From: an archaeon GW2011_AR15
GTDB taxonomy: Archaea; Nanobdellota; Nanobdellia; Woesearchaeales; GW2011-AR15
Assembly (NCBI GenBank): GCA_000830295.1
Contig: CP010425.1
Span: forward strand, 576,001-640,000
Direction: 5' to 3'
Length of the DNA stretch: 64,000 nt
Shown here: piece after piece, positions 1-64,000 of the stretch
Layout: the number at the start of each line of letters is the position of its first letter
Position numbering within the stretch: the first letter of the stretch is position 1
Position numbers and translations under genes: made by a program
Notes under the pieces: generated by a model
What the model was told of the DNA's origin: nothing
The model's input: the letters and a program-made list of their open reading frames with translations, nothing else
Database searches by the model: none

Positions 1-2303
1 TGGAGTTTTTCAAAATAGTTCTTTGAATAGGCATATGTAAGCACCTCAAAATAATCTGCCTTTGTTTTTTCTGAGAGTTCCCCAGAATCATGCCAGATGT
101 AATACAGGTTTTCAGAAATATTGTAGCCCTTCATTCCGTAAAATACCGCATCAAAATCATCTGTCCATGCTATTGCATTATAATTTTCAACTGCACCATA
201 CAGTCCCGGTTCATCAGTAAAGAACCCGACGATGGTTGTTCCGAAATATTCAGGAAACCTCTTGTAATATTCCTCATAAGTTGTTTCTATAAAAAGCTCT
301 GTTGTCTCGGGATCAAGAAGATCAACATATTCTTCTCCGGTGGTTTCAGTCCTGTAATTTGCATAATCTTTATAGAAGATTACGGCGTTAGAATTTATTT
401 CGAAGTTGCAATAATCTTCCGCGCAACTGTCCTTTCCTATAACTTTTATATCTGTAATATCTGTTACATCAAGAATAACTTCAATCATGCTCTTATCAGT
501 ATTAATATCTTTCAGATATATGCTTCCGCCCTCAACAATTTCAATATTGAGGTTCTTTGCCCGTAAATCATAATCCCCTTCGAGAACTTTTCCTCCGGCT
601 CTGCCGCTAGGCCAGTCAAATTCGTCATATATCCAAGCCCGCATACCTCTTTTTTCAAGCTCTTTCAGGGCATAGCCGACGAAGTAAAACCATTCCTCTG
701 ACAAGTATTCCTGTTCGAGTCCTGTTCTGGCATGTATAATAACCTCGCTTATCTCTATATCCTGCATCAGCTCAATCTGTCTTGTTATTTCACCTTCTGC
801 AAGGTTTCCGTTCCAGAACCAGTACGGTATGATTTTAGAAGGAGTATAGTTCACAGGCTGCCTTATTATCTCATAGACCATTATATCCCCAAACTCCTCC
901 GCCAGCATCAGTCTTGTGTCTTTGAAAAGCAATCTGAAGCATTCTTCATTTTCAAAGTCCTTTTCTGTTAAGACATATTTTATATGCTTTTCAATTTCCC
1001 AATATCTATAATCTTTCCAGTCATCTCTCATTAAAACCTTTGAGTAATTCAGTGTGCTGCTGTTGCAGAAAGTTGCAAAATTCAGTGTTCTTCCTTTTTT
1101 CCCGGAAAGCCAATAAAGTCCTTCATTCCAGCCATAATAATAGAATGATTGATTTTCTTCTAGATTATCGGAAAGGAATTCAGTGATTTTATTTTGCTCT
1201 TCTAGAGAACTGAAAGGACCAAACTCCAGCTCGATTGAATCCACATTTAAATTTGGATATAAAACTACAGAAGAAGATATTGTTAGTATCAGAGTAAATA
1301 CAAGCCCGGCAACAAATATTTTTTCTTTAATGAAATGCCTCGCCAGATTTGCAGAAATAAGTGCCAGCAGAGGAACAATATTTAGGATATAATGGCCATA
1401 TGTCGGAAGCACCAAGCTAAATAGAAGATACATAATGCAGAATAATGAGATTAATGAATAGGGGGCTTTCAATTCCCTGCGCTTTAAATATGAAAACAGA
1501 GTAATAAAGATGAATATGGAAGACTGGAGCAAGAACAGTGGGATATACGAAGGCTGCACATTATGCTGGTAGGGTATGTTCAGGTACCAAATTCTAGTTG
1601 CCTCAAAAATACCCGCTGCTCTCTCGATTAAGTTGAAATTATATATATATAATAAACTGGCAAAAGACATGGCGAATAAAGCAAAGATTCCAGTTATCAG
1701 CGGCACATATGCATCTTTTCTTCTTATTGCAAAAAGATAAATTATGTGGAACAGGCTTAGATATATTACCCGCGGATCTGAGAATATTGCCAGAAAATAC
1801 ACAATACTAGCTATGATGAGGTCAACTTTTTTCCTGCCTGCAAGGTATTTATTGAGAAAATACAGGCTTGAAGTGAAGAATAGTATATAGACGAGGCCGA
1901 CTTTATTCAGGAAACCGTGATAAAATGGAATTGCCATAAGAACAGCAAAAATACCGCCTGCAAGATATGTCTCTTTTCTGTTTTTTGAAAACTGATATGA
2001 AATAAGCACGATAAAAATGAAGCATAGCAGATAAAGAAGAAACCCATATAGTCTGTAAAATAAAAAAGAGTGGTTCAGGATAAACAATGGCAGCATATAT
2101 ACGGCATAGACTATGGGTGATTTGTCGAATAACCCTGTTAGAGGTGATGAACTCAGATTGTCTTTCATATACTCTGAGAATGAAACAATCACGCCCTCAT
2201 CAATTTCCATTGGCGTAATTAGCCACATGGATCTCAGTAGGATTGCAAACAGCAAGAGCAGGATAAACTGCTTTGTAAAAAATAGTTTTTTCAGCTCCCT
2301 CAT
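1..2303 (-). CDS. Membrane glycosyltransferase (GT-C, ArnT/PMT-like) fused to a GH106-like glycoside hydrolase domain; runs off the window edge
   Basis: Missing from the ORF track because there is no stop in the window. Manual translation from ATG 2303: MRELKKLFF..MEIDEG..DKSPIVY plus many TM helices, then in the same frame PYWFWNG..IHARTG..WIYDEFDWPSGRAGG..YVDLLDP..GFFTDEPG. Confidence 0.8.
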   Translation of the reverse strand, partial: MRELKKLFFTKQFILLLLFAILLRSMWLITPMEIDEGVIVSFSEYMKDNLSSSPLTGLFDKSPIVYAVYMLPLFILNHSFLFYRLYGFLLYLLCFIFIVLISYQFSKNRKETYLAGGIFAVLMAIPFYHGFLNKVGLVYILFFTSSLYFLNKYLAGRKKVDLIIASIVYFLAIFSDPRVIYLSLFHIIYLFAIRRKDAYVPLITGIFALFAMSFASLLYIYNFNLIERAAGIFEATRIWYLNIPYQHNVQPSYIPLFLLQSSIFIFITLFSYLKRRELKAPYSLISLFCIMYLLFSLVLPTYGHYILNIVPLLALISANLARHFIKEKIFVAGLVFTLILTISSSVVLYPNLNVDSIELEFGPFSSLEEQNKITEFLSDNLEENQSFYYYGWNEGLYWLSGKKGRTLNFATFCNSSTLNYSKVLMRDDWKDYRYWEIEKHIKYVLTEKDFENEECFRLLFKDTRLMLAEEFGDIMVYEIIRQPVNYTPSKIIPYWFWNGNLAEGEITRQIELMQDIEISEVIIHARTGLEQEYLSEEWFYFVGYALKELEKRGMRAWIYDEFDWPSGRAGGKVLEGDYDLRAKNLNIEIVEGGSIYLKDINTDKSMIEVILDVTDITDIKVIGKDSCAEDYCNFEINSNAVIFYKDYANYRTETTGEEYVDLLDPETTELFIETTYEEYYKRFPEYFGTTIVGFFTDEPGLYGAVENYNAIAWTDDFDAVFYGMKGYNISENLYYIWHDSGELSEKTKADYFEVLTYAYSKNYFEKL

Positions 2304-2394
2304 AATAATATGCGTAGTTGGGACATGTGATTTTAAACTTTTCTTTTGCATAAACTATTTATAACCCTCTTCATTCTAAAAGCAAGGTGTGTTC

Positions 2395-3108
2395 ATGGCA
2401 GAAGCTCTTTATATGGAAGATTCATATCTGAAAGAATTTGATGCAGTAGTTAAAGCAGTAAGCAAGGGCAAATATGTAATTCTTGACAGGACAGCATTTT
2501 TCCCTAAAGGAGGGGGGATAGAATATGATACAGGAGTTATTACAAGAAAATCTGACTATAAGGAGTTCAAAGTCGTATTTGTAGGCAAATTTGACGGAGA
2601 GATAAGCCATGAGGTTGACCAGGAAGGACTTAAAGAAGGCGATGAGGTCCACTGCAGGCTTGACTGGGACAGGAGATATCTCCTTATGAGATACCATACA
2701 GCAGCCCATGTCTTAAGCGGCGTATTCTATAAAGAGTACGGTCTGATGATGACAGGCAACCAGATGACACTGGAAAAGGGCAGGATGGATATGAATATGG
2801 AAGAGATGGACCCCGAAATGATAAGTGAGGGGTTTAAGAAGGCAAATGAGCTGATAAAGAAGGATTTTCCGGTAGAGATCTACTCCAAGACAAAAGAGGA
2901 GGCAGAAAAAGACCCGACATTGTTCAAACTGGCTATAGGCTTCCCTCATAAGCTGGATAAGATAAGGATAGTGGATATCAAGGGCTTTGATGCACAGGCT
3001 GACGGAGGATGCCACGTCAAAAGCCTTAAAGAAATAGGGAAAATAAGGTTTACAGAGGCAATCAACAAGGGAAAAGAAAACAGGAGGGTTTATTTTGTTT
3101 TAGAATGA
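2395..3108 (+). CDS. alaX: Alanyl-tRNA editing protein AlaX-M
   Basis: LYMEDSY..LDRTAFFPKGGG N-domain; HTAAH and DGGCH zinc motifs; KGKENRR C-terminus. Confidence 0.93.
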   Translation: MAEALYMEDSYLKEFDAVVKAVSKGKYVILDRTAFFPKGGGIEYDTGVITRKSDYKEFKVVFVGKFDGEISHEVDQEGLKEGDEVHCRLDWDRRYLLMRYHTAAHVLSGVFYKEYGLMMTGNQMTLEKGRMDMNMEEMDPEMISEGFKKANELIKKDFPVEIYSKTKEEAEKDPTLFKLAIGFPHKLDKIRIVDIKGFDAQADGGCHVKSLKEIGKIRFTEAINKGKENRRVYFVLE

Positions 3109-3233
3109 GAGAAATATCATGCCCAAGGTGCGGCTCTTCTGAAATCAGGGAGATTGCAGACGGCTATTATAAGTGCGATTCATGCGGGTATACAGGAAGC
3201 CTTGACATGGATAAAAGCATATCCAGAGAATAG
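3105..3233 (+). CDS. 42-aa zinc-ribbon protein
   Basis: MREISCPRCGS..YKCDSCGY, two CxxC; ATGA overlap with the alaX stop. Confidence 0.7.
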   Translation: MREISCPRCGSSEIREIADGYYKCDSCGYTGSLDMDKSISRE

Positions 3234-3938
3234 TTATTTGCAGTAGGCTTTCCCGAAATTAATGTAAATATAGGCACCCCCTTCCGGGCCTTCAAGGTAT
3301 GGGTATTCGTAGGTTCCAAGGTTTGTTTCTATTGTTGCAATATCTCCAATTTCCTTTTCACCAAAAAAAGAATAGTAAGCATCTGTATCTGTGCCATCCC
3401 ATAACGAGCTTGCCTCTCTTCCATCAATAGAAAGAATTATTTCAGCTTCACTCATCTTTTCTAAATACTCTTCCCTTTCTTCTTCATAGCCGGCAAAATA
3501 CCAGCCGCATACACGCGCTCCACCAAGATTCTCTGTTTCTCCCAAATAGCAATGATATGCATCAATTGAAGAATTCTCATTCTGACATGCCGGGAAATCA
3601 TCCAGTGTCAGTAGTTCTGAGGAAGATGCACTTTGAGTAAAGATAACAATCAATGCTATTACAAGCACTATTGCAGTGGGGATTGCAATAAACTGCCACT
3701 TGATATTCAGCTTGAATCCGGGCTTTTTTTCCGGAGCAGACGCAGATTGTAGGGTAGGAAGAGGCGGGACAGCAGGAGTTGGAGAGGCAGGCCCCAGCGC
3801 CTTATCAATAATATCAGAAGGGACATTAGAACTCTCAAGTTTCTGCCTTATAACCTCCACAGAGAAACCTTTTTTTAGATTATCATCTACATATTTTCTA
3901 ATGTTTTCTAAATAAGTCACCTCTTTTTTATCGTCCAT
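3234..3938 (-). CDS. Hypothetical single-pass membrane protein
   Basis: N-terminal YVDDNLKKGFSVEVIRQKL helical module, Pro-rich linker, one TM helix, extracellular domain. Confidence 0.75.
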   Translation of the reverse strand: MDDKKEVTYLENIRKYVDDNLKKGFSVEVIRQKLESSNVPSDIIDKALGPASPTPAVPPLPTLQSASAPEKKPGFKLNIKWQFIAIPTAIVLVIALIVIFTQSASSSELLTLDDFPACQNENSSIDAYHCYLGETENLGGARVCGWYFAGYEEEREEYLEKMSEAEIILSIDGREASSLWDGTDTDAYYSFFGEKEIGDIATIETNLGTYEYPYLEGPEGGAYIYINFGKAYCK

Positions 3939-3985
3939 CTTATTTAGTCTGGCTTACAAGCTTTATAAATTTTACCTGTAATGCT

Positions 3986-4354
3986 TTAGTTTTTTGATGT
4001 AACGTACAATGCTTTCAGTGCCACTACAGCAGCTCCAGGAGCCACAAACAGGGTTACGTTAGCCAACAGAGGATCTATGAATGTAATCCATGAGCTAACA
4101 AAAGGAACCACCCCTACAACTCTTGTCAGTGTTACGGAAAGCGCATTAGCGGACAGCAGGAAAGTCAGGCTTGCCAACAGATACAATGAAAGCTCTTTTT
4201 CTGTTATGTTCATCAGACCCACAACCAGTCCAAGCACTCCGAGCATCCAGAACACCTGTCCTGCGAATGTTGCAGCTACAGCAATCAGCAGGCCGAAAAA
4301 GAAAGCCCACGGCCCTATACTGCCTAGCATACCTTTATCATTTTTTTTTGCCAT
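3986..4354 (-). CDS. Small multi-pass membrane protein
   Basis: 122 aa, about 4 TM helices, GLVVGLMNITEKE motif; GGTGG RBS-like sequence upstream. Confidence 0.8.
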   Translation of the reverse strand: MAKKNDKGMLGSIGPWAFFFGLLIAVAATFAGQVFWMLGVLGLVVGLMNITEKELSLYLLASLTFLLSANALSVTLTRVVGVVPFVSSWITFIDPLLANVTLFVAPGAAVVALKALYVTSKN

Positions 4355-4410
4355 AAAACCACCCCAGAAATAGTCTAATATATGCGTATATAAATATGTT
4401 TTTATTATCT

Positions 4411-4430
4411 ATTAAAAAACCTTTATAAAT
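4411..4430 (+). promoter_or_regulatory. BRE/TATA promoter of the tRNA-Trp locus
   Basis: AAAAAAC-CTTTATAAAT; the TATA box ends about 26 nt before the displaced tRNA 5' copy at 4455. Confidence 0.6.
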
Positions 4431-4450
4431 TACAGCCGTTTCTGTGAACT

Positions 4451-4551
4451 TAATGGAGGCGTAGTATAACCAAGGCCAACTGATAATGTCGGTTGACACC
4501 ATAGTGGGTTTCGCTACGCTCAAGCCCACATAACGGGGACGTAGTACAACC
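4451..4551 (+). mobile_element. Two-hairpin element copy A with duplication of the tRNA-Trp 5' end
   Basis: TAATGGAGGCGTAGTATAACC (4451-4471) vs TAACGGGGACGTAGTACAACC (4531-4551), 17/21 identical; between them CAACTGA..TCGGTTG and GTGGGTTT-CGCTACGCTC-AAGCCCAC hairpins. Confidence 0.75.
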
Positions 4552-4663
4552 TGGCTAGTATAAGCGGCTCCAGTCATGGAGCGATGAGGCGTAAGCCGAT
4601 GACATGCAGATAAAAGTTCCGGGAAGTAACCGCTGGATCGGGGTTCAAATCCCTGCGTCCCCA
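4535..4663 (+). tRNA. tRNA-Trp(CCA) with 55-nt intron (4574-4628)
   Basis: GGGGACG/CGTCCCC acceptor, AGCGG/CCGCT anticodon stem, CT-CCA-G loop, TTCAAAT T-loop. Confidence 0.92.
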
Positions 4664-4758
4664 CCTTATTTTTTTCGTTCTGTTAACTCGTTAACAGAAC
4701 TGGATTTGTTTCCCTCAAGGCTTTTTTAAAGGCTTGGTGAGCATCCCTGCGTCCCCAC
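4649..4758 (-). mobile_element. Two-hairpin element copy B with duplication of the tRNA-Trp 3' end
   Basis: ATCCCTGCGTCCCCAC exact at 4649-4664 and 4743-4758; between them a T-tract, a perfect 11-bp hairpin (4677-4700), TGTTT and a CAAGGCTTT/AAAGGCTTG hairpin. Confidence 0.75.
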
Positions 4759-4805
4759 TTTTACTTATAGGAAATATTTTAACCAAGACCGTATTTTTGT
4801 TTAAC

Positions 4806-5657
4806 ATGGATATTTCCTTAGGCATAATAACTTACAAAGACAGGAAAATAGATGGACTTCTGGAAAGCATCAAAAAACAAAAGCTGCAAAAAGTAAGGGT
4901 AAAAGAGATTATCGTCGTTTGCATTGAAGCAGACAAGAGACATATAAGAAATCTGCTGAGAAAATATGGATTTGAGAAAGCAAAAATTCTAACAGAGAAA
5001 AAAAGAAAAGGAAAATACAACGCAGTCAATTTATTTTTTAAAGAAGCAAAATCAGGCATCCTTGTGATGAGCAGCGGGGACATTCTGCTGCATGAAGCTG
5101 CAGTTGAAAGTATATGCAGGCCGTTTTCTGACAGTCGGACAGGCATAGTGGCAGCAAGACCTCTGCCTATGAATATTAATTCCGAAAACATGCTGGGATT
5201 TACTGTTGAACTGCTGTGGGAGCTCCATCACATCATTTCATATCAGCAGCCGAAATTCGGCGAATTTATTGCTTTTAGGAATCTCGGATTTATCTTACCG
5301 AAAACAGCAGTAGACGAAGAGACGATAGCGAGCATAATATATTCAAGAGGATATAAAGGAAGATATGCAGAAAACGCAGTAATTTATAATAAAGGGCCCG
5401 GCACAGTCCATGATTACATAAAGCAGAGGAGGAGAGTGTATTGCGGGCATATGCAGCTTAGAAAAATTTCCGGATATAAAGTTCCGACCTTAGATAGCGT
5501 TAGAATTATCAGCCATCTTCTGAAAAGAAAAGAACTCCTGAAGCATCCACTTAAAGCACTCTATGCCATCTCACTGGAATCTGCCGCTAGAGCCCTTGGT
5601 TTTTTTGACTATATTGCCGGAAAAGATTACGCGGTATGGAAGATAATAAAAAAGTAA
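4806..5657 (+). CDS. Glycosyltransferase family 2
   Basis: ISLGIITY, RKGKYNAVN, SSGDI (DxD-like), VDEE, QRRR; ATG 4806 preferred over TTG 4734. Confidence 0.85.
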   Translation: MDISLGIITYKDRKIDGLLESIKKQKLQKVRVKEIIVVCIEADKRHIRNLLRKYGFEKAKILTEKKRKGKYNAVNLFFKEAKSGILVMSSGDILLHEAAVESICRPFSDSRTGIVAARPLPMNINSENMLGFTVELLWELHHIISYQQPKFGEFIAFRNLGFILPKTAVDEETIASIIYSRGYKGRYAENAVIYNKGPGTVHDYIKQRRRVYCGHMQLRKISGYKVPTLDSVRIISHLLKRKELLKHPLKALYAISLESAARALGFFDYIAGKDYAVWKIIKK

Positions 5658-6527
5658 TCAAAGGGATTTTTCTGTTATTTCCACTGCTTTTTCTAAGGTA
5701 ATGAATTCAGGCTTAATTCTTTTCTTTAATTTGCTTATGCTGACCGTCCTTGTCTCTGTAAAGAAATTTACCCTCTGAGAGTTTATCAGAAAATCTCTCT
5801 TGAATATTTTTGACAATAAATCTGCTAATTTTGCGAAGGGCATCATAAAGACACTACATAATGGGATAAAGATGATTTTTTTATTTATCATTTTTGCAAA
5901 TTCTCTCACTGAAACCTGCCTTTCTCCTGCAACAACAAACAATTCATTATTTATATCTTTCTCAATAATTTTGATCAGTATATCTGTAAAATCCTCAACA
6001 AATAATGGCTGTATAAGATTCCTGCCTGAATCAATAAGAGGGAAAAACCCTCTTCTTGCCATCCTGAATATTTTCATGAACCTCCTATCTCCGGGCCCGA
6101 ATATTATTCCAGGCCGTAAGATAACATAGTCAAGGCCGGAATCCTTCACAAGCTTTTCTGCCTCCAGCTTTGTTTTCTCATAAGGTGTTCTGGGGTTTGG
6201 CGGAGTATTCTCCTTAGCATTTATGCATGGTTCGTAGATTCCTGCAGTGCTTATAAAAATAAATCTTGCCCCGGCTTTTTTAGCTTCATTCAGCATGTTT
6301 TTCGTCCCGGTAACATTAACTCTATAATGGGAATCGTCAAATGAGTTATCCATCAGCTTCCCGGCCAGGTGGATAACTATATCAGACTTTTTGGCGCAAT
6401 CTATGATTGTTTCTGGCTTTGTTATGTCCCCGCTGAGAAGGTTTAATTCATACCCTCTATTTTTTAGTTTTTTCACAAGATTTTTACCTATAAAACCCCT
6501 ATGTCCAGTAACAAGAACCCTTGCCAT
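5658..6527 (-). CDS. NAD-dependent epimerase/dehydratase (extended SDR)
   Basis: VTGHRGFIG, IHLAG, YEKTK. Confidence 0.9.
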   Translation of the reverse strand: MARVLVTGHRGFIGKNLVKKLKNRGYELNLLSGDITKPETIIDCAKKSDIVIHLAGKLMDNSFDDSHYRVNVTGTKNMLNEAKKAGARFIFISTAGIYEPCINAKENTPPNPRTPYEKTKLEAEKLVKDSGLDYVILRPGIIFGPGDRRFMKIFRMARRGFFPLIDSGRNLIQPLFVEDFTDILIKIIEKDINNELFVVAGERQVSVREFAKMINKKIIFIPLCSVFMMPFAKLADLLSKIFKRDFLINSQRVNFFTETRTVSISKLKKRIKPEFITLEKAVEITEKSL

Positions 6528-6565
6528 AGCAAATTATTTAAAAAAACGAATGCATATAAAAAACC

Positions 6566-7645
6566 ATGTTTCCCACATACGTCAGGCTAGGGTATTCAAT
6601 ACCAGCATACAGGCTGTCAAGAGTTCTGAATCATCCTCTTGCAAAACCGATTAACATCACCCTTTCTGTCACGAACAGGTGTTATTCAAGATGCCGAAGC
6701 TGCAATGTCTGGAAAGTCCATAAAGAGAATCCCGAGATAGCAACCCAGGAGATGACAACAGAAGAATGGGGCAAATGCCTGAAAAGCCTTGGCAGAGGGC
6801 CAATATGGTTCACAATCACAGGAGGAGAAACAACATTAAGGGATGACCTGCCTCAGATAGTTTCGCTTATAGCTAAGCATAACAGGCCAAGATATATAAA
6901 CTTGGCAACAAGTGGCATTTATCCAAAAAAAACAATTAGCATTGTCAGGGAAACTCTGAAGATAACCTCAAAAAACAACATTCTGTTTACTCTTAACCTA
7001 TCTATTGATGAGATTGATGAGAGATATGAAGAAGTAAGGGGCGTCCCAAAAGGCTTTGAGAAGGTAAAAGAGACATTTTTCGGACTGAAAGAACTTAAAA
7101 AAGAATTTCCGGAGTTTGTTCTTGGTGTTAATATGGTAATCTCAAGGCTCAATTATAAGCGCTTTAAAGAAATTCATAACTATATCATGGATAAATTGGG
7201 GCCGGATTCTTTTGTTTCAGAGATTGTAGAAAGGAGAAAGGCGATATACTTTGATGATGACCTTTCAATACCTGATGAGGATGCACAGGAAATACTTAAT
7301 TATCTCATAGAATATGAGAACCAGAAATCAGAGCAGGCAAAAGTAATTGGCTTTTTCAGAAGGCGATATTACAGGATACTAAAAAAAATAATACATGATA
7401 AGAGGGAAGCTATGCCCTCGTATTCCGGGATAGCCTCCTGCACCATCTCTTATAACGGCGATGTATGGGATGCCCCAAAAGAGACAAACATCTTTGGCAG
7501 CCTCAGAGAAAACGGGTATGATTTCAGCAGGGTATGGAAATCAGACAGGGCAAGAAATGAAAGGAAAAAACTGAGAGCAAAAAGAGAGTATTCAACAACA
7601 GCCAACCCCCTGTATACAGATATGCTTTGCAATCTTAAGATATAA
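6566..7645 (+). CDS. Radical SAM protein
   Basis: CYSRCRSC, TGGE; degenerate SPASM-like C-terminus. Confidence 0.9.
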   Translation: MFPTYVRLGYSIPAYRLSRVLNHPLAKPINITLSVTNRCYSRCRSCNVWKVHKENPEIATQEMTTEEWGKCLKSLGRGPIWFTITGGETTLRDDLPQIVSLIAKHNRPRYINLATSGIYPKKTISIVRETLKITSKNNILFTLNLSIDEIDERYEEVRGVPKGFEKVKETFFGLKELKKEFPEFVLGVNMVISRLNYKRFKEIHNYIMDKLGPDSFVSEIVERRKAIYFDDDLSIPDEDAQEILNYLIEYENQKSEQAKVIGFFRRRYYRILKKIIHDKREAMPSYSGIASCTISYNGDVWDAPKETNIFGSLRENGYDFSRVWKSDRARNERKKLRAKREYSTTANPLYTDMLCNLKI

Positions 7646-8860
7646 CTACATAGCCCTGTTCTTTATCATCTTCTCATACATGAAATCAACAAGCTCAGGA
7701 TTCTTGGAAAGATGGACGCACAAGTGGCAGATAAACGGATAGTCTTCCTTTTCTATCTTTTTTTCTTTTATAAGGAAATCATATAATTCTTTTCCCTTGA
7801 ATCTCTTTAGCAGCATGAGGTGCCTGTGCTCTTTCATAAACACCTCCTCCAGCGAAAGATTTTCACTTAATTTTGCAATAGTGTATTCTTCTTTCATAAC
7901 AGCGGGCCCTGCACAGAAAGAGATTCTCTCGTCAGGCAGCAGTTTAAGCATAGTGCAATATAGATTATCAGGATATTCAAACTTGCCTTTGTTCTCTCTT
8001 ATAATCTCATCTTTATATTTTTTCCCGGCTCCAATTGGAATAATCTGCCTCCATCTTGATTGGTGGTGTTCCATTAATTTGGAGAACTTTTTTCTGCTTT
8101 TTTCATAATCACATCTGGAAACTTCTTCAATCTGAAAATCAAACACATTCCAGCCAAAGACATCTTTTGATATGTCCTTGAGTTTGAGGAAACTTTCTTC
8201 ATTTATTCCATATTTTCGATGTCCGATGCCTATGCTTATAGTTATAAATCCATTATATCCGGCGTCCTTTAGCCTCTGCATATATTCCCAGGCTTTTTTT
8301 GGATCGTTGCACCAAAAACCGTTTGTAGTCATTCCAAAAACTCGCATACCTTTTTTTTGGGCCAATTTGATGGCTTTACAAAGATGATCCATATAGAGAA
8401 AAACTTCACCACCAAAAAAAGAAATTTGTCTTATGTTTACTTCTTTTAGTTTATCTATAAACAACTCTATTCTATCGAGTTCCAGTAATTTATGATCAAA
8501 ATTTGTCTGATAGCAATGATCACACCTGTAATTGCAGGCATAGGTCAATATAACAGTGGCATAATTAGCGTAGAATATATATGATGGGTAGAGAAAGAGG
8601 TCATTCTTTACAAGTTCTTTTGAAAATTCAAACTCCAGCTTTTTCAGATCATTGTATGAATTAAGTTTTGTTTTTTTTCCTTTTGTTACTTTATCGAATA
8701 GCTTATATCCAAGTTTTAGTTTACGTATGTTTAATTTTATATAATCTCTGAATTTTTGATAATCACTTTTAAAAGGAGAGCAATAGAAATACTTCAGTCT
8801 GGCCGCAAGGCCAGCCTTATACTTCAGCAACCTGTATTTGTTTTTTATAGTACTGTACAT
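7646..8860 (-). CDS. Radical SAM protein
   Basis: CNYRCDHC, FGGE, TTNGFW, C-terminal CHLC. Confidence 0.88.
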   Translation of the reverse strand: MYSTIKNKYRLLKYKAGLAARLKYFYCSPFKSDYQKFRDYIKLNIRKLKLGYKLFDKVTKGKKTKLNSYNDLKKLEFEFSKELVKNDLFLYPSYIFYANYATVILTYACNYRCDHCYQTNFDHKLLELDRIELFIDKLKEVNIRQISFFGGEVFLYMDHLCKAIKLAQKKGMRVFGMTTNGFWCNDPKKAWEYMQRLKDAGYNGFITISIGIGHRKYGINEESFLKLKDISKDVFGWNVFDFQIEEVSRCDYEKSRKKFSKLMEHHQSRWRQIIPIGAGKKYKDEIIRENKGKFEYPDNLYCTMLKLLPDERISFCAGPAVMKEEYTIAKLSENLSLEEVFMKEHRHLMLLKRFKGKELYDFLIKEKKIEKEDYPFICHLCVHLSKNPELVDFMYEKMIKNRAM

Positions 8861-9378
8861 TCTATTCCTTTAGAGGATAATCTCTTTTTCATTGAATCTA
8901 AATGGTCATTACCAAGTATTACATATACCTTTTTAATGCTTTCTTTTAAACAGTCTTTACTGATTTCTTCAATCATTGCAGTTTCTCTTTTTTTTATGAA
9001 ATATTCTTCAAAAACAGGATTGTTAGTATTATTAGACCCTGTAGTTGCCATCCTAAAGAGATCTTTTATATTGGAATCCCTATAGAATTGCTTTGCTAAT
9101 TTTATACCTTTTATATCTATATATTTGAATTTAAAACCCTCTTTTTTTAGATATTCTGTCAGGTGATAGAATTCATAAAATCTGGTCTTTTTTAATCCAA
9201 AAATCCCACTAAAAAATCTGGCAGTTATGGTCTTTCTCCGGTGTTTTTTGTATCTTAACATATCATATTCAAGCAAAATAAGAGCATTTTTTGCATTAGA
9301 GTTATTAAGAATAGTTTTTACTTTTTGAAAAGAGGTTGGGTTATTATGCTTAACCCCCATGATAATAATCTTACTCAT
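8845..9378 (-). CDS. Hypothetical protein, possibly a short TraB/GumN(Tiki)-like fold
   Basis: IIMGVKH..LLEY..RETAM..VILGNDHL pattern. Confidence 0.5.
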   Translation of the reverse strand: MSKIIIMGVKHNNPTSFQKVKTILNNSNAKNALILLEYDMLRYKKHRRKTITARFFSGIFGLKKTRFYEFYHLTEYLKKEGFKFKYIDIKGIKLAKQFYRDSNIKDLFRMATTGSNNTNNPVFEEYFIKKRETAMIEEISKDCLKESIKKVYVILGNDHLDSMKKRLSSKGIECTVL

Positions 9379-9606
9379 ATTAAGGCGACATAGTTTTTGT
9401 CTAGATTAATTTAACTGTTTTATGAAGGCTTTAAATTATATCTTCTCAGAATTCTGTTTCCAAAAACCTTTTCTTTAATGAAAGTAAAGACTCTTTCTCC
9501 GAAGCTTTTATACATGGCTATAATAAGAGTCTTCCCTTTTATATATTTTTCGGGCGGGAGCAGCTACCAAAAGGTTTTTTAAGCATTAGTACTTAATTTT
9601 AAGATT

Positions 9607-11115
9607 ATGAATGAGAAAAAGAAAATACTGTTTATCAAATATTTTACTCCGGCAAACTTTGACCAGCGCACTATTGGAGCCATACTTAATCACAGATACG
9701 ATGTCAGCTACCTGACTATCCTAAGCGATGATGGTTTTAAGTCGCTTAAAGGAGAAAAAACCCACGACAGAGAGAATTATCGGAAACTTGGCAAATTCTG
9801 CAGCAACTACGATTTCATACTTATAGGCGCGCTATCTTTTGATGAGAAAAGGATATTTGAGTTTATAACCTATCTAAATAGGAATTATCCGGATCTTAGA
9901 CTCCTCCTTGGGGGGCCGTTGGCAATGGCAGAACCTGAAAAATGCCTGAAATATGTTGATTACCTTTGTATCTGGGACGCATATAATATAATGCAGCTTT
10001 TTGACTATATTGAGACAGGGAAGTTTCCTGAAGGAGGGTTGGATAATTTTGTGATAAAGGGAAAAAATGAGTTTCCAGGATTATCATTGCCAAAGACTTA
10101 TGATGAATACCCGGTCCCAGATTTTGCTTCTGAAGAAAATTATTCTTATCTTAATGGAAAATTGATGAAACTAGGTAAATATACTCCAAAAATGGTTTAT
10201 TTTGAAACAGAAAAAGGATGCATCTTCAACTGTAGTTTCTGTTCTATTTCTCATTATAACAAAATAAAGCGTCAAAATAAAATGCCTCTTGTAGTAAAGA
10301 GCTCTATGATAGTTGTCTTAGAGAAACTTAGAAAAATAAAATCCAATTTAAGAAAAGATGCATGTATTGACATCTTGGACGATAACTTTTTTGTCTATAG
10401 TGAAGAAGAAATACAATATTTTGTTGATCATTATGACAAAGAGATAGGTCTTCCTGTTATAATTCAAACCGACCCCAGATCAGAAAATTTCATTGAGAAG
10501 TTTAGGATTATTTCTAAAATAAAAAATATGAAAGTATTTGCGTGCGGAATTCAAACTGGATCAGAGCAATTTAATCTGAGAGTATACAACAGATCTCAGA
10601 AAAATAAGCTCATAATAGATAACCATAGGTCTATGAAAAAAATAATGAGACGACAGGGTGTGAAATTTACAGTCTTATATTATATAATATACAATAACCC
10701 ATTAGAGAAAAGAGAAGATGTTCTTGACACAATTAACCTCATGCTTAATCTTAGAGGGAAGGAGTTTGAATTCCAGCTAAATGCCTATTCGTTAATACCT
10801 TCAACAATACTTGGAGAGAGATTAAAAGACTATTATAATGATATATATACTTTCAGAGACCCGCAGTTTAATGTTTTCAGAAAAAATGCATTCTATAATC
10901 TATTCCTTTTTATCATAAACAAAATTAATTTTATGGGTGCAGATTTCCTCCTGCCAAGCAAATTTAAGGAGAATATAGTTACTGAACTATTGAACAATAA
11001 ATTCCTTGCAAAGCCGTATTACAAAGCATTAATAAACGCTACATATACTCACGAAAAAAGAAGGCTACAAAAAGAAAGAGAGGACATTCTAAAGAGAGCC
11101 ACGATAATTGCATAG
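9607..11115 (+). CDS. B12-binding-domain radical SAM protein
   Basis: LLGGPLA..PE N-domain, TEKGCIFNCSFC, DDNF, GIQTGSE. Confidence 0.85.
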   Translation: MNEKKKILFIKYFTPANFDQRTIGAILNHRYDVSYLTILSDDGFKSLKGEKTHDRENYRKLGKFCSNYDFILIGALSFDEKRIFEFITYLNRNYPDLRLLLGGPLAMAEPEKCLKYVDYLCIWDAYNIMQLFDYIETGKFPEGGLDNFVIKGKNEFPGLSLPKTYDEYPVPDFASEENYSYLNGKLMKLGKYTPKMVYFETEKGCIFNCSFCSISHYNKIKRQNKMPLVVKSSMIVVLEKLRKIKSNLRKDACIDILDDNFFVYSEEEIQYFVDHYDKEIGLPVIIQTDPRSENFIEKFRIISKIKNMKVFACGIQTGSEQFNLRVYNRSQKNKLIIDNHRSMKKIMRRQGVKFTVLYYIIYNNPLEKREDVLDTINLMLNLRGKEFEFQLNAYSLIPSTILGERLKDYYNDIYTFRDPQFNVFRKNAFYNLFLFIINKINFMGADFLLPSKFKENIVTELLNNKFLAKPYYKALINATYTHEKRRLQKEREDILKRATIIA

Positions 11116-11119
11116 ATAT

Positions 11120-12124
11120 ATGAAAAAATTTAAGGCAATATTGAGAGGCAGCAGGAAAGTCCTTCTAATAACTTCCTCCGGATATATGAATCTGGGTGGA
11201 GAAGCAGTTGTCCATAAGATAATAACTGAGGTCCAGTCAGCAAATCCAAAATCCCGGCTGAGAGCTACTTCAAGCAACCCTGGACACTCAGAGAAACTGC
11301 ATAAATTTGAAAATATCAAATTCATAAATTCTCTCTCAGTCAAACTTGTTTCCAATCTATTGTTAGCAGACACAATTGTTATTGCAGGCGATGAGATTAC
11401 TTCTGCCAGGCTTAATCAGCTTTACCCAGGAGTTCTGTCATATCTTCAGGGAAAATTCAGGATATTTGCTGCAGCTCTTGGAGTATTTTTAGGGAAAAAA
11501 GTCATTTTCTACAAGATCGGTCTGTATTCTTTTCAAAACAATTTCCCAAAAGGTGCCCTTAATTACGCACTAGAGAATTCAGTTCTTATTGTTGCAAGGG
11601 ACAATGAAACAAAAAAACAGCTTAGGTTGTTCGGGTGCAGAAAAGAAATCCAGGCTGGGAGAGACCCCGGTTATGATGTGGAATACCGGAAACAGAAGGG
11701 AACTAGAGGGATGGGCCTGATATTGAGCAACCCCCTCAATGACAGAAAAGAGCAGAAATTAACACAATTCCTGAAAAGCCTGTCTGACAAAAAGAAAAAG
11801 CGCAAACTCTGTTTCTTTGTTTTCTGCAGACATCCGGAAAAAGAAGCGGAAAATGATTTAACTTTTGTCAATAAAATAGTTTCTAAGCTCGGCCTGAAAA
11901 AGAAAGATTATGAAATATTTGTCTCAGATGAGCCCGCCAGAGTCAAGTCAAAAATGTCATCTATGTCTTTTATTATAACCTCAAGATATCACGGCGCAGT
12001 TTTCGCAGATTCAACAAAAGTCCCTTTCATTGCACTGCCCGTCAGCAACAAATTAAGGGCATTCGGAAAAAGGACAGTTGAATTCGAGGAGCTGGAAAAT
12101 TTTAACTTAAACCATATCAAGTAA
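11120..12124 (+). CDS. Polysaccharide pyruvyl transferase family protein
   Basis: GYMNLGGEA, ARD, DP, TSRYHGAV motifs. Confidence 0.85.
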   Translation: MKKFKAILRGSRKVLLITSSGYMNLGGEAVVHKIITEVQSANPKSRLRATSSNPGHSEKLHKFENIKFINSLSVKLVSNLLLADTIVIAGDEITSARLNQLYPGVLSYLQGKFRIFAAALGVFLGKKVIFYKIGLYSFQNNFPKGALNYALENSVLIVARDNETKKQLRLFGCRKEIQAGRDPGYDVEYRKQKGTRGMGLILSNPLNDRKEQKLTQFLKSLSDKKKKRKLCFFVFCRHPEKEAENDLTFVNKIVSKLGLKKKDYEIFVSDEPARVKSKMSSMSFIITSRYHGAVFADSTKVPFIALPVSNKLRAFGKRTVEFEELENFNLNHIK

Positions 12125-13309
12125 CTTCAGCTTACCTCGCTCAGAGAAGCCAATCTTTTTATTGATTGTAACACTGACTTTCTTAAAGGCTAATTTCATA
12201 AATGCTTCTTTAATTTCCCCATTGATTTCCTTGTCATGCACTTGTTTTGGGAGTATGTTTATTGTTAATCTGTTCCCAGAACACTTAAAAGTAAATAACT
12301 TTACGGTCTGGAAATCAAGCATCTTATCTACCATATCCCCAAGATAAACCTCTTTTTTTCCTGCTTTTATGAAATCGCTTTCCCTGCCTAAAATACGCTT
12401 TATCCTGCTGTTTTCAGCCATTACAAGGTCATCAGTCCTGTATCTTATCAAAGGCATAAAATAGTTTGAGAGAGAAGTGATAACCGGTCTTTTTATCCCT
12501 GGTTTTCTTGTATCTTCAAATTCAAGGACCACACTATCCCAGTTTGTCTTATAGTAGGTCATGCCAGGCTTCCTGTAAGCAGCAATATTGAACTCAGTGA
12601 GCCCATAATTGTCGGAAACAGGACAGCCAAATCTTTTCTCAAAATATGCTCTCATTTTCTCTGTCAAAACCTCCCCAATGCAGAATATTCTCCTTAGCTT
12701 CAGGCTTCTCAGATGCTTTTCATCAAAAGAATTCGCAAGTTCGAGAAGCTTGAACGGGAAATAATAGAGATACTTTATTTTATGTTTTCGGATAATCTCA
12801 ACTTGCTTTTCAGGGTTGGAATCCTGCCTTATTATGACTTTCCTGCTTATCCCAAATTTGTTGAAGAAACTGTTGCTTTCTTCTCTGTACCAGTAGAATC
12901 CAAGCTTCCTGAAAGGAGTGTATCCCTGGTCCATCAGTGTTCTGATAAAAATGGCGTTGTTGTAATCATTGGCCTCATCATCAAGGTAAACAGAGAATTC
13001 TTCTCCAGTAGTCCCGCTTGTGTATGTGACTTTGTAATCTTTCATCTTTTTTCTGTCAATCAGCTTCCTATAGTTTTTTAGAAGAGCAGACTTGTCCACA
13101 CAGGGGATTTTTTTAATATCTTCAAGGGCCCTTAACATATTAGGATGAAATTTTTTTTTTGAGTAGAACTCCCTGTAAAACTGGTTATTCCTGTATGCAT
13201 GATCCACTATGTTTTTCAGAAAAAAAAACTGGAGATCTCTCTTTTTTCTGTGGCTGAATTTATCCTGACTGAATATCTTGTATAAGTAGTAGAGCTCTCT
13301 TAAAAACAT
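12107..13309 (-). CDS. Phenylacetate-CoA ligase family adenylation enzyme (CapK-like)
   Basis: TSGTTG, IGE, YGLTE, MPLIRYRTDD, GRESD. Confidence 0.88.
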   Translation of the reverse strand: MFLRELYYLYKIFSQDKFSHRKKRDLQFFFLKNIVDHAYRNNQFYREFYSKKKFHPNMLRALEDIKKIPCVDKSALLKNYRKLIDRKKMKDYKVTYTSGTTGEEFSVYLDDEANDYNNAIFIRTLMDQGYTPFRKLGFYWYREESNSFFNKFGISRKVIIRQDSNPEKQVEIIRKHKIKYLYYFPFKLLELANSFDEKHLRSLKLRRIFCIGEVLTEKMRAYFEKRFGCPVSDNYGLTEFNIAAYRKPGMTYYKTNWDSVVLEFEDTRKPGIKRPVITSLSNYFMPLIRYRTDDLVMAENSRIKRILGRESDFIKAGKKEVYLGDMVDKMLDFQTVKLFTFKCSGNRLTINILPKQVHDKEINGEIKEAFMKLAFKKVSVTINKKIGFSERGKLKLLDMV

Positions 13310-13347
13310 AAAAATATAGAGGGAAACGTAATATTAAAGCTTATTGC

Positions 13348-15183
13348 TTATTTATGGAATTTTTTAACAAGCTCCATGATTTCTTTGCCCGGCGCCTTTC
13401 CCCTCAGCTTTCCCATAACCTTTCCTATTACAGCATTCCTGGGAATTCCTTTATTCTCTTTCAGTATTTTCTTCACTTCTTTCTCAAGCAATTTTCCCGT
13501 CAATGGCTTATATTGTTTATAGTCAGGTGATTTTCCTTCTGCAATGCCGATAAGTATCTCAAAGACAGCATCATCTGTTATCAAACCCCTGTTCAGTTTC
13601 TCCAGTATTCCAGGAGCGTGCTTCTCAATCTCGATTTCCTTATTATATCTCTTTTTTATCTCCTTCGGAGATTCTATAAGTGTCCTTGCTATAAAACCCG
13701 GCTCTACTTTCCTGTATTTCCTGACGTATTCTTCAAAATCAATGCCTTCATCGACAACCTCTTTCGCAAGCTGTCTACTGACATTATACTCTTTTGCCAG
13801 TCTATTGATTTTTTCAGGTATAAGTTCAGGCAGCTCTACAGACCCAAGAAGCTCTTCTGTGACATCAATATTAGGTATATCTGTCTCAGGATAAAGCCTG
13901 TTGGCCCCTGGAAGGGGCCTTGCATAAGAATTTGTGGCATTGTGATGGTTTGGAATCCTTGTTTCTTCGGGAACTCCTTTCAGACTATATAGGGCCCTCT
14001 CATAGACAGCGTCTGCGGCTTTTTCTGCAATTGCTTTCTTCTCTGCCATCACAATTATCAGGTCATTTTTTCCTGCCTTGAATAACTTCCTAAGCTCTTC
14101 AAATTCTTTTCCAAGGTTGTATTTTGAAAGATCCTCATCAGTATGTATCATTCCCTTTGTGCCGTAAGCCATTGCGTATTCCGCAAGCTCTTTCCCGAAT
14201 GTCTTCTCAGGGCACAGCTCTTTTTTCAGCAATCCTGAGAAATTTGGGAGAAGAAGGGCAATAACAGAGCCGCCGCTCTGTATTATGCCTGAAATCATCC
14301 TTGACTCGGAATTTCTGAACAGCTCTGTGGCATCTTCTGTTTTCTTGCTGAATTTTCCTGTTTTTCTTTTTTTCAGTTCTTTCTTTATCTCAATCAGGTT
14401 ATACTGCCTCAATACTTCATTTTCAATCAGCAGCTCCAGCTTTTTCAGGTCCTGCCAGCCCTTTACCTCTATTCTTGCCCCTTCTTTAATCGATATATTT
14501 ACGTCCTGCCTTATTGAGCCTATACCTCTCCTTACATTAAATGACCTCAAAAGAGTCCCTATTGCCAGGGCGGTTTCCCTCACATGCTTAGGGTCTTTTA
14601 ATGAGGCATCCGTGCCGATTTCAAGCAGGGGTACACCGAGTCTTGAAAGGGAATAGTATACAGCATCGCCTTCTTTTTTCTCTATCTTAGAAGAATCTTC
14701 CTCGAGGTTAAGCTGGACAATCTTTACTCTGCCTTCAGGAGTTTCAAGGAACGAATCCTTATTCTCATAGCCAAGCAGCATTGTCCTCTGGAACCCTGAT
14801 ACCGCAGAGCCGTCTGTCACTGTCTTGCGCATCACGCATATTGTTTCCGGGACATTCAGCTTAAACATCTTTGCCACGCCAAGGCCGATCATAAGCGCTT
14901 CATTATTGACAGCATGAGGAGGTTCCTCATCAAGCTCGACAAGGCAGTATTCACCTTTATAGCCGTGGTACAGAAATTTCCTGTTCCTGAACTGCTCATA
15001 CTGGGCTGCAAGGTCAACTTCTCCTGTCTCTCCTGCAGATGCCCTCAGCTTTCTCGAGGTCTCGGAAATAAGCTCTTTTTCCCCCATGCCGGAAGAGCAG
15101 TCGCAGAACAACTTTCCAGTGTTAAGCTCCTGATGTATCTCAATGCCTGCTTTGAATCCCAGTTTATTGTAATCTACCTTCAT
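13348..15183 (-). CDS. gatE: Glu-tRNA(Gln) amidotransferase subunit E
   Basis: GIEIHQEL..KLFC, MRKTVTDGS..SGFQRT, GSIRQDVN, RPLPGANRLYPETD. Confidence 0.96.
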   Translation of the reverse strand: MKVDYNKLGFKAGIEIHQELNTGKLFCDCSSGMGEKELISETSRKLRASAGETGEVDLAAQYEQFRNRKFLYHGYKGEYCLVELDEEPPHAVNNEALMIGLGVAKMFKLNVPETICVMRKTVTDGSAVSGFQRTMLLGYENKDSFLETPEGRVKIVQLNLEEDSSKIEKKEGDAVYYSLSRLGVPLLEIGTDASLKDPKHVRETALAIGTLLRSFNVRRGIGSIRQDVNISIKEGARIEVKGWQDLKKLELLIENEVLRQYNLIEIKKELKKRKTGKFSKKTEDATELFRNSESRMISGIIQSGGSVIALLLPNFSGLLKKELCPEKTFGKELAEYAMAYGTKGMIHTDEDLSKYNLGKEFEELRKLFKAGKNDLIIVMAEKKAIAEKAADAVYERALYSLKGVPEETRIPNHHNATNSYARPLPGANRLYPETDIPNIDVTEELLGSVELPELIPEKINRLAKEYNVSRQLAKEVVDEGIDFEEYVRKYRKVEPGFIARTLIESPKEIKKRYNKEIEIEKHAPGILEKLNRGLITDDAVFEILIGIAEGKSPDYKQYKPLTGKLLEKEVKKILKENKGIPRNAVIGKVMGKLRGKAPGKEIMELVKKFHK

Positions 15184-15222
15184 AGTATAGGTGATATATA
15201 TAATCTTTATATAGATTTTGCG

Positions 15223-16062
15223 TTAAGCTGAATCTTGTTTCTTCATCCTTACTATTCTCTCATTTTTTTTTGTAGTTATTTTTGGTATTTTAGTCTTCAC
15301 TTCTTTTTGCCAAAACGCATCATCAAAAATAATTTCTCTTACCCAGGGTAAATGACCGTCATGTGAAAATATAACTCCATTAGGAACGATTAACGGATAT
15401 AAATTTTTCAGACATATTTTTGTGGAAGAAGCATAGTCAACATCTAGGAAAGCAACTGCAATATTTTCATCAAAAGAAGGCATTGTTTTTTCAAATAATC
15501 CCTTTATAAATATACAGTTGTCAATTTCCCCATATCTCTTTACGTTATTTTTCACTTCATCTAGAGATCCTTTAAATAATCCTTTTTTGTAGAGCTCTTC
15601 AAGAAATAGTTTCCCTTCTTTCTTTTTATCAGGTTCAGGCAGTCCTTCAAAAGAGTCAAATACATAGAGTTTCTTGTTTACCAATTTTGCAGCTATGCTT
15701 AGTTTACAAGTGCTTGCTCCTTTCCAACATCCTGCCTCCACAAGTATCCCTTTAAGGTTAGATAGTTTTAATATTTCTGTAATAATTTCAAATATCTCTT
15801 TTTGAGAATGATAACCCTCCACATTTTTAGAAATAATATGGGCTCTTTTTATTATCTCAACTTTCTCTTTAAAACTGATTCCCAGATTTTCCTTTAAAAA
15901 CCGGGAGTATGTAAAAATATTAGCTAAAGGATAAAAAATACTAATTGCATTTATAATAAATTTTGGTATGATTTTCTTCAATATGCTCTCTATGCTGGGA
16001 GGCAGGCGCCCTTCTTTCAATAAATAAATGGGCTTGTTGATAACCGGTTTAGCAGAGGACAT
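15223..16062 (-). CDS. TylF/MycF/NovP-family O-methyltransferase
   Basis: EAGCWKG, FDSFEGLP, KGLFEKT, LDVD, HD. Confidence 0.9.
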   Translation of the reverse strand: MSSAKPVINKPIYLLKEGRLPPSIESILKKIIPKFIINAISIFYPLANIFTYSRFLKENLGISFKEKVEIIKRAHIISKNVEGYHSQKEIFEIITEILKLSNLKGILVEAGCWKGASTCKLSIAAKLVNKKLYVFDSFEGLPEPDKKKEGKLFLEELYKKGLFKGSLDEVKNNVKRYGEIDNCIFIKGLFEKTMPSFDENIAVAFLDVDYASSTKICLKNLYPLIVPNGVIFSHDGHLPWVREIIFDDAFWQKEVKTKIPKITTKKNERIVRMKKQDSA

Positions 16063-16147
16063 TGAGAGTAATAATACTCTCTCTCTTTATATTATTTCTT
16101 AACATTTTTTCAAAAACAATTTAAACACCATTTCATTAGCTATTCCA

Positions 16148-16546
16148 ATGAGAACATATACCAGAGAACAACTCCTGTTTTACCTCACAAGCCTTTCTAA
16201 AGAACTGAAGAAAACACCGACGATAGATGACATGAACAGGAAAAAAGACTATCCTTCCGCAGCCACCCTTGCAAAAAGGTTCGGCTCCTGGAACAATGCC
16301 CTCAGGAAAGCGGGCCTCAAGGTAAATGTGAGGAAGAAATACACGAAAACAGAGCTTCTGGACAACCTGAAACTGCTTGCGAAGGAGCTTGGCAGGCAGC
16401 CAAAATCAACTGATTTAAAGGGCAAGAAATGGGCGGCTTCATATACGACTTACAAGAAGCACTTTGGCAGCTGGAAAAAGGCCCTGGACTTGGCCGGGGT
16501 CACGGAAAGCAGGGTAGTCAATCTCAGGAAATTCTCAGGGAAGTAA
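16148..16546 (+). CDS. Homing-endonuclease-associated repeat protein (2 repeats, no nuclease domain)
   Basis: Two YT..LL..L..L.KEL...P....(R/H)FGSW..AL..AG units. Confidence 0.8.
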   Translation: MRTYTREQLLFYLTSLSKELKKTPTIDDMNRKKDYPSAATLAKRFGSWNNALRKAGLKVNVRKKYTKTELLDNLKLLAKELGRQPKSTDLKGKKWAASYTTYKKHFGSWKKALDLAGVTESRVVNLRKFSGK

Positions 16547-16584
16547 TAGAAATACATTTAAATTAAGTTCCATTGATTTTTCCT

Positions 16585-18351
16585 ATGTTGTATAAAGAGC
16601 TGGCAGAGCTGTATAAGAGGCTGGACAGCACCTCAAAAAGGCTTGAAAAAACATACTATATCTCTGAACTTATTAAAAAGACGCCGAAAAAAGACCTTGA
16701 GAAGGTTGTTTTGTTGGCGCAGGGGAAGATATTTCCGGACTGGACAGATAAGAAGATAGGTGTGGCATCAAAACTCGTTGTAAAGGCAATAAGCAAGGCT
16801 ACAGGAGCCTCTGTAAGGGATATTGAGGAAGCATGGCGGAAGCACGGGGACCTGGGCGATGTTGCCCGGAATCTGCTGGAAAAGAGAAAGCAGGCCTCTT
16901 TAATGCCAAAGGAACTTGAGCTTGACTGGGTTTTCATGTCTTTAAGGAAGCTGGCTGAGCATGAGGGCAAGGGCAGTGTGGAGAGCAAAGTTACGCTAAT
17001 CTCCGAACTTCTCATAAATGCAGGGCCTGATGAAGCCAGATACATAACGCGAACAGTGCTTGATAAGCTCAGGGTAGGCATAGGCTCAGGAAGCATGAGG
17101 GATGCCATAATCTGGGCTTTTTTCTCCGAAGAGCTTGGCATAAGGTACAACAGCGGGAATAACGATATTGAGCTTTCTGAAGCTGACAGGGCGAAATACA
17201 ACCAGATGTCAGAGAAAGTCCAGTATGCATATGACCTTATCAATGATTTCGGGGAATTGGCATTAAGGCTGAAAGAACGCGGACTAAAGGGGCTTGACGA
17301 AGTTTCTCTGGAGGTTGGAAAGCCTATAAATGCAATGCTTTTCCAGAAAGCCAAGGATATCGGGGATGCTTTTTCAATAGTGGGCAAGCCTGCAGCATTT
17401 GAGTACAAGTATGATGGTTTTAGGATGCAGATTCACATAGTCCAGAGTAAAGTCCAAATATTTACAAGAAGGCTGGAGGATGTTACAGAGCAGTTCCCTG
17501 AGGTTGTCGATGCGCTTAAAAAAAGCATCAGGGCCAAATCATGCATCCTGGATGCAGAGGCGGTGGGGTATAGCCCGGCCACAAAAAAATACGTGCCTTT
17601 CCAGAAGATATCCCAGAGGATAAAGAGAAAATACAATATAGATGAAATGGCCAAAAAGTTCCCTGTTGAAATCAATATATTTGACATAATCTACTATGAT
17701 GGCAAAAGCACTATCAATGAGCCTTTCCATGAGAGAAGGAAGTTCCTTGAAAAAATTGTGAAAGAAAAGCCGTTCAGCCTGGTTCTTGCAAAACAGCTCA
17801 TTACCTCAGACGAAAAAGAAGCCCAGGATTTCTATAATGAATCCCTGAAAATGGGGGAAGAGGGAGCAATGGCGAAGAACCTCGAAGGCATCTATAAGCC
17901 AGGCTCAAGAGTAGGATATGGTGTCAAGATAAAATCAATAATGGATCCCCTTGACCTGGTTATAGTCGCTGCTGAATACGGGGAAGGCAAAAGGTCAGGA
18001 TGGCTCACAAGCTTCTATCTTGCATGCTCTGACAACGGGAAACTGGTCGAGATAGGGAAAGTAAGCACAGGCCTGAAGGAGCTTGAGGAACAAGGAACTA
18101 CCTTTAAGGAGATGACAGGGCTGCTGAAGCCCCTGGTAAGAAAATCCTCCGGGAAATTTGTTGAGCTGAAGCCCGAAATAGTGATTGAAGTCGGGTATGA
18201 GGAGATACAGAAGTCGGTAAATTATTCTTCAGGATATGCCCTGAGGTTTCCAAGGTTCATCAGGCTCAGGACCGACGAGAAAACAGTAGATGACATCAAT
18301 ACAGCCGAAGATGTTGAGCAGCTGTACGAGCAGCAGAGGGCGAGAGGTTAA
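16585..18351 (+). CDS. lig: ATP-dependent DNA ligase
   Basis: EYKYDGFR, EGAMAK, YALRFPRF. Confidence 0.97.
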   Translation: MLYKELAELYKRLDSTSKRLEKTYYISELIKKTPKKDLEKVVLLAQGKIFPDWTDKKIGVASKLVVKAISKATGASVRDIEEAWRKHGDLGDVARNLLEKRKQASLMPKELELDWVFMSLRKLAEHEGKGSVESKVTLISELLINAGPDEARYITRTVLDKLRVGIGSGSMRDAIIWAFFSEELGIRYNSGNNDIELSEADRAKYNQMSEKVQYAYDLINDFGELALRLKERGLKGLDEVSLEVGKPINAMLFQKAKDIGDAFSIVGKPAAFEYKYDGFRMQIHIVQSKVQIFTRRLEDVTEQFPEVVDALKKSIRAKSCILDAEAVGYSPATKKYVPFQKISQRIKRKYNIDEMAKKFPVEINIFDIIYYDGKSTINEPFHERRKFLEKIVKEKPFSLVLAKQLITSDEKEAQDFYNESLKMGEEGAMAKNLEGIYKPGSRVGYGVKIKSIMDPLDLVIVAAEYGEGKRSGWLTSFYLACSDNGKLVEIGKVSTGLKELEEQGTTFKEMTGLLKPLVRKSSGKFVELKPEIVIEVGYEEIQKSVNYSSGYALRFPRFIRLRTDEKTVDDINTAEDVEQLYEQQRARG

Positions 18352-18382
18352 TTTTAAAAATTAGTGATTGATCCTATAAAAA

Positions 18383-18544
18383 ATGGCAAAATGTTCAATA
18401 TGCGGAAAAAAGATTGAAGAGATATTTCTTGGAAAAATACTGGGCACGTATATCAGGAATGAAAAGGGCAAACAGTATGCAGTCTGTTTTGAATGCCAGA
18501 AAAAATTCAGCACGAAAGACGAACTTCTCAGGAATATCAAATAA
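18383..18544 (+). CDS. 53-aa zinc-binding protein
   Basis: MAKCSICGKKIEEIFLGKILGTY..VCFECQ, two CxxC; found by manual translation. Confidence 0.75.
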   Translation: MAKCSICGKKIEEIFLGKILGTYIRNEKGKQYAVCFECQKKFSTKDELLRNIK

Positions 18545-18583
18545 ATTTTTAAACAGGCTTGTTGTCTAGCAGAATTATAGGCT

Positions 18584-18667
18584 GCCCCTGTAGCTCAGCG
18601 GGAGAGCGGCGGTTTCGTATGTTACAGAAAAAACCGCAGGTCGGGAGTTCAATCCTCCTCAGGGGCT
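18584..18667 (+). tRNA. tRNA-Thr(CGT) with 12-nt intron (18620-18631)
   Basis: GCCCCTG/CAGGGGC acceptor, GCTC/GAGC D-stem, GCGGT/ACCGC anticodon stem, TT-CGT-A loop. Confidence 0.9.
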
Positions 18668-18761
18668 TGTAGTAAAATGAATATGGGCTTGAGCGGAGCG
18701 AAACCTATTTGTTTCCGCCAACGCTTTCCAAAAGGGTTGGTGTAATCCTCCTCAGGGGCTT
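18651..18761 (-). mobile_element. Two-hairpin element copy C with duplication of the tRNA-Thr 3' end
   Basis: AATCCTCCTCAGGGGCTT exact at 18651-18668 and 18744-18761; TGGGCTTGAGCGGAGCGAAACCTA, TGTTTC, CCAACGCTTTCCAAAAGGGTTGG. Confidence 0.8.
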
Positions 18762-18852
18762 TCCACCAGGAACTGGGACTGAGCAGAGCGAATGTCGCAC
18801 ATGTTTCGTTCAACCCTTTCCTAAAGGGTTGGTGGGATTCAACTCAGGGGCC
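18762..18852 (-). mobile_element. Two-hairpin element copy D with a degenerate tRNA-Thr 3' remnant
   Basis: TGGGACTGAGCAGAGCGAATGTCGCAC, TGTTTC, CAACCCTTTCCTAAAGGGTTGG, then GGATTCAACTCAGGGGC. Confidence 0.75.
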
Positions 18853-18877
18853 TGTATTAACATGTTGGATTAGGGAA

Positions 18878-19213
18878 ATGAAAATAATAGCAGTAGTAAA
18901 CGACCTCTTCTTTGCAGCAAAGATAAGGGAGACAGCAAATCAGCTAGGTATAGAGCTGCTCATAATAAGGAATAAAGAAGACTTGTTTAGGCAGCTGGGC
19001 GGCTCTGAAACATACAAGCTCATAGTTGATCTGAATTTCAGGAGCTTTGACATCCTAGGAGCACTCAGGGAGGTAAAGAAAAAACACACAGTCTATACAA
19101 TAGGCTATCTTTCGCATGTCCAGGTTGAGCTGAGGAAAAAAGCAGAGAAATGCTGCGACCTGGTGCTGCCGAGGAGCGCATTCTCAGAAAGGCTTCCAGA
19201 GTTATTGTCTTAA
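18878..19213 (+). CDS. Stand-alone CheY-like receiver-fold protein
   Basis: VVNDLFFAAKI, LIVDLN, GYLSHV..VLPRSAF. Confidence 0.65.
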   Translation: MKIIAVVNDLFFAAKIRETANQLGIELLIIRNKEDLFRQLGGSETYKLIVDLNFRSFDILGALREVKKKHTVYTIGYLSHVQVELRKKAEKCCDLVLPRSAFSERLPELLS

Positions 19214-19254
19214 AAGCAGAGGTTTTTTATATATCTCTTTAACTAATAAATCTG

Positions 19255-19806
19255 ATGGCAACCTCTCAGAGGCTAAAATACAAAAAATTCAGTGTAGACA
19301 GGAAATGGATTTTTCTCGGCCTTTCAGTCTGGTTCATATCTTTTTTTATTGAGATCATACCAATCATTTTCCTGACATTTTTTTGCGTGATAAATTCAGC
19401 CATGCTCTCTTTTAAAAGATACTTTGATGCCCCCCTTGACCCGGAGTTTTCAACATTCTCGGCAATACTTATGACAGTGAGATACGGGCTGTTATTCGGA
19501 ATTATTACTGCCATACTTACAAAGCTTGTCTCTATGATATACATAAAAAACATCAAGGTAAATTATTTCTTCATGATGACGGGATATATTGTAGCGGCCC
19601 TGCTGGCAGATGTTTTCAAGGGATACGGGGTTGTAACACTGGGGCTGATTGTCACGCTGCTGGCAAATGTCTATCAGTTTTTCATAAGGAAATTTGTAGT
19701 CAATTACTCCACATTTGAAATAATCTCATACGGAGTCACAAATATAATATTTAATTCAGTGCTGTTCATAGGGTTCGCAGATATTTTTATTAAGATAATG
19801 ATATAG
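19255..19806 (+). CDS. Membrane protein, ECF S-component-like (paralog 1)
   Basis: About 6 TM helices; DPEFSTFSAILM..YGL..G..TK motif shared with the ORFs at 19816 and 41691. Confidence 0.6.
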   Translation: MATSQRLKYKKFSVDRKWIFLGLSVWFISFFIEIIPIIFLTFFCVINSAMLSFKRYFDAPLDPEFSTFSAILMTVRYGLLFGIITAILTKLVSMIYIKNIKVNYFFMMTGYIVAALLADVFKGYGVVTLGLIVTLLANVYQFFIRKFVVNYSTFEIISYGVTNIIFNSVLFIGFADIFIKIMI

Positions 19807-19815
19807 GCAGAGATA

Positions 19816-20379
19816 ATGGAAAGAATTTCAATGTCCAAGGTAAGAGGACGTTACAGGAAATTAAATATAGACAGGAAATGGATTATCCTTGTGCTTCTGG
19901 CTGCCATTGCCTCAATATTCATCAACCTCTGGCCACTCATATTCCTATCCCTGTTCTGCATCCTGAATGCAATCCTCCTTAGCATAGACAGGTATGTCCA
20001 GATGCCTGTTGATATTGAGATTTCAACCTTTTCTGCAGTCCTGATGACATATTCATACGGCCTTAACTGGGGGATTGCCGCAGCAATACTGACAAAACTG
20101 GCAGCAATACTCTATAACAAAAATGTCAGAGTCGACCATTTTTTCATGATGGGGGGCTATGTTGTCGCAGCCATGCTTGCAAATTCCCTGGCTTTTCCGA
20201 GCATAATAATGGCCGGAATCATAATTGCATTTATGGTGAACCTTTATGTCGTCTTTGTCTCAAAATTCATAACAATGCTGTCTGCATATGAGATACTGAT
20301 GTACGGCACAAGCAACTTCATATTCAATGTCGTCCTGTTTGTCGGATTCGCAGATCTGTTCAGGCTTCTCATGATTTGA
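19816..20379 (+). CDS. Membrane protein, ECF S-component-like (paralog 2)
   Basis: Tandem paralog of 19255; DRKWI, DIEISTFSAVLM..YGLNWG. Confidence 0.6.
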   Translation: MERISMSKVRGRYRKLNIDRKWIILVLLAAIASIFINLWPLIFLSLFCILNAILLSIDRYVQMPVDIEISTFSAVLMTYSYGLNWGIAAAILTKLAAILYNKNVRVDHFFMMGGYVVAAMLANSLAFPSIIMAGIIIAFMVNLYVVFVSKFITMLSAYEILMYGTSNFIFNVVLFVGFADLFRLLMI

Positions 20380-20417
20380 CAACAATTTTTTTAAACTAGG
20401 ACAATTCTTCATACTGC

Positions 20418-21014
20418 ATGCCCCATTATTATTCTGAAAAGCAGGACTCAGAGCTTAACCTCAAAAAAATAGAAATCAGGCTGAAACAAATATCTTTCAG
20501 CATGTATACTGCCGGCGGCATATTCTCAAAGGGCAGGCTTGATACAGGCACGAGGCTGCTAATAGAAAATGCCCAGATCGGAAAAAATGACGACATCCTT
20601 GATCTCGGGTGCGGTATCGGAGTAGTGGGAATTGCTGTTAAGCTTATGCATCCAGAAGCAAAAGTCACCATGTCGGACATAAATGAAAGGGCAGTTATGA
20701 TTGCCTTAAAAAATGTTAAAACCCATAACCTTGGCATTGAAGTTTTGAAAAGCAACCTGTATGAAAAAATAAACAAGAAATTTGACACTATCCTTGTTAA
20801 TCCCCCGCAGACAGCAGGCAGAGAGGTATGTTTTGCAATAATAGAAGGCGCATACACCCATCTGGAAAAATCCGGAAGCCTGCAGCTTGTTGCAAGGCAT
20901 AAGAAAGGCGGGAGCATGCTCGAAAAAAAAATGCAGGAAGTTTTCGGCAATGTTGAGACTTCTGCAAACGGCTCAGGGTACAGGGTATACCTAAGCAGGA
21001 AAACTATTTCTTAG
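20418..21014 (+). CDS. RsmC-like small methyltransferase
   Basis: HYYS, GIFSKGRLDTGT, LDLGCGIG, NPPQ. Confidence 0.9.
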   Translation: MPHYYSEKQDSELNLKKIEIRLKQISFSMYTAGGIFSKGRLDTGTRLLIENAQIGKNDDILDLGCGIGVVGIAVKLMHPEAKVTMSDINERAVMIALKNVKTHNLGIEVLKSNLYEKINKKFDTILVNPPQTAGREVCFAIIEGAYTHLEKSGSLQLVARHKKGGSMLEKKMQEVFGNVETSANGSGYRVYLSRKTIS

Positions 21015-22269
21015 ATTTTGAATTCTTCTCTTCTTCAGCAAGTCTCTTTTTCTTATCCTCGCTTCTCCTGAAAAGTATTGTCCCGAAAATTGAGACTACA
21101 GATGTCGAGAATATAAGGAGAAGCACTATTTCCGTAAATCCGGGGATAATTATGCCCTCATTGAAAGGGAGGAATGCAAGAAGTGTTGCTACAAAACCGC
21201 GCGGCACCATGGTTGAAATCAGGAAAGCATGCTGCCTGTATTTTTTTTCTATGAGTGATATGAAACCCACACTGACGTATCTTGTAAGTATCATGATGGT
21301 TATTATGCCCGCAGCCATGACAAGGAGAGGGGCAGTCATAAGGGATATATCAGTTATCATTCCAAGGAATAAGAAAAAGAAGGTCTTTATGAAAAATGAA
21401 AGATCAAGCTGGACAAGCCTTATGGATTTTAATGATTCTATATGCTCTTTCCTGTAGTATTTCTCTTTCAGGTTTAAGGATTTCATTATGCCGCGGATGT
21501 TGCCCAGGAATATTGCGAAGAACAATGCAGCAACGACACCGCTTCCCTGAAAGAACTCAGTTACTCCATAAAGTATGAATATCATCCCGAGGATGAATAC
21601 ATAATTCCTTTTCTTGTGTGCAGGTATCTTTTTGACAGCCTTGAACCATATTACAAAGAAGATTACAGCAAATAGCAGCCCTATGGAAAATTCAACCACA
21701 ACAGAGGTTATCATTGTCCTTATTGAGTCTATTATTGAGAAACTGCTCTGCCTTATCATATTGATAAGGGCAACAGCAATTATGATAAGGGTGGTATCAT
21801 TTAGGATAGATTCCAGCACAAGAAGATGCCTCGTGTCTTTGCCTATATCAAGCCCTTCCAGCAGCACCTGGACCATGACAGTTGTAGTCCCGCTTGACAC
21901 AATACCCAAAAGAAAGCCGTGAAGGAGATTCCAGCCGTAGACATAATGCACAAAAAAACCGACAAAAAGCGTTATCATTACATTAACTATTATTGTAAAA
22001 ATAGCTGCGTCAAACATCTTTTTTACCAGTGTTGAAACGTCAAACTCAAGCCCGCTGTCTATTAGGATAATTACTATGGCTATTGTTGCAAATATCCCTG
22101 CAAGGTCTTTCAGCCCGGTCGGGTCTATGAAGCCGAAAACAGGGCCGATAAGCAGGCCGATGATAATCATGAACAGGGATTCAGGGATTTTGCTCTGCTC
22201 AGAGAAAAGATTGGCTATATAGCCTACCATTATGACAAGCCCTAAAAATAAAAGTGTCTCTATGGCGAT
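21004..22269 (-). CDS. Cation:proton antiporter (CPA1/NhaP-like)
   Basis: About 12 TM helices, LESILND, PRGFVAT; first ATG is 22230 but an in-frame ATC at 22269 follows a GAGGTG RBS. Confidence 0.88.
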   Translation of the reverse strand: MAIETLLFLGLVIMVGYIANLFSEQSKIPESLFMIIIGLLIGPVFGFIDPTGLKDLAGIFATIAIVIILIDSGLEFDVSTLVKKMFDAAIFTIIVNVMITLFVGFFVHYVYGWNLLHGFLLGIVSSGTTTVMVQVLLEGLDIGKDTRHLLVLESILNDTTLIIIAVALINMIRQSSFSIIDSIRTMITSVVVEFSIGLLFAVIFFVIWFKAVKKIPAHKKRNYVFILGMIFILYGVTEFFQGSGVVAALFFAIFLGNIRGIMKSLNLKEKYYRKEHIESLKSIRLVQLDLSFFIKTFFFLFLGMITDISLMTAPLLVMAAGIITIMILTRYVSVGFISLIEKKYRQHAFLISTMVPRGFVATLLAFLPFNEGIIIPGFTEIVLLLIFSTSVVSIFGTILFRRSEDKKKRLAEEEKNSKSKK

Positions 22270-22316
22270 TTTGGCACCTCAGGGGTATACAAAGCCTGCA
22301 AATATTAAAAAGGTTT

Positions 22317-22673
22317 CTAAATCTCTTTTAAAGAATCATTCACATAGCTCACTAGTCTTATTCCTACCCCTAATTTCAGAAGTGCAGAGAGGACTGCCAT
22401 ATGCTCTTTTCCCGAGCCTGAGACCATATTGAAAGCAACATCTGTACCTGAAATTTTTCCGGACATTCCCTTCCTTATTTTTTCTATGAGCACAGGAAGT
22501 TCATCATTTGCATTTACGACTATTAGCTCCATGTTTTCCTTTTTGCTGAAATTCTCTCTGCCGAAATCATTGGTTATTATGAATATCTTCTCCCATTCTC
22601 CTGCAGAGATTATTTTAGCTGCTTCAGCCCAGGTCCCTTTTCCTGTTGACACCACAATCACAAGCTCTGTCAT
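22317..22673 (-). CDS. Hypothetical protein, Rossmann/CARF-like pattern
   Basis: VVSTGKGTW..FIITN..FNMVSGSGKEHMA. Confidence 0.6.
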   Translation of the reverse strand: MTELVIVVSTGKGTWAEAAKIISAGEWEKIFIITNDFGRENFSKKENMELIVVNANDELPVLIEKIRKGMSGKISGTDVAFNMVSGSGKEHMAVLSALLKLGVGIRLVSYVNDSLKEI

Positions 22674-22710
22674 AAGCCTGCTAAATCAGAAGTTCTTTTT
22701 AAGCCTATTG

Positions 22711-23364
22711 CTAAATTTTCCCGCTGTTTATGTAATCCTTGAAATCCTTTGAGGTTATGTGCACCCTTGTCTGGAATTTCCTGTCGAATTTCTTTTTCTT
22801 CCCTTTCAGATACAGGCCATAAAGGATTCCGGTTGCGACTCCGACAAGGTGCGCGAGGTTTCCGACTCCGGAAGGCACAAAGACACCAAGGACGTCCAGA
22901 AGTATCCAGATTATGCCTGCTGTCCTTAATGACATGGGTATGAAGAAGAGGAACAGCAGCTTCAGGTCAGGCATAAGCACTATAAGCGCCCCAAGCATTC
23001 CCATTATTGCTCCAGAAGCCCCAAGCGCGGCAGGGGCGGTGCCGTATATGAGCATGCTGAAGACTATGTGCCCTATGCCGGACAGCAGCCCTGCACCGAG
23101 ATAGAGCAGCAGGAACCTGTTAGGGCCTATCCTTCCCTCCAGAAGAGGTCCGAACATAAGGAGACCGTACATATTCCAGAAAAGATGGCCGAAAATATAA
23201 GGCGAATGGAGAAACATAGAAGTCAGCAGGATATACGGCCTGTAAATCACGTCAGCAGGAGTGAGCATGAAGAATGATGTGAACCAGTTGCCGAGGAATA
23301 TCTGCAGGGCAAACATGGCTACATTGATGACTATTATCGGCAGTATGACAGACCTCAGCTTCAT
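22711..23364 (-). CDS. Rhomboid intramembrane serine protease
   Basis: TSMFLH, HLFWNM, GASGA, AHLVG. Confidence 0.95.
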   Translation of the reverse strand: MKLRSVILPIIVINVAMFALQIFLGNWFTSFFMLTPADVIYRPYILLTSMFLHSPYIFGHLFWNMYGLLMFGPLLEGRIGPNRFLLLYLGAGLLSGIGHIVFSMLIYGTAPAALGASGAIMGMLGALIVLMPDLKLLFLFFIPMSLRTAGIIWILLDVLGVFVPSGVGNLAHLVGVATGILYGLYLKGKKKKFDRKFQTRVHITSKDFKDYINSGKI

Positions 23365-23507
23365 TCCGTGGAGTAATATCTGTTCATTTTAATTTCTTTT
23401 GATATTTTCCAGAACAACAATTTTTAAATACAACTTTAAGCATTCCTTAATAGTGCACCCAAAACTTTTTTCAGATTCTGCATATTTTTTAAGAGGTGGA
23501 GCCGGCC

Positions 23508-25229
23508 ATGTCTGACCTTCTTAAGGACGTGATGAAGAGGTCAATAGACAGTGAGTTCTACAGCCCATTCCCCAAAGGCTACAGGCCCGGCAGGACAAAG
23601 TATATTGTTGTATTCGGCACAGTGATATCAGGAATAGGCAAGGGCATTTTTGCAGGTTCGCTTGGGAAGCTGCTGAGGTATAAGGGATTCACGATTTCCC
23701 CCATAAAGTTTGACGGCTACCTCAACCAGGATGCAGGCACGCTTAATCCATACAGGCACGGGGAGGTCTTTGTGCTTGAGGACGGCACAGAATCAGACAT
23801 GGACCTCGGCACATACGAGAGATTCCTTGACATTAATCTTACAAAAGACAACTACATCACAAACGGCAAGCTTTTCCAGGAGATACTGAATAAGGAGAGG
23901 AGAGGGGATTACCTTGGCAGGGATGTGCAGGTCATTCCCCATGTTACAGGAGAGATAAAGCTGTTTCTGAGAAAGCTGGCTGTAAAGTCAAAATCTGATA
24001 TTGTCTTGTTTGAAGTCGGCGGTACAGTAGGGGATCTGGAAAGCATGTTCTGCATAGAGGCAGTAAGGCAGCTGATGTATGAGGAAGGAAAGGAGAATGT
24101 CTGCGCAATAGCAGTCACATATATCATGGAGCCGGGGTTTTTGGGGGAGCAGAAAAGCAAAGCAGCCCAGCTTGGCATAAAGAGCCTGCTTTCAAGCGGA
24201 ATCCAGCCCGACATAATCGCATGCAGGGCAAAAAATGAGGTTACGGAAAAAATAAGGCAGAAAATAAGCCTGTATTCCAATGTAGAGCTTCGAGATGTCC
24301 TTAGCATCCCTGATGTCGGAAGCATTTATTTTGTTCCTGAGATGATAAGGAAGACAGGAGTTGCTGAAAGCGTGATGAAGAAGCTGAAGCTTGGCAGCAG
24401 GATATCAAAAAAAGAAGAAGAAAGCAAATGGCAGAAATGGTCTAAGTTTACAGGCAGGATAAAAAACCCGAAAAACAGGGTTGTTATAGGCATGTTCGGG
24501 AAATATACCAATCTAAGGGACTCTTATGCCAGCATACTGAAGGCGCTGGAGCATGCAGGAGCTAATCTTGACACTGCAGTTGAAATAAAATGGATAGAGA
24601 CAACAGATATTGAAGAAGGGAAACTTAAAGTTGAAGAGGCCCTGAAAGGCATTGACGGCGCGCTTATAGCTCCAGGATTCGGGAAGAGAGGGACAGAAGG
24701 CAAGATTGCCAGCATAAAATACATCAGGCAAAAAAATATACCCTATCTCGGAGTCTGTTACGGCATGCAGATGGCCATAATAGAGTTCGCAAGGAATGTC
24801 TGCGGGCTTAAGGATGCTAACTCGACAGAGATAGATAGCAGGACGAGGCACCAGGTTATTGACATACTGCCCGAGCAGAAGAAGATTGAAGGATTAGGGG
24901 GAAACATGAGGCTGGGCGCAAAAGAAGTTTTAGTAAAGAAAGGCACAATGGCATATGAGCTCTATGGCAGAAAGAAGATGATAAAGGAAAGGTTCAGGCA
25001 CAGATATGAAGTAAACCCAGAGTATATCCCCCTGCTGGCGAAGAAAGGCATGGTTTTTTCAGGCAAGCATCCTGAGTATGACATAATGCAGATAATGGAG
25101 CTTCCGGGGAAGAGATTCTTTGTCGGCAGCCAGTTCCACCCCGAATTCACATCTAAATTACTCCATCCCAACCCTCTCTACCTCGGTTTTGTCAGGGCGG
25201 CTCTTGGATCGGGCCTCAGTAAACTATAA
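23508..25229 (+). CDS. pyrG: CTP synthase
   Basis: SGIGKG, DAGTLNPYRHGEVFV, GVCYGMQ, QFHPEF. Confidence 0.97.
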   Translation: MSDLLKDVMKRSIDSEFYSPFPKGYRPGRTKYIVVFGTVISGIGKGIFAGSLGKLLRYKGFTISPIKFDGYLNQDAGTLNPYRHGEVFVLEDGTESDMDLGTYERFLDINLTKDNYITNGKLFQEILNKERRGDYLGRDVQVIPHVTGEIKLFLRKLAVKSKSDIVLFEVGGTVGDLESMFCIEAVRQLMYEEGKENVCAIAVTYIMEPGFLGEQKSKAAQLGIKSLLSSGIQPDIIACRAKNEVTEKIRQKISLYSNVELRDVLSIPDVGSIYFVPEMIRKTGVAESVMKKLKLGSRISKKEEESKWQKWSKFTGRIKNPKNRVVIGMFGKYTNLRDSYASILKALEHAGANLDTAVEIKWIETTDIEEGKLKVEEALKGIDGALIAPGFGKRGTEGKIASIKYIRQKNIPYLGVCYGMQMAIIEFARNVCGLKDANSTEIDSRTRHQVIDILPEQKKIEGLGGNMRLGAKEVLVKKGTMAYELYGRKKMIKERFRHRYEVNPEYIPLLAKKGMVFSGKHPEYDIMQIMELPGKRFFVGSQFHPEFTSKLLHPNPLYLGFVRAALGSGLSKL

Positions 25230-25277
25230 ATACTTACTTTCTCTTTAAGATAATAAAAAAAATAGAGGGATGGGTTT

Positions 25278-28200
25278 TTGAGGAAAGTACTGTTCGCTGC
25301 TGTTGTACTGATTATATTATTTTCTGCACTCTCGGTTAGTAAGCCAACAGGCCCTGAAGTAAGTGCAAAAGTTCTCGAGATATCTGAAAAACAGGAAAAA
25401 TTTGATGTTATTGTAAAATTCAGGGACACACCAGATATAGCTTCACTTAGCAAAACCGATTCTGCCAAAAGCCTTTCAATAAAAGCAGCAGAAATAGCGG
25501 ATTTTCAGGAAAATAAACTGGATGAGATACTTGATAAAGACCTCAGACTAAAAAGGCAGAATAGCCTTACAAATGCAGCAACACTCTCAGTAACGCAGGA
25601 GGGCCTTGAAAAACTGATAAATGACCCGGATGTTGAATTTATCTATGAAGATATGCCCGTCCAGGCATTCCTCGATGTTTCTGCTCCGCTGATAGATGCA
25701 AACGATTTCTGGGCTATTAACATCAGCGGAATTGAAATAAACGGGACAGGGGAGACAGTGTGCATAATTGATTCTGGGATAGAGTATAATCACACCTCGT
25801 TGGGTGCATGCACGATAATAAACGAAACACGCTTCGGAAATAATGAGTCGTTTGCGAACGAGTCAGCACATGATTACACAAATGATCTTTCGCAGATATT
25901 CAAAGTCAACTACACAGGATTTACAAACATAGCAGTCCATTTTGTGAATATAAGCACTGAAGCAGAATTTGATTATGTTGAGATACTTGACCCGAATAAC
26001 AACAACAATACTATTGCAGTATACACAGGCAACCACGACAATGTATGGACGCCTTCTGTTGATGGGGACACAATTTATGTCAAGCTTGAAACAGACTTAT
26101 CTGTAACTGGCTGGGGATTCAAGATTGACCAAGTGATAAACGGCTCTGTAAATACAACCCTAAACTGGTCAACATGTGAGAAAGTTATTGGAGGGTGGGA
26201 TTTCACAGGCACTAACTCAAGCCTTGACGATCAGGACCCCATGGATAATTATGGCCACGGAACTCATGTTGCAGGAATAGTCGCATCAACACATAGTACA
26301 TATATGGGCATTGCTCCTGGGGCGAAAATTGTTGCAGTCAAAGCACTAAACAGTACAGGCGGCGGAACAACGTCAGATATCCTGGCAGCCATAGAGTTTT
26401 GCATAGAGAATAAAGACAGGCTGAATGTATCCGTTGTTTCCATGAGTCTTGGAGTCTCAACTCAATATGCTAATAACTGTGATGCTGATAATTCATTATT
26501 TGCTTTATATTCTCAAACCATACAGCAGGGAATTGCAAATAATATCTCTTTTGTTTCAGCATCAGGGAATGAAGCGAATTCATCAGGAATAACTTTCCCT
26601 GCCTGCCTACAAAATGTGACTTCTGTAGGAGCAACAACAGAAGCAGATGCAGTTGATACAAGCTATTCAAATTCAGCGGCCATACTTGACCTACTGGCCC
26701 CAGGAACGAATATAACCTCCACCTACATAGGCGGCGGAACAACAGAACTGGATGGAACATCAATGGCAACACCCCATGTAGCAGGAGCATTTTTGCTGAT
26801 AAGAAATTTCAAGAGGCTGGAAAACGGTACAATATTAACGCCAAAACAGATTGAGAACATACTGAAAGCAACCGGGATAAATTTAACAGATTCAAGAAAC
26901 TCTCTAAATTTTTCAAGAATAAACCTCTCAGCAGCCCTAGAATCTATCGACGACATTCCCAGAATAACATTTGTTGAGGGAAATGCAACCGGGAATACAA
27001 GCATAAGCTCCAGATTTGTGAATATAACCACATCAGAGCCACTCCATAGGTCATATGTGGAAGTTGATAGCACAACAAATTACACAATGAGCGGAAGCTC
27101 TGAGAATTTCTACTACAACATTACGGGGTTAAGTGTTGGCAGCCATAATTTCACAGTGCATGCTGTAGATTCAACAAACAACACAGGAAACAGTTCATTA
27201 GTCAGTTTCACAGTCACGCCGGCAGCACCGGGCATAACTCTGAATTACCCGACCGAATCATTGGTCGTAAACAGCTTTACAGTTGAGCTTAATTATACAC
27301 TGAATGAAACAAATCTTAACCGGACGTGGTATACAAAAAACAGCAATGCTACAAAAATTTCATTAACAGGAAGCAACGGGAATAATCTCCAAAATATAAC
27401 TTTCACAAAAGCAGGCAGGCAGGTTCTATCAGTCTTTGCCAACAATACCAATGGCGGAGTCGGCAGTGCAAATGTTACTTTTTTCATCAATCAAAGCTTT
27501 AATATCACACAATGGACAAGCGCGGTCTCAACAGCATCCCCGAATATATCTTCTGTAAGAATACAAGATCCAACAGGAGGTACTTTGACAGGAAATATTT
27601 CTGCAGATATGAATTTTACTCTGAAAATAAATTTTACAACTAGTGGGATAAATCTTACAGCACATAATCTGACAGGTCTCAACACAACATGGGATTTCGT
27701 ACTTATAGCAGATGATGATTCGGCTTCTTTTGTTTCAGACATCGGGGATGCAATAGGTACAGGTCCGGTAGATTATGTTCACCTGAAGAATTTTTCCAAT
27801 TTTTTCAATGATTCAGATGATTACTTCGGAAATGTAAGCCTGCCGCTAAACGCCAGCGCATATAACGGAATTTATTATTGCCCGACAGGAAACTTCTCAG
27901 CATGCACGCAGATAAGCAGCTGCTCAGGAGAATTCAATGAGACATCATCAACATCATGTTACAACACCTCAACAGGAATTGCAAGAGTATTCGTGCCTCA
28001 TTTCAGCGCAGTTTTCGGGGCCAATGATACTGTTGCACCTACAATTACAATGATTAATCCAGTGAATAATTCAATAATTAATTTCAGCTATCATGTTCCT
28101 GTTAATTTCACGACAAACGAGAATTCAACATGGTGTTTCTACCAGCATAATGCCGGCACAGCAGTTAATGTTACCGGCACAACATCATTCAATACAGTTT

Positions 28201-29531
28201 TCAACGCTACAAGCAATAGCGCCCAGAATATTTCAGTCACTTGCCGCGATCAGTATAATAACTCTAATTCGCCGGCCACTGTAGTTTATTTTACAATCAA
28301 TGATACAACAGCTCCAACAATCTCTTCCCTAAGTGATACTTCAACCACGTCAACAGTCAGGATAACATTCAACACAAACGAGCCCGCCAATTCCTCAGTA
28401 GTTTTAAGCAGCGGGACAACGACAACAAACACAACGCTCAGGCTTTCCCATTCATTCAATCTCACAGGCTTAACTGAGGATACAAGCTACAGCTATAATA
28501 TAACTGTTTGCGACAGACTCTCCAACTGCGGCAACACATCTGGAACAGAAGCTACAGAAGATTCATCATCAGATGACAGCTCAAGCAGCTCAGACTCTTC
28601 CAGCTCCTCCGGAGGCAGCAGTTCCGGAACAGCATCAGCCACGGCAAAGATGACGCAGATATGGGAAACCCTTGAAAGAGGAGAGCAGATAATGAATGTT
28701 GCAAGCGTAAAGATAGCCTTTACCAGACTCACACTGGCTGTCCTGAATACTATAGACTCTCAGGTGACTGTAAGTGTGGAATCCCTGCTTGAACTGCCTT
28801 CATCAGTGCCGGCGCCAGGCAGAGAGATTTTCCAGTACCTTGAGACTGAGGAAACTGGAATAACAGATGTGGATATAGGAGCAGTCACTATAAATTTCAG
28901 GGTGGATAATTCATGGATAGAAGAGAACTCAATAGATGCTGAAAGCATAAAGCTTTACAGGTATACTGATGCATGGGCTGCGCTTGAGACAGAGTTCCTG
29001 TCGCAGGATACAGTATATGCCTATTATGAGGCACAGTCTCCCGGCCTGAGCTATTTTGCAGTAACAGGCGGCAAGCTGCCGCAAAATGTTGTAGCAGCAA
29101 ACGAAACAGGAACAAACGAAACAGGAAATATAACGGATTTACCGAATGAAACAGCTAAAAGATTTAACTTTCTTCCGTGGCTGCTCATACTCCTTTTCGT
29201 GGGTGCAGCGGGTGTAGGGTTCTATTATTACCAAAAAACCGTGTCAGTCAGCACAGACAAGGAGCTGCATGGATTAAGGGAATATGTGAGAAAATACAGG
29301 AAGCAGGGTGGAAAAACAGAAGATATAGAGAAAGCCCTTATCACAGAGGGCTGGAACAAGAACCTTGTTGATCTTGCTCTGCATGAAGTGGAAGAACCGC
29401 ACGAGCAGCATGACAAGCTGCAGGAATACATAAGCAAGGCATTAAAATCAGGAAAGACAAAAAAAGAGGTAGAGGAACTCCTGAAAAGAGCAGGCTGGGG
29501 CGATGATGTGATAAACAAATATCTCAAATAG
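25278..29531 (+). CDS. Membrane-anchored S8 subtilase with CUB-like insert, Ig/FN3-like stalk and PGF-pre-PGF domain
   Basis: Signal peptide, IIDSG, HGTHVAG, GTSMATPHVAG, many N-x-S/T sequons, Ser-rich linker, SPGLSYFA, TM helix, cytoplasmic repeats. Confidence 0.92.
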   Translation: MRKVLFAAVVLIILFSALSVSKPTGPEVSAKVLEISEKQEKFDVIVKFRDTPDIASLSKTDSAKSLSIKAAEIADFQENKLDEILDKDLRLKRQNSLTNAATLSVTQEGLEKLINDPDVEFIYEDMPVQAFLDVSAPLIDANDFWAINISGIEINGTGETVCIIDSGIEYNHTSLGACTIINETRFGNNESFANESAHDYTNDLSQIFKVNYTGFTNIAVHFVNISTEAEFDYVEILDPNNNNNTIAVYTGNHDNVWTPSVDGDTIYVKLETDLSVTGWGFKIDQVINGSVNTTLNWSTCEKVIGGWDFTGTNSSLDDQDPMDNYGHGTHVAGIVASTHSTYMGIAPGAKIVAVKALNSTGGGTTSDILAAIEFCIENKDRLNVSVVSMSLGVSTQYANNCDADNSLFALYSQTIQQGIANNISFVSASGNEANSSGITFPACLQNVTSVGATTEADAVDTSYSNSAAILDLLAPGTNITSTYIGGGTTELDGTSMATPHVAGAFLLIRNFKRLENGTILTPKQIENILKATGINLTDSRNSLNFSRINLSAALESIDDIPRITFVEGNATGNTSISSRFVNITTSEPLHRSYVEVDSTTNYTMSGSSENFYYNITGLSVGSHNFTVHAVDSTNNTGNSSLVSFTVTPAAPGITLNYPTESLVVNSFTVELNYTLNETNLNRTWYTKNSNATKISLTGSNGNNLQNITFTKAGRQVLSVFANNTNGGVGSANVTFFINQSFNITQWTSAVSTASPNISSVRIQDPTGGTLTGNISADMNFTLKINFTTSGINLTAHNLTGLNTTWDFVLIADDDSASFVSDIGDAIGTGPVDYVHLKNFSNFFNDSDDYFGNVSLPLNASAYNGIYYCPTGNFSACTQISSCSGEFNETSSTSCYNTSTGIARVFVPHFSAVFGANDTVAPTITMINPVNNSIINFSYHVPVNFTTNENSTWCFYQHNAGTAVNVTGTTSFNTVFNATSNSAQNISVTCRDQYNNSNSPATVVYFTINDTTAPTISSLSDTSTTSTVRITFNTNEPANSSVVLSSGTTTTNTTLRLSHSFNLTGLTEDTSYSYNITVCDRLSNCGNTSGTEATEDSSSDDSSSSSDSSSSSGGSSSGTASATAKMTQIWETLERGEQIMNVASVKIAFTRLTLAVLNTIDSQVTVSVESLLELPSSVPAPGREIFQYLETEETGITDVDIGAVTINFRVDNSWIEENSIDAESIKLYRYTDAWAALETEFLSQDTVYAYYEAQSPGLSYFAVTGGKLPQNVVAANETGTNETGNITDLPNETAKRFNFLPWLLILLFVGAAGVGFYYYQKTVSVSTDKELHGLREYVRKYRKQGGKTEDIEKALITEGWNKNLVDLALHEVEEPHEQHDKLQEYISKALKSGKTKKEVEELLKRAGWGDDVINKYLK

Positions 29532-29532
29532 A

Positions 29533-29967
29533 TTATTTCTTCTTCTTTATCATGTCTTCAATAGTGAGTTCTTTTGTATCCGCCTTCAGGCTTTTGGAAG
29601 TAACTTCCCGTTCTTCAATAAGCTTAACGCTCAGCTGCTTTTCCAGCTTCCTTGCTATCTCAAGCGGAGGCACGTATTCTCCTGATTCCATCTTGTGCAC
29701 AAGAGATTCCCTCTCAGCAAGATATTTTGCGAACTCATTCTGCTTCAGTCCCATCTTTTCCCTTTTTTCCCTGATTATCTTTGGGAAATCATCTATGACG
29801 ACCTCTATTATCTCTTTTTCAGGCCTCCGGACAACCCTCGACCTCACAACAAGTTTCTTCCTTACTGGCCTGCCGAAAGAAGCGCAGTTCCTGCAGACTT
29901 TCAGCTCCACGCCTTCAACCATGACAGTGACCAGCTCTGCTTCTGTTCCGCACATCTCGCAGTTCAT
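29533..29967 (-). CDS. mbf1: Archaeal multiprotein bridging factor 1
   Basis: CEMCG..VCRNC zinc ribbon plus HTH (REKMGLKQNEFA..ESGEYVP). Confidence 0.92.
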   Translation of the reverse strand: MNCEMCGTEAELVTVMVEGVELKVCRNCASFGRPVRKKLVVRSRVVRRPEKEIIEVVIDDFPKIIREKREKMGLKQNEFAKYLAERESLVHKMESGEYVPPLEIARKLEKQLSVKLIEEREVTSKSLKADTKELTIEDMIKKKK

Positions 29968-31119
29968 TTATCTCCCCCACACCAATATATTAAACAGCTC
30001 TCTGCCCTGGTTAAGTGAATATTGTTTTTTTAATTTAAACTTATGGGTTTTGGCATATTCATCAAGTAGCTCATACTCCTTTGCCAGCAGCACAACTTTT
30101 CCTGTTTTTTTCAGTATGTATTCCGCCTGGTAGAAAAGCTCATTGTATATTTTCCTCATCAGCCCGACGTCCTTGTGCTTTGACATCCTTGGAGGGTCTG
30201 ATATTATGAAATCAACATTGTTCTTCCCGAATTTCATGTCCATCCACTCAACTTCTTTCTTGCTTAAAGTTATGTATTTATCCACGCCCGCAAGTTTGGC
30301 ATTCTTCTGGGCTGCATTCAGGAATCTCAGCTGGAAATCATATCCTGATACATTTGTCATTTCCCTTTTTATTTTCTTATCATGCATTTCAAAAAATTTC
30401 TTTTCACCATATTTTTTAAAAAATTCAAAATTGGTAAAAAAGAGCCTGTCCTTGCTGTAGTAATGCACAGGAAACCCCATTGCATACAGCGCAGCCTCTA
30501 TCACAATAACGCCGGAGCCCATGAACGGGTCAACTATCACTGAATCTTTTTTTATGCCGGCTTTCCTCAGCACAGCATAGCCTGTTGTGCCTTTCAGGGC
30601 TTCCGGATGGTTGAATATCTTATACTGCCTCTTTGAGAGATCAATCCCCGCAAAATCAACCCCGAAATACCCACTGTTTCCGTATATGTAGATATAGAAT
30701 ATCACATCAGGCAGGTCATAGTCAATTTCAGGCTTCCCTGTTTTTTTCATCAGCTCAAAAAGACATTTGCTTGCCTCAGCCCCGACATCCACGCTGTGGA
30801 AATCATGCTCGCCTTCCCTGCCTGATTCAACCTTATATTTCCCTAGAAACCATTCACTGATGCCATCTTTCTTTAAACTCCCGGTAAGATTCTTTACTGT
30901 CTTATCAAGCTCTTTCTCTACCTTAAACTCAAACAGGAGAAGAACGGCTTTCGATATAGACTGGGACCTGTAGCATACGGTGCACAGCTCAGAATAGTCT
31001 TTTATGCTGAACTTTGCCAGCGTCTCTGAAACTTCTGCTTTGCTTCCTATAAGCTCTTTTATCTCCTCAGCAGCAACATCCTCAGCGCCTTTGTTGGTTA
31101 TTGCAATTGCCTCGTGCAT
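29968..31119 (-). CDS. THUMP-domain RNA guanine methyltransferase (Trm14/RlmL-like)
   Basis: THUMP region, DLSKRQY, DPFMGSG, SDPP; likely start MHEAI at 31119. Confidence 0.85.
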   Translation of the reverse strand: MHEAIAITNKGAEDVAAEEIKELIGSKAEVSETLAKFSIKDYSELCTVCYRSQSISKAVLLLFEFKVEKELDKTVKNLTGSLKKDGISEWFLGKYKVESGREGEHDFHSVDVGAEASKCLFELMKKTGKPEIDYDLPDVIFYIYIYGNSGYFGVDFAGIDLSKRQYKIFNHPEALKGTTGYAVLRKAGIKKDSVIVDPFMGSGVIVIEAALYAMGFPVHYYSKDRLFFTNFEFFKKYGEKKFFEMHDKKIKREMTNVSGYDFQLRFLNAAQKNAKLAGVDKYITLSKKEVEWMDMKFGKNNVDFIISDPPRMSKHKDVGLMRKIYNELFYQAEYILKKTGKVVLLAKEYELLDEYAKTHKFKLKKQYSLNQGRELFNILVWGR

Positions 31120-31175
31120 GATTAACTGGAAAGGAAAGCTGTTTTTAAGCGTTGCCATGCCGACAGAAATAAGCC

Positions 31176-33602
31176 CTATCCAAGAATTCTCGCAGCATCA
31201 GCTACCTTATCGCCCTGGTTCAGCCTCATCAGCCTGACGCCCTGGGTGTTCCTTCCTATCACAGAAATGAATTTTGCGCTGGTCCTTATTACCTGGCCGT
31301 TGACGCTGATAAGCATAAGCTCGTCTTCGTCACTAACTGATTTTATGACGATGACCCCGCCGTTCCTTTCATTTGTTTTTATGTTTATGACTCCGCTCCC
31401 GCCCCTGTTAATGAGCCTGTAGTCTGATATGGGGGACCTTTTTCCAAATCCGTTTTCAGTGATTGTGAGCAGGGTCCTGTCTTCCTGGGCAACAACCATC
31501 CCTATTACTTCATCACCTTTTTTCTTCAATGTTATTCCCCTGACGCCGAAGGAATGCCTGGCCACAGGCCTTACATCAGTCTCATTGAATTTTACAGCCA
31601 TGCCTTCTTTTGTTGCCAGTATGAGCTGCTTCTCTCCGTTTGTCTTCACGACGCTTATAACATCATCTCCCTCTCTCAGGTTGATTGCCCAGATTCCTCC
31701 CTTCCTGGGCTTTGAATATGCCCTGATCCTTGTCTTCTTCACTAATCCTCCTGTCGTTGCAAATACAAGATATTCATTATCCTTGAATTCTTTCACGGGA
31801 ATCACAGCAGATATTTTCTCGTCCTGCTCCAGCCCCACGAGATTCACTATTGCCTTTCCTTTTGAATACCTTGATGCATCAGGAATCCTGTAGACTTTTG
31901 TCCAGTAAACCCTTCCCTTGTTTGTAAATGTAAGCAGGAATGAGTGCGTGTTTGCAATGAAAAGATGCTCCAGGAAATCCTCTTCTTTTGTCTCTGCTCC
32001 CCTTATTCCCTTGCCTCCCCTTCCCTGCTGCTTGTATTCATCAAGGCTCATCCTTTTTATGTATCCTGAATGGCTTATTGTCACAACAACATCTTCCTCG
32101 TCAATAAGGTCCTCAATATCAAGATCATCTTCATAGGCTATTATTTTTGTCCTTCTCTCATCTCCGTAATTGTCAATAAGTTCCTGCAGCTCTTTCTTTA
32201 TCAGCCCAAGCACTTTGCTCTTGTCTGCAAGTATGCCTTCAAGCTCTGCAATAAGGCTGACAAGCCCAGCATGCTCATCCTTTATTTTCTTCTGCTCAAG
32301 TGCAGCCAGCCTCTGAAGCTTCAGATCAAGTATTGCTTTTGCCTGCTCCTCGCTTAGCTGGTAATCCCTCATCAGCATGTCTTTTGCCTCTGCTGCATCG
32401 GCAGACTTCTTTATTTTCTCAACAACAGCATCAATATGCGCCAATGCTACAAGAAGCCCTTCAAGAATATGGGCCCTCTCCGTGGCTTTCCTTAAATCGT
32501 ATTTTGTCCTTCTTGTTATTATATTGGTCCTGTGCTCTATGTGATATTCAATAAGATTCTTCAGGTTGAGTGTCTTCGGGATATTATTGACAAGGGCAAG
32601 GAACCTTATACCATAGCTCGTCTGGAGCCTTGAATGCTTGTAAAGCTGGTTTATTACCACTTCCGGATTTGTATCCTTTTTCAGGGTTATCACGATTCTC
32701 ATCCCTGTCCTGTCGCTCTCATCCCTCAGCTCTGATATCTCTGTTATTGTCTTCTTCCTTACAAGGTCGGCAATCTCCTCAAGAAGCAGGGATTTGTTTA
32801 TCATGTAGGGGATTTCCTTTACAATAAGCGAGACTCTCCCTTTCTTTTCCTCAGTCTCTATCCTTGCCCTTACCTTGATATTTCCTTTTCCTGTTGCATA
32901 TGCCTGCTTTGCCCCGGCATCCCCGCACAGCAGGCCGCCTGTCGGCAGATCAGGGCCTTTTACAACAGCAGCAAGCTCATTAACGGATATCTCGGGATTG
33001 TCAATATTCATTATTATTGCCCTGCACACATCCTTAAGATTATGCGGGGGTACATTGGTTGCCATTCCGACAGCAATGCCGGATGAGCCGTTCACAAGAA
33101 GATTTGGCACAACGCTCGGAAGTATTTTGGGCTCCTTCAGCGAGCCGTCGAAATTATCCTGCATATCAACTGTTTCCTTTTCAATATCTTTCAGGATCTC
33201 AGATGAAACCTTCTCAAGCCTCGCCTCAGTATACCTCATGGCAGCGGGATTGTCGCCGTCAATGCTTCCGAAGTTTCCCTGCCCGTTAACAAGGGGATAT
33301 CTCAGGGACCATGGCTGCGCCATCCTCACAAGCGCATCATAGACAGAGGAGTCTCCGTGCGGGTGGTATTTACCAAGCGTCTCTCCCACGATTCTTGCGG
33401 ATTTCTTGAAAGGCTTGCCATGCTCCAGGCCGAGCTCCATCATCGTAAACAGGATACGCCTGTGGACAGGCTTTAAGCCGTCCCTCACATCAGGCAGAGC
33501 CCTTGAGACTATGACAGACATAGCATAATCAAGAAAATCTGCCTTCAGCTCATTTTCAATGATTGCCGGAATAACCCTTTCCTGATTACTTTCTTCTGCC
33601 AT
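31176..33602 (-). CDS. gyrA: DNA gyrase subunit A
   Basis: [29 protein letters not shown], GyrA-box QGRGGKG, beta-pinwheel CTD. Confidence 0.97.
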
Positions 33603-33755
33603 TTTTTACACAAAATTCAGCCCAGAAAATGCATATTTTTTTGCAATTTTCTCCTCTATAAACCTGAATATTTCCGCATTTAAAAAGGTTTTGTATTTCT
33701 TGGCCGAAAACCTGGCCGGGTTAACTATAAATATTAGGAGGATATATGGGAGTAT

Positions 33756-34025
33756 ATGGCTACTTTTGAGCAGCTTGAAAAAGACATAAAAGAGATAAAA
33801 GAGAGGAACAAAAAAGTAGAGGCAGACAAGGCCTGGGAGACAAGCTGGGCAAGGAGGATACTGGTTGCAGTCCTGACTTATGCTATAATAGCATATTTCT
33901 TTTATCTTGTCGGACTGCCTAACCCGCTGGCAAATGCATTTGTGCCTATGATTGCATTTGTCCTTTCAACATTGACCCTGTCATTTGCAAAGAAGCTCTG
34001 GGTGGATAGGGTTTACAAAAAATAG
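33756..34025 (+). CDS. Small 2-TM hypothetical protein
   Basis: RNKKVEADKAWETSW plus two hydrophobic helices. Confidence 0.75.
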   Translation: MATFEQLEKDIKEIKERNKKVEADKAWETSWARRILVAVLTYAIIAYFFYLVGLPNPLANAFVPMIAFVLSTLTLSFAKKLWVDRVYKK

Positions 34026-34076
34026 CACACTTCTTTCCCTAAAATTTATAAACATATAATAAGCCACCATAAGTAG

Positions 34077-34760
34077 ATGAGAAAAGAGCCTATAATCAAG
34101 CTTGTGAACGTGTGGAAAACCTACACAATGGGAGAAGTCCAGGTGCATGCCCTGCGGGGACTTGACCTTGAAGTGAAAGAAGGGGAATTCCTTGCAATTA
34201 AAGGTCCTTCCGGCTCAGGAAAAAGCACAGCCATGAACCTTGTCGGATGCCTTGATATACCGACAAAAGGCCATGTCTATCTTGAAGGGAAGGATATTTC
34301 AGCGATGGGGGAGTCTGAACTGGCCCAGGTAAGGGGCAGGAAAATAGGCTTCATATTCCAGCAGTTTAACCTCATAAATACACTGACCGCTTTGGAGAAT
34401 GTAATGCTTCCCATGATGTTCCAGGGATTTCCAGAGGAGCAGAGGAAAAAAAGAGCAGCAGAGCTGCTTACAAAAGTCGGGCTCGGAGACAGGCTTCATC
34501 ATAGGCCTACAGAGCTTTCAGGAGGCCAGCAGCAGCGAGTTGCAATAGCGCGCTCCCTTGCAGTTGACCCTGATGTAATACTTGCGGACGAGCCCACAGG
34601 AAACCTTGATTCCGCAACAGGAAAAACATTCATGGAATTCCTGAGGAAACTCCATAGGGAAGAGAGGAAAACAATAGTAATGGTCACGCATGATGATATG
34701 CTTGCAAAAGAGGCAAGCAGGATCGAGCATATTAAAGACGGACAGCTTGTAAGGAGGTAA
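34077..34760 (+). CDS. ABC transporter ATPase (LolD/MacB-like)
   Basis: [25 protein letters not shown]. Confidence 0.96.
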
Positions 34761-34763
34761 AAA

Positions 34764-36050
34764 ATGAAACTTAAAACAGTACTAACAGTTCTTTTTATGA
34801 TGGTCATGTTTACAGCAATTGTAAGCGCGCAGGCAATAATTGCGCCGACACTCGAAATGACTTTGCTCAACCAGGACCCGGACCCTGTAACACCCGGACA
34901 GTATGTTGAGCTCAGGTTCAGGGTGCATAATGACCAGACCAATACACTGGCAAGGAATGTCCATGTCAGGGTCCTTCCGAGCTATCCGTTCTCAGCAGTT
35001 TCAGGAAGCCCTACAGAAGTAAGCCTTGGAGACCTCCCAGGCACAACACTGAGAAATGAGATGATTACTGTAAAATTCAAGCTGAAAGTTGACGAGAACG
35101 CTGTCGAAGGGGATATCCCCCTGAAGCTGGAATACTCATTCAACAACATTTCTGTGACCCAGGAATTTGATGTCAGGATACAGACTGTGGATGCAAATCT
35201 CGGCATAGTTTCAATATCCTCATCTCCTGAAGAGATACTCCCCGGAGAGATGACAAAGCTGAGCGTAAGATTCAGGAATTTTGCGGATTCCACAATGAGG
35301 GACATCAGCCTCAAGCTTGACTTCGGGTATTCACACCTCCTTGACGAATCAACAGCAATAACTCCGACAGAATCGATAAATGCATTCAACTCACTTCCGT
35401 TTGTCCCTGTAGGCAGCTCATCAGAGCAAAAGCTGAGTGTGCTGGAGCCGGGCGAGGAATACACCTTTACATACAATATAATGACCTATACAGATGCAGA
35501 ATCAAAGGTCTATAAAGTGCCGGTCCAGATAACCTATCATGATGAAGTAGGCACCAACTATACAAAGCAGGATATAGTCGGCCTTGTTGTGGGTGGTGAG
35601 CCGGAGATATACGGGATTGTTGATGATTCCACATTAGCCAGGGGCGGCAGGTCAGGAAACGTGGTGATAAGGTTTGTCAACAGGGGGGTTACAGACGCAA
35701 GATTCGTCAATGTAAAGCTCCTCGAGACAGATGATTATGAAGTTGTTTCAGCAGGCGAGGTCTATCTTGGAGATGTTGACAGCGACGACTATGAAACAGC
35801 AGAATTCGACATCTACTCAAAAAGATCCGCAAGGGAGCCAAGGGACCTGAAGTTTGAGATGGAATACAAGGGAGCTGACAATGTCCTCTACACAAAAGAG
35901 CTCAATGTAACGCTCACCCCTGTAGATGCAGGCAAGCTTGGACAGGGCAGGAGCCCAGCAGGCTTGATAATCGTGCTGATACTTCTGGGAGCAGGCGGCT
36001 ATATCTACTGGAGAAGGCAGCAGGCAAAGAAAAAGCACAGCAGGAAATGA
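34764..36050 (+). CDS. COG1361-type S-layer-domain protein
   Basis: Signal peptide, QDPDPVTPG, Ig-like repeats, [16 protein letters not shown]-terminal TM; lies in the ABC operon. Confidence 0.8.
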
Positions 36051-37267
36051 TAAAGGATTACATCAGGCTGTCGTTCCTTAGTCTCAGCCACAGGAAGCTA
36101 AGAAGCTGGCTGACAATGATAGGTATATTCATAGGAATAGCAGCCGTAATTTCCTTAATCGGCCTTGGAGAAGGCCTCAGGGTGGCTGTCAGAAACCAGT
36201 TTGGCTTTCTTGGAAATGATGTGCTGAGTGTGCAGGCATCAGGGCTTGATTATGCAGGCCCTCCGGGAACAGGCGCCGTTAATCCGCTTGAGGACACTCT
36301 TTATGAGAAGATACAGCGGCTTAACGGCGTAGAGACAGCATTCAACAGGTATATAGAGACAGGAAGGCTGGAATTCAATGATAAGCAGATAGTAGTGCCT
36401 GTAGGGTCTATCCCTATGGGCGAAGACAAAAAAATTCTGGAGAGGATGCTCAACATAGAGATGGCATCTGGCAGAGTATTGAGGGACAGCGACAGCAAAG
36501 GAGTCGTAGTGGGAAGCAGCATTGCTGATGAAAACTCATTTGGAAGGAAGCTTGAAGCAGGCAACAGGGTTGTGCTTAACGGAATTGAATTTGAAGTAAT
36601 AGGGATTCTTGAGCCAAAAGGCAGCTTCATACTTGACAACTCAGTAATGATTAACGAGGACTCCCTGCTTGATATATTCGGAGATGCCGGCACTACGGAC
36701 GTGATTGCTGTGAAGGTGAGAGATGAAAAAGAGATAGCGTCTGTGAAAACATCAATTGAAAACCTTCTGAGAAAGGAAAGAGATGTTAAAGAGGGGGAGG
36801 AGAATTTCAATGTCCAGTCTCCGCAGAATATTCTTGACACCCTGGACAGCACGTTGTTTGCAGTGCAGATTTTTATTTATGTCATAGCCACTATTTCACT
36901 GGTTGTGGGCGGCATAGGCATAATGAATACAATGTATACAGCAGTCCTTGAGAGGACAAAAGAGATAGGCATAATGAAGGCAATAGGGGCAAGGAACTCA
37001 ACCATATTCCTCCTGTTTTCAATGGAATCCGGATTCCTCGGGATGGTCGGAGGAATAATAGGCGTGCTCATTGGATTAGTGCTGGCATATGGCCTTTCAT
37101 TTATAGGACGACTTGTTTTGGGATCTGACCTGATACAGGCGAATATCAGCATCGCGCTTATAGTTTTCGCCCTTTTGTTTTCATTTCTGCTTGGAACAGT
37201 ATTTGGCGTATTGCCGGCGGTGCAGGCCTCAAAGATGCAGCCTGTGGAGGCGCTGAGGTCACAATGA
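36047..37267 (+). CDS. ABC permease (MacB/FtsX family)
   Basis: RSWLTMIGIFIG, GIMNTMYTAVLERTKEIGIMKAIGA. Confidence 0.94.
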   Translation: MIKDYIRLSFLSLSHRKLRSWLTMIGIFIGIAAVISLIGLGEGLRVAVRNQFGFLGNDVLSVQASGLDYAGPPGTGAVNPLEDTLYEKIQRLNGVETAFNRYIETGRLEFNDKQIVVPVGSIPMGEDKKILERMLNIEMASGRVLRDSDSKGVVVGSSIADENSFGRKLEAGNRVVLNGIEFEVIGILEPKGSFILDNSVMINEDSLLDIFGDAGTTDVIAVKVRDEKEIASVKTSIENLLRKERDVKEGEENFNVQSPQNILDTLDSTLFAVQIFIYVIATISLVVGGIGIMNTMYTAVLERTKEIGIMKAIGARNSTIFLLFSMESGFLGMVGGIIGVLIGLVLAYGLSFIGRLVLGSDLIQANISIALIVFALLFSFLLGTVFGVLPAVQASKMQPVEALRSQ

Positions 37268-38472
37268 GCAGCCTTCTCAAATATGCAATAGGGAACCTGC
37301 TGCACAGGAAAACAAGAAGCTGGCTTACTGTGCTTTCTATACTCATGGGCATAATGGCCGTATTTGCGCTTATGAGCTTCGGGTTGGGAATCCAGGCATA
37401 TGTTGAGGAAGTCGGGGAATCTACTGGAGCCGATAAGCTGTTCCTGCAGGGAAAAGGAATAGGTGCTCCAGGCACAGACACAAGCTTCTCAATCCCGAAA
37501 GAGGATGTTGATTTTCTCGGAAAAATAAGAGGGGTAAAGGATATAGCAGGGCTCTATTTCCAGGCTGCTGCAATCAAGTTCAATGACCAGATAAAGTATA
37601 ACTGGGCAATGGGAAATGAGCCCAGGGACTGGAGGTTTCTGGAGCAGTCTTTTGGCGGCGGGATAGAGACAGGCAGGGAGCTGAAGCAGGGGGACATAAG
37701 CAAAGTTGTGCTGGGATACAATTACCAGATTGAAGACAAGGTCTTCGGGAGAGCAGTTGCGCTTGGGGACAAAGTGGAGATAAATGACAGGGAATTTGAG
37801 GTTGTGGGATTCTACAGCGAGATAGGAAATCCGTCTGATGATGCGAATATCTACCTTACAGATGAGGCAATGGAGCTCATGTACCCTTCTATAAAAAATA
37901 AATACGGCTTCGTGATAATACAGGCAGACAGGGACGTTGATCCAACTGCCCTTGCAGAAAGGGTAGAAGAAGAATACAGGGAGCACAAGGGGCAGGAAGA
38001 AGGAAAGGAAGATTTCTATGTCCAGACATTCACCGACCTGCTGGAGACATTCGGCTCAATAATTACAGTCCTTAACAGTGTCCTGCTCCTCATCGCCCTG
38101 ATATCACTTATCGTGGCCTCAGTGAATATAATGAATACGATGTATACCTCAGTCCTTGAAAGGACAAAGGAAATAGGTGTGATGAAGGCAATAGGTGCAA
38201 GGAACACCAGCATCATGAAAATATTCATATACGAGTCAGGGATTCTCGGCCTTATAGGGGGCATCCTGGGAGTGGTACTTGGTTTCCTGGTGGCATCCGC
38301 AGCTGGAGGAGCAGCCGCAGCCGCAGGCTATTCTTCATTGCGGCCTATATTTCCTGTTTTCCTTGTACTTGGATGCCTCTTGTTTTCCTTTCTCATAGGG
38401 GCAGCGTCAGGCTTTTTCCCTGCATTAAAGGCTTCTAAATTAAAGCCTGCAAATGCGCTCAGATACGAATAA
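37264..38472 (+). CDS. ABC permease (MacB/FtsX family)
   Basis: RSWLTVLSI, IMNTMYTSVLERTKEIG, ALRYE. Confidence 0.94.
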   Translation: MSSLLKYAIGNLLHRKTRSWLTVLSILMGIMAVFALMSFGLGIQAYVEEVGESTGADKLFLQGKGIGAPGTDTSFSIPKEDVDFLGKIRGVKDIAGLYFQAAAIKFNDQIKYNWAMGNEPRDWRFLEQSFGGGIETGRELKQGDISKVVLGYNYQIEDKVFGRAVALGDKVEINDREFEVVGFYSEIGNPSDDANIYLTDEAMELMYPSIKNKYGFVIIQADRDVDPTALAERVEEEYREHKGQEEGKEDFYVQTFTDLLETFGSIITVLNSVLLLIALISLIVASVNIMNTMYTSVLERTKEIGVMKAIGARNTSIMKIFIYESGILGLIGGILGVVLGFLVASAAGGAAAAAGYSSLRPIFPVFLVLGCLLFSFLIGAASGFFPALKASKLKPANALRYE

Positions 38473-38555
38473 CTTGACTTTTTTTTAGGAATCTTTTTAA
38501 ATGGAACCCCATTTAGCTATGATAAATACATATTTATTTACGGAGGTAAATCATT

Positions 38556-38699
38556 ATGGCAGACGGATATTGTGTTAAATGCAAAACAAAAAGACAGATG
38601 GCAGATGCCAAGGAAGTTACAATGAAAAACGGCAGGAAAGCCATGAAAGGCAAGTGTCCAAAGTGCGGCACAGGCATGTACAAGATCTTAGGGAAGTAA
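38556..38699 (+). CDS. 47-aa basic zinc-ribbon protein (DUF5679-like)
   Basis: YCVKCKTKRQM..MKNGRKAMKGKCPKCGTGMYKI; GGAGGT RBS; T-rich tract downstream. Confidence 0.85.
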   Translation: MADGYCVKCKTKRQMADAKEVTMKNGRKAMKGKCPKCGTGMYKILGK

Positions 38700-38766
38700 T
38701 CCCCTTATTTTTCTTTTAATTTTTTTACGATATATTTATATACTATATTTCCCTTAAACACTCCCT

Positions 38767-39639
38767 ATGGTAAAGGCAAATGTCGACAGGATTCTCGAGA
38801 TTCTCAGGCAGAAAAAATCTCTCAATATAAAGGATCTTGCATCACAGCTCGGGATAAAGAAAGAGGACGCTGAGAAATCTGCAGAATACCTGGAGCAGGA
38901 TGGCGTAGTAAGGATAGAGCACAGGTTCCCGAATACAATTGTCGCGCTTGTAGGTGATGCTTCATCTTTTGGAAATACTGACAGCAGCATGATGCCACCC
39001 CTTGACCTGCAAAAACAACAGGAGACAAAAGAGCAGCCAGCTGGGAAAAAGCCAATGCTCCCCAAGCTTAGCATACCGAAACTGAAGCAGGCAAAGCCTG
39101 AAGCAAAGCAGCCGAAACCAGAACCCGTAAACCAGTTCCCGCAGCCATCATGGCCAGGGCAGAAAGGCCAGAAAAAGGTTGAGTGGCCCGGACTGGAGAA
39201 TCAGAAGAAAGCTGAATGGCCGGAAGATATAAAGAAGACAGTAAAAACAGAAGAGAAAAAGCAGGATGTTCCAAAAACACCAAAAAAAGAAGAGCCCGTG
39301 ATACTTAAGGATGAAAACCCTCTTGAGCCCGAGACTCCGGGATTCTATATGGCTCCGCCTGATCCTGACGGGGAGCATGTCTACCACTTTGAAGCCTATT
39401 ATGACTTTCCTGAAGACATAAAGACGGATTCTGACAAAATCAGTTTTCTTCTCACTGAGATAAATAAAAAAATAGCATCCAGGAACTATGACGGCCTTAA
39501 CAAGATGTACAGGGTGCTTTATGACATATACAACAACACAGTAAGCATGAGTCCTAATGAGCTGTACCGGACTGCCGGAATAATCCAGGCGGTCTTTGAT
39601 AAGATTAAGAATTTATACATGAAACAGCAGGCAGTTTAA
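38767..39639 (+). CDS. Hypothetical protein with N-terminal winged HTH and Pro/Lys-rich linker
   Basis: LNIKDLASQLGI..AEYLEQDGVVRI. Confidence 0.7.
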   Translation: MVKANVDRILEILRQKKSLNIKDLASQLGIKKEDAEKSAEYLEQDGVVRIEHRFPNTIVALVGDASSFGNTDSSMMPPLDLQKQQETKEQPAGKKPMLPKLSIPKLKQAKPEAKQPKPEPVNQFPQPSWPGQKGQKKVEWPGLENQKKAEWPEDIKKTVKTEEKKQDVPKTPKKEEPVILKDENPLEPETPGFYMAPPDPDGEHVYHFEAYYDFPEDIKTDSDKISFLLTEINKKIASRNYDGLNKMYRVLYDIYNNTVSMSPNELYRTAGIIQAVFDKIKNLYMKQQAV

Positions 39640-39675
39640 TAAGATTTTTAAAACACTGTTAATTCTTTCTCTATT

Positions 39676-39778
39676 CATGCGCCTTGTAGCTCACATGAAT
39701 CAACTGTCCTGTCGGTTGACACCGGTGTGCGGCGTGCGCTCATTAGTGAGCTTAGCCCCACTAATAAAGAAAAAACAT

Positions 39779-39792
<14 letters not shown>
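39676..39792 (+). mobile_element. Two-hairpin element copy E with duplication of the tRNA-Arg 5' end
   Basis: CATGCGCCT(T)GTAGCTCA at 39676-39693 and 39776-39792; shares TGTCGGTTGACACC with copy A; GTGCGGC..GCCCCAC; A-rich tail. Confidence 0.8.
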
Positions 39793-39853
<61 letters not shown>

Positions 39854-39867
39854 CTTTTCTTTTGCTC

Positions 39868-40278
39868 CTATACATATATGCCGACAGAATAAGATTTATA
39901 CAATTTTCCGGCTATATTGCCGCGGGTTCCAAGATTCATCAGCAGGAGATTTGAAAGCTCCTCTGACATTGGTTGTCCGTTCCTTTCAGGGGACCAGATT
40001 TTTTTCTCTGCTGAATAAACCAGGTGTGCCTGGGAAACAAAATCTTTCAGCAGGCTTCTCTGGAGAGGGCCGAAGTTAAATTTAGCCTCAATTCTTCCTA
40101 TCATCTCTTCAAGATAATAATCTGTGCCGGAAGGATTTGAATCATAGATAATTCTATAAGCTGCATAAGCATCAAGAACAAGCCTGAATTCACTCATCTC
40201 CAACTTTTCTTTACGTAATGCCTCAAGCAGCTTTTTTTCTTCCTTTGTATAGGTCGGCATATTCAGTCGAAGAAGCAT
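39868..40278 (-). CDS. Hypothetical protein
   Basis: ORF fills the gap; no recognised motif. Confidence 0.55.
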   Translation of the reverse strand: MLLRLNMPTYTKEEKKLLEALRKEKLEMSEFRLVLDAYAAYRIIYDSNPSGTDYYLEEMIGRIEAKFNFGPLQRSLLKDFVSQAHLVYSAEKKIWSPERNGQPMSEELSNLLLMNLGTRGNIAGKLYKSYSVGIYV

Positions 40279-40336
40279 CTTATATTTAAAATTAGCCTGA
40301 TTAAATTTAAATATCGGGGTTTATTGCCCTTGAGCT

Positions 40337-41014
40337 ATGGACAGGGAGCAGCTTCTGGCAGTGTATAATGTGAGGAGAGACAGGATAAAGTCAAGGCTAG
40401 GTGAGTTTACGCGATTCTACAATGAGCCTGTCTCATGGTTTTATGAGGAGAAAAGCATGGTATTGAAGCCTGTTGACAGAGACCATAATGAAAGGATATT
40501 TGAGGAGCTCTGCTTCTGCCTTATGACTGCCAACACCTCAGCAGAGATGGGGCTGAAAGGCGTAGATGGCATAAGAAAGATACTTTTTACAGGCTCTCTG
40601 GAAGATATACAGCTGGCGCTTGCTGATGCAGGATACAGGTATCCCAACAAAAGGGCAGAGTATATTATCGAAGCGAGAGAAAGGTTTTCAGATGTAAGGG
40701 AGCTTGTTGAAAGCCATGAGGACAAAAAGAAGCTCAGGGAGCATCTTGCAGAGAATGTGAAGGGTTTGGGATACAAGGAAGCCAGCCATTTCCTTAGGAA
40801 TATAGGGGTTTTCGGGCTGGCAATACTTGACAAGCACATCCTCAGGACAATGCATGAGCATGGTGTGATTGAAGGGCTGCCAAAATCGCTGAACAGGAAA
40901 AATTATTTAGATATAGAAGAAAAATTTATTAAGTTTGCAGATGAGCTTGAGATAAACATGGACGAGCTCGACCTCCTGCTGTGGTCAATGAAGAACGGCA
41001 GGATTTTGAAATAG
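40337..41014 (+). CDS. ogg: 8-oxoguanine DNA glycosylase/AP lyase (archaeal Ogg)
   Basis: FEELCFCLMTAN, VKGLGYKEASHFLRN, AILDKHIL. Confidence 0.93.
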   Translation: MDREQLLAVYNVRRDRIKSRLGEFTRFYNEPVSWFYEEKSMVLKPVDRDHNERIFEELCFCLMTANTSAEMGLKGVDGIRKILFTGSLEDIQLALADAGYRYPNKRAEYIIEARERFSDVRELVESHEDKKKLREHLAENVKGLGYKEASHFLRNIGVFGLAILDKHILRTMHEHGVIEGLPKSLNRKNYLDIEEKFIKFADELEINMDELDLLLWSMKNGRILK

Positions 41015-41015
41015 C

Positions 41016-41166
41016 ACGGTAGTGGTCTAACGGCATGACACGACCCTCCCAACCTTTTAAGAAAAGGTTGGCGAAAACAGGTGGGTTTCTTCACCTTGTT
41101 CGTCAAGCCCACATCAAAAAAAGGGAGAGTGAGGTCGATATCCGGGTTCAATTCCCGGCTACCGTA
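41016..41166 (+). tRNA. tRNA-Gly(CCC) with 80-nt intron/insertion (41052-41131)
   Basis: ACGGTAG/CTACCGT acceptor, CGACC/GGTCG anticodon stem, CT-CCC-A loop, CCGGG-TTCAATT-CCCGG. Confidence 0.85.
41049..41122 (+). mobile_element. Two-hairpin element copy F inside the tRNA-Gly anticodon loop
   Basis: CCAACCTTTTAAGAAAAGGTTGG-CGAAAACA-GGTGGGTTTC..TCAAGCCCACAT-CAAAAAAA, colinear with the reverse complement of copy C. Confidence 0.8.
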
Positions 41167-41220
41167 TTTTTTCTAATTCAATAGATTTTAATACTTAAAT
41201 TGTTTTAAAACTGCCCAGAG

Positions 41221-41724
41221 ATGGAAACAAAAGGGTTTTCACTGTGGCTTATGCCCGAAGGCGAGCAGTACAAAAGATTCAGCGGGATAATTTCTGATTT
41301 AGGTAAAAGATACAAAGGGCCAAGATTTGAACCGCATATAACTCTTTTAGGAGATATAGAAAGGGGTAAGGAAGATGTATTCAACAGGGCAAACCAGCTG
41401 GCGCAGGTTGTAAAGCCCTTTAATGTAAAGCTTGACAGGACAGAATACTCCAATGAATATTTTAAATGTGTTTTTGCCAGGGCAGAAGAAGAATACGAAT
41501 TCATGAAAGCAGGGGATATTGCCAGAAGGTTTTTCTATATGGAATCCCAGAAATTCATGCCTCACCTGAGCCTGCTGTACGGGAATTACAGCGAAGATAT
41601 AAAGAAAGAGATTGTCTCGAAACTGAAAATAAATGAGGAAGTGCCAGTGAATTGCCTGCATGTTGCCGAAACAAAGGGCGAGCCAGAAGAATGGAAGATA
41701 CTGAGGAAAATACCTTTCAGATAA
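41221..41724 (+). CDS. 2H phosphoesterase (cyclic phosphodiesterase-like)
   Basis: FSLWLMP, FEPHITL and FMPHLSL motifs. Confidence 0.9.
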   Translation: METKGFSLWLMPEGEQYKRFSGIISDLGKRYKGPRFEPHITLLGDIERGKEDVFNRANQLAQVVKPFNVKLDRTEYSNEYFKCVFARAEEEYEFMKAGDIARRFFYMESQKFMPHLSLLYGNYSEDIKKEIVSKLKINEEVPVNCLHVAETKGEPEEWKILRKIPFR

Positions 41725-42269
41725 GCAGCCTGTTCAGGGATAAATATAAGCTGAGGCTTGTAATTATTACAGTCCTTACTTTAATGATACTCTCAGTTTT
41801 CATAAATATCTGGGCACTTGTATTCATCATCACTTTCTCATTCCTCAATTCCCTCCTGCTTTCCATAGAGAGGTATGTCAGCATAACCCATGATCTTGAG
41901 CTTTCTACATTCTCAGCGGTCATGATGAGCGTCTCTTTTGGGCTTGGATGGGGGATGACAGCGGCATTCTTCACGAAATTCATGGAGATAATGTATAACA
42001 AAAGCATGGAGATAGAGGACATACTTGCAATCACGTCATTCATGATTGCCGCGGTCCTTGGCTTTATTTTTAGGGATATGAATATAACCGAGGTCGGAAT
42101 AGTTGTTACCTTTGCCGTCAATGTATTCAACTTCATTACATCCAGCATGGTGGGATACTACACCAAGTATGAACTTATATTCCAGGTAATGACAAATATA
42201 GTGCTGAACCTTGTCCTTTTCGTGAGTGCAGCCCCGGTATTGCTTACACTTCTCACTCTTTTAAGATAA
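41691..42269 (+). CDS. Membrane protein, ECF S-component-like (paralog 3)
   Basis: DLELSTFSAVMM..FGLGWG..TK; start uncertain. Confidence 0.6.
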   Translation: MEDTEENTFQISSLFRDKYKLRLVIITVLTLMILSVFINIWALVFIITFSFLNSLLLSIERYVSITHDLELSTFSAVMMSVSFGLGWGMTAAFFTKFMEIMYNKSMEIEDILAITSFMIAAVLGFIFRDMNITEVGIVVTFAVNVFNFITSSMVGYYTKYELIFQVMTNIVLNLVLFVSAAPVLLTLLTLLR

Positions 42270-42304
42270 GATTTAAAAGATAATGGCTTTTCTTTTGTTT
42301 ATAT

Positions 42305-42359
42305 GCGGAGGTGCGTTGAAACCGGAAACGGTTCACTGACCTCCTCAAAACGCGGAGGT
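42305..42359 (+). repeat. Hairpin insert with 8-bp duplication of the tRNA-Leu 5' end
   Basis: GCGGAGGT at 42305 and 42352; GGAGGT..ACCG-GAAA-CGGT..ACCTCC stem; AAAA before the second copy. Confidence 0.6.
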
Positions 42360-42478
42360 AGCGAAGTGGCCAAACGTGGCAGACTCAAGAATTTGAGTGA
42401 TGAGCCGAGAGGCGATGACATACTATTGGGCCATCTGCTCCCTTAGTGGGTTCGCAGGTTCGAATCCTGTCCTCCGCA
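42352..42478 (+). tRNA. tRNA-Leu(CAA) with 43-nt intron (42390-42432)
   Basis: GCGGAGG/CCTCCGC, GCAGA/TCTGC, CT-CAA-G, long variable arm, BHB (CTCA:TGGG, CCA bulge). Confidence 0.93.
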
Positions 42479-42530
42479 TTTTTATTCTAAATTTGAAAAG
42501 AATTATAAATTAAAACAGATTAAGATATTT

Positions 42531-42983
42531 ATGGAGTTTGAAGATAAAAGATTTTCCCTCTTTTTTAACGCCATATTGATTCTTTTCGCATCCTTTTGCT
42601 TTGTCATAGGATACTTAGGAGAGTATATGGTAGTTATGTTTATAGTCTCTTTTACCATTATCCTATTTATCGTTAATGATAGAAATCATTTAATAAGGTT
42701 TGATGATAACTCGATTGAGATGAGTATTAGCCGGTGGAATCTAAAAGATAGAAAAAAGTTCAGATGGAATGAGATCAAAAGTATCTCTATTATCATATCG
42801 TTTATCTCTCTTCCAACTTTAATTATTGAAACCAAGGAAGGAAAAACTTATCTGACATACATTGTTAACGACAAAGGATTTGCCACTAAACTCTCAGAGT
42901 TGAAGAATAAGTCAAGAGCATTAAATCATATCAATGTAGCAGTGCCATTTTATTTTAAAACACATTTTAAAAAATCTAATTAA
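42531..42983 (+). CDS. Hypothetical AT-rich membrane protein (2 TM plus PH-like domain)
   Basis: Two TM helices, then FRWNEIKSI..LIIETKEGK. Confidence 0.65.
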   Translation: MEFEDKRFSLFFNAILILFASFCFVIGYLGEYMVVMFIVSFTIILFIVNDRNHLIRFDDNSIEMSISRWNLKDRKKFRWNEIKSISIIISFISLPTLIIETKEGKTYLTYIVNDKGFATKLSELKNKSRALNHINVAVPFYFKTHFKKSN

Positions 42984-43014
42984 GAGTATTATCTAGTTAT
43001 TTAGGTTTCTTGCT

Positions 43015-46000
43015 TTAGCTAGTTTCCCTCGTTATCGTGAAACTGTCCACAACATTGCCATTCAGGGTCTTGAATTCCCCTTTTGCCTTTGTTGTATCCC
43101 CGCCTACGTTAAATGTTATGAACAATGCTCCGTAGTTGAAGTTGCTTACAACATTTGTTGTGCAGGATTTGACCTGCTGGATGCCGTTGGTCATGTGGTA
43201 GTTGTTTGAGAATATGCTTGCCCACCATGTATCTGAGTCATGCAGTGCACAGCTGTAGTTTCCAAGGCTGTTCCCTCCAAGCCCTGAGACGACAGTGAAT
43301 GATTTTCCGTCTCCAAGTGTCAGCTGGCCAGGCTCGCCTGCTGTTACTATAGGCCCGTCATCAGGCAGGCTTGTGATTGTCCTTGTCCTGGCATAATTAC
43401 CATCGTATCCTGTAACTATTATAGCGCCTTCATCAAGGCATTTCTGGTAGTATTTTCTTCCCAGAGTGTCTGCATCGAGCTTGCTTCCTACCCTCAGGTC
43501 ATGGTTGCTCTTGTGGAATACGCAGATGTTCCATGGCTTGTCTGAGGCTGCGAGCTCTTCTGCTATGAATTCCTCGTGCCCGCTTTCTTCAAATGAAGTG
43601 CCTACTCCGGACATCACAAGCAGAATATCCTGGAATCTGCATGTTCCCTTGTTGCCGAATGCCCCTTCGCAGTCCATATCAACAATCCTGCTGTTCCTTG
43701 TATCTAAGATAACCCTGTAGTTTGCCCAGTCTGCAGCATCACTGGCCCCTACTACGCCGGCATATGCAAAGCCAGGGTCAAGGCTTGTGTTTATCATTGT
43801 CTCCCATTGTGCGGGAGTTGAGCCCATGCCGAGGTTTCCGGCATGCACTATCATCACAGCGCCTTCCTGCCTTGTGAAATTAAGCAGAGTCTTTGCATTG
43901 GCTCCTATCCCCTGATTGGCTATGAAGGCAACTTTTATCTCGGCAGGAGGCTCTTCCGGAGTAAATTCGCATTCTGTATCAAGATATTTTTCTCCTGCCT
44001 CGCACAACAATTCTTTGAACGCATTGCTGTATGCAAGCTGGTTTCTTACAGTCTTTATTGTCTCTGTTTCGCCGCCAAGCGCAAGCCATGGCGAGAATAT
44101 AATGCCGTCGAAATTATCCTGTCCGAGTACCCTTTCCCCAACACCAGTAACCCATTCCGCGTCCGGCATATCATGCGTTGCATCCTTGAATACTTTTACA
44201 ACAGGAATTACTTTTACTTCTGAGAACTTGTCCTTTATATCTGCTGCAAGCCCATCCTGGTTGTCAAAGAAATTATCATTTTCTTCATTTGGCAGCCTTT
44301 CATTGTCGATATTGAAAAGTGCTATATCGAAGAACTGCTTATCAGCAGCATTGACAAGCTGTTTTGCGCATGTCAGGTTGCCGAATCCCATTATAACTGG
44401 GGTTTCCTCATTCTTTTTCCTGAATTCATCATACAGCTTTGTAAGGTTGGCTGCATTTGCATCCCAGTTGCAGACGTCGTCTATTATCCAGTAGCCCAAT
44501 ATTGCATCATCTGCTATTGCATTCCCGAAATCAACTTTTGTGAAGTCAATCTTATTGTTTTTCCTGAACTTGGTATCATCTAGTTTAAAGAATAGGCCAA
44601 GGTCCCCTGCTTCATCAAGGGCAGCCTCAATCTGCCCCTTTGTCCTGTTATTAAGCCCGACAGCAAATGCGCCAAACCCTTCAATCAGCTCGAAATCGCT
44701 TGGCAGGGCATTGAATATTCCCACTATTGAACCGCTTTCAACAGGCTCCTCATTTTCAGGCACACATTTTTTGTTTACGCATATATCCCCTTCCTTGCAG
44801 TCGTCATCATCTTCACAGGTATTTTTCATATCCAGCAGATGCTCTATCTGGTTAAGCTTGAAGTACAGCTGGTTGTACCCGTCTATTTCCTGGCTCAGTG
44901 TTCCAAGCACATAGCAGCTTCCGTCATCTCTCTGTGCAAGTTTTGTAAATGTTATTGTACCAGATGATAAGTCTCCGAATGCATCGCACATCTGTGTGTC
45001 CCTTGTGTCAACTGTCCTGTCCAGTGTTGCTGTCTGCGGAAGGTTGACAGACACGCCATCGCATGAGTTCTTTAGTCCGCCGGTGTAGCATGGGATATTG
45101 CCCCCGCCACCGCCTCCTCCACCCCCATTGCTTCCGTTAGTGCCAGGGATAGGAACTGGTGGGTATGGAACACCACCCCCGCCACCCCCAATAGGTGGAA
45201 CAGGAGCGCACACATCAGGAGTAGAAGCACACTGATCAGCACAATACGTGCAGTCGCTTGGTGCATCGCAGGTATCAGGCTTTTCATCGCATAAAGCAAG
45301 AGCTTCTTCCCTGTTTTCATCAATTATAAGGCAGCTGTAAGCAACTGCAGCGGCACTATAACCTAGAGTAGTTTCTCCCTCAGTCTCTTCTTCCTCTGAA
45401 CTGGATGTAGCTAGGCAGGCTTGCTGATCATTAGACCAATATCCTCCGGCTCCAGTGCATTCAACACTGTTTTCGCATAAACTCAGGTGGGCAGCATCAC
45501 ACTCAAAAAATGTTGGTTGGTCGCATGAGGAACATCCACGCTCAAAGGCACCCCAGCTAGGGCAATCTCGCCAGCAGATTAAGCCGTCTACACATACATG
45601 TTGATTATTCTTTGGCCATCCCTCACACCACACTGCACCTTCTCCTGAACAGGTTTCACCATTCTTCATAAAAAACCCATCAGGACAAACACCTTGCTCA
45701 TCTACAACACATTGCCCACTTGACTGGTCACAAGTCTCTCCGTCTTTACTGCAGTCATACCCATACATCTGACCGTTGCTGCAATATGTTGAGGCTGCGC
45801 TACTTGAGCATGAGAAGGCATCATTATTAGTGCATGTTTGTCCTTGCAACAATTCATAATTTCTCCCATCTATTACTGGGTTTCCAGTGATATCAGTAAT
45901 TGTATTTCCAGTAACTGCAGTCACCCCCCCCGTTGGAGGTAAATTATTCAGTGGGTTGTTTTCTCCACAGAACTCATCACACTGGTCGCTCTCCTGCCAT

Positions 46001-48000
46001 TTGCCGTTGATACAAACCTCGCAACTCTCTCCCTCCTGCTTCAATACGCCTTCAAATGTGTATGGACATACTCCTTCACCAAGATCAAAGCATCTTTCAC
46101 TTGACGTCCATTCCAGTGCATATGGACTGTCTTCTTCAGCTCCATCATTTTTCATACACTCCATGCAGCTGCCCCTTATGAAGTCGAGTGCACCTTCATT
46201 ATCACAGTAATATTTTGCCTCTACAACACCAATTCCTTCTAAATCTACAACAGCATTTGCCTGCAGGCATGCCTCTGCATTCCCTTCAGCGTTCACTACT
46301 TCTATTCCGAAAGTTACTTTAGTATCAACAATTTCGATTTCAGAAACAGGAGTGGCCGATTTATCACTGGGGATTATATAACACTCATCTCCTTCAGTAC
46401 ATTTATATGGTGCTATAGTAGCAGTAATCTTGTCGGTCTTTGCTACGACTTTAGCAACACCCTCCGGTATCTCAACAGCCCTTTCAGTTACTGTTGCTAT
46501 GGACTCAGCACTGACACAAGAATTCCCGCCTTTCTTAAATTCTACAGTATATTTGCCTGTCCCCTCAAGCTGCTGATCATCACCAGGAACCCCCCACGAT
46601 GCAGGAAATGGTTCTTCTGGTGTGGTTATAGAGCTGTAATCCTGTGGCTTATATGTTTCATAAAGATAATAATAGGGGTTACAGAGACAGTCATATGTCC
46701 ATCCCTTGAGTACACCATTTTCTATAATTTCTCCGGTTCTGGAACAGCTATTTAATGTCCCGATTGGTTTACAGGCTGCCTCAGCATCATCTGCAATTGC
46801 TGGATCTACAGGTTTGACTTCGGGTGGAGGAAGAGTCTGTCCAGGCTCGGCGTCCAAAGTTACCTCAACAGTAAAATCCTCCTCAGAATAGCCTGCCCTT
46901 ATTAATGCAGGTATATCTTCTATTACAGCAGGTTCTGCATCAAAGCATTGTGGCACTGCTCCAATCCCAATCCCTGTCTCAATTTCCTGAACAGTCGTTG
47001 TATAGGGTCTTGATACTGCAGTTGGAGTCCCATACTTAAAATGATCAACCCATATATCCTGGCAGTTGGCACAGTCCTGCATCACGAGTGTAGGAGTTAT
47101 TATTGTTGCTGATGCTTCTGCATCATCGCAGTAGCTGACAGTAGCCAGCTGTGAGAAATGTGTTGTATAGGCAGTTATCCTGTTCTTTGCCCTGTCAACT
47201 TCTGTCGGAAGGCCGACCCAGACACCAATTTCATTATCAAAATATCCCAATCTCAGGGAATCCTCTGCAATAGTTATTGGAATGTCCCTGTCGTCATAAA
47301 CGAATGTAACTTTTACTGGCTTCGAGAATTCAGCCCCGTGAGGGACTCCTGAGAATGCAAGCATGCCTGCCAGTACGCTGTTGTCAAGCCCGTTGAATCC
47401 CCTGTCAAGCAATTTCAGCCCGACTTCATCAACCTGCTTTCCGTCAACAGTTACTCTTGTTCCTGCAGGGACTTCAAGCACCATTGAGCCGTCAGCAGAA
47501 ACAACTCGTGTCACGCTGCCGAAATTCAGCTCCTCTGTGACTTCCCTTGGGAAAGTGTATGTCTGCTCCTTGAAATTTATTACTGTGCTGTCTTTTGTAA
47601 ATGTAACAGGATAATCAATATCAGCTACAAGCGCATCCCTTGTTATCTCAACGCCCACAAACAAATTGCCTTCAGCAACATCAAATCCCTGCTGCCTGAA
47701 ATTCCTGAAGCCGTTGAAACAGACAGGAAGGCTGTTCTGCAGATAGCTCTTTATCAGGGGAGTTGAATAGACCATGTGCAGCCCGTATCTCTTTTCTCCC
47801 TCGATAACAGAGCTCTGCACACACGCTTTTATGAAAGCATCCAGAGAGGCCTGTGTTGCAGGAAGGTTTGCAAGGTCTTCTGATTCCCCTTCAAGTGCAC
47901 TCTCAACACTGGCGTTCTTGATGATAAAGAAACTGGCGATGATGATTACTATCAATAAACCGATAATTGCAAAAATAGATGCCTGCGACCTCTTCCCCAC
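43015..48000 (-). CDS. 1661-aa surface protein with class III-like signal peptide, Cys-rich repeats and a degenerate metallophosphoesterase domain
   Basis: MGKRSQASIFAIIG; ZU5-like region ending TTHFS; many Cys; Gly/Pro linker; KVAFIANQG/HAGNL/VGASD. Confidence 0.8.
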   Translation of the reverse strand: MGKRSQASIFAIIGLLIVIIIASFFIIKNASVESALEGESEDLANLPATQASLDAFIKACVQSSVIEGEKRYGLHMVYSTPLIKSYLQNSLPVCFNGFRNFRQQGFDVAEGNLFVGVEITRDALVADIDYPVTFTKDSTVINFKEQTYTFPREVTEELNFGSVTRVVSADGSMVLEVPAGTRVTVDGKQVDEVGLKLLDRGFNGLDNSVLAGMLAFSGVPHGAEFSKPVKVTFVYDDRDIPITIAEDSLRLGYFDNEIGVWVGLPTEVDRAKNRITAYTTHFSQLATVSYCDDAEASATIITPTLVMQDCANCQDIWVDHFKYGTPTAVSRPYTTTVQEIETGIGIGAVPQCFDAEPAVIEDIPALIRAGYSEEDFTVEVTLDAEPGQTLPPPEVKPVDPAIADDAEAACKPIGTLNSCSRTGEIIENGVLKGWTYDCLCNPYYYLYETYKPQDYSSITTPEEPFPASWGVPGDDQQLEGTGKYTVEFKKGGNSCVSAESIATVTERAVEIPEGVAKVVAKTDKITATIAPYKCTEGDECYIIPSDKSATPVSEIEIVDTKVTFGIEVVNAEGNAEACLQANAVVDLEGIGVVEAKYYCDNEGALDFIRGSCMECMKNDGAEEDSPYALEWTSSERCFDLGEGVCPYTFEGVLKQEGESCEVCINGKWQESDQCDEFCGENNPLNNLPPTGGVTAVTGNTITDITGNPVIDGRNYELLQGQTCTNNDAFSCSSSAASTYCSNGQMYGYDCSKDGETCDQSSGQCVVDEQGVCPDGFFMKNGETCSGEGAVWCEGWPKNNQHVCVDGLICWRDCPSWGAFERGCSSCDQPTFFECDAAHLSLCENSVECTGAGGYWSNDQQACLATSSSEEEETEGETTLGYSAAAVAYSCLIIDENREEALALCDEKPDTCDAPSDCTYCADQCASTPDVCAPVPPIGGGGGGVPYPPVPIPGTNGSNGGGGGGGGGNIPCYTGGLKNSCDGVSVNLPQTATLDRTVDTRDTQMCDAFGDLSSGTITFTKLAQRDDGSCYVLGTLSQEIDGYNQLYFKLNQIEHLLDMKNTCEDDDDCKEGDICVNKKCVPENEEPVESGSIVGIFNALPSDFELIEGFGAFAVGLNNRTKGQIEAALDEAGDLGLFFKLDDTKFRKNNKIDFTKVDFGNAIADDAILGYWIIDDVCNWDANAANLTKLYDEFRKKNEETPVIMGFGNLTCAKQLVNAADKQFFDIALFNIDNERLPNEENDNFFDNQDGLAADIKDKFSEVKVIPVVKVFKDATHDMPDAEWVTGVGERVLGQDNFDGIIFSPWLALGGETETIKTVRNQLAYSNAFKELLCEAGEKYLDTECEFTPEEPPAEIKVAFIANQGIGANAKTLLNFTRQEGAVMIVHAGNLGMGSTPAQWETMINTSLDPGFAYAGVVGASDAADWANYRVILDTRNSRIVDMDCEGAFGNKGTCRFQDILLVMSGVGTSFEESGHEEFIAEELAASDKPWNICVFHKSNHDLRVGSKLDADTLGRKYYQKCLDEGAIIVTGYDGNYARTRTITSLPDDGPIVTAGEPGQLTLGDGKSFTVVSGLGGNSLGNYSCALHDSDTWWASIFSNNYHMTNGIQQVKSCTTNVVSNFNYGALFITFNVGGDTTKAKGEFKTLNGNVVDSFTITRETS

Positions 48001-48096
48001 TTTTTTTCCCTTTATCTAAATTTTTTAATGCAGGGTAGTATATATATTTTATCATCAATCAGAGAGCAAAACTTTATATATGATTATCAGGATTAA

Positions 48097-49434
48097 ATGG
48101 TGATGATTGAAATCACAGCAGTCGGCGGCTATTCTGAAGTAGGAAAAAACATGACAGCTGTGAAATACAAAGATGATGTTGTGATTCTGGACATGGGGCT
48201 TCACATGGAGACTTATATCAACCTTGAGGATGATGACGATGATGATTCTCACAGCCTGAGGGACCTGACGAACACAGGTGCAGTCCCTGATGATTCTGTT
48301 ATTGAAAATCTTAAGAAAAAAGTTGTTGCGATCGTGCCCAGCCACGGTCATCTGGATCACATAGGAGCAATACCCTTCCTGGCGCAGAATTACAACGCCC
48401 CGGTTATATGCACACCATATACAGCAGCAGTGCTCAGGGCAGTAGTAGCGGATAAAAAAATACCCTTCTCAAATGAGATAGTTGCAATGGAATTTGGGAG
48501 GAAGATGAAACTTTCTGATTCAATAACAATCGAATTTGTCAATGTCACGCACAGCATTCCCCATACAGCTATTGTTGTGATACATACCCCTGACGGCAAA
48601 GTAGTTTATGCAAATGACTTTAAGCTTGATGAAACCCCGACATTCGGAGAAAAGACAGACTACAAAAAGCTGAAAGAATTAAGCGGAAGGAATGTCAAGG
48701 TCCTGATACTTGATTCGCTGTATGCAGGTACTGACAGGAAAACTCCTTCTGAAAGCGTTGCAAGAGACATGCTGAAGGAGGTCATGCTGAACACCGACAC
48801 GAAAGGGAAAGCAGTGATAATATCAACTTTTTCATCCCACATAGCAAGACTGAAATCAATAGTCGAGTTTGGAAAAAAGATGAAAAGGAAGATAATATTC
48901 ATGGGCCGCAGCCTGGCCAAGTATGTGGCTGCTGCTGAAAGCATAGGCCTTGCCAAATTCTCGCCCTCTGTTGAGATCTGCGCCTATAAGAAGCAGATGA
49001 AGAAGCCGCTCATGAAAGTTGAGAAAGACGGAAGGGACAAATACCTTATAGTATGCACAGGCCATCAGGGAGAGCCCACGGCAGTGCTTACCAGGCTGGC
49101 AGATGATAAAATTGGGTTCAGCCTGCAGAGGAATGACCATGTGATTTTCTCGTGCACAGTAATTCCCACAGAAACCAACAGGAAAAACAGGGCATCCCTT
49201 GAAAAAAGGCTCTTGAGGTATGGTGTAATCATATTCAGGGATGTCCATGAGTCAGGCCATGCCAGCAGGCAGGACCATAAAGAGCTTATTGAACTGCTCC
49301 AGCCTGAGCACATAATACCGGCGCACGCAGGCCATGACAAGACAAAGCACATGATTTCACTGGCTGAAGAGCTCGGCTACAAAAGAAATAAGACAGTGCA
49401 TGAGATGAAGGACGGAAAGACAATTATGTTATAG
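48097..49434 (+). CDS. rnj: Ribonuclease J (beta-CASP)
   Basis: GGYSEVGKNM, HGHLDHIG, HSIP, TGHQGEP, HESGHA, PAH. Confidence 0.95.
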   Translation: MVMIEITAVGGYSEVGKNMTAVKYKDDVVILDMGLHMETYINLEDDDDDDSHSLRDLTNTGAVPDDSVIENLKKKVVAIVPSHGHLDHIGAIPFLAQNYNAPVICTPYTAAVLRAVVADKKIPFSNEIVAMEFGRKMKLSDSITIEFVNVTHSIPHTAIVVIHTPDGKVVYANDFKLDETPTFGEKTDYKKLKELSGRNVKVLILDSLYAGTDRKTPSESVARDMLKEVMLNTDTKGKAVIISTFSSHIARLKSIVEFGKKMKRKIIFMGRSLAKYVAAAESIGLAKFSPSVEICAYKKQMKKPLMKVEKDGRDKYLIVCTGHQGEPTAVLTRLADDKIGFSLQRNDHVIFSCTVIPTETNRKNRASLEKRLLRYGVIIFRDVHESGHASRQDHKELIELLQPEHIIPAHAGHDKTKHMISLAEELGYKRNKTVHEMKDGKTIML

Positions 49435-50001
49435 TGCAGTTATAATTCCAGCTACCCCTTTCGCAATCATTTCTATTGCAACAGCAGTTACAAACAATCC
49501 CATTATCTTTGAGGCTATGCTGACAATCTTTATGTTGACTTTAGGGACTATCAATGAGAACAGGAAGAAAACTATGCCGACAAGCAGGAATCCTGCGACA
49601 ACATTCGATATAAGTGCAGTAGTCCCCATTTCATAGGATTTTATTGTGAGGAAAGAAATTGTTGCAGGCCCTGTAAGCAAAGGGGTTGCTATAATTGTTG
49701 TAATCCCGTCATTGCCTGTTTCTTCCTCTTCCTCTTCTCCCCGCCTTACCATATCTATTCCGAGAACAAACAGGACAACCCCGCCGGCAACCCTGAAAGA
49801 GTCAAGGGTTATGCCGAACAGGCTGAATAGGAAGGGCCCAATCAGGACCATTATAATGGCTATCACGAAAGCTGCAATTACTGATTTTACTGCAACCATC
49901 TTCACATCCAGCTTTTCCTTGTAAGCCTGAAGCAAAAAAGGGAAGGATGCAATAGGGTTGAGCAGTACAAACAGCTGCGTTATCAGCGTGAAATCGACCA
50001 T
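49429..50001 (-). CDS. marC: MarC family membrane protein
   Basis: LNPI, FGITLDSFRVAGG, PLLTGPATI, KIMGL. Confidence 0.92.
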   Translation of the reverse strand: MVDFTLITQLFVLLNPIASFPFLLQAYKEKLDVKMVAVKSVIAAFVIAIIMVLIGPFLFSLFGITLDSFRVAGGVVLFVLGIDMVRRGEEEEEETGNDGITTIIATPLLTGPATISFLTIKSYEMGTTALISNVVAGFLLVGIVFFLFSLIVPKVNIKIVSIASKIMGLFVTAVAIEMIAKGVAGIITAL

Positions 50002-50108
50002 GGTTAAAATTATTCACGGGGTGTTTATAAGTTTATTGATTGCGCTTTCCTTATCGTAACCTTTATAAATTGTTTCCATATCCAGATGTCCAAGGGGGAT
50101 AGTTAAAA

Positions 50109-50852
50109 ATGAAATTAACACTTGCTGATTCAAGACTTCTAAAAGACAGTGTATCAATAATATCAGACCTTGTCACAGAGGCAAGGTTCACATTTGGCAA
50201 AGACTCCATTGACCTTGTTGCCATGGACCCTGCAAATGTCGCAATGGTAATATTCAAGCTTCTCAGCTCAGGGTTCACTGAATATGATTTGAAGAAAGAA
50301 GTCAAGGTTGCACTCAACCTTAACAACCTGAAGCAGGTCCTGAAAAGAGCCAACCCTGTAGATATAATCACACTTGAGCTTGAGGAAAACAAATTCAAGA
50401 TAACAATAAAGTCAGGCACAACAAGGACATTCTATCTTCCGATAATTGAGCTTGACGAAAAAGAGCAGAAGATTCCCTCTCTGAACTTCCCGCTTTCAAT
50501 AAAGACAAGCACAACGCTTCTCAATGAGGCAATTGAGGACGTCTCAATTGTTGCAGAGTCTGTCAAGTTCATTGCAGATGACAAGAAATTCACAGTATCT
50601 GCAGAAGGCGACCTGTCAAAGGCAAAAGTTGAAATCCCTGCAGATGATAATACTGTCATCACAAAGGAGGGCGAGGAAGTCCTCAAGGCAAAATACTCGA
50701 TTGAATACCTGAAGAAGATGATACAGGCCAGCAAGCTCTGCGCTGACGTGTACATAAGATTCAACACAGATTACCCTCTGAGGCTGGAGTACAAGGCAAC
50801 AGACAAGCTGATGCTTTCATTCATACTTGCGCCAAGAGTGGATAATGATTAG
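50109..50852 (+). CDS. pcn: DNA sliding clamp PCNA
   Basis: AMDPANVAM, KYSIEYL, ILAPRV. Confidence 0.97.
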   Translation: MKLTLADSRLLKDSVSIISDLVTEARFTFGKDSIDLVAMDPANVAMVIFKLLSSGFTEYDLKKEVKVALNLNNLKQVLKRANPVDIITLELEENKFKITIKSGTTRTFYLPIIELDEKEQKIPSLNFPLSIKTSTTLLNEAIEDVSIVAESVKFIADDKKFTVSAEGDLSKAKVEIPADDNTVITKEGEEVLKAKYSIEYLKKMIQASKLCADVYIRFNTDYPLRLEYKATDKLMLSFILAPRVDND

Positions 50853-50872
50853 CAAGGCAGACGGGAGTTATT

Positions 50873-51421
50873 CTATAATTTCATTCCAACTAAAGTAAAT
50901 TGTCCTGCTGCAGCAAATTCCATCATTACCTGGAAAAGTCTTGCCCCAAGATAAGGATTTCCGTTTGGATCCAAACAGACGACTTTAACCTTTCTCCCTT
51001 CGACACCATCATTAGGCTGCGCAGCCAGCAAACCAATATTTCCGGGCCGGGTAGTTCTGACAAGCCTTATCTCAACTATGCCATAGAGAAAATCCTCTTT
51101 ATGCCTTGTCTGGAAACTTTCAATAAAACATTTATATGACGCGATGTGATTTGGATTTCCTGTTCCAAGTACAGGGTCATTTTTTAATGCGAGGAAAAAT
51201 CGTACATGGTCTTTCGTCTTCAGAAGTTCCTGTTGCTCCCTTTGCAATTCAGTTTTCCATTCACTTTCAGTTTTACCTCTTAAAAAGACATTTTTATAGA
51301 ACTTAAATGCTCCGGACTCCGAGCCTATTATCTTCATGGGGAGCTTCATCCAGCTTGGAGGGGACCCTTCAGGCTTTCCGATGTTTGCTATCCTAAGGTT
51401 TGTCCAGATTCTTTCAGGCAT
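50873..51421 (-). CDS. Hypothetical protein
   Basis: GGAG RBS upstream; no recognised motif. Confidence 0.6.
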   Translation of the reverse strand: MPERIWTNLRIANIGKPEGSPPSWMKLPMKIIGSESGAFKFYKNVFLRGKTESEWKTELQREQQELLKTKDHVRFFLALKNDPVLGTGNPNHIASYKCFIESFQTRHKEDFLYGIVEIRLVRTTRPGNIGLLAAQPNDGVEGRKVKVVCLDPNGNPYLGARLFQVMMEFAAAGQFTLVGMKL

Positions 51422-51525
51422 ATAATCTCCTACTTATTTATTCAATGTATATATATCTTTTGTTTTAAATCTTGCTCCATAAATATCGCAAAAATTTTAT
51501 AAATAACGTATACAATTAACTGGCG

Positions 51526-52854
51526 ATGGGAGCCATAGACCTTAACTATGAAGAATATTCTCTTGATAATGGTCTCAGGGTGGCACTGCAGAGGACGCCT
51601 ACGGAAACAGTTCACGGAAGGCTAAGGGTTTTCCACGGCGCACTGCATGAGAAAAAAGGCGAACAAGGATTGGCAAATCTTACTGAACATGTTCTTGTAA
51701 GTGGCGGCTCTGAAAATATTTCTCCTGACAAAGCAACCTTTATCAGAACGAGTTTTCCATATTTCAATGCATTCACGTATCAGATTCAGACCAAATTTTT
51801 TGTAGATATACTGCCCCAGGATACAGAAACGTTTCTTTTTTTTATCTCTGACAGTGTCTTCCGGCCAATCCCAGATATCAAAATATTCGAGATAGAGAAA
51901 CAAAGAAGCCTTCGTGAAAATGCTGATGAAAGGGGGAGCCCGATTTTCAAGCATCATGAAACATACCGGGAAGCAGCATATGGCAAAAATTCACCATATC
52001 TTCATTCTACTATAGGAAAATATGAGGATATAGCCTCAGCAACAATAGAAAAAGCAATGAATTTTCATTCGCGTGGGTACAGTCCGAATAATGCAGACCT
52101 GATACTTATCGGAAACCTTCCAGAAGATACGGAGAAGATGATTGGAAGATATTTTGGAACAATACCAAGGGGAAATGGGGAAAGGCTGGTTATGCCGGGA
52201 AGCCCTTCTATAAAAGGTCCAAAAATGCTTCATTTCTATGCTCCCGACCTATATGATCACGGCAATCCTGAAGAGAGCAATGCAGGGATAAATATGATAT
52301 TTTCTGCTCCGCATGAAAAAGAAAAAGATAGTGTTGATGCTATGGTGCTTGCAGCCCTGCTTGTAGGGAACATGGATTCGAGATTGTTCAAAACCATAAG
52401 TCAAGAAAATGGATTGGCATATGACTTCAACGGAGGGTATGATGGATCACATAATGCCGGATTCATACATTTTGGTGGAAAAGTACATGCACCGAGGATA
52501 GATAGAGCAATAGAATTGATTTTTGAGGAGATGTCAAAATTGAAGAGCGAACTTGTCCCCAAAATATCTTTGTTGGGACTAAAGAGAAATATGATGTATA
52601 ATATCGCAAAAATTTTTGAGACAAACGAAGGTCGTTTGGGAGCAATAGAAAATTATTGGGACACAGATATGACTCCAGAAATAGCCCTGGCAAATATGGA
52701 TAAAATCACGCCCGAAAGCATAAGGGAGGCAGCAAACAAATACCTCCCGTCAGGCAGGGCTACAGGCAATTATGTCCTGATGATAAGGGACCCGCTTAAA
52801 GGCAGCACGGTGGAGCCGGAAATCAGCAAGGAATATATATCAGAGCATAGATAA
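51526..52854 (+). CDS. M16 (pitrilysin) family peptidase with altered zinc motif
   Basis: LDNGLRV, GLANLTEH (HxxEH variant), NAFT, YSPNNA, SRLF..ENGLAY. Confidence 0.88.
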   Translation: MGAIDLNYEEYSLDNGLRVALQRTPTETVHGRLRVFHGALHEKKGEQGLANLTEHVLVSGGSENISPDKATFIRTSFPYFNAFTYQIQTKFFVDILPQDTETFLFFISDSVFRPIPDIKIFEIEKQRSLRENADERGSPIFKHHETYREAAYGKNSPYLHSTIGKYEDIASATIEKAMNFHSRGYSPNNADLILIGNLPEDTEKMIGRYFGTIPRGNGERLVMPGSPSIKGPKMLHFYAPDLYDHGNPEESNAGINMIFSAPHEKEKDSVDAMVLAALLVGNMDSRLFKTISQENGLAYDFNGGYDGSHNAGFIHFGGKVHAPRIDRAIELIFEEMSKLKSELVPKISLLGLKRNMMYNIAKIFETNEGRLGAIENYWDTDMTPEIALANMDKITPESIREAANKYLPSGRATGNYVLMIRDPLKGSTVEPEISKEYISEHR

Positions 52855-52861
52855 ATATGCT

Positions 52862-53410
52862 ATGCAGAAATTTCTCAGATTTCCTACATTGAGCTATCCA
52901 AAGCTTACTCTTCTTGTGCTCAGCTACATTCTCACTTACCTCCTTTTCATCAATGGTAGTTTCTCAGCACTCAGCGGCATAATCCACCTCCTTGGGTATA
53001 TAGGGGTGTTTATAGCAGGCATATTCTATTCATATGGGCTCACATCAGGACTTATAACTCCTGTAATCTTCCTTATGGCAAAAAGCCTGAATATCTTTGT
53101 AGCAGGATTCATAGGGGGGCTTGGCTCTTTGGTTGGAGATCTTCTTATATTTGAATTCATAAAAGTTGGATTTAGCGACGAGATACAGAAGCTCGGCCAT
53201 GAAAAACTGCTGATGAAGATAAAGATGCCCGTGATAGTCAGAAGCTATCTTGCCATTATAGTGGGAGCAATAATAATAGCTTCGCCGCTTCCTGACGAGC
53301 TCGGTGTCAGCATAATGGCAATGTCACATATATCAATAAGAAATTTCATTTTCATGGACTATCTGCTCAACACCTCAGGCATACTCTTCATACTATTTCT
53401 TGGCCTTTGA
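52862..53410 (+). CDS. Hypothetical multi-pass membrane protein
   Basis: GDLLIF..IASPLPDELG, about 5 TM helices. Confidence 0.75.
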   Translation: MQKFLRFPTLSYPKLTLLVLSYILTYLLFINGSFSALSGIIHLLGYIGVFIAGIFYSYGLTSGLITPVIFLMAKSLNIFVAGFIGGLGSLVGDLLIFEFIKVGFSDEIQKLGHEKLLMKIKMPVIVRSYLAIIVGAIIIASPLPDELGVSIMAMSHISIRNFIFMDYLLNTSGILFILFLGL

Positions 53411-54016
53411 GGGCTTGCTGTATTTAAGAAATTCTCTGGTTGCGGCAGCCCTATTGATTTCTTCTGTGTATTTCTGGAACTGTTCTATGTTTTCATCTGT
53501 AATAACATCTTTCCTGAGCAGCAGTTCATACTGAAACCCAAACATTGTCTCATGGGGGAAAACGCTCCTTACAAGGCTCATTTTTTTACTTTCAGTATTC
53601 ATGACAGATAGAGTGATTGTGTATGCGTCATCGAAATCCAAACGGTTAGTGGGTCTTGGGCGATTAGTTTTATTCTTTGAGGCACGTACATCCAGCTGGT
53701 AGGTGCATATAACCAATTCTTCTTTTATAGGAAAACGCTCAAACTTTGCATCTTTTCTTATAATCCTCTCAAGAAGGGAATTCCTGTCCCTGGTTTCTTT
53801 AAATCCCTCATTGTCTACAGTTGAGCCGTCCGGAAATACAATCTTTCCTGCAATAGAATTAATATTATCCTCATCATAATTAGGGCTCATATACTCAGTG
53901 AATTTCTCAGACTCCAGGTACCTTCTTGCATTAAGCATAGCCAAAGCAGCCCTGCCGAAAGAATCAAATTGCACATCCCTAAGGTCAGGATAATGGCCCG
54001 TATATTTTTTGTCCAT
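53393..54016 (-). CDS. Hypothetical protein
   Basis: 207-aa ORF filling the gap. Confidence 0.6.
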   Translation of the reverse strand: MDKKYTGHYPDLRDVQFDSFGRAALAMLNARRYLESEKFTEYMSPNYDEDNINSIAGKIVFPDGSTVDNEGFKETRDRNSLLERIIRKDAKFERFPIKEELVICTYQLDVRASKNKTNRPRPTNRLDFDDAYTITLSVMNTESKKMSLVRSVFPHETMFGFQYELLLRKDVITDENIEQFQKYTEEINRAAATREFLKYSKPSKAKK

Positions 54017-54172
54017 TTTAATCGTCTATTTATTGAGGTGAACTGCAAGTTATTTATAAAATTAGTTTTAAAATAGAAATGAAGTAACTCCTTTATAGTA
54101 GTAAAAAATAGAAAGATTTATATACCCTGCAGCCATTATCCTCTTAAAATCAATTGAAAAAGAGGTAGAAAA

Positions 54173-54772
54173 ATGAGAAAACAGCCAGAACCTGCAAGCT
54201 TTGCAATAGTGCATGCGCCAGAACTTAACCCTTCCCTTGAAGAGCTTGTCCTCCACAGGGCAGGAGAATATATTGTTGTGGATGGAGACCAGGTAGCAGC
54301 CAAAGCATTCCGTGATCCTCTTAATCTTTTCAAAGAATCACCTTTTTCAGGATATCCCCACTTTTCAGTTTCTTCATATAATCAAAGGGATGCTGTGCAG
54401 ATTACTGTTGAGGAAGCGCTGAATCTCGGAGTGGAAACTCTTGGAAATGTTCCCCTTGAAAAAATTTACGAGACAACACTGGAGATACTTACAGGAATAG
54501 GGAAAAGGGTCATAGCCCCGGACCAGAGAAGAACGCTTTTGGAAATGATGGACAGGAGAGCATATCTGGTAAGCCTTCCTGAATATGCAGTGCCAAAGGC
54601 AGAAGAAACAAAACCTGCGCCAAAACAAAGCAGGCCATTTGAACTTTGTGATCCCAAAGAAATTGAGGCAATGCTCAGGAACAGCAAAGGCATGGGGGAG
54701 CATTACAATATGATAATGCCCAATTATAGCATGCCACCACCAAGGATTGCAATCAGCCCAACCAATAGATAA
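54173..54772 (+). CDS. Hypothetical protein
   Basis: GAGGT RBS; 199 aa. Confidence 0.65.
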   Translation: MRKQPEPASFAIVHAPELNPSLEELVLHRAGEYIVVDGDQVAAKAFRDPLNLFKESPFSGYPHFSVSSYNQRDAVQITVEEALNLGVETLGNVPLEKIYETTLEILTGIGKRVIAPDQRRTLLEMMDRRAYLVSLPEYAVPKAEETKPAPKQSRPFELCDPKEIEAMLRNSKGMGEHYNMIMPNYSMPPPRIAISPTNR

Positions 54773-54799
54773 TTTTTCTTATTTTATGAGACGAGAAAA

Positions 54800-56188
54800 A
54801 TGCCAATAACAAAAAAATCACAATTAGTGCCGGGAGGGATGTACAGAGCAATCTCTCCTGCAGAATTCTTCATTGAGGTATATGATAGTATATCTAACAG
54901 ACTGTCTGCAATTGTCAGCAACCTGTTTGACCAGTACAAAATTTTTATGAAAGGCAGTGAAAACCATAACGTAAGGGAGGAGATTATAGACCTTCTTTTC
55001 GTGGGGGATTATGAGGAAGCAAAAGAGCTGCTGAAAACAGAAATACAGGATAAGAGACTGGCAGAATACATGGGGCTGCCAAAGCTCAAAGAAATCTTTG
55101 ATAATAAATTGATGGAGACTGCCGTGCCAATGCTTATATCAGAAGGAGATGTGTCAACTCTTTATGATGAGTTCCGTAGAGATGAAGCAAGAAAACTTAT
55201 GGAAAAACTTACACCAAAGATTGCGCAGGAATATGGAGTTAGCCATGAGATTGCAATGAAAGCGCTGGAGATATCGCTGAATGTTGACGACGGAATTGGG
55301 GATTCTCATGGAAGAGCCACAGAATTCCTGTATCAGAACACAGAAAAAATGCCTGAAAATCCCTCTCTTTTGCCTCAGTTTCCGTATTCAGAGTACGATG
55401 CTGTAATCAAGTCCCGTATTCTTGACGAGCTTGAAAATTCTCTTGGAATAGATGAAGACGGCAATATAGGTGACGTGCCCCAATCTCAAAGAAAATTCAG
55501 CATAACCAGCGGCTATAACAGTTACGATAATCACAGTCCTCTTAAACGTGGAAAAATGTATGCTGCATATAGGCCGGAGCAGATTAATGATATTGGGCTG
55601 GAGACCAGAATAAATAATGGCAATGGCCACAACAGCGAGCCGAGGAAAGGGAGGATTGAAAGAGTCGAGGGAGATGTGCTTCTGATTCCATTAGTTTCAA
55701 GAGCAGAAAAATATTTCAGTCTTATATCTTCACCAGAAGAAAAAATAATAGCCGGCATGCCGTATGAGACAGCTAAGCAGTTTTATATGCTTGTTTGCGA
55801 AGGAAAGATCGAAGAAGCATATAATTTATTTGTGAGAGAAAGCAGCATACAAATTAAACCCGAACACGTACAGAGGGAATATGAGGATTACAAGAACTTT
55901 TTTAATGGAGAAAATCCACATGTTTCTGAGGCATTGCAGCTGCACGAAGAAGATGTGCCGCTATATTCAGCAATTGACCTCGGTATTGTTGAGATGTCGG
56001 TTCTCAGAATAGCCAGAGCAGAAGCCTCTGTCAACGGCTCTATAAAGCCAGTGAATATGGTTTCCAACCAAAAGGTGAAGATACATCTTGGGAAAATTGA
56101 AGCCGTCTACATTGTTCACCAAGGCCCTATAACAGAAGAATACAGCGCGAAGATAGCAGAATTCCTTGCACAACCTTCTTTAGTCTAG
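54800..56188 (+). CDS. Hypothetical protein
   Basis: 462-aa acidic ORF; no recognised motif. Confidence 0.7.
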   Translation: MPITKKSQLVPGGMYRAISPAEFFIEVYDSISNRLSAIVSNLFDQYKIFMKGSENHNVREEIIDLLFVGDYEEAKELLKTEIQDKRLAEYMGLPKLKEIFDNKLMETAVPMLISEGDVSTLYDEFRRDEARKLMEKLTPKIAQEYGVSHEIAMKALEISLNVDDGIGDSHGRATEFLYQNTEKMPENPSLLPQFPYSEYDAVIKSRILDELENSLGIDEDGNIGDVPQSQRKFSITSGYNSYDNHSPLKRGKMYAAYRPEQINDIGLETRINNGNGHNSEPRKGRIERVEGDVLLIPLVSRAEKYFSLISSPEEKIIAGMPYETAKQFYMLVCEGKIEEAYNLFVRESSIQIKPEHVQREYEDYKNFFNGENPHVSEALQLHEEDVPLYSAIDLGIVEMSVLRIARAEASVNGSIKPVNMVSNQKVKIHLGKIEAVYIVHQGPITEEYSAKIAEFLAQPSLV

Positions 56189-56248
56189 GGAAAAATTATT
56201 TAAACTCAGCAACTTCTAATTCTATAAAAAGTAGGTGAACCTGTCTTT

Positions 56249-58903
56249 ATGAAGAAATACGCATATATCGCAGTGCTAATACTTGTGTTTATACTTGCAT
56301 CTGTCTCTGTATATGCTGATGACACTGATTCTGACGGCCTTGATGACGGCTGGGAGATAGGGTATTTCGGCAACCTCCTGCAGACCAGCTCAGGCGATTT
56401 TGAGCCTGACGGCCTGACAAACCTTGAGGAATTCACGCTAACTACAAACCCGAAAGTAGCAGACACAGATGGCGATACTTATTCTGACTGGGAGGAAGCA
56501 GTCCAGGGAAGCAACCCCAATGATGCTAACAGCATCCCTGCAGGAAACATACTTAATATAACCCTGATTAAGCCTAAATTTGTAGTTTCGCCTGTAAAGA
56601 CTTTTGAGCTGCAGATATCCACTCAGAATTCCTCCCAGTGCAAGTACAGCGCCTCCCCCAATGTATTATATGATGATATAGACAACACAAACCAGTTCTT
56701 CACTGCAAGCAACGGAGGGAAAACACACACAATATCTGATTTCCGCCTTGATGCGCAGGATAATTTTGTAGTCCCGATTTATGTGAAATGCAGAATAGAC
56801 TCAAACGGGTTCATAAATGACAACTCGCCGTATGAGATTTCTCTAAGCGTTGATACAACCCCGCCGAAAATAAACTCATTGTATGCAAGCCCCAACCCGG
56901 TCATCGAAAACCTTGATGTCGACCTGATTGCAGTAACGGACGACCCGGCAATATGCAAATATTTTGCAAATAACATTACACTTGCAGATATACAAAGCGT
57001 TTCAGCAGGAGCAAAAATATCAGATTTCAACACTACAAGCACAAGGCATCTTTCAAAAGACACCACTCCGAAAATTGAAGACAAGAAAAGCTACCTTTTC
57101 CATGCAATATGCATGAACAGGGCAGAGCAGGCAACAACAGCAGACGTCAATTTTTCAGTCGACCTTTCAATAAGCAACAGGATAACCCAGAAAAGCCCAT
57201 CAGGCTACATAAATGTCAAAAACACCCAGCTGAAGCTTGTCACAAACAAGCTTGCGACATGCAAATACGGCCAGGGATTCATCAATAATTTCCCTCAGTC
57301 AAACACAAACAACCATTACATTGACCTTACAGAGCTGAATGAGACGTCATACAGCTTTCCCGTACTCTGTACCTTCAGCGATGCAGGCACCCTTTCTGAT
57401 ACAGTATCATTTACAGTTGACACAACACCCCCCTCATCACTGGTGATTAATTCACCAACCCAAAGCTGCTCCCAGGACAGGCTGAGCGTTTCAATGTCAG
57501 CATCAGACACAGCAGGCAATATATCTGGTTTTGATGTAAGGCTTGTTGATGCACTTGATGCAGTGCTGTTCCATATAAACACCGTCTCCACTAATGTGAA
57601 TGCCACGAATCTCTCCCTTGCAGTGGGAAGCACATATTCTTGGGAAGTATCTGCCTTTGACAGGGCAGGCAACAACCTGACTGAAAGGAGTTCAGGGACA
57701 ACAATATTCAGCAGCAATGACACAGTATGCCTCCAGAACCAGGGCCCCCGGATCACAGTTCTTTCCACGCTTACTGAAAACGGGATCTCTGTAAGGCTGG
57801 AATGCATCGATAATGACGGGGTATGCGCAAACATATCCTATCTTGTTTCAGATTCAGCATCATGCACAGGAGATTATCAGGAATATGATGTATTTTCAAA
57901 AATAATCGTATCAGAAGAGTCAACGCTATGCTATACTGCTGCAGACAACCAGGGCACTGAAGTTACAGGCTCAAGACTGGTGAAATACGAGGCGTGCACT
58001 TCAGAGTTCTGCTGCCTTGAACAGCAGGGATATGTGTGCGAAGACAGTGACTGCACTCTTGTTGAAGATGTGCAGTGCGTTCCTGAGAACAAGGACACTG
58101 ACCTTGACGGCATGCCTGATTTCTGGGAAGAGCAGTATGGATTCAATATAAACGTGGATGACTCCAGCCTGGACAAGGATGAGGACGGCCTTGCGAATGT
58201 CCAGGAATATACTTTCGGCTCAAATCCAACCCTCTCGGACACAGATGCAGACGGATATACTGACAAGGAGGAATTTGACGCAAATTCAGATGCAAATGAC
58301 AGTGCAGCCTGGCCGACAACAGGAGACCTTGACAATGACAGGATGACAGAAGGCCAGGAAAAATCCTGCGGAACAGACAGGACAAAAGCTGATGCTGACG
58401 AAGACTATGACCAGGACGGCCTTACAAATTATGATGAGTGCGTCATACACAGGACAAATGCCCTAAAGGCAGACACAGACGGGGACGGATTTGATGACAA
58501 GAAGGAAGTCGACGCAGGAACAGCTCCTGCAAACGGGAATGATTACCCCAACTCGCACTTATTCAGCATTATACTCCTGCTTCTTGGGCTTGGGCTTGTG
58601 GGATTTGGGGCAGTATCGCTTTCAAAAAAATCCGCTTCAAGGCCCAGCATGTCGCCAAATGTTGATTTCAGCAGCGCAAGGCAGCAGCTTTCCCAGCAGC
58701 AGCCGTCAGCACAGAAAAAAAGGCAAGGCATGAAAATTTCAGGAGAAGAGCTTGACAGGGAAATAAAAAAGAAAAGGGAACAGCTCAGGCTGAGGAAAAT
58801 GAGCTCTGTGTTTGATGAATTCGCAGAAAGCAGCCCCAGGCACGAGCAGAAAGAAGATGTCTTTGAAGAAATAGACAGGCTAAGGAAGAAAAAAGGTAAT
58901 TAA
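56249..58903 (+). CDS. Membrane-anchored surface protein with Ca-binding DxDxDG (thrombospondin type 3-like) repeats and Ig-like domains
   Basis: Signal peptide; DTDSDGLDD, DTDGDTYSD, DTDLDGMPD, DTDGDGFDD; DTTPP linkers; C-terminal TM. Confidence 0.85.
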   Translation: MKKYAYIAVLILVFILASVSVYADDTDSDGLDDGWEIGYFGNLLQTSSGDFEPDGLTNLEEFTLTTNPKVADTDGDTYSDWEEAVQGSNPNDANSIPAGNILNITLIKPKFVVSPVKTFELQISTQNSSQCKYSASPNVLYDDIDNTNQFFTASNGGKTHTISDFRLDAQDNFVVPIYVKCRIDSNGFINDNSPYEISLSVDTTPPKINSLYASPNPVIENLDVDLIAVTDDPAICKYFANNITLADIQSVSAGAKISDFNTTSTRHLSKDTTPKIEDKKSYLFHAICMNRAEQATTADVNFSVDLSISNRITQKSPSGYINVKNTQLKLVTNKLATCKYGQGFINNFPQSNTNNHYIDLTELNETSYSFPVLCTFSDAGTLSDTVSFTVDTTPPSSLVINSPTQSCSQDRLSVSMSASDTAGNISGFDVRLVDALDAVLFHINTVSTNVNATNLSLAVGSTYSWEVSAFDRAGNNLTERSSGTTIFSSNDTVCLQNQGPRITVLSTLTENGISVRLECIDNDGVCANISYLVSDSASCTGDYQEYDVFSKIIVSEESTLCYTAADNQGTEVTGSRLVKYEACTSEFCCLEQQGYVCEDSDCTLVEDVQCVPENKDTDLDGMPDFWEEQYGFNINVDDSSLDKDEDGLANVQEYTFGSNPTLSDTDADGYTDKEEFDANSDANDSAAWPTTGDLDNDRMTEGQEKSCGTDRTKADADEDYDQDGLTNYDECVIHRTNALKADTDGDGFDDKKEVDAGTAPANGNDYPNSHLFSIILLLLGLGLVGFGAVSLSKKSASRPSMSPNVDFSSARQQLSQQQPSAQKKRQGMKISGEELDREIKKKREQLRLRKMSSVFDEFAESSPRHEQKEDVFEEIDRLRKKKGN

Positions 58904-58904
58904 A

Positions 58905-59408
58905 ATCAAAAAAGCGCAGGTGTCCTCACAGGTTTTTGTATACATAATGGCTGCAATCATAGTGGCTGTTGTGCTTTTTGTCGGCTACAGGTCAGTCTCC
59001 ACAATATTGGCGGCGGCAGGAAAGGCTACAATAGATACTTTCAAATCAGACTTCAGCTATGCTGTTGAAGATGCTTCTGACAGCTACGGGAGCAGGCACA
59101 AATTTGAATTTACCCTGCCAAAAAAATTTGACAGGATATGTTTTGTCGACTCCATGAATAACGGGAGGTTCAGCATAAACCCCGACAGGATAGATAACTT
59201 TTACATAAGGCTGAGCGTCGAGGATGATGCGGAATATAACGTGTTCCTTCTCAAAGAGGAAAAGATAGAAGAAAGGTTCTATGTCCCTAGCCTTGATGTT
59301 CTTGCAGACTATATGTGCCTTGACAACCAGGGGCTTCTTGAAGTGTGGCTTGAAGGTGTGGGAGACAGGGCCTGCATGGTAAGTGCAACAGGGTCATGTT
59401 TAGGATAG
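58905..59408 (+). CDS. Class III signal peptide (pilin-like) protein
   Basis: (I)KKAQ-VSSQVFVYIMAAII; requires an ATC/ATT start upstream of the ORF-track GTG at 58920. Confidence 0.75.
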   Translation: MKKAQVSSQVFVYIMAAIIVAVVLFVGYRSVSTILAAAGKATIDTFKSDFSYAVEDASDSYGSRHKFEFTLPKKFDRICFVDSMNNGRFSINPDRIDNFYIRLSVEDDAEYNVFLLKEEKIEERFYVPSLDVLADYMCLDNQGLLEVWLEGVGDRACMVSATGSCLG

Positions 59409-59420
59409 ATAGTATAGAAG

Positions 59421-59529
59421 ATGAAAAAAGCCCAGATAGAACAAGGTTTTAATAAAACCTTGAGCAAAACAAGTGCGGCATTCGCTTAAAGCTCAGCCCC
59501 ACAAAAAAATGAAAAAAGCCCAGATAGAA
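59421..59529 (+). mobile_element. Two-hairpin element copy H with 21-bp gene-start duplication
   Basis: ATGAAAAAAGCCCAGATAGAA at 59421 and 59509; CAAGGTTTT-AAT-AAAACCTTG, AAAACAA, GTGCGGCATTCGCT..GCTCAGCCCCAC, A tract. Confidence 0.82.
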
Positions 59530-59652
59530 ATGCAGTTCAACTATATCAGCTGGTTACGCCCGGCTGGCATGCAAAAGCAGGTTATATCTCGCCCTGCTCG
59601 ATATAACTTACTACCAAAATGAAAAAAGCCCAGATAGAAATGCAGTTCAACT
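59509..59652 (+). mobile_element. Two-hairpin element copy I with 34-bp gene-start duplication
   Basis: ATGAAAAAAGCCCAGATAGAAATGCAGTTCAACT at 59509 and 59619; CAGCTGG..CCGGCTG and GTTATATC-TCGCCCTGCTC-GATATAAC hairpins. Confidence 0.8.
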
Positions 59653-60599
59653 GGATATATGTTGCTGTAGTCGGAGTTGCGTTCCTGCTGCTGTTTCTGA
59701 GTGTCTCATCAGCAATTAAAAAGAGCTCAGAGGCAAAGATAGCATCAGGGGCAGTTGATTTTTTTGATGAGCTATTCGTAAACCTCCAGGCGTCAGATAA
59801 CACAGAAGACAGGGTATTGCTTCCCGGCATGACAGTTGAGGTAGCTGTTGATAGGGACAACTGCAATTTCTACACAATAGAAGGGACAGACCAGGAGGGG
59901 AGGTCGATAGAATTCACTCCATTTTTCAGCCCTGAGTTTATAGACAGGGAAGCGCTGGCATATACACTTGGATGGGATATCCCGTTCAGGGCATCTTATT
60001 TCCTCTATCTCACAAGCCCTGAGGTTGCCTATGTCTCGATAGGAGCACAAGCGGACCTGCCTGAGCACCTGACTTACTTTAATCTCGGCAGTGCAGGGGG
60101 GTTTGTAGACCAGAATTACAGGAAAATAAGGTTCTTTTCATCTTCATCAAACCCTGCATCATATTCCCTTGACAGTTCAGTTTCTATGATGCCTGACAGG
60201 GATGTAACCGCAGTTTTTATCCAGGGTAATACACTGAGATTCTATGAAAAAGAGGGCAGCAGATTTGTAGAAAAAGGAGAGACTTATTTTTCAGACAGGC
60301 CGACGCTGCTTGCTGCCATATATTCAGACAGCAAAGACAGCTATGAATGCAACATGATGAAATCCCTGAAGAGGCTAAATGCGCTTTCGGGAGTGATGAT
60401 AAAGAGGACGCAGGCGCTGAAGCAGCAGGCATCGTGCTCAGCAGCATATTATGACAGCGCAATTGCACACCTCCGGCAGCTTGAGGCGCAGACAGAAACA
60501 CCAGGCATAAGCTCGCTTCCGAATCTTGCAGCAATAGCAGAATCCCTTAATGGCGTGAATGAAGAGCTCAATAAAATGGCATGCCCCACAATATACTAG
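59619..60599 (+). CDS. Class III signal peptide (pilin-like) protein
   Basis: MKKAQ-IEMQFNWIYVAVVG plus hydrophobic helix. Confidence 0.8.
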   Translation: MKKAQIEMQFNWIYVAVVGVAFLLLFLSVSSAIKKSSEAKIASGAVDFFDELFVNLQASDNTEDRVLLPGMTVEVAVDRDNCNFYTIEGTDQEGRSIEFTPFFSPEFIDREALAYTLGWDIPFRASYFLYLTSPEVAYVSIGAQADLPEHLTYFNLGSAGGFVDQNYRKIRFFSSSSNPASYSLDSSVSMMPDRDVTAVFIQGNTLRFYEKEGSRFVEKGETYFSDRPTLLAAIYSDSKDSYECNMMKSLKRLNALSGVMIKRTQALKQQASCSAAYYDSAIAHLRQLEAQTETPGISSLPNLAAIAESLNGVNEELNKMACPTIY

Positions 60600-60614
60600 A
60601 GTGAGAAAAAGACA

Positions 60615-61106
60615 ATGCAGAAAAAAGCCCAGCTCCAGATAATGGAAAACATATTTGCGATAGTGATAATTGTCATAATACTTGCGATAGCGTTTGTCTT
60701 CATGGTGGCTGTTGACAGGCAGGAGCAGAGGAGCAGGGAGCAGGATATAGCAGCCTTGGATGTTGTGAAAAAATCCCAGGTCCTGAATTTCCTTCCTGAG
60801 CTGAAATGCTCAGATAACAACAACCTGGACCCTGACTGCTATGATATACTAAAGATAGAGGCATTCACGCAGCAGGTTTCAGAAGACAATTTTTACTATA
60901 GGACACTGCTCGGCAACATGAAGATCGAGATTGTAAGGTATGACCCGAGCCCCGAAGTCAACAGGGAAGTAAAAAGATGGGTTGTCTATGACAATCCAAA
61001 GGCAGAAGACAGCGGCTACACCCTTGTGCGGCTTCCTGTCCTGCTGAAAGACATTGCAGAAGACAGCGACTATTTCGGCATGATATATATGAGGGTGTAC
61101 AGATGA
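60615..61106 (+). CDS. Class III signal peptide (pilin-like) protein
   Basis: MQKKAQ-LQIMENIFAIVII. Confidence 0.8.
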   Translation: MQKKAQLQIMENIFAIVIIVIILAIAFVFMVAVDRQEQRSREQDIAALDVVKKSQVLNFLPELKCSDNNNLDPDCYDILKIEAFTQQVSEDNFYYRTLLGNMKIEIVRYDPSPEVNREVKRWVVYDNPKAEDSGYTLVRLPVLLKDIAEDSDYFGMIYMRVYR

Positions 61107-61573
61107 ACAGGAGAGCGCAGACAGAAGTCATTGGAATTGCGGTAATAGTGCTGATACTTGTAATTGCGGGAGGATTCATATTATCAAGAAACCTGAAAGA
61201 AAAATCTCCGGATACAGGCTCTTTCATTGACCCCAAAATCTCGCAGGGATTCCTCAATTCAGTAATGAAGACCAAGACAGAGAGGAATATTGTTGTTGCC
61301 GATGCGATAGCATACTGCCATGACCCCAAGAAAAGGGACCTTTGCGGAGGGGACTGCTGCAGCTATGCCCGCCAGACAATATCCAATGCGCTTGATGCCT
61401 CGCTGAAAGACTGGAAAAGGGAATATTACCTTACAATAAGGCAGGATAGTGCAACAATGATAAATGCAATCTCTTCGCAGGGGTGCGGGCTTTATTCTGA
61501 AAAGGAGCAGCCCGGATTTTATTACATACCTTCTGTTCCGCAGATAACAGTTTCTTTGTATCTGTGCAAATAG
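61103..61573 (+). CDS. Class III signal peptide (pilin-like) protein
   Basis: MNRRAQ-TEVIGIAVIV. Confidence 0.8.
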   Translation: MNRRAQTEVIGIAVIVLILVIAGGFILSRNLKEKSPDTGSFIDPKISQGFLNSVMKTKTERNIVVADAIAYCHDPKKRDLCGGDCCSYARQTISNALDASLKDWKREYYLTIRQDSATMINAISSQGCGLYSEKEQPGFYYIPSVPQITVSLYLCK

Positions 61574-61635
61574 AGATTAAACCAAAACTTTTAAATACAT
61601 AACCGCTAATAATCCAGTAATATAAAGGTGGGAAA

Positions 61636-61911
61636 ATGAATAATAAAGCGCAGTCAATTTCTATAAACACGATTGTTGTTGCAGCAATAGCACTGACAGT
61701 CATGATTCTTGTGATTCTTATAACAACAGGCAGCCTGGGGAATTTCAGGAGGTCAGCTGACCAGTGCGAGGCAAACGGCGGGGTCTGCATCAGCGTGGAC
61801 GAGATAGATGAAAAATGCGGCGACCCTGACTATGATATTATAAGAGGGGATTATGTCTGCTATAGCGGCAGGGACCCAGATCCAAATAAAGTATGTTGCG
61901 TGAGCACTTAA
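61636..61911 (+). CDS. Small pilin-like protein with 6-Cys head
   Basis: MNNKAQ-SISINTIVVAAIAL; CEANGGVC..C..C..CC. Confidence 0.8.
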   Translation: MNNKAQSISINTIVVAAIALTVMILVILITTGSLGNFRRSADQCEANGGVCISVDEIDEKCGDPDYDIIRGDYVCYSGRDPDPNKVCCVST

Positions 61912-61912
61912 G

Positions 61913-62203
61913 ATGAGAAAGGCACAGTCAATTTCCATAAACACGATTGTTGTTGCAGCAATAGCTCTGATAGTTCTTGTAGTCCTGATTGCCATATTCG
62001 GCGGCAGGATAAGGAATTTCGGAGAGGATAGTCGAAGCTGCCAGAGCCAGGGCGGTGTTGGATGCTTTGAATCATGTGATTCAGATACGCTCGTAGCTGC
62101 AGGAAATCAGCCCGGAATCTATACAAACCTTCCTGGAACAGATTGTGAAGACCAGGGAGAGAATGATAAGTGCTGCGTTCTTGTAGTGCCTACAGGCGGA
62201 TAA
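61913..62203 (+). CDS. Small pilin-like protein with 6-Cys head (tandem paralog)
   Basis: MRKAQ-SISINTIVVAAIAL; CQSQGGVGC..C..C..CC. Confidence 0.8.
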   Translation: MRKAQSISINTIVVAAIALIVLVVLIAIFGGRIRNFGEDSRSCQSQGGVGCFESCDSDTLVAAGNQPGIYTNLPGTDCEDQGENDKCCVLVVPTGG

Positions 62204-62271
62204 GATATTTTCTGATTTTTTCTCTGCATTGTAACGAAAAGAATATAAACCTGAGTCCCGATTATAAGCAC

Positions 62272-62388
62272 ATGAACTCAAGAGGTGAAACTGGGGAGGG
62301 CGCCAGGCCAATAATTGTCATTATAGCAGTTGTGATATTGCTGTTGTCCCTGGTAGTGGCAGTCGTGAATATTTTTACACATATCTAA
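62272..62388 (+). CDS. 38-aa pilin-like micro-protein
   Basis: MNSRG-ETGEGARPIIVIIAVVILLL; abuts the next gene. Confidence 0.55.
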   Translation: MNSRGETGEGARPIIVIIAVVILLLSLVVAVVNIFTHI

Positions 62389-62389
62389 A

Positions 62390-63271
62390 ATGAACAAGAA
62401 AGCTTTTAATACTATGATGATGAGTCTCATTCTTGGGATAGTACTTCTTGTATTCGCTATTGGTCTTGTGGACAAGATATTTAAGCCTCTTGATGAAGAG
62501 ATAATAAGCAAGAATTGCTGGGAATCCGTGCTCTTCAATGCAGAAAGGAGAGTGCCTGGAATAGAAGCCCAGACAGTTGCTGTGAAATGCCCGACAAAAT
62601 ACATAACAATACACATGCAGGGCTCGAAGCAGGAATATGAGGAGTCACCCTCAACAGAGAATGAGCCGTTCAAGCTCCCTGATATACAGTTCAAGGATGA
62701 AGATAAGAAAGCATGCGAAGATTCTGATGATGAGGACGCATGTATATTCAGGAATGTGAACAAGGTAATGGCCGATGAAATAGTAAGGTGCTGGAATAAT
62801 TTCCACAGGGGGCAGAAAAGGGTTTTCAGCCTCTATAAGCCTGACCAGACCCAGTGCGTTGTCTGCTCAGTCATCCTGTTCGACAGCGAGATGGTGGAAG
62901 AATATGGGGAAATCGGGCCAATAGGATTCCAGCAGCCGGAGGATGAGCATTACAGCCTTGACCTCTACATGAGGAACAACAACAACCTGAAGTATACAGG
63001 AGAAGAGAATTACTACAAATATTCCCTTGACCTCGTTGATGAGTATTTTGACCTGCCTTACTACGATTACAGCACCAACACGGAATATGCTGTTGTCTTT
63101 GCAGCATTAAACAAGGAAAGGATAAGCGGCATGACAGACAATGCATGGGAAATCATAAAAGCCGCATTCACAAATTATGTCCCGCCTGAGGAAGAGGAAG
63201 GGAATTTCATAAATACACTGCACTTTATACCAAACGAGGAGGTCCCGCTGACATGCGACACATGGGGATGA
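62390..63271 (+). CDS. Class III signal peptide protein
   Basis: MNKKA-FNTMMMSLILGIVLL; ADEIVRCW..CVVCS. Confidence 0.75.
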   Translation: MNKKAFNTMMMSLILGIVLLVFAIGLVDKIFKPLDEEIISKNCWESVLFNAERRVPGIEAQTVAVKCPTKYITIHMQGSKQEYEESPSTENEPFKLPDIQFKDEDKKACEDSDDEDACIFRNVNKVMADEIVRCWNNFHRGQKRVFSLYKPDQTQCVVCSVILFDSEMVEEYGEIGPIGFQQPEDEHYSLDLYMRNNNNLKYTGEENYYKYSLDLVDEYFDLPYYDYSTNTEYAVVFAALNKERISGMTDNAWEIIKAAFTNYVPPEEEEGNFINTLHFIPNEEVPLTCDTWG

Positions 63272-63405
63272 ACAGAAAGGGATTTGAATTCACAGTGGCG
63301 CTGTGGATAATATTCTTCCTCATAGTCCTTGTAATCCTGCTTTTATTTTCAAAAAGCATATTCGGCTGGATAGGGACGGCAGTTGACAAGATATTCGGGT
63401 TTTAG
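63268..63405 (+). CDS. 45-aa pilin-like micro-protein
   Basis: MNRKG-FEFTVALWIIFFLIVLVILL; ATGA overlap with the previous stop. Confidence 0.65.
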   Translation: MNRKGFEFTVALWIIFFLIVLVILLLFSKSIFGWIGTAVDKIFGF

Positions 63406-63408
63406 AAG

Positions 63409-64000
63409 ATGGCAGACATAACATTCGGGCCAATAGTAAAAGGCGTGGTGGGCATAGTCCTGGTTGTGGCATCAATAGCCATAGTAATAAGCCTTTTCAA
63501 TCCTCTGGCAGGCCAGATATTCGGTTTCTTCAAGGATGTGCTCAATTTTGACCCTATCCCTTTTACAGGAGACAGGGAGGAAATAACTACTGCAACTGCA
63601 TCCGTGCATGCTCTTTTGTGGTCTATAAACAAGGTCGCATGGTATGACACATATCAGAACAAGAGGGGTGATGAGGCGCTTTTTGAGAGGATAGCTTCTG
63701 AGAGGAAGGTTTTCATGGGCACGACAGCAGGCCCTATACTTGATTTTGGGGAGGAAATCCCGTTATCATCGGGCAGCGAGGTTGAGCAGCTGGTCATAGG
63801 CACAATAGACTGCTGGAAGATACTTCAGGCAGGAGAGAAAAATTCAGCATGCTTCATTTACGATTTTTCAGGCTCATCAGCAGAAATAACTGTGCAGCAG
63901 TTCCATGACTTCGGCGCCAAGTACCATAAAGACCATAACTGTGATAAGGAATGCCAGGAGATTTCCAAAAATGTGTTCGGTGGAGGTTTGTTCAACTGGG
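63409..64000 (+). CDS. Membrane-anchored hypothetical protein, truncated by the window edge
   Basis: MADITFGPIVKGVVGIVLVV..IDCWK..ACF; open to the edge. Confidence 0.7.
   Translation, partial: MADITFGPIVKGVVGIVLVVASIAIVISLFNPLAGQIFGFFKDVLNFDPIPFTGDREEITTATASVHALLWSINKVAWYDTYQNKRGDEALFERIASERKVFMGTTAGPILDFGEEIPLSSGSEVEQLVIGTIDCWKILQAGEKNSACFIYDFSGSSAEITVQQFHDFGAKYHKDHNCDKECQEISKNVFGGGLFNW

Follow-up and report, generated by a model that had tools for sequence, protein, structure and literature searches.

Short hairpin inserts flanked by duplicated gene tips at the ends of tRNA and protein-coding genes in the archaeon GW2011_AR15

The stretch of DNA analysed here, called the window, comprises 64,000 nucleotides (nt) of the archaeon GW2011_AR15 (contig CP010425.1, positions 576,001 to 640,000), whose genome is a single contig of 1.16 Mb, 96.8% complete, labelled G000 among the relatives compared. 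All eight copies of a hairpin element reported in this window by the first-pass annotation were recovered in place, and they form a real family of non-coding elements. Two of them border the gene for tRNA-Trp(CCA) (4535-4665, forward strand), which has a long canonical intron and was miscalled as Arg by ARAGORN. Copy 1 (4472-4534, forward), with a variant hairpin 1 and a type-A hairpin 2, occupies the 5' leader and follows an orphan copy (4455-4471, forward) of the tRNA's first 17 nt, with three mismatches relative to 4535-4551. Copy 2 (4665-4742, reverse), composed of hairpin 1, a linker, a type-B hairpin 2 and an A-rich tail, lies at the 3' end and is followed by an orphan copy (4743-4758, forward) of the gene's last 16 nt, 16/16 identical. 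The 3' end of tRNA-Thr(CGT) (18584-18667, forward) is followed by copy 3 (18669-18743, reverse) with its orphan copy at 18744-18761 (18/18), and then by copy 4 (18762-18836, reverse), an older tandem insertion with a degenerate orphan copy at about 18837-18854.

Copy 5 (39694-39775, forward) precedes tRNA-Arg(CCT) (39779-39854), and its orphan copy (39676-39693, forward) consists of three leader nt and the first 14 nt of the tRNA with one extra T, a repeat of 17-18 nt with one indel. Copy 6 (41049-41124) makes up nearly the whole 80-nt canonical intron (41052-41131, position 37/38) of tRNA-Gly(CCC) (41016-41166, forward) without a flanking duplication; the 3' end of this intron can pair with the anticodon loop, as noted by eye. 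It is the only one of the eight window copies placed where it must be spliced out of a tRNA, the other seven lying outside the mature tRNA or coding sequence (CDS). The fifth tRNA had been described as carrying a similar, shorter insert, and indeed a 39-nt hairpin (42313-42351, forward) stands 5' of tRNA-Leu(CAA) (42352-42478) with an 8-nt orphan copy at 42305-42312. ARAGORN mislabelled two intron-bearing tRNAs in the window and missed one entirely. The last two copies lie on the 5' side of a pilin-like CDS (59619-60599, forward), whose duplicated start is intact from 59616. Copy 7 (59442-59508, forward), with hairpin 1, linker, type-A hairpin 2 and an A tail, follows an orphan copy of this start (59421-59441, forward; 21/21), and copy 8 (59543-59615, forward), with a variant hairpin 1, follows a second one (59506-59542, forward; 37/37). 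The two insertions are nested, since the 37-nt orphan copy overlaps the intact side of copy 7. This last repeat, previously given as 34 nt, measures 37 nt.

The core of the element is hairpin 1, with C-A-A / T-T-G base pairs that never vary at its base, followed by an A-rich linker. The second hairpin, present in most copies, is of at least three unrelated types, contrary to the shared layout described earlier. Seven of eight folded strands gave z = -2.1 to -3.8 as two hairpins, and one gave -0.8. Across 20 copies, 91% of the cells of hairpin 1 were paired (82.6% in shuffles) and 17 cells carried double changes (6.0 in shuffles), each statistic being matched by none of 500 shuffles, which indicates, on sequence statistics, that the hairpin structure is under selection. 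Terminal inverted repeats, already reported as lacking, are indeed absent: of 16 terminal positions, 4.7 are complementary, compared with 4.0 after shuffling. At the gathering threshold, Rfam matched only tRNAs in the window, and on 18560-18900 it gave nothing besides tRNA at an E-value <1. A literature search found no prior description of the element, and the first-pass annotation had not recognised it as a described archaeal family.

Genome-wide, 76 pairs of direct repeats with a length of 14 nt or more lie 45-220 nt apart, compared with 1-6 in five first-order Markov simulations; raising the minimum length to 16 nt leaves 52, compared with 0-2 in the simulations. From the 76 repeat pairs, 31 inserts of 37-139 nt (40-140 bases in the overall description) were curated by eye, each flanked by a duplicated tRNA or CDS terminus; the remaining 45 pairs lie outside the curated set, and the five of them that were inspected all fall within ORFs. 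Seven further inserts have degenerate or short repeats. Tabulating the 31 events gave duplications of 13-56 nt (20 of them perfect) at tRNA or CDS ends, and other cases, in relatives and at tRNA-Leu, show 8-48 nt. Because each insert is flanked by a duplicated gene tip, the gene stays whole, so that what had been proposed for the window extends to all 31 curated events. Mismatches, where present, fall in the orphan copy, and the decay of the orphans is graded. Targets include thermosome, Hsp70, the pilin-like gene and tRNAs; insertion favours tRNA genes, 23 of 40 of which carry an insert. The fixed orientation also extends genome-wide: hairpin 1 points toward the orphan copy and the other end toward the intact gene in 27/27 copies with a recognisable hairpin 1, and relatives G004 and G007 show the same polarity at 8/8 loci whose repeat measures 13 nt or more. 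Tandem and nested copies occur.

The boundaries of the duplications follow the transcription unit. In the 18 events at tRNA 3' ends, 10-18 nt of the tRNA are duplicated; for 17 of them the duplication stops somewhere from 1 nt inside the 3' end to 8 nt past it, and one nested case reaches +21. At tRNA 5' ends, two events begin 1 nt upstream of the mature end by count, and three more begin 0-3 nt upstream as read from the sequence. In tRNAs, the duplication spans from approximately the transcript end to the nearest tRNA loop; in coding sequences, the short 5' leader or the stop codon is used. Part of this gene-end pattern may reflect selection and not targeting, since insertions that break a gene would be lost (survivorship). 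Several duplications start after an A/T run and not within it; as the outer nick is thus not always next to such a run, annealing of the tail to the target cannot explain all joins.

In relatives, some of the corresponding sites are empty, others hold the insert and others have been filled independently, which shows that the family is or was mobile; empty sites, proposed as a check in the first-pass annotation, were found at both tRNA-Trp and the pilin-like gene. The tRNA-Trp 3' site, filled in GW2011_AR15, has no insert in six of the seven relatives read, and in G009 it carries a different insert with a 24-nt duplication. The tRNA-Trp 5' insert is common to GW2011_AR15 and G003 only, being absent from 6/7 relatives read. 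The start of the pilin-like gene is empty in G002 and G005 and has been filled independently in GW2011_AR15 (twice, 21 and 37 nt), G004 (18 nt, with another subtype) and G009 (~48 nt). Similarly, the tRNA-Gly intron contains the module in GW2011_AR15, G005 and G007, and a variant of it in G022, whereas in G002, G008 and G025 the intron is short (~13-19 nt) and lacks the module. In a sample of 151 phylum genomes (archaeal records titled Woesearchaeota/Nanoarchaeota), the hairpin-1 and linker module scores in 56, from many genera. Including relatives, the module forms the core of tRNA introns at position 37/38 and in the D-loop and T-loop, and it also lies within RNase P RNA; duplication at these intron and RNase P copies is little or none (0-13 nt). 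The intron-core and RNase P RNA copies, the tRNA preference and the span of the duplications from transcript end to loop are observations additional to those of the first-pass annotation.

The modules could instead be kept by selection as cis-acting signals, an outward T-run and the hairpins serving strongly expressed genes as a terminator, leader or processing signal, with spread being secondary. The T-rich strand of the tail directly after the tRNA at 3' ends would suit this, as would the retention of the tRNA-Trp 5' insert in GW2011_AR15 and G003 with a perfect repeat in the latter, and the identity of the targets (thermosome, Hsp70, the pilin-like gene, tRNAs). However, the orthologous genes of close relatives manage without the module, orphan copies decay, copies occur in tandem and nested, and a terminator would be harmful in introns and RNase P RNA, where the module is also found, making this explanation improbable. 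An assembly artefact is barely conceivable: Logan contigs break at tRNA genes and so do not show whether the junctions are spanned, but the same insert architecture recurs across many genera in genomes and records that were assembled independently, a read is longer than any of the repeats, and the orphans show graded decay.

Genes expected of a mobilising system were searched for in the genome. No match was obtained in GW2011_AR15 to reverse transcriptase (RT; PF00078), Y1 (HUH/RAYT) transposase (PF01797), TnpB (PF07282) or Cas1 (PF01867), and no DDE, rve or GIY-YIG gene was detected, which leaves the HUH/RAYT or GIY-YIG mobilisation previously offered as the alternative to retrotransposition without support. 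RT was found in none of the six genomes of the genus and in 4 of 31 relatives surveyed; in a set of five further genomes with the module, which included four of the richest in it, two have an RT. Of the two RTs scored, one passed the cut-off of the group II intron model, and the second came nearest to that model but stayed below its cut-off. Since no recognisable mobile-element enzyme is present in the element or the genome, the mobilising enzyme must be a housekeeping activity or one supplied in trans, and not encoded by the element. A hairpin-ended DNA transposon is an unlikely explanation. Its mobiliser would be a nuclease or transposase that escapes recognition and makes staggered cuts of variable length, its gene lying at another place in the genome or on a plasmid, in a virus or in a host. 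In favour of this, the invariant base and covarying stem of hairpin 1 are what a protein-recognised end should have, the family is spread over many genera, and most proteins in these genomes probably have no known function. Against it, besides the lack of enzyme matches, it would have to do without terminal inverted repeats, and the duplications of 13-56 nt are not fixed in length as they are with known transposases; moreover, the genome showed no longer element sharing these ends, and the strict insert pattern was absent from the viral contigs searched.

Site-specific integration offers a further reading, in which the duplications would be att-type scars of integrase-borne elements targeting tRNA T-loops. 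Duplications at tRNA 3' ends do begin in the T-loop, as do many integrase attachment sites, and one tyrosine recombinase gene is present in the genome. Nevertheless, this is very improbable, as near-identical inserts are bordered by different gene tips, tRNA 5' ends and both the starts and the stops of coding sequences serve as targets too, the inserts are only 37-139 nt, and hairpin 1 is intact within the insert and not split at its ends. In addition, neither a distant second copy of any tRNA end nor a large element between copies of tRNA ends was found in the genome.

Variation among the copies bears on how they are made. Near-identical copies differ in their 5' starts by up to ~10 nt; for instance, the tRNA-Val 3' copy lacks the first ~5 nt common to the tRNA-Trp and tRNA-Ile 3' copies. 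Insert and target overlap by 2-3 nt. One copy is a mosaic, its hairpin 1 being 97% like one copy and its hairpin 2 95% like another, with the switch in the conserved linker, and small hairpins are nested within hairpin-1 loops. The A-rich ends noted for the window are not general: 13/31 inserts have five or more A among their last 10 nt (4/31 among the first 10 nt), and the type-C subfamily stops at the foot of hairpin 2 with no tail. All these features, in a genome without RT or transposase, would be compatible with DNA template switching (fork-stalling or microhomology-mediated break-induced), in which, at a gene border, the 3' end of a growing strand switches template, anneals through a few bases to another element copy, copies its hairpins and rejoins the original template upstream of the exit point, duplicating the segment between, with neither enzyme needed. 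We regard this as a possible but doubtful origin, because template switching usually copies arbitrary nearby sequence and not one structured family repeatedly across many genera; the 27/27 polarity and the unit-length copies with the same ends better fit a defined template, and no copy seen so far carries flanks of a donor locus.

The reading we prefer, at a probability of roughly 45%, is that the inserts are a non-autonomous, non-coding, polar copy-in mobile module whose copies go into staggered breaks where transcription units begin or end. The outer nick would fall at the end of the unit or just beyond it: 0-3 nt upstream of a tRNA 5' end, near a tRNA 3' end or, for a CDS, at the stop codon or in the short 5' leader. 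The inner nick would lie 13-56 nt inside the gene, in tRNAs in the A/T-rich T-loop or D-loop. The hairpin-2/tail end would join the outer nick and hairpin 1 the inner one, copying probably starting at the tail end and running toward hairpin 1 (target-primed, copy-in). Filling-in of the stagger would then duplicate the gene tip, leaving one complete gene and an orphan tip on the far side. The template may be RNA or another DNA copy; RNA could serve because transcription of pre-tRNA leaders and introns would include the module. A module landing in a tRNA loop or an existing intron persists as intron sequence. Tentatively, the inserts could represent the first archaeal SINE-like element, a structured RNA (pre-tRNA leader or intron, possibly excised intron circles) copied tail-first into nicks at heavily transcribed gene edges by a non-canonical polymerase or one borrowed from host or virus, the same events seeding D-, anticodon and T-loop introns.

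Retroposons offer several parallels. Non-LTR retroposons targeting tRNA genes exist, such as TRE of Dictyostelium, and the preference for tRNA genes is shared with them. The inserts also resemble SINEs and non-LTR retroposons in being short, non-coding and structured, with no inverted ends, fixed polarity, duplications of variable length, variable 5' starts with microhomology, mosaics and, in part of the copies, an A-rich 3' end. The SINE-like retrotransposition suggested earlier is only partly supported: the variable duplications, 5' starts and mosaics fit it, A-rich tails are found in only 13/31 inserts, and no RT/LINE partner was detected in genome or genus. Further differences from SINEs are that the element is archaeal, its duplications reach 56 nt, insertion is exactly at gene tips and not tens of bases away, and the module doubles as intron sequence. 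Like MITEs, REP/RAYT and IS200/IS605-derived elements, the inserts are small, repeated, hairpin-forming and non-coding, but they lack the terminal inverted repeats, fixed short duplication and cognate transposase of MITEs and, unlike the REP/RAYT and IS200/IS605-derived elements, combine long duplications with the absence of RAYT/Y1, TnpB or DDE genes; to our knowledge, REP and IS200-type elements insert without duplication. Rickettsia palindromic elements are also small structured repeats within genes, including RNA genes, of reduced symbiont genomes, and their mobilising enzyme is unknown; unlike the present inserts, they sit in frame within coding regions without long gene-tip duplications. 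Integrative elements and casposons at tRNA 3' ends likewise duplicate the 3' part of the tRNA, but they measure kilobases, encode an integrase or Cas1 and have a duplication length set by the site; here neither Cas1 nor a large element was found. Integrase-type att duplication was rejected given the lack of distant tRNA-end copies and the different targets of near-identical inserts, and casposon/CRISPR-type integration given zero matches to PF01867 and the variable duplication lengths.

In Thermoproteales, transposing tRNA introns (Fujishima et al. 2010, as summarised in PMC4033280) are related short introns in different tRNAs and positions whose route of movement is unknown. As in that account, related sequences are found across tRNAs, with introns removed by the protein splicing endonuclease; unlike the introns it describes, the present module also lies outside genes, at CDS borders and in RNase P RNA. 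Its long flanking target duplications provide a DNA-level footprint of insertion. One family is therefore seen in two states, as intron cores and as fresh insertions with duplications and empty or independently filled sites, so that the insertion step can be studied directly, and inserts inside tRNA introns may show how such introns spread. The inserts also create false tRNA fragments and lengthen leaders, and insert-bearing introns may cause standard tRNA callers to overlook or mislabel genes of DPANN archaea. How genomes of ~1 Mb without recognisable RT or transposase come to show retroposon-like hallmarks is a mechanistic puzzle. A 2026 Asgard genome census put three routes to the test, namely copying from one tRNA to another, mobile elements and reverse transcription, and left the arrival of tRNA introns open. 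If the SINE-like copy-in reading is true, it would show how tRNA introns get into archaeal genes, a route that has long been sought.

All eight element copies that the first-pass annotation had listed were present in the window. In their common orientation, hairpin 1 (H1) comes first in every copy, with a stem base that is always C-A-A : T-T-G, followed by an A-rich linker that terminates in AAACA or a similar sequence, hairpin 2 (H2) and, frequently but not constantly, an A-rich terminus. Seven of the eight lie just outside a gene, between direct repeats holding that gene's tip; the duplicated tip on the far side of the insert is referred to here as the orphan copy. The tRNA-Trp gene (4535-4665) carries copies at its 5' end (17-nt repeat, 3 mismatches) and its 3' end (repeat 16/16), tRNA-Thr(CGT) (18584-18667) has a 3'a copy with an 18/18 repeat and a second, older tandem copy, 3'b, whose repeat has decayed, tRNA-Arg(CCT) has a 5' copy with a repeat of 17-18 nt and one indel, and the CDS at 59619 is preceded by a first insert (21/21) and a second, nested one (37/37). 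The remaining copy (41049-41124) occupies the canonical 80-nt intron of tRNA-Gly(CCC) and lacks flanking repeats. The similar but shorter insert ascribed to the fifth tRNA of the window was also recovered, as a 39-nt hairpin with an 8-nt repeat at the 5' end of tRNA-Leu(CAA). Scanning of the window against Rfam gave no match to the element. Separately, the long introns of tRNA-Trp (4572-4640) and tRNA-Leu(CAA) (42389-42431) hold paired C/D-box-like motifs and, judging from these, look as if they encode methylation guide sRNAs, unrelated to the element.

The genome is a single contig of 1,157,790 bp (42.5% G+C), rated 96.8% complete, the terminus of which is a run of 100 N (1157691-1157790). 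It contains 76 direct repeats measuring 14 nt or more with a spacing of 45-220 nt, compared with 1-6 in five Markov simulations, and 52 of 16 nt or more at the same spacing, compared with 0-2. From the 76 pairs, 31 events were picked by eye in which the pair encloses 37-139 nt of inserted sequence at a tRNA or long-ORF end; five of the 45 uncurated pairs were checked, and all lay inside ORFs. In seven further events the repeats are short or degenerate (Trp 5', Arg 5', Thr 3'b, Ser(GCT) 3', Leu 5', the copy at 1013647, and the tRNA at 1046625). The pattern of gene-end inserts noticed in the window extends genome-wide (31 + 7 events). Of 40 tRNA genes, 39 found by ARAGORN and one deduced solely from a duplicated 3' end (762961-763067), 21 have a duplicated 3' end and five a duplicated 5' end, and 23 have at least one. 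Among ARAGORN's calls, tRNA-Thr(CGT) appears as Phe and tRNA-Trp, which has an intron, as Arg; the tRNA at 762961-763170 is missed entirely. Ten events concern protein genes: on the 5' side, the thermosome, Hsp70, a pilin-like gene (twice), and a Nop10-like gene; on the 3' side, a class II aminoacyl-tRNA synthetase, PTH2, a small histone-fold-like ORF, and two unknown proteins. The Nop10-like and histone-fold-like labels come from reading the translations without a database search.

At tRNA 3' ends (18 events), the repeat takes in 10-18 nt of the tRNA terminus, most often 16-17 nt, which places its start in the T-loop, and its outer edge falls from -1 to +8 nt of the 3' end, with one nested case at +21. 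At tRNA 5' ends (five events, with the boundaries of two counted and of three read by eye), repeats extend from 0-3 nt upstream of the mature 5' end to nucleotides 8-17, in or near the D-arm. The inner edge in tRNAs is the nearest A/T-rich loop. Repeats at CDSs are longer (17-56 nt); at 5' ends they start 0-30 nt ahead of the start codon, and at 3' ends two events start at the stop codon or up to 4 nt past it, and two others lie wholly within the ORF end. From these positions we infer that the outer edge lies approximately where the transcript should begin or end. Perfect repeats account for 20 of the 31 events, and in the imperfect ones the gene-attached copy matches the conserved tRNA, with the changes in the orphan copy. 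Variable-length duplications that keep the gene intact, as proposed for the window, hold across the 31 events. The fixed orientation also stood: H1 adjoins the orphan copy and the opposite end adjoins the intact gene in 27 of 27 copies with a recognisable H1 (22 of the 31 curated inserts and five further copies), the other nine curated inserts receiving no call because they belong to other small families without H1. A second family consists of 37-47-nt inserts at tRNA 3' ends (765282-765392, 770874-770948, 170574-170646, 1078713-1078779, and 1046572-1046633), with repeats beginning about 3 nt further in, at the T-stem; two of its copies are 37/37 identical, beside two tRNAs with similar 3' ends.

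The two hairpins appear in single-strand folds, seven of eight having z-scores of -2.1 to -3.8 and one of -0.8. Among 20 copies of H1 and linker, taken from the present genome and from relatives, 91% of cells are paired, compared with 82.6% in 500 shuffles, and 17 cells show changes on both sides, compared with 6.0; none of the 500 shuffles matched either value, and pairing falls to 57% when the partner is shifted by one column. Plain conservation forms part of this signal, since five of the nine pairs are invariant. Unrelated H2 types were found on one H1. An explanation in which the hairpins exist mainly for a function in cis fits less well and is highly unlikely. A promoter box in H1 was rejected, its loop varying while the stem base is invariant. 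A kink-turn in H2 (reverse orientation, with paired G-A dinucleotides) was set aside, since its canonical form is disrupted by two additional A residues on the non-bulged strand. In older copies, smaller hairpins are nested in the A/T-rich loop of H1 (genome 24565-24687, 168682-168808, and 863021-863159), giving inserts of up to 139 nt, which suggests that A/T-rich loops themselves act as insertion sites.

Comparison with relatives of the same genus (G001-G005) and family (G006-G018) revealed empty orthologous sites. The tRNA-Trp 3' site lacks an insert in G002, G003, G007, G012, G013, and G018 and in G009 is occupied by an insert that is unrelated and has a 24-nt repeat, and the tRNA-Trp 5' insert is common to G003 only, where its repeat is perfect. 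The start of the pilin-like gene is uninterrupted in G002 and G005, filled twice in the present genome (21- and 37-nt repeats), and also occupied in G004 (18-nt repeat, a different H2 type) and in G009 (~48-nt repeat). This site (gene at window 59619-60599; loci L103, L104, L106, and L107) is a recurrent insertion hot spot; the gene has no Pfam match, and in both relatives with an empty site the stop codon of the preceding gene and the start codon of this one overlap. The tRNA-Gly(CCC) intron contains the module in the present genome, G005, and G007 and a variant in G022, and measures ~13-19 nt (counted by eye), without the module, in G002, G008, and G025. Gain and loss at the same sites, together with repeated independent hits on one gene tip, show insertion activity after the lineages split. 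Sequencing runs holding this DNA comprise 20 DNA runs from groundwater and soil metagenomes, with no RNA runs listed. Among the Logan contig pieces listed for a 20-kb stretch with seven events (L048), none was seen bridging an event, and the ends of several fall at tRNA genes or next to them. A joint in X8 and X9, where 74 nt upstream of tRNA-Thr(TGT) are replaced by 24 other letters, was left uncounted because its side has only 24 letters and may be another organism's. That the duplications arose as assembly errors fits less well and is barely credible.

Profile searches of the genome found no RVT_1, Cas1, Y1 transposase, TnpB-type, GIY-YIG, DDE_Tnp_1, or rve gene. The HUH/RAYT or GIY-YIG mobilisation offered in the first-pass annotation is not supported, there being no Y1 or GIY-YIG gene. 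The inserts have no inverted termini; some unrecognised transposase would fit less well and is decidedly unlikely. One clear and one weak match to a tyrosine recombinase were present. A link to the recombinase located 1.2 kb from one copy was considered, but nothing was seen in its support and an eIF2-alpha gene lies between. No tRNA end has a second, distant copy in the genome, which rules out large integrated elements with these repeats at their borders. Scars left by an integrase fit less well and are very improbable. Reverse transcriptase (RT) was found in four of 31 relatives, all outside the genus, and in two of five other module-bearing genomes checked (four among the richest). That of G015 (L032) passes the cut-off for group II intron RT, and that of G012 (L034) is nearest to the same model but below its cut-off. 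RT genes are thus present in a few relatives within this group of very small genomes.

Any model must explain the polarity, duplication length, 5' starts, mosaics, H2 types, nested hairpins, and tRNA bias. The 5' starts differ by up to ~10 nt among near-identical copies, with a 2-3-nt overlap with the target, mosaic copies join H1 and H2 of different lineages at the linker, and insertion is strongly biased to tRNA genes. The preferred reading, held at a probability of about 0.45, is target-primed copy-in. Synthesis would begin at the tail end, at a nick on the outer edge of the transcription unit, copying would proceed to H1, joining would occur at a second nick 13-56 nt inside the gene, and gap filling would duplicate the gene tip. 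Because the duplication would always run inward from the outer nick, a complete gene would be regenerated automatically, and insertions with the outer nick inside a gene would be lost. The SINE-like retrotransposition first proposed stands in part: the variable duplications, variable 5' starts, polarity, and mosaic copies agree with it, but there is no RT and only 13 of the 31 inserts have an A-rich tail. These two points, and the several joins that lie outside an A/T run, weigh against an RNA template. Template switching during DNA synthesis, which does not require an RT, is the main rival, although unlikely. Ligation of tRNA fragments to the element at the RNA level was rejected, as it would require sense fragments for insertions at 5' ends but antisense fragments for those at 3' ends.

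A covariance model of H1 and linker (R1) extended the search beyond the window. In the genome it found 16 places at E < 0.001, comprising 14 insertions at gene ends with duplications, the Gly intron, and the RNase P RNA gene outside the window (genome 561703-562045, L098:904-1246; RNaseP_arch 98.7 bits), whose P3 loop has a 51-nt expansion made of an antisense H1/linker module and a hairpin. At E <= 0.01, the model scored in 56 of 151 genomes sampled from the phylum, including five of five from the window's family, and four genomes from a different family within the same class gave 16-30 matches each. The loci read in that other family are mostly short tRNA introns consisting of H1 and linker, located in the D-loop, at 37/38, and in the T-arm, with one 35-nt H1-only insert at a CDS start (16-nt repeat). 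T-loop introns in G004 and G007 hold the full module, one with an 8-13-nt T-loop repeat, and tRNA-Trp T-loop introns in G012 (L007) and G007 (L010), in which the module was not seen, lie exactly where the 3' duplications begin. In G009 (L009), tRNA-Trp contains a further two introns in the D-arm. When one genome per species was scanned for the exact pattern, 21 records matched, 15 of them bacterial and taken as chance matches; the six archaeal records are titled Candidatus Woesearchaeota (3), Nanoarchaeota (1), and uncultured Methanosarcinales (2 contigs, one MAG). The repeat-flanked gene-end layout occurs in four of the six, no flanking repeat being seen in the other two (L021 and L029). The strict H1 pattern had no match in viral contigs.

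Among known systems, SINEs are closest in working, but the element has no RT partner in the genome. The transposing introns of Thermoproteales (PMC4033280) likewise place one intron family in many tRNAs; the present element has, in addition, an extragenic state with target duplications. Conserved inverted flanks and a location far from genes set the MITE-like C/D sRNA elements of Pyrobaculum calidifontis apart from the present inserts. MITEs, REP/RAYT or IS200-type elements, casposons, and att scars were each tested for a defining feature, which the inserts lacked. A 208-genome preprint on the phylum reports tRNA-Trp calls missing in 30 of 123 Woesearchaeales, and the part of it available makes no mention of such inserts; no description was found in openly accessible full texts, and the intron-family tables of the cited papers may include related sequences. 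The family is read as small non-autonomous insertion elements, with a real chance of something categorically new. Its orphan tips could pass for tRNA fragments or split tRNAs, and the route by which archaeal tRNA introns arrive becomes testable with existing metagenomes and enrichment cultures.

Follow-up and report, generated by a model that had tools for sequence, protein, structure and literature searches.

The tRNA-Gly(CCC) gene and its intron

The stretch of DNA analysed here (the window) comprises 64,000 nt, positions 576,001-640,000 of contig CP010425.1 (GCA_000830295.1), from the 1.16-Mb genome of the archaeon GW2011_AR15 (G000 below). An intact tRNA-Gly(CCC) gene lies on the forward strand at 41016-41166 and scores 45.9 bits against the Rfam tRNA family RF00005; at the Rfam gathering thresholds, the window matches four tRNAs alone and no other family. 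ARAGORN missed the gene when run without its intron option and, with the option on, reported tRNA-Gly(ccc) with an 80-nt intron from gene position 37, i(37,80). The RF00005 alignment has 83 unshown positions within the anticodon loop, and the two methods agree with the initial annotation, which had placed an 80-nt insert at 37/38. The other introns that ARAGORN reports in G000 are 12-64 nt long. The exons had also been described as paired throughout, including an A1-U72 pair, and the Rfam alignment bears this out for the acceptor stem (7/7 standard pairs, A1-U72 among them), with one D-stem pair marked as non-standard. The features are collected in Table 1.

Table 1. Positions of the parts of the tRNA-Gly(CCC) gene and of module copies in the window
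Feature	Position	Strand	Evidence
tRNA-Gly(CCC) exon 1, A1 to A37, anticodon CCC 41048-41050	41016..41051	+	Rfam, ARAGORN -i, sequence
80-nt intron, canonical 37/38	41052..41131	+	ARAGORN i(37,80); BHB scan p=36, L=80
tRNA-Gly(CCC) exon 2, A38 to discriminator A73	41132..41166	+	Rfam, ARAGORN, sequence
Match to covariance model R1 (7 non-intronic copies)	41040..41118	+	56.0 bits, E 6.8e-12 in 3 kb
Hairpin 1, perfect 10-bp stem CCAACCUUUU / AAAAGGUUGG, loop AAG	41049..41071	+	inverted-repeat search, family covariation
Single-stranded linker CGAAAACAG, family consensus GGAAACA	41072..41080	+	family alignments, cmsearch
Hairpin 2, GUGGGUUU ... AAGCCCAC	41081..41112	+	cmsearch alignment, family covariation
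tRNA-specific intron tail, outside the family unit	41113..41131	+	BHB scan, constrained fold
Copy (variant hairpin 1), sense, ahead of a tRNA; a diverged duplicate of tRNA bases 1-17 comes before it	4467..4535	+	covariance model
Copy (variant hairpin 2), antisense, behind the tRNA that follows 4467..4535; 16-nt duplicate of tRNA 3' end	4681..4746	-	covariance model
Copy behind tRNA-Thr(CGU), antisense, then 18-nt duplicate of tRNA 3' end	18677..18749	-	covariance model, sequence
Second, older tandem copy behind tRNA-Thr(CGU), diverged duplicate of tRNA 3' end	18767..18841	-	covariance model, sequence
Copy at the start of a 326-aa gene, 21-nt flanking duplicate includes ATG	59432..59508	+	covariance model, sequence

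Canonical archaeal BHB introns at 37/38 are cut out by EndA and the exons are joined by RtcB. Both enzymes are encoded in G000, EndA by a single gene (184 aa, at about 473271-473825 of G000, PF02778 and PF01974) and RtcB with a score of 584 bits. Since an A stands on either side of the junction, the intron boundary could move by one base; the BHB register selects cuts at 41051/41052 and 41131/41132. In this register the anticodon stem (h, 5 bp) is followed by a central helix with three of four pairs (C-G, U-A, C-G and a C.A mismatch) and by an outer helix (h') of 6 bp, CCUUUU with AAAGGG, with 3-nt bulges CA/A and UG/A. The tail of the intron supplies one side of this structure: after an A-run come the AAAGGG strand (41120-41125), the AGAG strand of the central helix (41126-41129) and the bulge UG/A (41130-41132). 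Three of four central pairs are also what the BHB scan finds in 10/25 intron tRNAs of G000. The cloverleaf constrained to the near-BHB folds at -50.3 kcal/mol, compared with -52.0 kcal/mol for the MFE structure, which locks the anticodon into hairpin 1. This 1.7 kcal/mol cost agrees with the earlier description of a near-BHB with a C-A mismatch that competes with a palindrome. The intron resembles a canonical BHB intron in its position, its predicted 3-nt bulges, a predicted central helix formed with loop bases 32-35 and the presence of the enzymes, and differs by the C.A mismatch and by an outer helix that competes with a stronger 10-bp hairpin holding two anticodon bases. The element does, as proposed, sit where splicing could remove it, at the canonical position and within a predicted relaxed BHB.

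DNA contigs from four metagenome runs aligned to the locus at 80% likeness. One of them, at a depth of 2.8, joins 41051 to 41132 and skips the 80 nt; others carry 21-37 different letters where the intron stands. At this likeness the contigs probably come from related organisms, and we therefore did not count them as polymorphism of GW2011_AR15. Among sequencing runs recorded as RNA, none was found to contain the locus.

The intron core is a member of a two-hairpin family

The initial annotation had described the intron as colinear with repeats elsewhere in the DNA, and the similarity is far beyond chance. HMMs of 22 and of 11 non-intronic copies match the intron at E 1.4e-8 and 3.2e-12, respectively. 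A covariance model of 7 non-intronic copies, trained without the intron, scores it at 56.0 bits (E 2.5e-9 genome-wide, the E-values of this model being rough). Among the 27 matches of the model in G000, the intron ranks 8, after the 7 training sequences alone, and is the best non-training match. Judged by these comparisons, a copy of a module without coding capacity, two hairpins joined by a linker, makes up about 68 nt of the 80-nt intron.

Hairpin 1 pairs 41049-41058 with 41062-41071. Its first base is the second of the anticodon, so that the exon bases C35, C36 and A37 belong to it, as expected from the earlier remark that a perfect 10-bp hairpin begins inside the anticodon. The linker, GGAAACA, is the best-conserved part of the module, and across the family hairpin 2 is made of at least three types of sequence that are unrelated to one another. 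In a hand-registered alignment of the 7 sequences, on which the covariance model is also based, 87.1% of cells are paired and 9/20 pairs have changed on both sides (5/10 in hairpin 1 and 4/10 in hairpin 2), values that 0/500 shuffles equalled. From the 22 copies as first aligned by MAFFT, RNAalifold predicted zero pairs because the hairpins there are out of register. A long-range helix between the 3' arm of hairpin 1 and the 3' side of hairpin 2, suggested by the constrained fold, was 67.9% paired and equalled by 79/500 shuffles, and was dropped.

The edges of the module relate differently to the two splice sites. Its 5' edge lies 1-3 nt from the 5' splice site in 7/7 intronic copies, all of them in sense orientation. 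In tRNA-Gly(CCC) the HMM and covariance-model matches end at 41116-41118, and the family unit ends 19 nt short of the 3' splice site. A repeat finder detected no direct repeats flanking the intronic module, and the weak echo AAGAAAAGG / AAAAAAAGG around it was matched by 359/2000 shuffles and is not significant; the earlier statement that no duplication is visible was thus correct.

Most copies read elsewhere in the genome carry target duplications

The 27 matches in G000 comprise 13 antisense copies 3' of tRNAs, 2 sense copies 5' of tRNAs, 2 sense copies in introns and 10 elsewhere, meaning not near an ARAGORN tRNA; one of the sense 5' copies had been assigned automatically to the 3' side of the upstream tRNA-Ala. 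There are thus 25 non-intronic matches to 2 intronic ones, and 22 to 2 among the copies that were aligned. The copy at 18677..18749 is probably the one from which the initial annotation had started ('copy C'). Those copies away from tRNAs that were read lie mostly at the starts of protein genes, and most of the non-intronic copies read are flanked by direct duplications of 12-42 nt of the gene end. At the start of a dnaK-like gene, the duplication is 39 nt long, the edges of the inserted unit are exactly hairpin 1 and hairpin 2, and the site is single-copy in 5/5 relatives read. From their sequences, these footprints support the view that the module family behaves as mobile DNA. By eye, we found no BHB whose splicing would remove gene-end copies from matching positions in the two duplicates, and the search for an exon-1 duplicate in the intron tails was unconvincing (3-7/15 positions matching).

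A source of mobilising activity was sought in several ways. Profile searches of G000 for RVT_1, Cas1 (PF01867), Y1_Tnp, the TnpB zinc-ribbon domain, DDE_Tnp_1 and rve were all negative, and tyrosine-recombinase matches were limited to one strong and one weak. RVT_1 was also absent from the matches in four further genomes of this genus that were searched; in the taxonomic family it occurs in 3/20 genomes, compared with 18/20 that have module matches at E <= 1e-3. At the 39 ARAGORN tRNAs of G000 there was no kilobase-sized partner element bounded by copies of the tRNA end, a 1502-nt candidate being merely the 3' end of a neighbouring tRNA-Glu. The spacers 3' of the module are A-rich (89 A in 168 nt, compared with 34 in 90 for 5' spacers, with imperfect automated boundaries), and the A-rich tail is missing from 2/5 young protein-gene copies. 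Retroposition, which A-rich 3' spacers and variable duplications would fit, is a minor possibility.

Compared with MITEs, REPs and other small non-autonomous repeats, the module is alike in being small, structured, non-coding and multi-copy and in duplicating its target. It lacks the hallmarks of MITEs or IS-derived repeats: the ends are two different hairpins and not terminal inverted repeats, the duplications vary from 12 to 42 nt with no fixed length, and the profile searches of G000 found no transposase partner. Integration of the casposon/Cas1 type targets the 3' ends of tRNAs, a preference that the module shares, in a genome without Cas1.

The module comes and goes among tRNA introns of relatives

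We read 15 orthologues of tRNA-Gly(CCC). The module is present in three of them (G000, G005 and G007), and the intron of G023 is a related one with two hairpins. At 37/38, six genes have short or different introns of 13-51 nt and five are intronless, one of the five with a T-loop insert. The suggestion that the intron was born from a mobile element therefore stands in part. Its core is a true family member; the birth was not fresh in G000, because the module intron is common to G005, of the same genus, and G007, of another genus. The distribution across these unrooted genomes suggests that the ancestral gene had a short intron or none and that the module is the derived state.

A1-U72 is kept in 15/15 orthologues, and there are compensatory changes in the acceptor and anticodon stems (e.g. 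CGACC/GGTCG and CCACC/GGTGG); the introns read all have a GGAG- or AGAG-type strand, then 2 nt, then A38. On this comparative evidence the gene is under constraint. The cost of the BHB fold is higher in G005 (6.5 kcal/mol) and G007 (4.8 kcal/mol), in both of which the outer helix is 1 bp only.

The module also forms introns of tRNA-Thr(UGU) and tRNA-Arg(UCG) in relatives. tRNA-Thr(UGU) was found in 16/20 genomes, where 8 genes are intronless, 3 have the full module, 2 have hairpin 1 only and 3 have other short introns. Within one genus, the presence or absence of the module is very unstable. Over 64 aligned columns, the module of G005-Gly is 93% identical to that of G004-Thr, and G000-Gly 87% identical to G005-Thr, while orthologues share 73% (G000-Gly and G005-Gly) or 66% (G004-Thr and G005-Thr). 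By these identities, module similarity does not track tRNA orthology. In nearest-neighbour comparisons, which rest on 36 short, related sequences, 2/6 intronic copies are closest to a non-intronic copy and 4/6 to an intronic one, the latter count being reached by 186/10000 label shuffles; spread from one intron to another may thus be a route of its own. As part of our overall reading, we think it probable that the module has been exchanged among tRNA-Gly(CCC), tRNA-Thr(UGU) and tRNA-Arg(UCG) introns in this archaeal family.

The two hairpin-1-only introns of tRNA-Thr(UGU) are 28 nt (G000) and 29 nt (G016) long, and in G000 hairpin 1 is exactly the outer helix of the BHB (h' = 9). The Gly and Thr introns within G000 share a 19/19 match. 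At the end of the 28-nt Thr intron stands the strand GGAGCA, whose better fit to Gly(CCC) than to Thr(UGU) hints that whole introns were transferred and not the module alone. In three tRNA-Thr(UGU) introns of relatives, the loop and 3' arm of hairpin 1 are repeated after hairpin 2 over 13-14 nt, repeats that 0, 26 and 21 of 2000 shuffles reached.

Alternative explanations

The most substantial alternative is that the intron came first. The family would then descend from a BHB intron, a short canonical one with hairpin 1 as its outer helix, and a composite intron (hairpin 1, linker and hairpin 2) would have been copied, via excised RNA or DNA, to tRNA loops and gene ends. In its favour are the constant 1-3 nt spacing of the module from the 5' splice site, the hairpin-1-only introns, the Gly-type GGAGCA end of the Thr intron in G000, the 4/6 intronic copies that are mutual nearest neighbours, and the repeats in the three Thr introns, which look as if the linker and hairpin 2 had entered a hairpin intron. 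What weighs against it is the extent of the unit: it ends 19 nt upstream of the 3' splice site, neither an intron tail nor a circle junction is ever seen in non-intronic copies, and the dnaK-like insertion is bounded exactly by the two hairpins. Intronic copies are also greatly outnumbered, and RVT_1 is scarce relative to the module. We consider this origin unlikely, and the early stop of the unit, the tail-less non-intronic copies and the ratio of 22 to 2 speak against the earlier suggestion that the family is seeded by excised introns.

Two further readings give the module or the gene a different standing. The module might be a functional structured RNA that is hosted in tRNA transcripts, freed by tRNA-processing enzymes and spread by selection and not by selfish mobility. 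A C/D box guide sits in the tRNA-Trp intron of Haloferax, and the covariation of both hairpins, the conserved linker and the clustering of copies at tRNA genes would fit such a role. However, 13/27 copies are antisense to the adjoining tRNA, so that the tRNA transcript would carry the module's complement; other copies stand in protein-gene starts with long target duplications, hairpin 2 varies in type, the window has no Rfam match beyond the tRNAs, and the module's presence is unstable in one genus. There seems to be a slim chance that this account is right. Alternatively, the element may have inactivated a tRNA-Gly(CCC) that was dispensable, leaving GGG to be read by tRNA-Gly(UCC), which, with tRNA-Gly(GCC), is also encoded in G000 (ARAGORN). 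The 3'-exon pattern of tRNA-Gly(CCC) was found in just 10/20 genomes of the family; these archaea may be able to do without the gene, and a dead copy could survive. The MFE fold, too, hides the anticodon. A pseudo-tRNA is nevertheless very improbable given intact exons, the persistence of the element-bearing gene across three genomes from two genera, where stem changes are compensatory and the GGAG/AGAG strand, 2-nt spacing and A38 are retained, and a BHB cloverleaf just 1.7 kcal/mol above the MFE.

A probable mobile module in a putatively spliceable intron

The explanation we favour, and hold to be probably correct, is that tRNA-Gly(CCC) is a working gene and that a mobile two-hairpin module has lodged in its spliceable intron, not that an excised intron seeded the family. 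The module is dispersed through this Woesearchaeote-type genome and its taxonomic family, and in this reading it inserts at gene ends and duplicates 12-42 nt of the target. In anticodon loops it forms the sense apical insert of a predicted BHB intron at the canonical position, leaving outside the module a short tRNA-specific tail with the outer-helix strand, the 4-nt strand that pairs with loop bases 32-35 and the 2-nt bulge. We propose that the module is tolerated in this gene thanks to a refolding of the pre-tRNA, in which the 10-bp hairpin 1 gives way to the relaxed BHB; the single EndA would then cut at the two predicted sites, and RtcB would join the exons. Our preferred route of entry, put forward tentatively, has the module arriving in a short hairpin intron that could already be spliced, with another copy of the module as the source for homology-assisted copying.

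More broadly, the module could possibly be a vehicle of tRNA-intron gain in DPANN-type archaea, copied into structured or terminal gene sites by an activity of no known transposase family and becoming a BHB intron where it comes to lie, in a tRNA loop, beside a strand that pairs with loop bases 32-35. A bolder variant of this idea would have the tRNA splicing enzymes or an RNA-templated repair step move the module.

Related sequences in introns of different tRNA species are known as transposed BHB introns of Thermoproteales, which imply copying between tRNA genes (Fujishima et al. 2010, Mol Biol Evol 27:2233, as summarised in PMC4033280; bioRxiv 10.64898/2026.10.13.758758). As far as those accounts extend, the module introns are alike in their occurrence in different tRNAs, the lack of an ORF and their (here predicted) removal by the protein splicing endonuclease; they differ in that the sequence they have in common exists as a dispersed repeat, too (25/27 matches in G000 outside introns, with 12-42-nt duplications), in that the intron core alone is shared and the tail is tRNA-specific, and in the DPANN-type lineage. 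In Caldiarchaeum subterraneum, a 1.8-kb integrating element that encodes a recombinase disrupts a tRNA gene (Sugahara et al. 2012, PMC3293823). The likeness lies in intron gain and partial tRNA copies tied to a mobile element and in population or lineage heterogeneity at one tRNA locus, whereas the module is ~65-75 nt, non-coding and has no partner gene that we could find in G000. A 2026 preprint describes the arrival of archaeal tRNA introns as an open question, and its census of Asgard genomes found no general route (bioRxiv 10.64898/2026.10.13.758758). Our literature search found no paper on such an element in both tRNA introns and gene ends; subscription journals and supplements may hold reports.

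Here, one tRNA intron is statistically tied to a dispersed element with classical insertion footprints, namely target duplications and sites that are single-copy in relatives, and this element comes, goes and is exchanged between the introns of three tRNA species over a genus-to-family range. Such a sequence-level look at the possible ways in which archaeal tRNA genes gain introns is rare, and it makes intron gain directly testable. The locus also indicates that a BHB intron can act as a safe harbour for selfish DNA. If the module does drive intron gain, it would provide a concrete, testable route by which archaeal tRNA introns arrive.

The intron core of tRNA-Gly(CCC) belongs to a dispersed repeat family

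The host genome is a single contig (1.158 Mb, G+C 42.5%). Rfam matched four tRNAs in the window, three of them with anticodon-loop insertions. In the tRNA-Gly(CCC) match (45.9 bits) every acceptor-stem pair is standard, including the A1-U72 that the initial annotation had singled out as unusual, and the D-stem has one non-standard pair. A default ARAGORN run did not call tRNA-Gly(ccc) at this position; with introns allowed it reported tRNA-Gly(ccc) with an 80-nt intron from gene position 37, in agreement with our reading of the sequence and with the insert at 37/38 originally proposed. (In this mode ARAGORN misnames some intron-containing tRNAs; e.g. a tRNA-Thr(CGU) in the window was labelled 'Phe'.) As also described initially, the first hairpin opens within the anticodon, with a perfect 10-bp stem, and a repeat search found no direct repeat flanking the insert.

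Related sequences turned up throughout the genome in initial searches with blastn and nhmmer. To avoid circularity, profiles were rebuilt without any copy from inside a tRNA intron. An HMM of 22 non-intronic copies (alignment A1) matched the tRNA-Gly(CCC) intron with E = 1.4e-8, and an HMM of 11 copies sharing a hairpin-2 type (A2) with E = 3.2e-12. A covariance model of seven well-registered non-intronic copies (A3) matched it with 56.0 bits, at E-values (rough, by the tool's own warning) of 2.5e-9 for the whole genome and 6.8e-12 in a 3-kb stretch; the intron ranked eighth of 27 matches, below only the seven training sequences. Covariation backs both model hairpins, with 87.1% of cells paired and both sides changed in 9/20 pairs; 0/500 shuffles reached the observed values, and slid controls pair at 29–50%. 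The similarity to the other copies is thus significant, given the covariance-model match and the covariation.

The family unit, or module, is about 65–75 nt long and has three parts: hairpin 1 (base CCAAC/GUUGG, upper stem U/A-rich), a single-stranded GGAAACA-like linker, and hairpin 2, of at least three sequence types. In the tRNA-Gly(CCC) intron the unit stops at about 41116-41118, so the last 13–19 nt (the tail) are tRNA-specific and lie outside the repeat.

Around the gene, leader and trailer prolong the acceptor stem as a 21-nt inverted repeat (76% complementary), which may be a mere effect of the A/T-rich flanks. Directly 3' lies a gene for a predicted 167-aa 2H-phosphoesterase (Pfam CPDase, 57 bits; also weak 2'-5' RNA ligase/LigT matches); a BLAST match in G005 lies in the same order. 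The substrates of this enzyme class are 2',3'-cyclic phosphate ends from tRNA splicing.

Positions of the features discussed (window coordinates unless stated)
Feature	Position	Strand	Remark
tRNA-Gly(CCC), Rfam match	41016-41166	+	
Exon 1	41016-41051	+	anticodon CCC 41048-41050; read from sequence
Intron	41052-41131	+	read from sequence
Exon 2	41132-41166	+	read from sequence
Hairpin 1 stem	41049-41058 with 41062-41071		
Covariance-model match	41040-41118		
Leader/trailer pairing	41002-41022 with 41159-41179		
2H-phosphoesterase gene	41221-41724		
tRNA with a copy on either side	4455-4760		
tRNA-Thr(CGU)	18584		
Triplicated gene start	59418-59652		
Family copies with nested inserts	24556-24684, 168682-168808		genome coordinates, outside window
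Second insert class	765286-765555, 770874, 170574, 1078713		genome coordinates, outside window
tRNA-Gly(CCC) with T-loop insert	about 87-250		G029 contig 17 (L018)
Copy between ~63-nt repeats	about 9300-9500		G010 contig 8 (L011/L073)

Copies elsewhere in the genome lie mostly at gene ends

We placed the 27 covariance-model matches in the host genome relative to ARAGORN tRNAs. Thirteen are antisense copies immediately 3' of a tRNA gene; two lie 5' and sense (one, between tRNA-Ala and tRNA-Thr, had been labelled 3' of tRNA-Ala by the script); two are sense within introns, namely Gly(CCC) and a hairpin-1-only remnant in Thr(UGU); and ten lie away from these tRNAs, the inspected ones mostly at protein-gene starts. 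Most non-intronic copies inspected are bordered by direct repeats of 12–42 nt that represent the adjacent gene's end: T-loop to trailer behind tRNAs and, before genes, a stretch that opens near the transcript start and takes in the ATG and the first codons. In every case the intact gene is on the hairpin-2 side. The last 16 bases are copied 44–86 nt downstream (≤2 mismatches) at 12/39 ARAGORN tRNAs. At a dnaK-like gene a perfect 39-nt duplicate brackets a 64-nt unit, hairpin 1 first and hairpin 2 last; the segment is single-copy in 5/5 relatives inspected (G001, G002, G004, G011 and G016), so the second copy arose from the target during insertion.

A gene for 326 aa (MKKAQIEMQFN..., N-terminus hydrophobic) has its start three times over. 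Starts 1 and 2 are separated by a family copy, with a 21-nt duplicate; an insert of 73 nt from another two-hairpin family separates the last two, with a 37-nt perfect duplicate. One tRNA gene (Arg(cct) with a 55-nt intron according to ARAGORN, a doubtful assignment) has family copies on both sides: the upstream one is sense and comes with a diverged duplicate of the tRNA's first 17 bases, the downstream one is antisense and comes with 16 nt duplicated from the tRNA's 3' end. Two family copies carry a hairpin-rich short insert nested in hairpin 1, with no visible duplication, suggesting that the loops of hairpins can also serve as targets for insertion. A second insert class (37–47 nt), accompanied by duplicates of tRNA ends, lies beside several tRNAs.

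The intron may be compatible with splicing

For the 151-nt precursor, the predicted minimum free energy structure (-52.0 kcal/mol, z = -2.99) forms hairpin 1 at the expense of the anticodon arm; when a full cloverleaf is forced into a bulge-helix-bulge (BHB), the energy is -50.3 kcal/mol, 1.7 above that minimum. The near-BHB of the initial annotation could be reconstructed as a relaxed motif, in which the anticodon stem has 5 bp, the central pairs are C-G/U-A/C-G/C.A, CCUUUU and AAAGGG form the outer helix, and the bulges are CA|A and UG|A. In the best register, central pairs number 4/4 in 14 of the 25 intron tRNAs of this genome, 3/4 in ten and 2/4 in one, so that the C.A mismatch is ordinary here. 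The genome encodes RtcB and a single EndA (184 aa, N-terminal and catalytic domains), whose domain architecture we take to be that of homotetrameric enzymes.

For the host's Thr(UGU) intron, the modelled outer helix (h') is hairpin 1 itself (h' = 9). In module-bearing introns a second, copy-like strand downstream is predicted to pair with the hairpin-1 5' arm to form this helix, which would make the remaining module an apical insert. The downstream strand clearly repeats the hairpin-1 loop and 3' arm in three Thr(UGU) introns (0, 26 and 21 of 2000 shuffles). By the same shuffle test the repeat was not significant in the Arg intron or in the three Gly introns.

The module varies between orthologous tRNAs

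The 3'-exon pattern of tRNA-Gly(CCC) was found in only 10/20 genomes of the taxonomic family. Among the matches listed, we compared 15 genes, the host's and 14 orthologues from related genomes, which are not independent samples (orthologue loci: L002, L005-L008, L012, L015, L017-L020, L022, L023 and L084); across the archaeal order 15/15 have A1-U72 in place of the usual G1-C72, with C2-G71 and G3-C70 kept. Compensatory changes occur in the acceptor stem (e.g. ACGGUAG/CUACCGU versus ACGGCUG/CAGCCGU) and the anticodon stem (e.g. CGACC/GGUCG versus CCACC/GGUGG). Judged by sequence, the gene family is functional and under constraint. Metagenome contigs matching the locus probably derive from relatives.

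At 37/38, module-bearing introns are found in the host (80 nt), G005 of the same genus (76 nt) and G007 of another genus (77 nt), and a related two-hairpin intron (66 nt) in G023 of another family. Other introns (13–51 nt) occupy the site in G002 (same genus), G008, G013, G017, G018 and G026; G015, G016, G034 and G040 are intronless. G029 is also intronless there and has a T-loop insert of about 95 nt with a related module (variant hairpin 1, ...CAAGCCCAC hairpin 2), the hairpin-1 3' arm being repeated near the end. The introns inspected end in a GGAG-/AGAG-like strand and two bases, followed by A38; in the model, the strand is the partner of loop bases 32-35, and the 3' bulge consists of the two bases.

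Model matches at E ≤ 1e-3 occur in 18/20 genomes of the family (1–14 per genome). Among the loci listed, 24 rows of nhmmer matches in relatives comprise four intronic sense copies (Thr(UGU) in G004 and G011, Gly(CCC) in G005, Arg(UCG) in G010), six antisense copies 3' of a tRNA, one sense copy 5' of a tRNA and 13 that are tRNA-free within 60 nt. The G010 genome also has a family copy between direct repeats of ~63 nt (~8 mismatches), the longest duplication seen among the copies inspected.

tRNA-Thr(UGU), located in 16/20 family genomes, is intronless in eight (four genera), has the full module in three (G004, 81 nt; G005, 86 nt; G011, 77 nt), hairpin 1 only in two (host, 28 nt; G016, 29 nt) and other short introns in three. 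Within the host's genus, G002 and G003 have no intron here, the host has hairpin 1 only, and G004 and G005 have the full module in two different subtypes. G005 thus carries the module in both Thr(UGU) and Gly(CCC). Over 64 columns, module identity is 93% for G005-Gly versus G004-Thr and 87% for host Gly versus G005-Thr, compared with 73% and 66% for the orthologous pairs (host Gly versus G005-Gly; G004-Thr versus G005-Thr). Identities running against orthology argue that different tRNA species have exchanged the module or acquired it anew; by this measure it is not merely inherited along with the host tRNA gene. Among 36 aligned copies, four of the six intronic ones have an intronic nearest neighbour (reached in 186/10 000 label shuffles) and the other two a gene-end copy, a pattern that is indicative only in such short, related sequences.

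Origin of the intronic copies

According to one preprint (bioRxiv 10.64898/2026.10.13.758758), tRNA introns are copied between tRNA genes in Thermoproteales, while for Asgard a general arrival route was not found and the question is open. PMC4033280 summarises Fujishima et al. 2010 on Thermoproteales tRNA introns, and PMC3293823 reports tRNA gene disruption by an integrating element in Caldiarchaeum subterraneum. A passage of bioRxiv 10.64898/2026.05.13.725050 contains nothing on such repeats. Literature searches turned up no account of a dispersed hairpin element common to gene ends and tRNA introns, though relevant tables may exist in preprint supplements.

The initial annotation offered two options, an element tolerated because it can be spliced out, or excised introns that seed the family. 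We favour the former, an element lodged in a spliceable intron, as rather probable, because non-intronic copies dominate and are without the tail, module-less orthologues are common and widespread, and a young insertion is a unit bounded by its two hairpins. An intron-first origin seems unlikely to us, even with the module's 5' edge coinciding with the splice site, the existence of introns of hairpin 1 alone, and the host's Thr(UGU) intron having a 3' end (GGAGCA) that suits the Thr(UGU) loop less well than that of Gly(CCC).

For a lodged element, several routes into introns can be considered. Variable duplications and A-rich 3' spacers (89/168 nt, versus 34/90 in 5' spacers, with imperfect automatic boundaries) recall target-primed retroposition, but the reverse transcriptase is missing, and we treat this as a minor idea. 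RVT_1 occurs in 3/20 family genomes and 0/5 of the host's genus; domain searches of the host genome found RVT_1, Cas1, Y1_Tnp, the TnpB domain, DDE_Tnp_1 and rve all absent. Two tyrosine-recombinase matches, a strong one and a weak one, were seen, and no candidate mobilising enzyme emerged from these searches. Other routes would be the transfer of whole introns, or insertion by an enzyme. The likeliest route, which we put forward tentatively, is that a short hairpin intron would exist first in the tRNA and the module would be copied into it, aided by homology to hairpin 1; such copying would account for the internal repeats in Thr(UGU).

Follow-up and report, generated by a model that had tools for sequence, protein, structure and literature searches.

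What is the function of a short tRNA intron that is complementary to the anticodon arm of the very tRNA in which it lies? In the window, by which we mean the whole 64,000-nt stretch of DNA that was analysed, a tRNA-Leu(CAA) gene is interrupted by an intron of 43 nt. The original prediction was that this intron encodes a minimal C'/D' guide directed at its own tRNA, as the intron of the tRNA-Trp gene in the same window would. Its anatomy and its covariation with the tRNA in relatives suggest that it is probably a natural single-motif ('half-mer') box C/D-type guide for 2'-O-methylation of C34 (Cm34) of its own tRNA. The intron would be one member of a family of retargetable cassettes, which are directed at C34 of tRNA-Trp, elongator tRNA-Met, and tRNA-Leu(CAA), and at nucleotide 39 of tRNA-Cys and tRNA-Leu(UAG).

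Anatomy of the intron and its counterparts in the genome

The tRNA-Leu(CAA) gene is positioned at 42352..42478 on the plus strand, as are all features of the window described below. It scores 44.3 bits with the Rfam tRNA model and is reported by aragorn -i as Leu(caa) with i(39,43); default ARAGORN does not call a tRNA-Leu(CAA) at 42352-42478. The intron is inserted at position 37/38, after G37, and is flanked by the two strands of the anticodon stem, GCAGA and TCTGC. Its coordinates, 42390..42432, agree exactly with those originally predicted, and its sequence, read directly, is AAT-TTGAGT-G-ATGA-GCC-GAGA-GGC-GATGA-CAT-ACTAT-TGGG-CC.

The guide TTGAGT (42393..42398; spacer positions 7-2) is antisense to nucleotides 31-36 of the anticodon arm, an assignment that draws on the sequence, the fold, and the orthologs. 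The complementary target strand, A31-A36, is located at 42383..42388. The guide is followed by spacer nucleotide 1, an unpaired G at 42399, and by a D'-like box, ATGA, at 42400-42403 (together 42399..42403). In the putative kink-turn, ATGA serves as the non-bulged strand, with its GA as 2n and 1n. The capped hairpin GCC-GAGA-GGC (42404..42413) corresponds to the C stem, consistent with the conservation of its closing and inner pairs in relatives. A C'-like box, GATGA (42414-42418), and the adjoining CAT (42419-42421) complete the motif (42414..42421), contributing the bulge L1-L3 (N-R-U), the sheared GA, and the 3b and 4b positions. Counted from ATGA, N+5 falls on C34 (42386), which is the predicted 2'-O-methylation site.

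The tRNA-Trp(CCA) gene (4535..4663), which aragorn -i finds but mislabels and which is identified by its sequence and orthologs, carries a 55-nt intron (4574-4628) with the same scaffold. Its module, TGGAGC-G-ATGA-GGC-GTAA-GCC-GATGA-CAT (4577..4605), comprises the guide TGGAGC (4577-4582), a G, ATGA (4584-4587), the hairpin GGC-GTAA-GCC (4588-4597), GATGA (4598-4602), and CAT. As originally proposed, the guides TTGAGT and TGGAGC are both antisense to nucleotides 31-36 of their own tRNAs (G31-A36 of tRNA-Trp is at 4567-4572), and counting on the sequence verifies that the D+5 rule leads to C34 in both (4570 in tRNA-Trp, at N+5). Two copies of the pattern GATGAG..CGATGA are found in the window, where 0.04 are expected, and 1 of 100 shuffles reached that number.

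The genome is a single contig of 1.158 Mb with 42% G+C, in which aragorn -i finds 39 tRNA genes, the majority of them intron-bearing. GATGA-hairpin-GATGA has only four matches in the whole genome, three of which are inside tRNA introns (Trp, Leu(CAA), and elongator Met). The scan of C34 tRNA introns that had been suggested with the original prediction turns up this third module, in the elongator tRNA-Met gene (genome coordinates 869719-869844, minus strand). The Met copy, TATGAGT-G-ATGA-GCC-GTTA-GGC-GATGA, is antisense to A31-A37 and places C34 at N+5. In the same scan, the intron-bearing C34 tRNAs Gly(CCC), Gln(CUG), and Lys(CUU) are without the module. Looser versions of the scaffold are present in tRNA-Cys(GCA) and tRNA-Leu(UAG) of the same genome. 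GA-tandem hairpins in the trailers of tRNA-Arg and tRNA-Thr represent a different motif, without the 3-nt bulge.

The three proteins of box C/D guide complexes are all encoded in the organism: fibrillarin (250.7 bits), Nop5 (163.9 bits), and L7Ae (102.8 bits). At 316 aa, Nop5 is short, but it retains the coiled coil and so offers no explanation for the single motif at the protein level. No canonical dual-guide C/D sRNAs were found in the genome under strict criteria, and a less stringent scan, restricted to a crude delimitation of the non-coding DNA, gives eight candidates, none convincing; because the coding mask is crude, the absence of canonical C/D sRNAs is not established. No Rfam family matches the intron module, and in E-value mode Rfam returns for the Leu locus only the tRNA and two chance plastid matches. 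A loose kink-turn pattern, TGAG..SCNATGA, was discarded, as it has many matches in every relative and does not discriminate; a loose scan of the own genome gives 131 matches versus 28 in the reversed control, mostly in apparently coding DNA.

Conservation of the kink-turn and of the guide in relatives

BLAST of the three pre-tRNAs against 40 relatives from the same order gave matches from 33, 33, and 20 of the 41 genomes. Genes were extracted with a regular expression for the D-loop and anticodon; 11 missed genes were added by locus coordinates after inspection, and matches of the expression outside tRNA genes were excluded. The resulting set, from the own genome and the 40 relatives, contains 67 genes (Trp 30, elongator Met 20, and Leu(CAA) 17). 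To locate the kink-turn, only structural rules were applied, namely NNGA, the innermost closed hairpin, and then N-R-TGA. Two Leu matches (G004 and G012) lie outside any 37/38 intron and were reclassed as 'no intron'. Modules are present in 63 of the 67 genes (Trp 29/30, Met 20/20, and Leu 14/17), so that the pattern, with these 63 parsed modules and a further class at nucleotide 39, is broader than had been noted.

GAUGA...GAUGA is symmetric, and two kink-turn registers are therefore possible in this genome; the relatives decide between them. Among the 63 modules, the 5' element is conserved as NNGA only (ATGA in 42, TTGA in 10, CTGA in 3, and others in 8), and the 3' element reads N-R-U-G-A (GATGA in 40, AATGA in 15, TATGA in 6, and NGTGA in 2), where the invariance of both GA dinucleotides and of N-R-U-G-A is no independent evidence, as the parser demanded them. 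G-C closes the hairpin in 61/63, with covariation at pairs 2 and 3 (C-G, G-C, U-A, and others). At 3b.3n, U.U is found in 29/63, and 4b.4n is a standard pair in 36/63 versus a shuffle mean of 23.4, a number that is reached by 0 of 2000 shuffles. In 59 of the 63, an unpaired G occupies spacer position 1. These features fit a C'/D'-type kink-turn with the stem-II pattern of box C/D, with the capped hairpin as the C stem, NNGA as the D'-type strand, and the N-R-U bulge followed by GA as the C'-type strand. A U4-like kink-turn, with the hairpin as the non-canonical stem, was rejected: the G that it requires just after the hairpin is U or A in 23/63, and N-R-U-G-A is kept. Elsewhere in the genome, the same pattern matches 23S rRNA in its 5' domain, a known site of kink-turns. 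The compensatory nature of the stem changes, claimed from the Leu and Trp introns, is borne out by the covarying inner pairs, but the GNRA loop claimed alongside is not a general feature, since the loops of the relatives vary in both sequence and length.

The complementarity between guide and tRNA is maintained across the same set. Guide positions 2-7 pair with nucleotides 31-36 in 360 of 378 cells (95%; 63 modules), perfect 6/6 pairing is found for 51/63 modules at shift 0 and for 0/63 at shifts -4 to +1, and position 5 faces C34 as a G:C pair in 61/63. Compensatory changes between nucleotide 31 and guide position 2 exchange A:U and C:G in Leu, and G:C and C:G in Trp. The Leu guide is conserved with covariation in 12 of the 14 intron-bearing Leu(CAA) orthologs. 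Thus, the guide covaries with nucleotides 31-36 of its own tRNA in homologs, in a fixed register, as the original prediction required.

There are exceptions. Of the Leu introns, one (G031) has no guide complementarity and another (G026) has 4 bp only, and both retain a motif resembling the kink-turn. In Trp, a 1-nt insertion shifts the register in G018, and G010 has one mismatch. The Met guides have U.U opposite U36 in 8/20. In the close relatives G003, G004, and G012, tRNA-Leu(CAA) is without a 37/38 intron, and no stand-alone Leu(CAA) guide above control or chance was found in these three genomes. The missing intron in G003, G004, and G012 and the incomplete complementarity in G026 and G031 indicate that the Leu module is dispensable.

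An independent scan, with one genome per GTDB species and with nucleotide 31 left free in the Leu pattern, gave at least 119 loci. Among the matches listed, 118 were parsed, 102 in tRNA context and 16 in non-tRNA context; nucleotide 31 is complementary to guide position 2 in 102/102 of the former (97 A:T and 5 C:G) versus 7/16 of the latter. The titles of 80 matches listed name Woesearchaeota (32), Nanoarchaeota/Nanoarchaeia (15), 'uncultured Methanosarcinales' (19, TPA assemblies), other archaea (3), and bacteria (11). We do not trust the label 'Methanosarcinales', because at least one such record (L133) shares its intron with G002, a relative of the same genus. In a sample of the phylum, the Leu pattern is found in 49 of 301 high-quality genomes, including an unpublished one (G266), with 0 control matches; by hand count, 48 of the 49 are from the same order and 1 is from other orders.

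Such a distribution bears on the possibility that the module is a selfish or mobile intron cassette, with a kink-turn hairpin that lends stability to the intron after its excision (as a circle) and an antisense sequence that is a by-product of insertion or of duplication of the flanking tRNA. The occurrence of the same scaffold in five tRNA families of one genome and its patchiness across the order (Leu pattern in 49/301 genomes and Met pattern in 18/151) agree with this explanation, as does the stability and abundance of the tRNA-Met intron RNA described for Nanoarchaeum equitans (PMC3491384). However, antisense arising as a by-product would decay, whereas the complementarity here is kept by compensatory changes across an order-level clade. 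We consider the explanation quite improbable; mobility and guide function are, moreover, not exclusive.

Nucleotide 39, pre-tRNA folding, and the link to fibrillarin

The looser scaffold in tRNA-Cys would be directed at another site. The kink-turn module is present in 18 of 21 tRNA-Cys genes, and its guide positions 2-6 face the last two intron bases and nucleotides 38-40, across the 3' splice junction, with 89 of 90 cells paired. At shift 0, 17 of the 18 modules pair perfectly, and none of the 18 does so at the other shifts from -2 to +2. Compensatory changes are found at three positions: A:U, C:G, and G:C at position 3 opposite intron base -1; G:C and U:A at position 4 opposite nucleotide 38; and G:C (12 modules) and C:G (6 modules) at position 5 opposite nucleotide 39. 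In tRNA-Leu(UAG), the module is present in 6 of 14 genes and pairs perfectly in 5 of the 6. All 18 Cys and all 6 Leu(UAG) modules place nucleotide 39 at N+5. The Leu(UAG) guide of the own genome can also pair with ACACU inside the intron, so an alternative hairpin exists there. Nucleotides 34 and 39 are the two sites described as methylated through the Trp intron guide in Haloferax volcanii and Pyrococcus abyssi (PMC4033218, PMC11408192, PMC4090602).

For each of the three precursors, Leu (-46.2 kcal/mol), Trp (-45.5 kcal/mol), and Met (-48.6 kcal/mol), both the minimum free energy fold and the centroid fold contain a hairpin of the anticodon arm with the guide, closed by a 4-nt loop, and the kink-turn hairpin. 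In this favoured fold the 5' splice site is located in the hairpin loop; in the Cys class, a helix encloses the 3' splice site. The precursors can also form a bulge-helix-bulge, with a 4-bp central helix between nucleotides 32-35 and intron positions -3 to -6 and with 3-nt bulges that hold the splice sites. In the Leu intron, TGGG (42427..42430; intron positions -6..-3) pairs with C32-A35, as C32-G, U33.G, C34-G, and A35-U. In the orthologs, 32:-3 and 33:-4 are nearly always paired, and C34 faces A in 24/27 Trp and 6/14 Leu introns, making the motif a relaxed one. The guide pairing and the helix of the bulge-helix-bulge are mutually exclusive; therefore, the guide conformer must yield to the splicing conformer.

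A sequence of events can be proposed on this basis. Before splicing, UUGAGU would pair with nucleotides 31-36 of the anticodon arm, in a hairpin whose 4-nt loop contains the 5' splice site. Directly 3' of the duplex, the D'-like NNGA, the capped C-stem hairpin, and the C'-like N-R-U-G-A would fold into a single kink-turn, to which L7Ae would bind. The RNP would then assemble and transfer a methyl group to C34. Subsequently, the anticodon loop would re-pair with the 3' end of the intron (UGGG) as a bulge-helix-bulge, and the splicing endonuclease would excise the intron. The guide may act in cis, or in trans as the excised intron.

The same exclusive pairings could serve splicing itself. The kink-turn and the antisense sequence could constitute an L7Ae-bound element for the folding and timing of the pre-tRNA, which hides the anticodon loop or one of the splice junctions and sets the order in which introns are removed, with no methyl transfer. 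The placement of the 5' splice site in a loop, the burial of the Cys 3' splice site, the shortness of the duplex, and the single motif would all suit such an element, and many tRNAs of the lineage have multiple introns, which would need ordered removal. Pairing between intron and anticodon is general in eukaryotic pre-tRNAs. Nevertheless, an element of this kind gives no reason for the fifth position to coincide with nucleotide 34 or 39 in five tRNA families, nor for the carriers of a C34 module to be known C/D wobble targets, and we regard it as unlikely.

The distribution of fibrillarin is relevant here as well. In a sample of 151 genomes, fibrillarin is found in 111, the Trp pattern in 66, and the Met pattern in 18; all 18 of the latter belong to the same order. 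By hand cross-tabulation, the Trp module is present in 62 of the 111 fibrillarin-positive versus 4 of the 40 fibrillarin-negative genomes. Two of these four (G124 and G163) look spurious, and the other two (G054 and G113) are from a genus with fibrillarin in 7 of 9 sampled genomes. In the same sample, fibrillarin is present in 18/18 genomes with the Met module and 25/26 with the Leu module. The modules are thus largely missing from relatives without fibrillarin, which points in the direction expected of a guide. The co-occurrence is, however, confounded by phylogeny, because the negatives are mostly in one family (13/16) and in other orders (24/34); clustered in this way they represent few events and hence a weak test, though the direction agrees with a guide. 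A folding and timing element does not predict that the module is rare without fibrillarin, as L7Ae is a ribosomal protein expected everywhere.

The helix between intron and anticodon could instead be what a protein-only enzyme recognises when it modifies C34 in an intron-dependent manner, modelled on m5C34 formation by Trm4/NSUN2, with an unrelated kink-turn. Intron-dependent m5C34 of tRNA-Leu(CAA) is described as established in yeast and human (PMC4033218, PMC4090602). However, this explanation, which we hold to be very improbable, accounts neither for the kink-turn and its fixed 5-nt register, nor for the nucleotide 39 class, in which the target base varies (C or G), nor for the link to fibrillarin. 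All three alternatives explain parts of the anatomy but leave unaccounted for the register by which N+5 coincides with two classic target positions.

Relation to known guides and significance

The modules share some features of box C/D guides and depart from others. The guide is directly upstream of a D/D'-like box, with the target at the fifth nucleotide (61/63 for C34, 18/18 for Cys, and 6/6 for Leu(UAG)). The kink-turn is present in a degenerate form, with AUGA as D' in 42/63 and with variation in the last three positions of C'; that the second half of C' (UGA) is not conserved and that D' is mostly AUGA, not CUGA, counts against a guide. Instead of the bipartite architecture of C/D and C'/D', the introns of Leu (43 nt) and Trp (55 nt) have a single motif each, and no second RUGAUGA/CUGA was found in them or in the flanking exons. 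The duplex has 5-7 contiguous pairs instead of about 8-12 bp, which may be offset by intramolecular pairing. As two canonical features, the bipartite architecture and the guide length, are thereby absent, we regard the module as a variant and not as a plain member of box C/D, though presumably guide-like in its working.

The closest known counterparts are the euryarchaeal pre-tRNA-Trp intron guides of Haloferax volcanii and Pyrococcus (sR50), which are likewise intron-borne, antisense to their own tRNA, and directed by N+5 at C34 (and nucleotide 39). They depend on L7Ae, Nop5, and fibrillarin and act before splicing, traits that the modules here would share. However, the euryarchaeal guide is described with two motif pairs and two guides per 60-105-nt intron (PMC2584109, PMC4090602), whereas each 43-55-nt intron here holds a single kink-turn with a single guide of 5-7 nt for one target, and the module is also carried by Leu(CAA), Met, Cys, and Leu(UAG).

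The targets themselves are not new to box C/D guides. A 2021 review describes for three Pyrococcus species four C/D sRNAs for the wobble base of tRNAs Leu(CAA), Leu(UAA), Met, and Trp, of which only that of Trp, sR50, is intronic (PMC7994747); the C34 carriers here (Trp, elongator Met, and Leu(CAA)) are three of these four tRNAs. P. abyssi sR47 is reported to methylate C34 of tRNA-Leu(CAA) in vitro (PMC3413156). Pyrococcus sR47 (Leu(CAA)) and sR49 (Met) and Haloferax sR-tMet have the same targets as those predicted for our modules, C34 of tRNA-Leu(CAA) and elongator tRNA-Met (PMC7994747, PMC3413156, PMC2584109), but these sRNAs act in trans, are bipartite, are encoded by stand-alone genes, and have guides of about 12 nt. 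Eukaryotic m5C34 formation by Trm4/NSUN2 in pre-tRNA-Leu(CAA) concerns the same tRNA and nucleotide and requires the intron, but it is protein-only, methylates the base and not the ribose, and involves no kink-turn.

Grosjean et al. (2008) describe the Trp guide as 'always intronic' and the Met guide as 'always exonic' (PMC2584109), and Trp is the sole tRNA named in the relevant passages of reviews from 2014 and 2024 (PMC4090602, PMC11408192). A full-text literature search turned up neither a guide described in an intron of tRNA-Leu or tRNA-Cys nor a natural guide with a single motif, though papers beyond the search may exist; this agrees with the original remark that neither a Leu intron guide nor a 43-nt single-motif version is known. 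The nearest proposal is that of Randau (2012), in whose account a 66-nt N. equitans tRNA-Met intron gives rise to a stable RNA, abundant in RNA-seq, with box C/D-like elements and a GC hairpin, a potential guide (PMC3491384). That RNA resembles the modules here in its DPANN host, in its residence in an intron of the same tRNA, and in its box D, mutated box C, and GC hairpin. It differs in being proposed only as a 'potential' guide, for which the relevant passages name no target, and in that no Leu, Cys, or Trp counterparts accompany it in the account; our comparison is with its published description.

The single motif has its closest parallel in engineered RNAs. For natural guides, two sets of motifs are described by the Ye laboratory, which also reports that engineered half-mers with a single K-turn or K-loop, together with L7Ae, support efficient and specific N+5 methylation of 8-11-bp substrates (PMC9670817). 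These half-mers, MMG4 and MMG5 (PMC9670817; Yang et al. 2020, cited there), share the layout of the modules here, with the guide placed 5' of one K-turn or K-loop, and they depend on L7Ae and obey N+5, as the modules would. They are, however, artificial, and their guide of 12 nt forms duplexes of 8-11 bp in trans. According to the same source, spacer nucleotide 1 is unpaired and nucleotides 2-11 are paired in C/D RNP structures. The guide duplex of 5-7 bp here, compared with 8 bp as the shortest tested in that work, counts against a guide. So does the report of Hardin and Batey, based on Methanocaldococcus jannaschii, that a single-site RNP is active but non-specific (PMC1635284).

We advance, tentatively, a wider reading of these patterns, for which the prospects fall a little short of even. 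The Woesearchaeota may run ribose methylation of the anticodon arm through a family of natural half-mer intron cassettes, each with one kink-turn and a 5-7-nt guide acting on its own precursor. Copying would have spread the cassette through at least five tRNA families, its guide being redirected each time to C34 or nucleotide 39, and these introns might be the main, perhaps the sole, guides of fibrillarin in these reduced genomes.

The need of natural C/D guides for two motifs is debated, the non-specific single-site RNP (PMC1635284) standing against the half-mers that are specific with L7Ae (PMC9670817). A natural half-mer with a very short intramolecular guide, spread across a clade, would provide a direct test case for that debate, and the introns would have the look of a minimal or ancestral C/D guide. 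Self-guiding by introns would extend from one tRNA, Trp, to five, and a few base changes would suffice to reprogram a guide. The modifications of tRNAs would become predictable in organisms that cannot be cultured. In DPANN archaea, the retention of tRNA introns would be linked to a function, which would give a selective reason for their persistence.

Modules directed to C34 and to nucleotide 39

The elongator tRNA-Met gene (genome 869719–869844, minus strand, outside the window; L245, orthologs L097–L116) carries a third C34-directed module, that is, an intron with a short guide antisense to its own tRNA and a single predicted kink-turn. In 8 of the 20 Met orthologs the guide is UUUGAGU, the same as that of the tRNA-Leu(CAA) intron, and therefore leaves a U·U mismatch at U36. 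Modules are also found outside the window in the introns of tRNA-Cys(GCA) and tRNA-Leu(UAG) (genome 769787–769896, minus strand, and 1111523–1111659, plus strand, respectively; loci L247–L307). Judged from sequence, both have the single predicted kink-turn of the C34 modules. Their guide pairing spans the 3′ splice junction, placing the predicted methylation site (the nucleotide paired with the fifth position upstream of the D′-like box) at nucleotide 39. The Cys pairing is accompanied by compensatory changes among 18 orthologs.

Introns and insertions of other kinds

The unusually long intron (80 nt) of tRNA-Gly(CCC) (window 41016–41166) lacks the kink-turn module despite C34; a AACCTTTTAAGAAAAGGTT hairpin is common to this intron and that of tRNA-Thr(UGU) elsewhere in the genome. 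In the intron of tRNA-Tyr(GUA) (genome 1088361–1088483, plus strand), a 6-bp self-complement, GCTTAT/ATAAGC, flanks a CTGA...GATGA pair. This element looks like a kink-turn, with no obvious tRNA target.

Many orthologous tRNA genes of relatives contain further insertions (L039, L046, L052, L054, L073, L078, L083, and L092), located in the T-loop after GGTTCGAA, in the D-arm, or, in tRNA-Leu of the relative G027, between nucleotides 30 and 31, where the anticodon and its antisense are repeated. Among the matches listed, Woesearchaeota-type tRNA-Leu genes with the module occur in public MAGs whose record titles read "uncultured Methanosarcinales archaeon" or "Candidatus Aminicenantes bacterium" (L133, L202, and others); these contigs are probably mislabelled or mis-binned.

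The splicing conformer, the fibrillarin and Nop5 genes and a second tRNA-Trp

Intron 3′ ends were compared among Trp, Leu, and Met orthologs (loci L037–L119). The central helix of the bulge-helix-bulge has a conserved A opposite C34 (GAAG facing CUCC) in 24 of the 27 Trp introns. Therefore, the wobble base is unpaired in the splicing conformer as well.

Fibrillarin, of 219 aa, and Nop5, of 316 aa, are encoded by non-adjacent genes at genome 303093–306707 (L003); the 179-aa ORF between them appears HD-domain-like by eye.

An additional, intronless tRNA-Trp(CCA) gene (genome 331291–331361, plus strand; L246:92–162; Rfam 59.6 bits) has the same G31–A36 target sequence as the intron-bearing gene. 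If the Trp intron guide also works in trans, the intronless tRNA-Trp would be a natural substrate.
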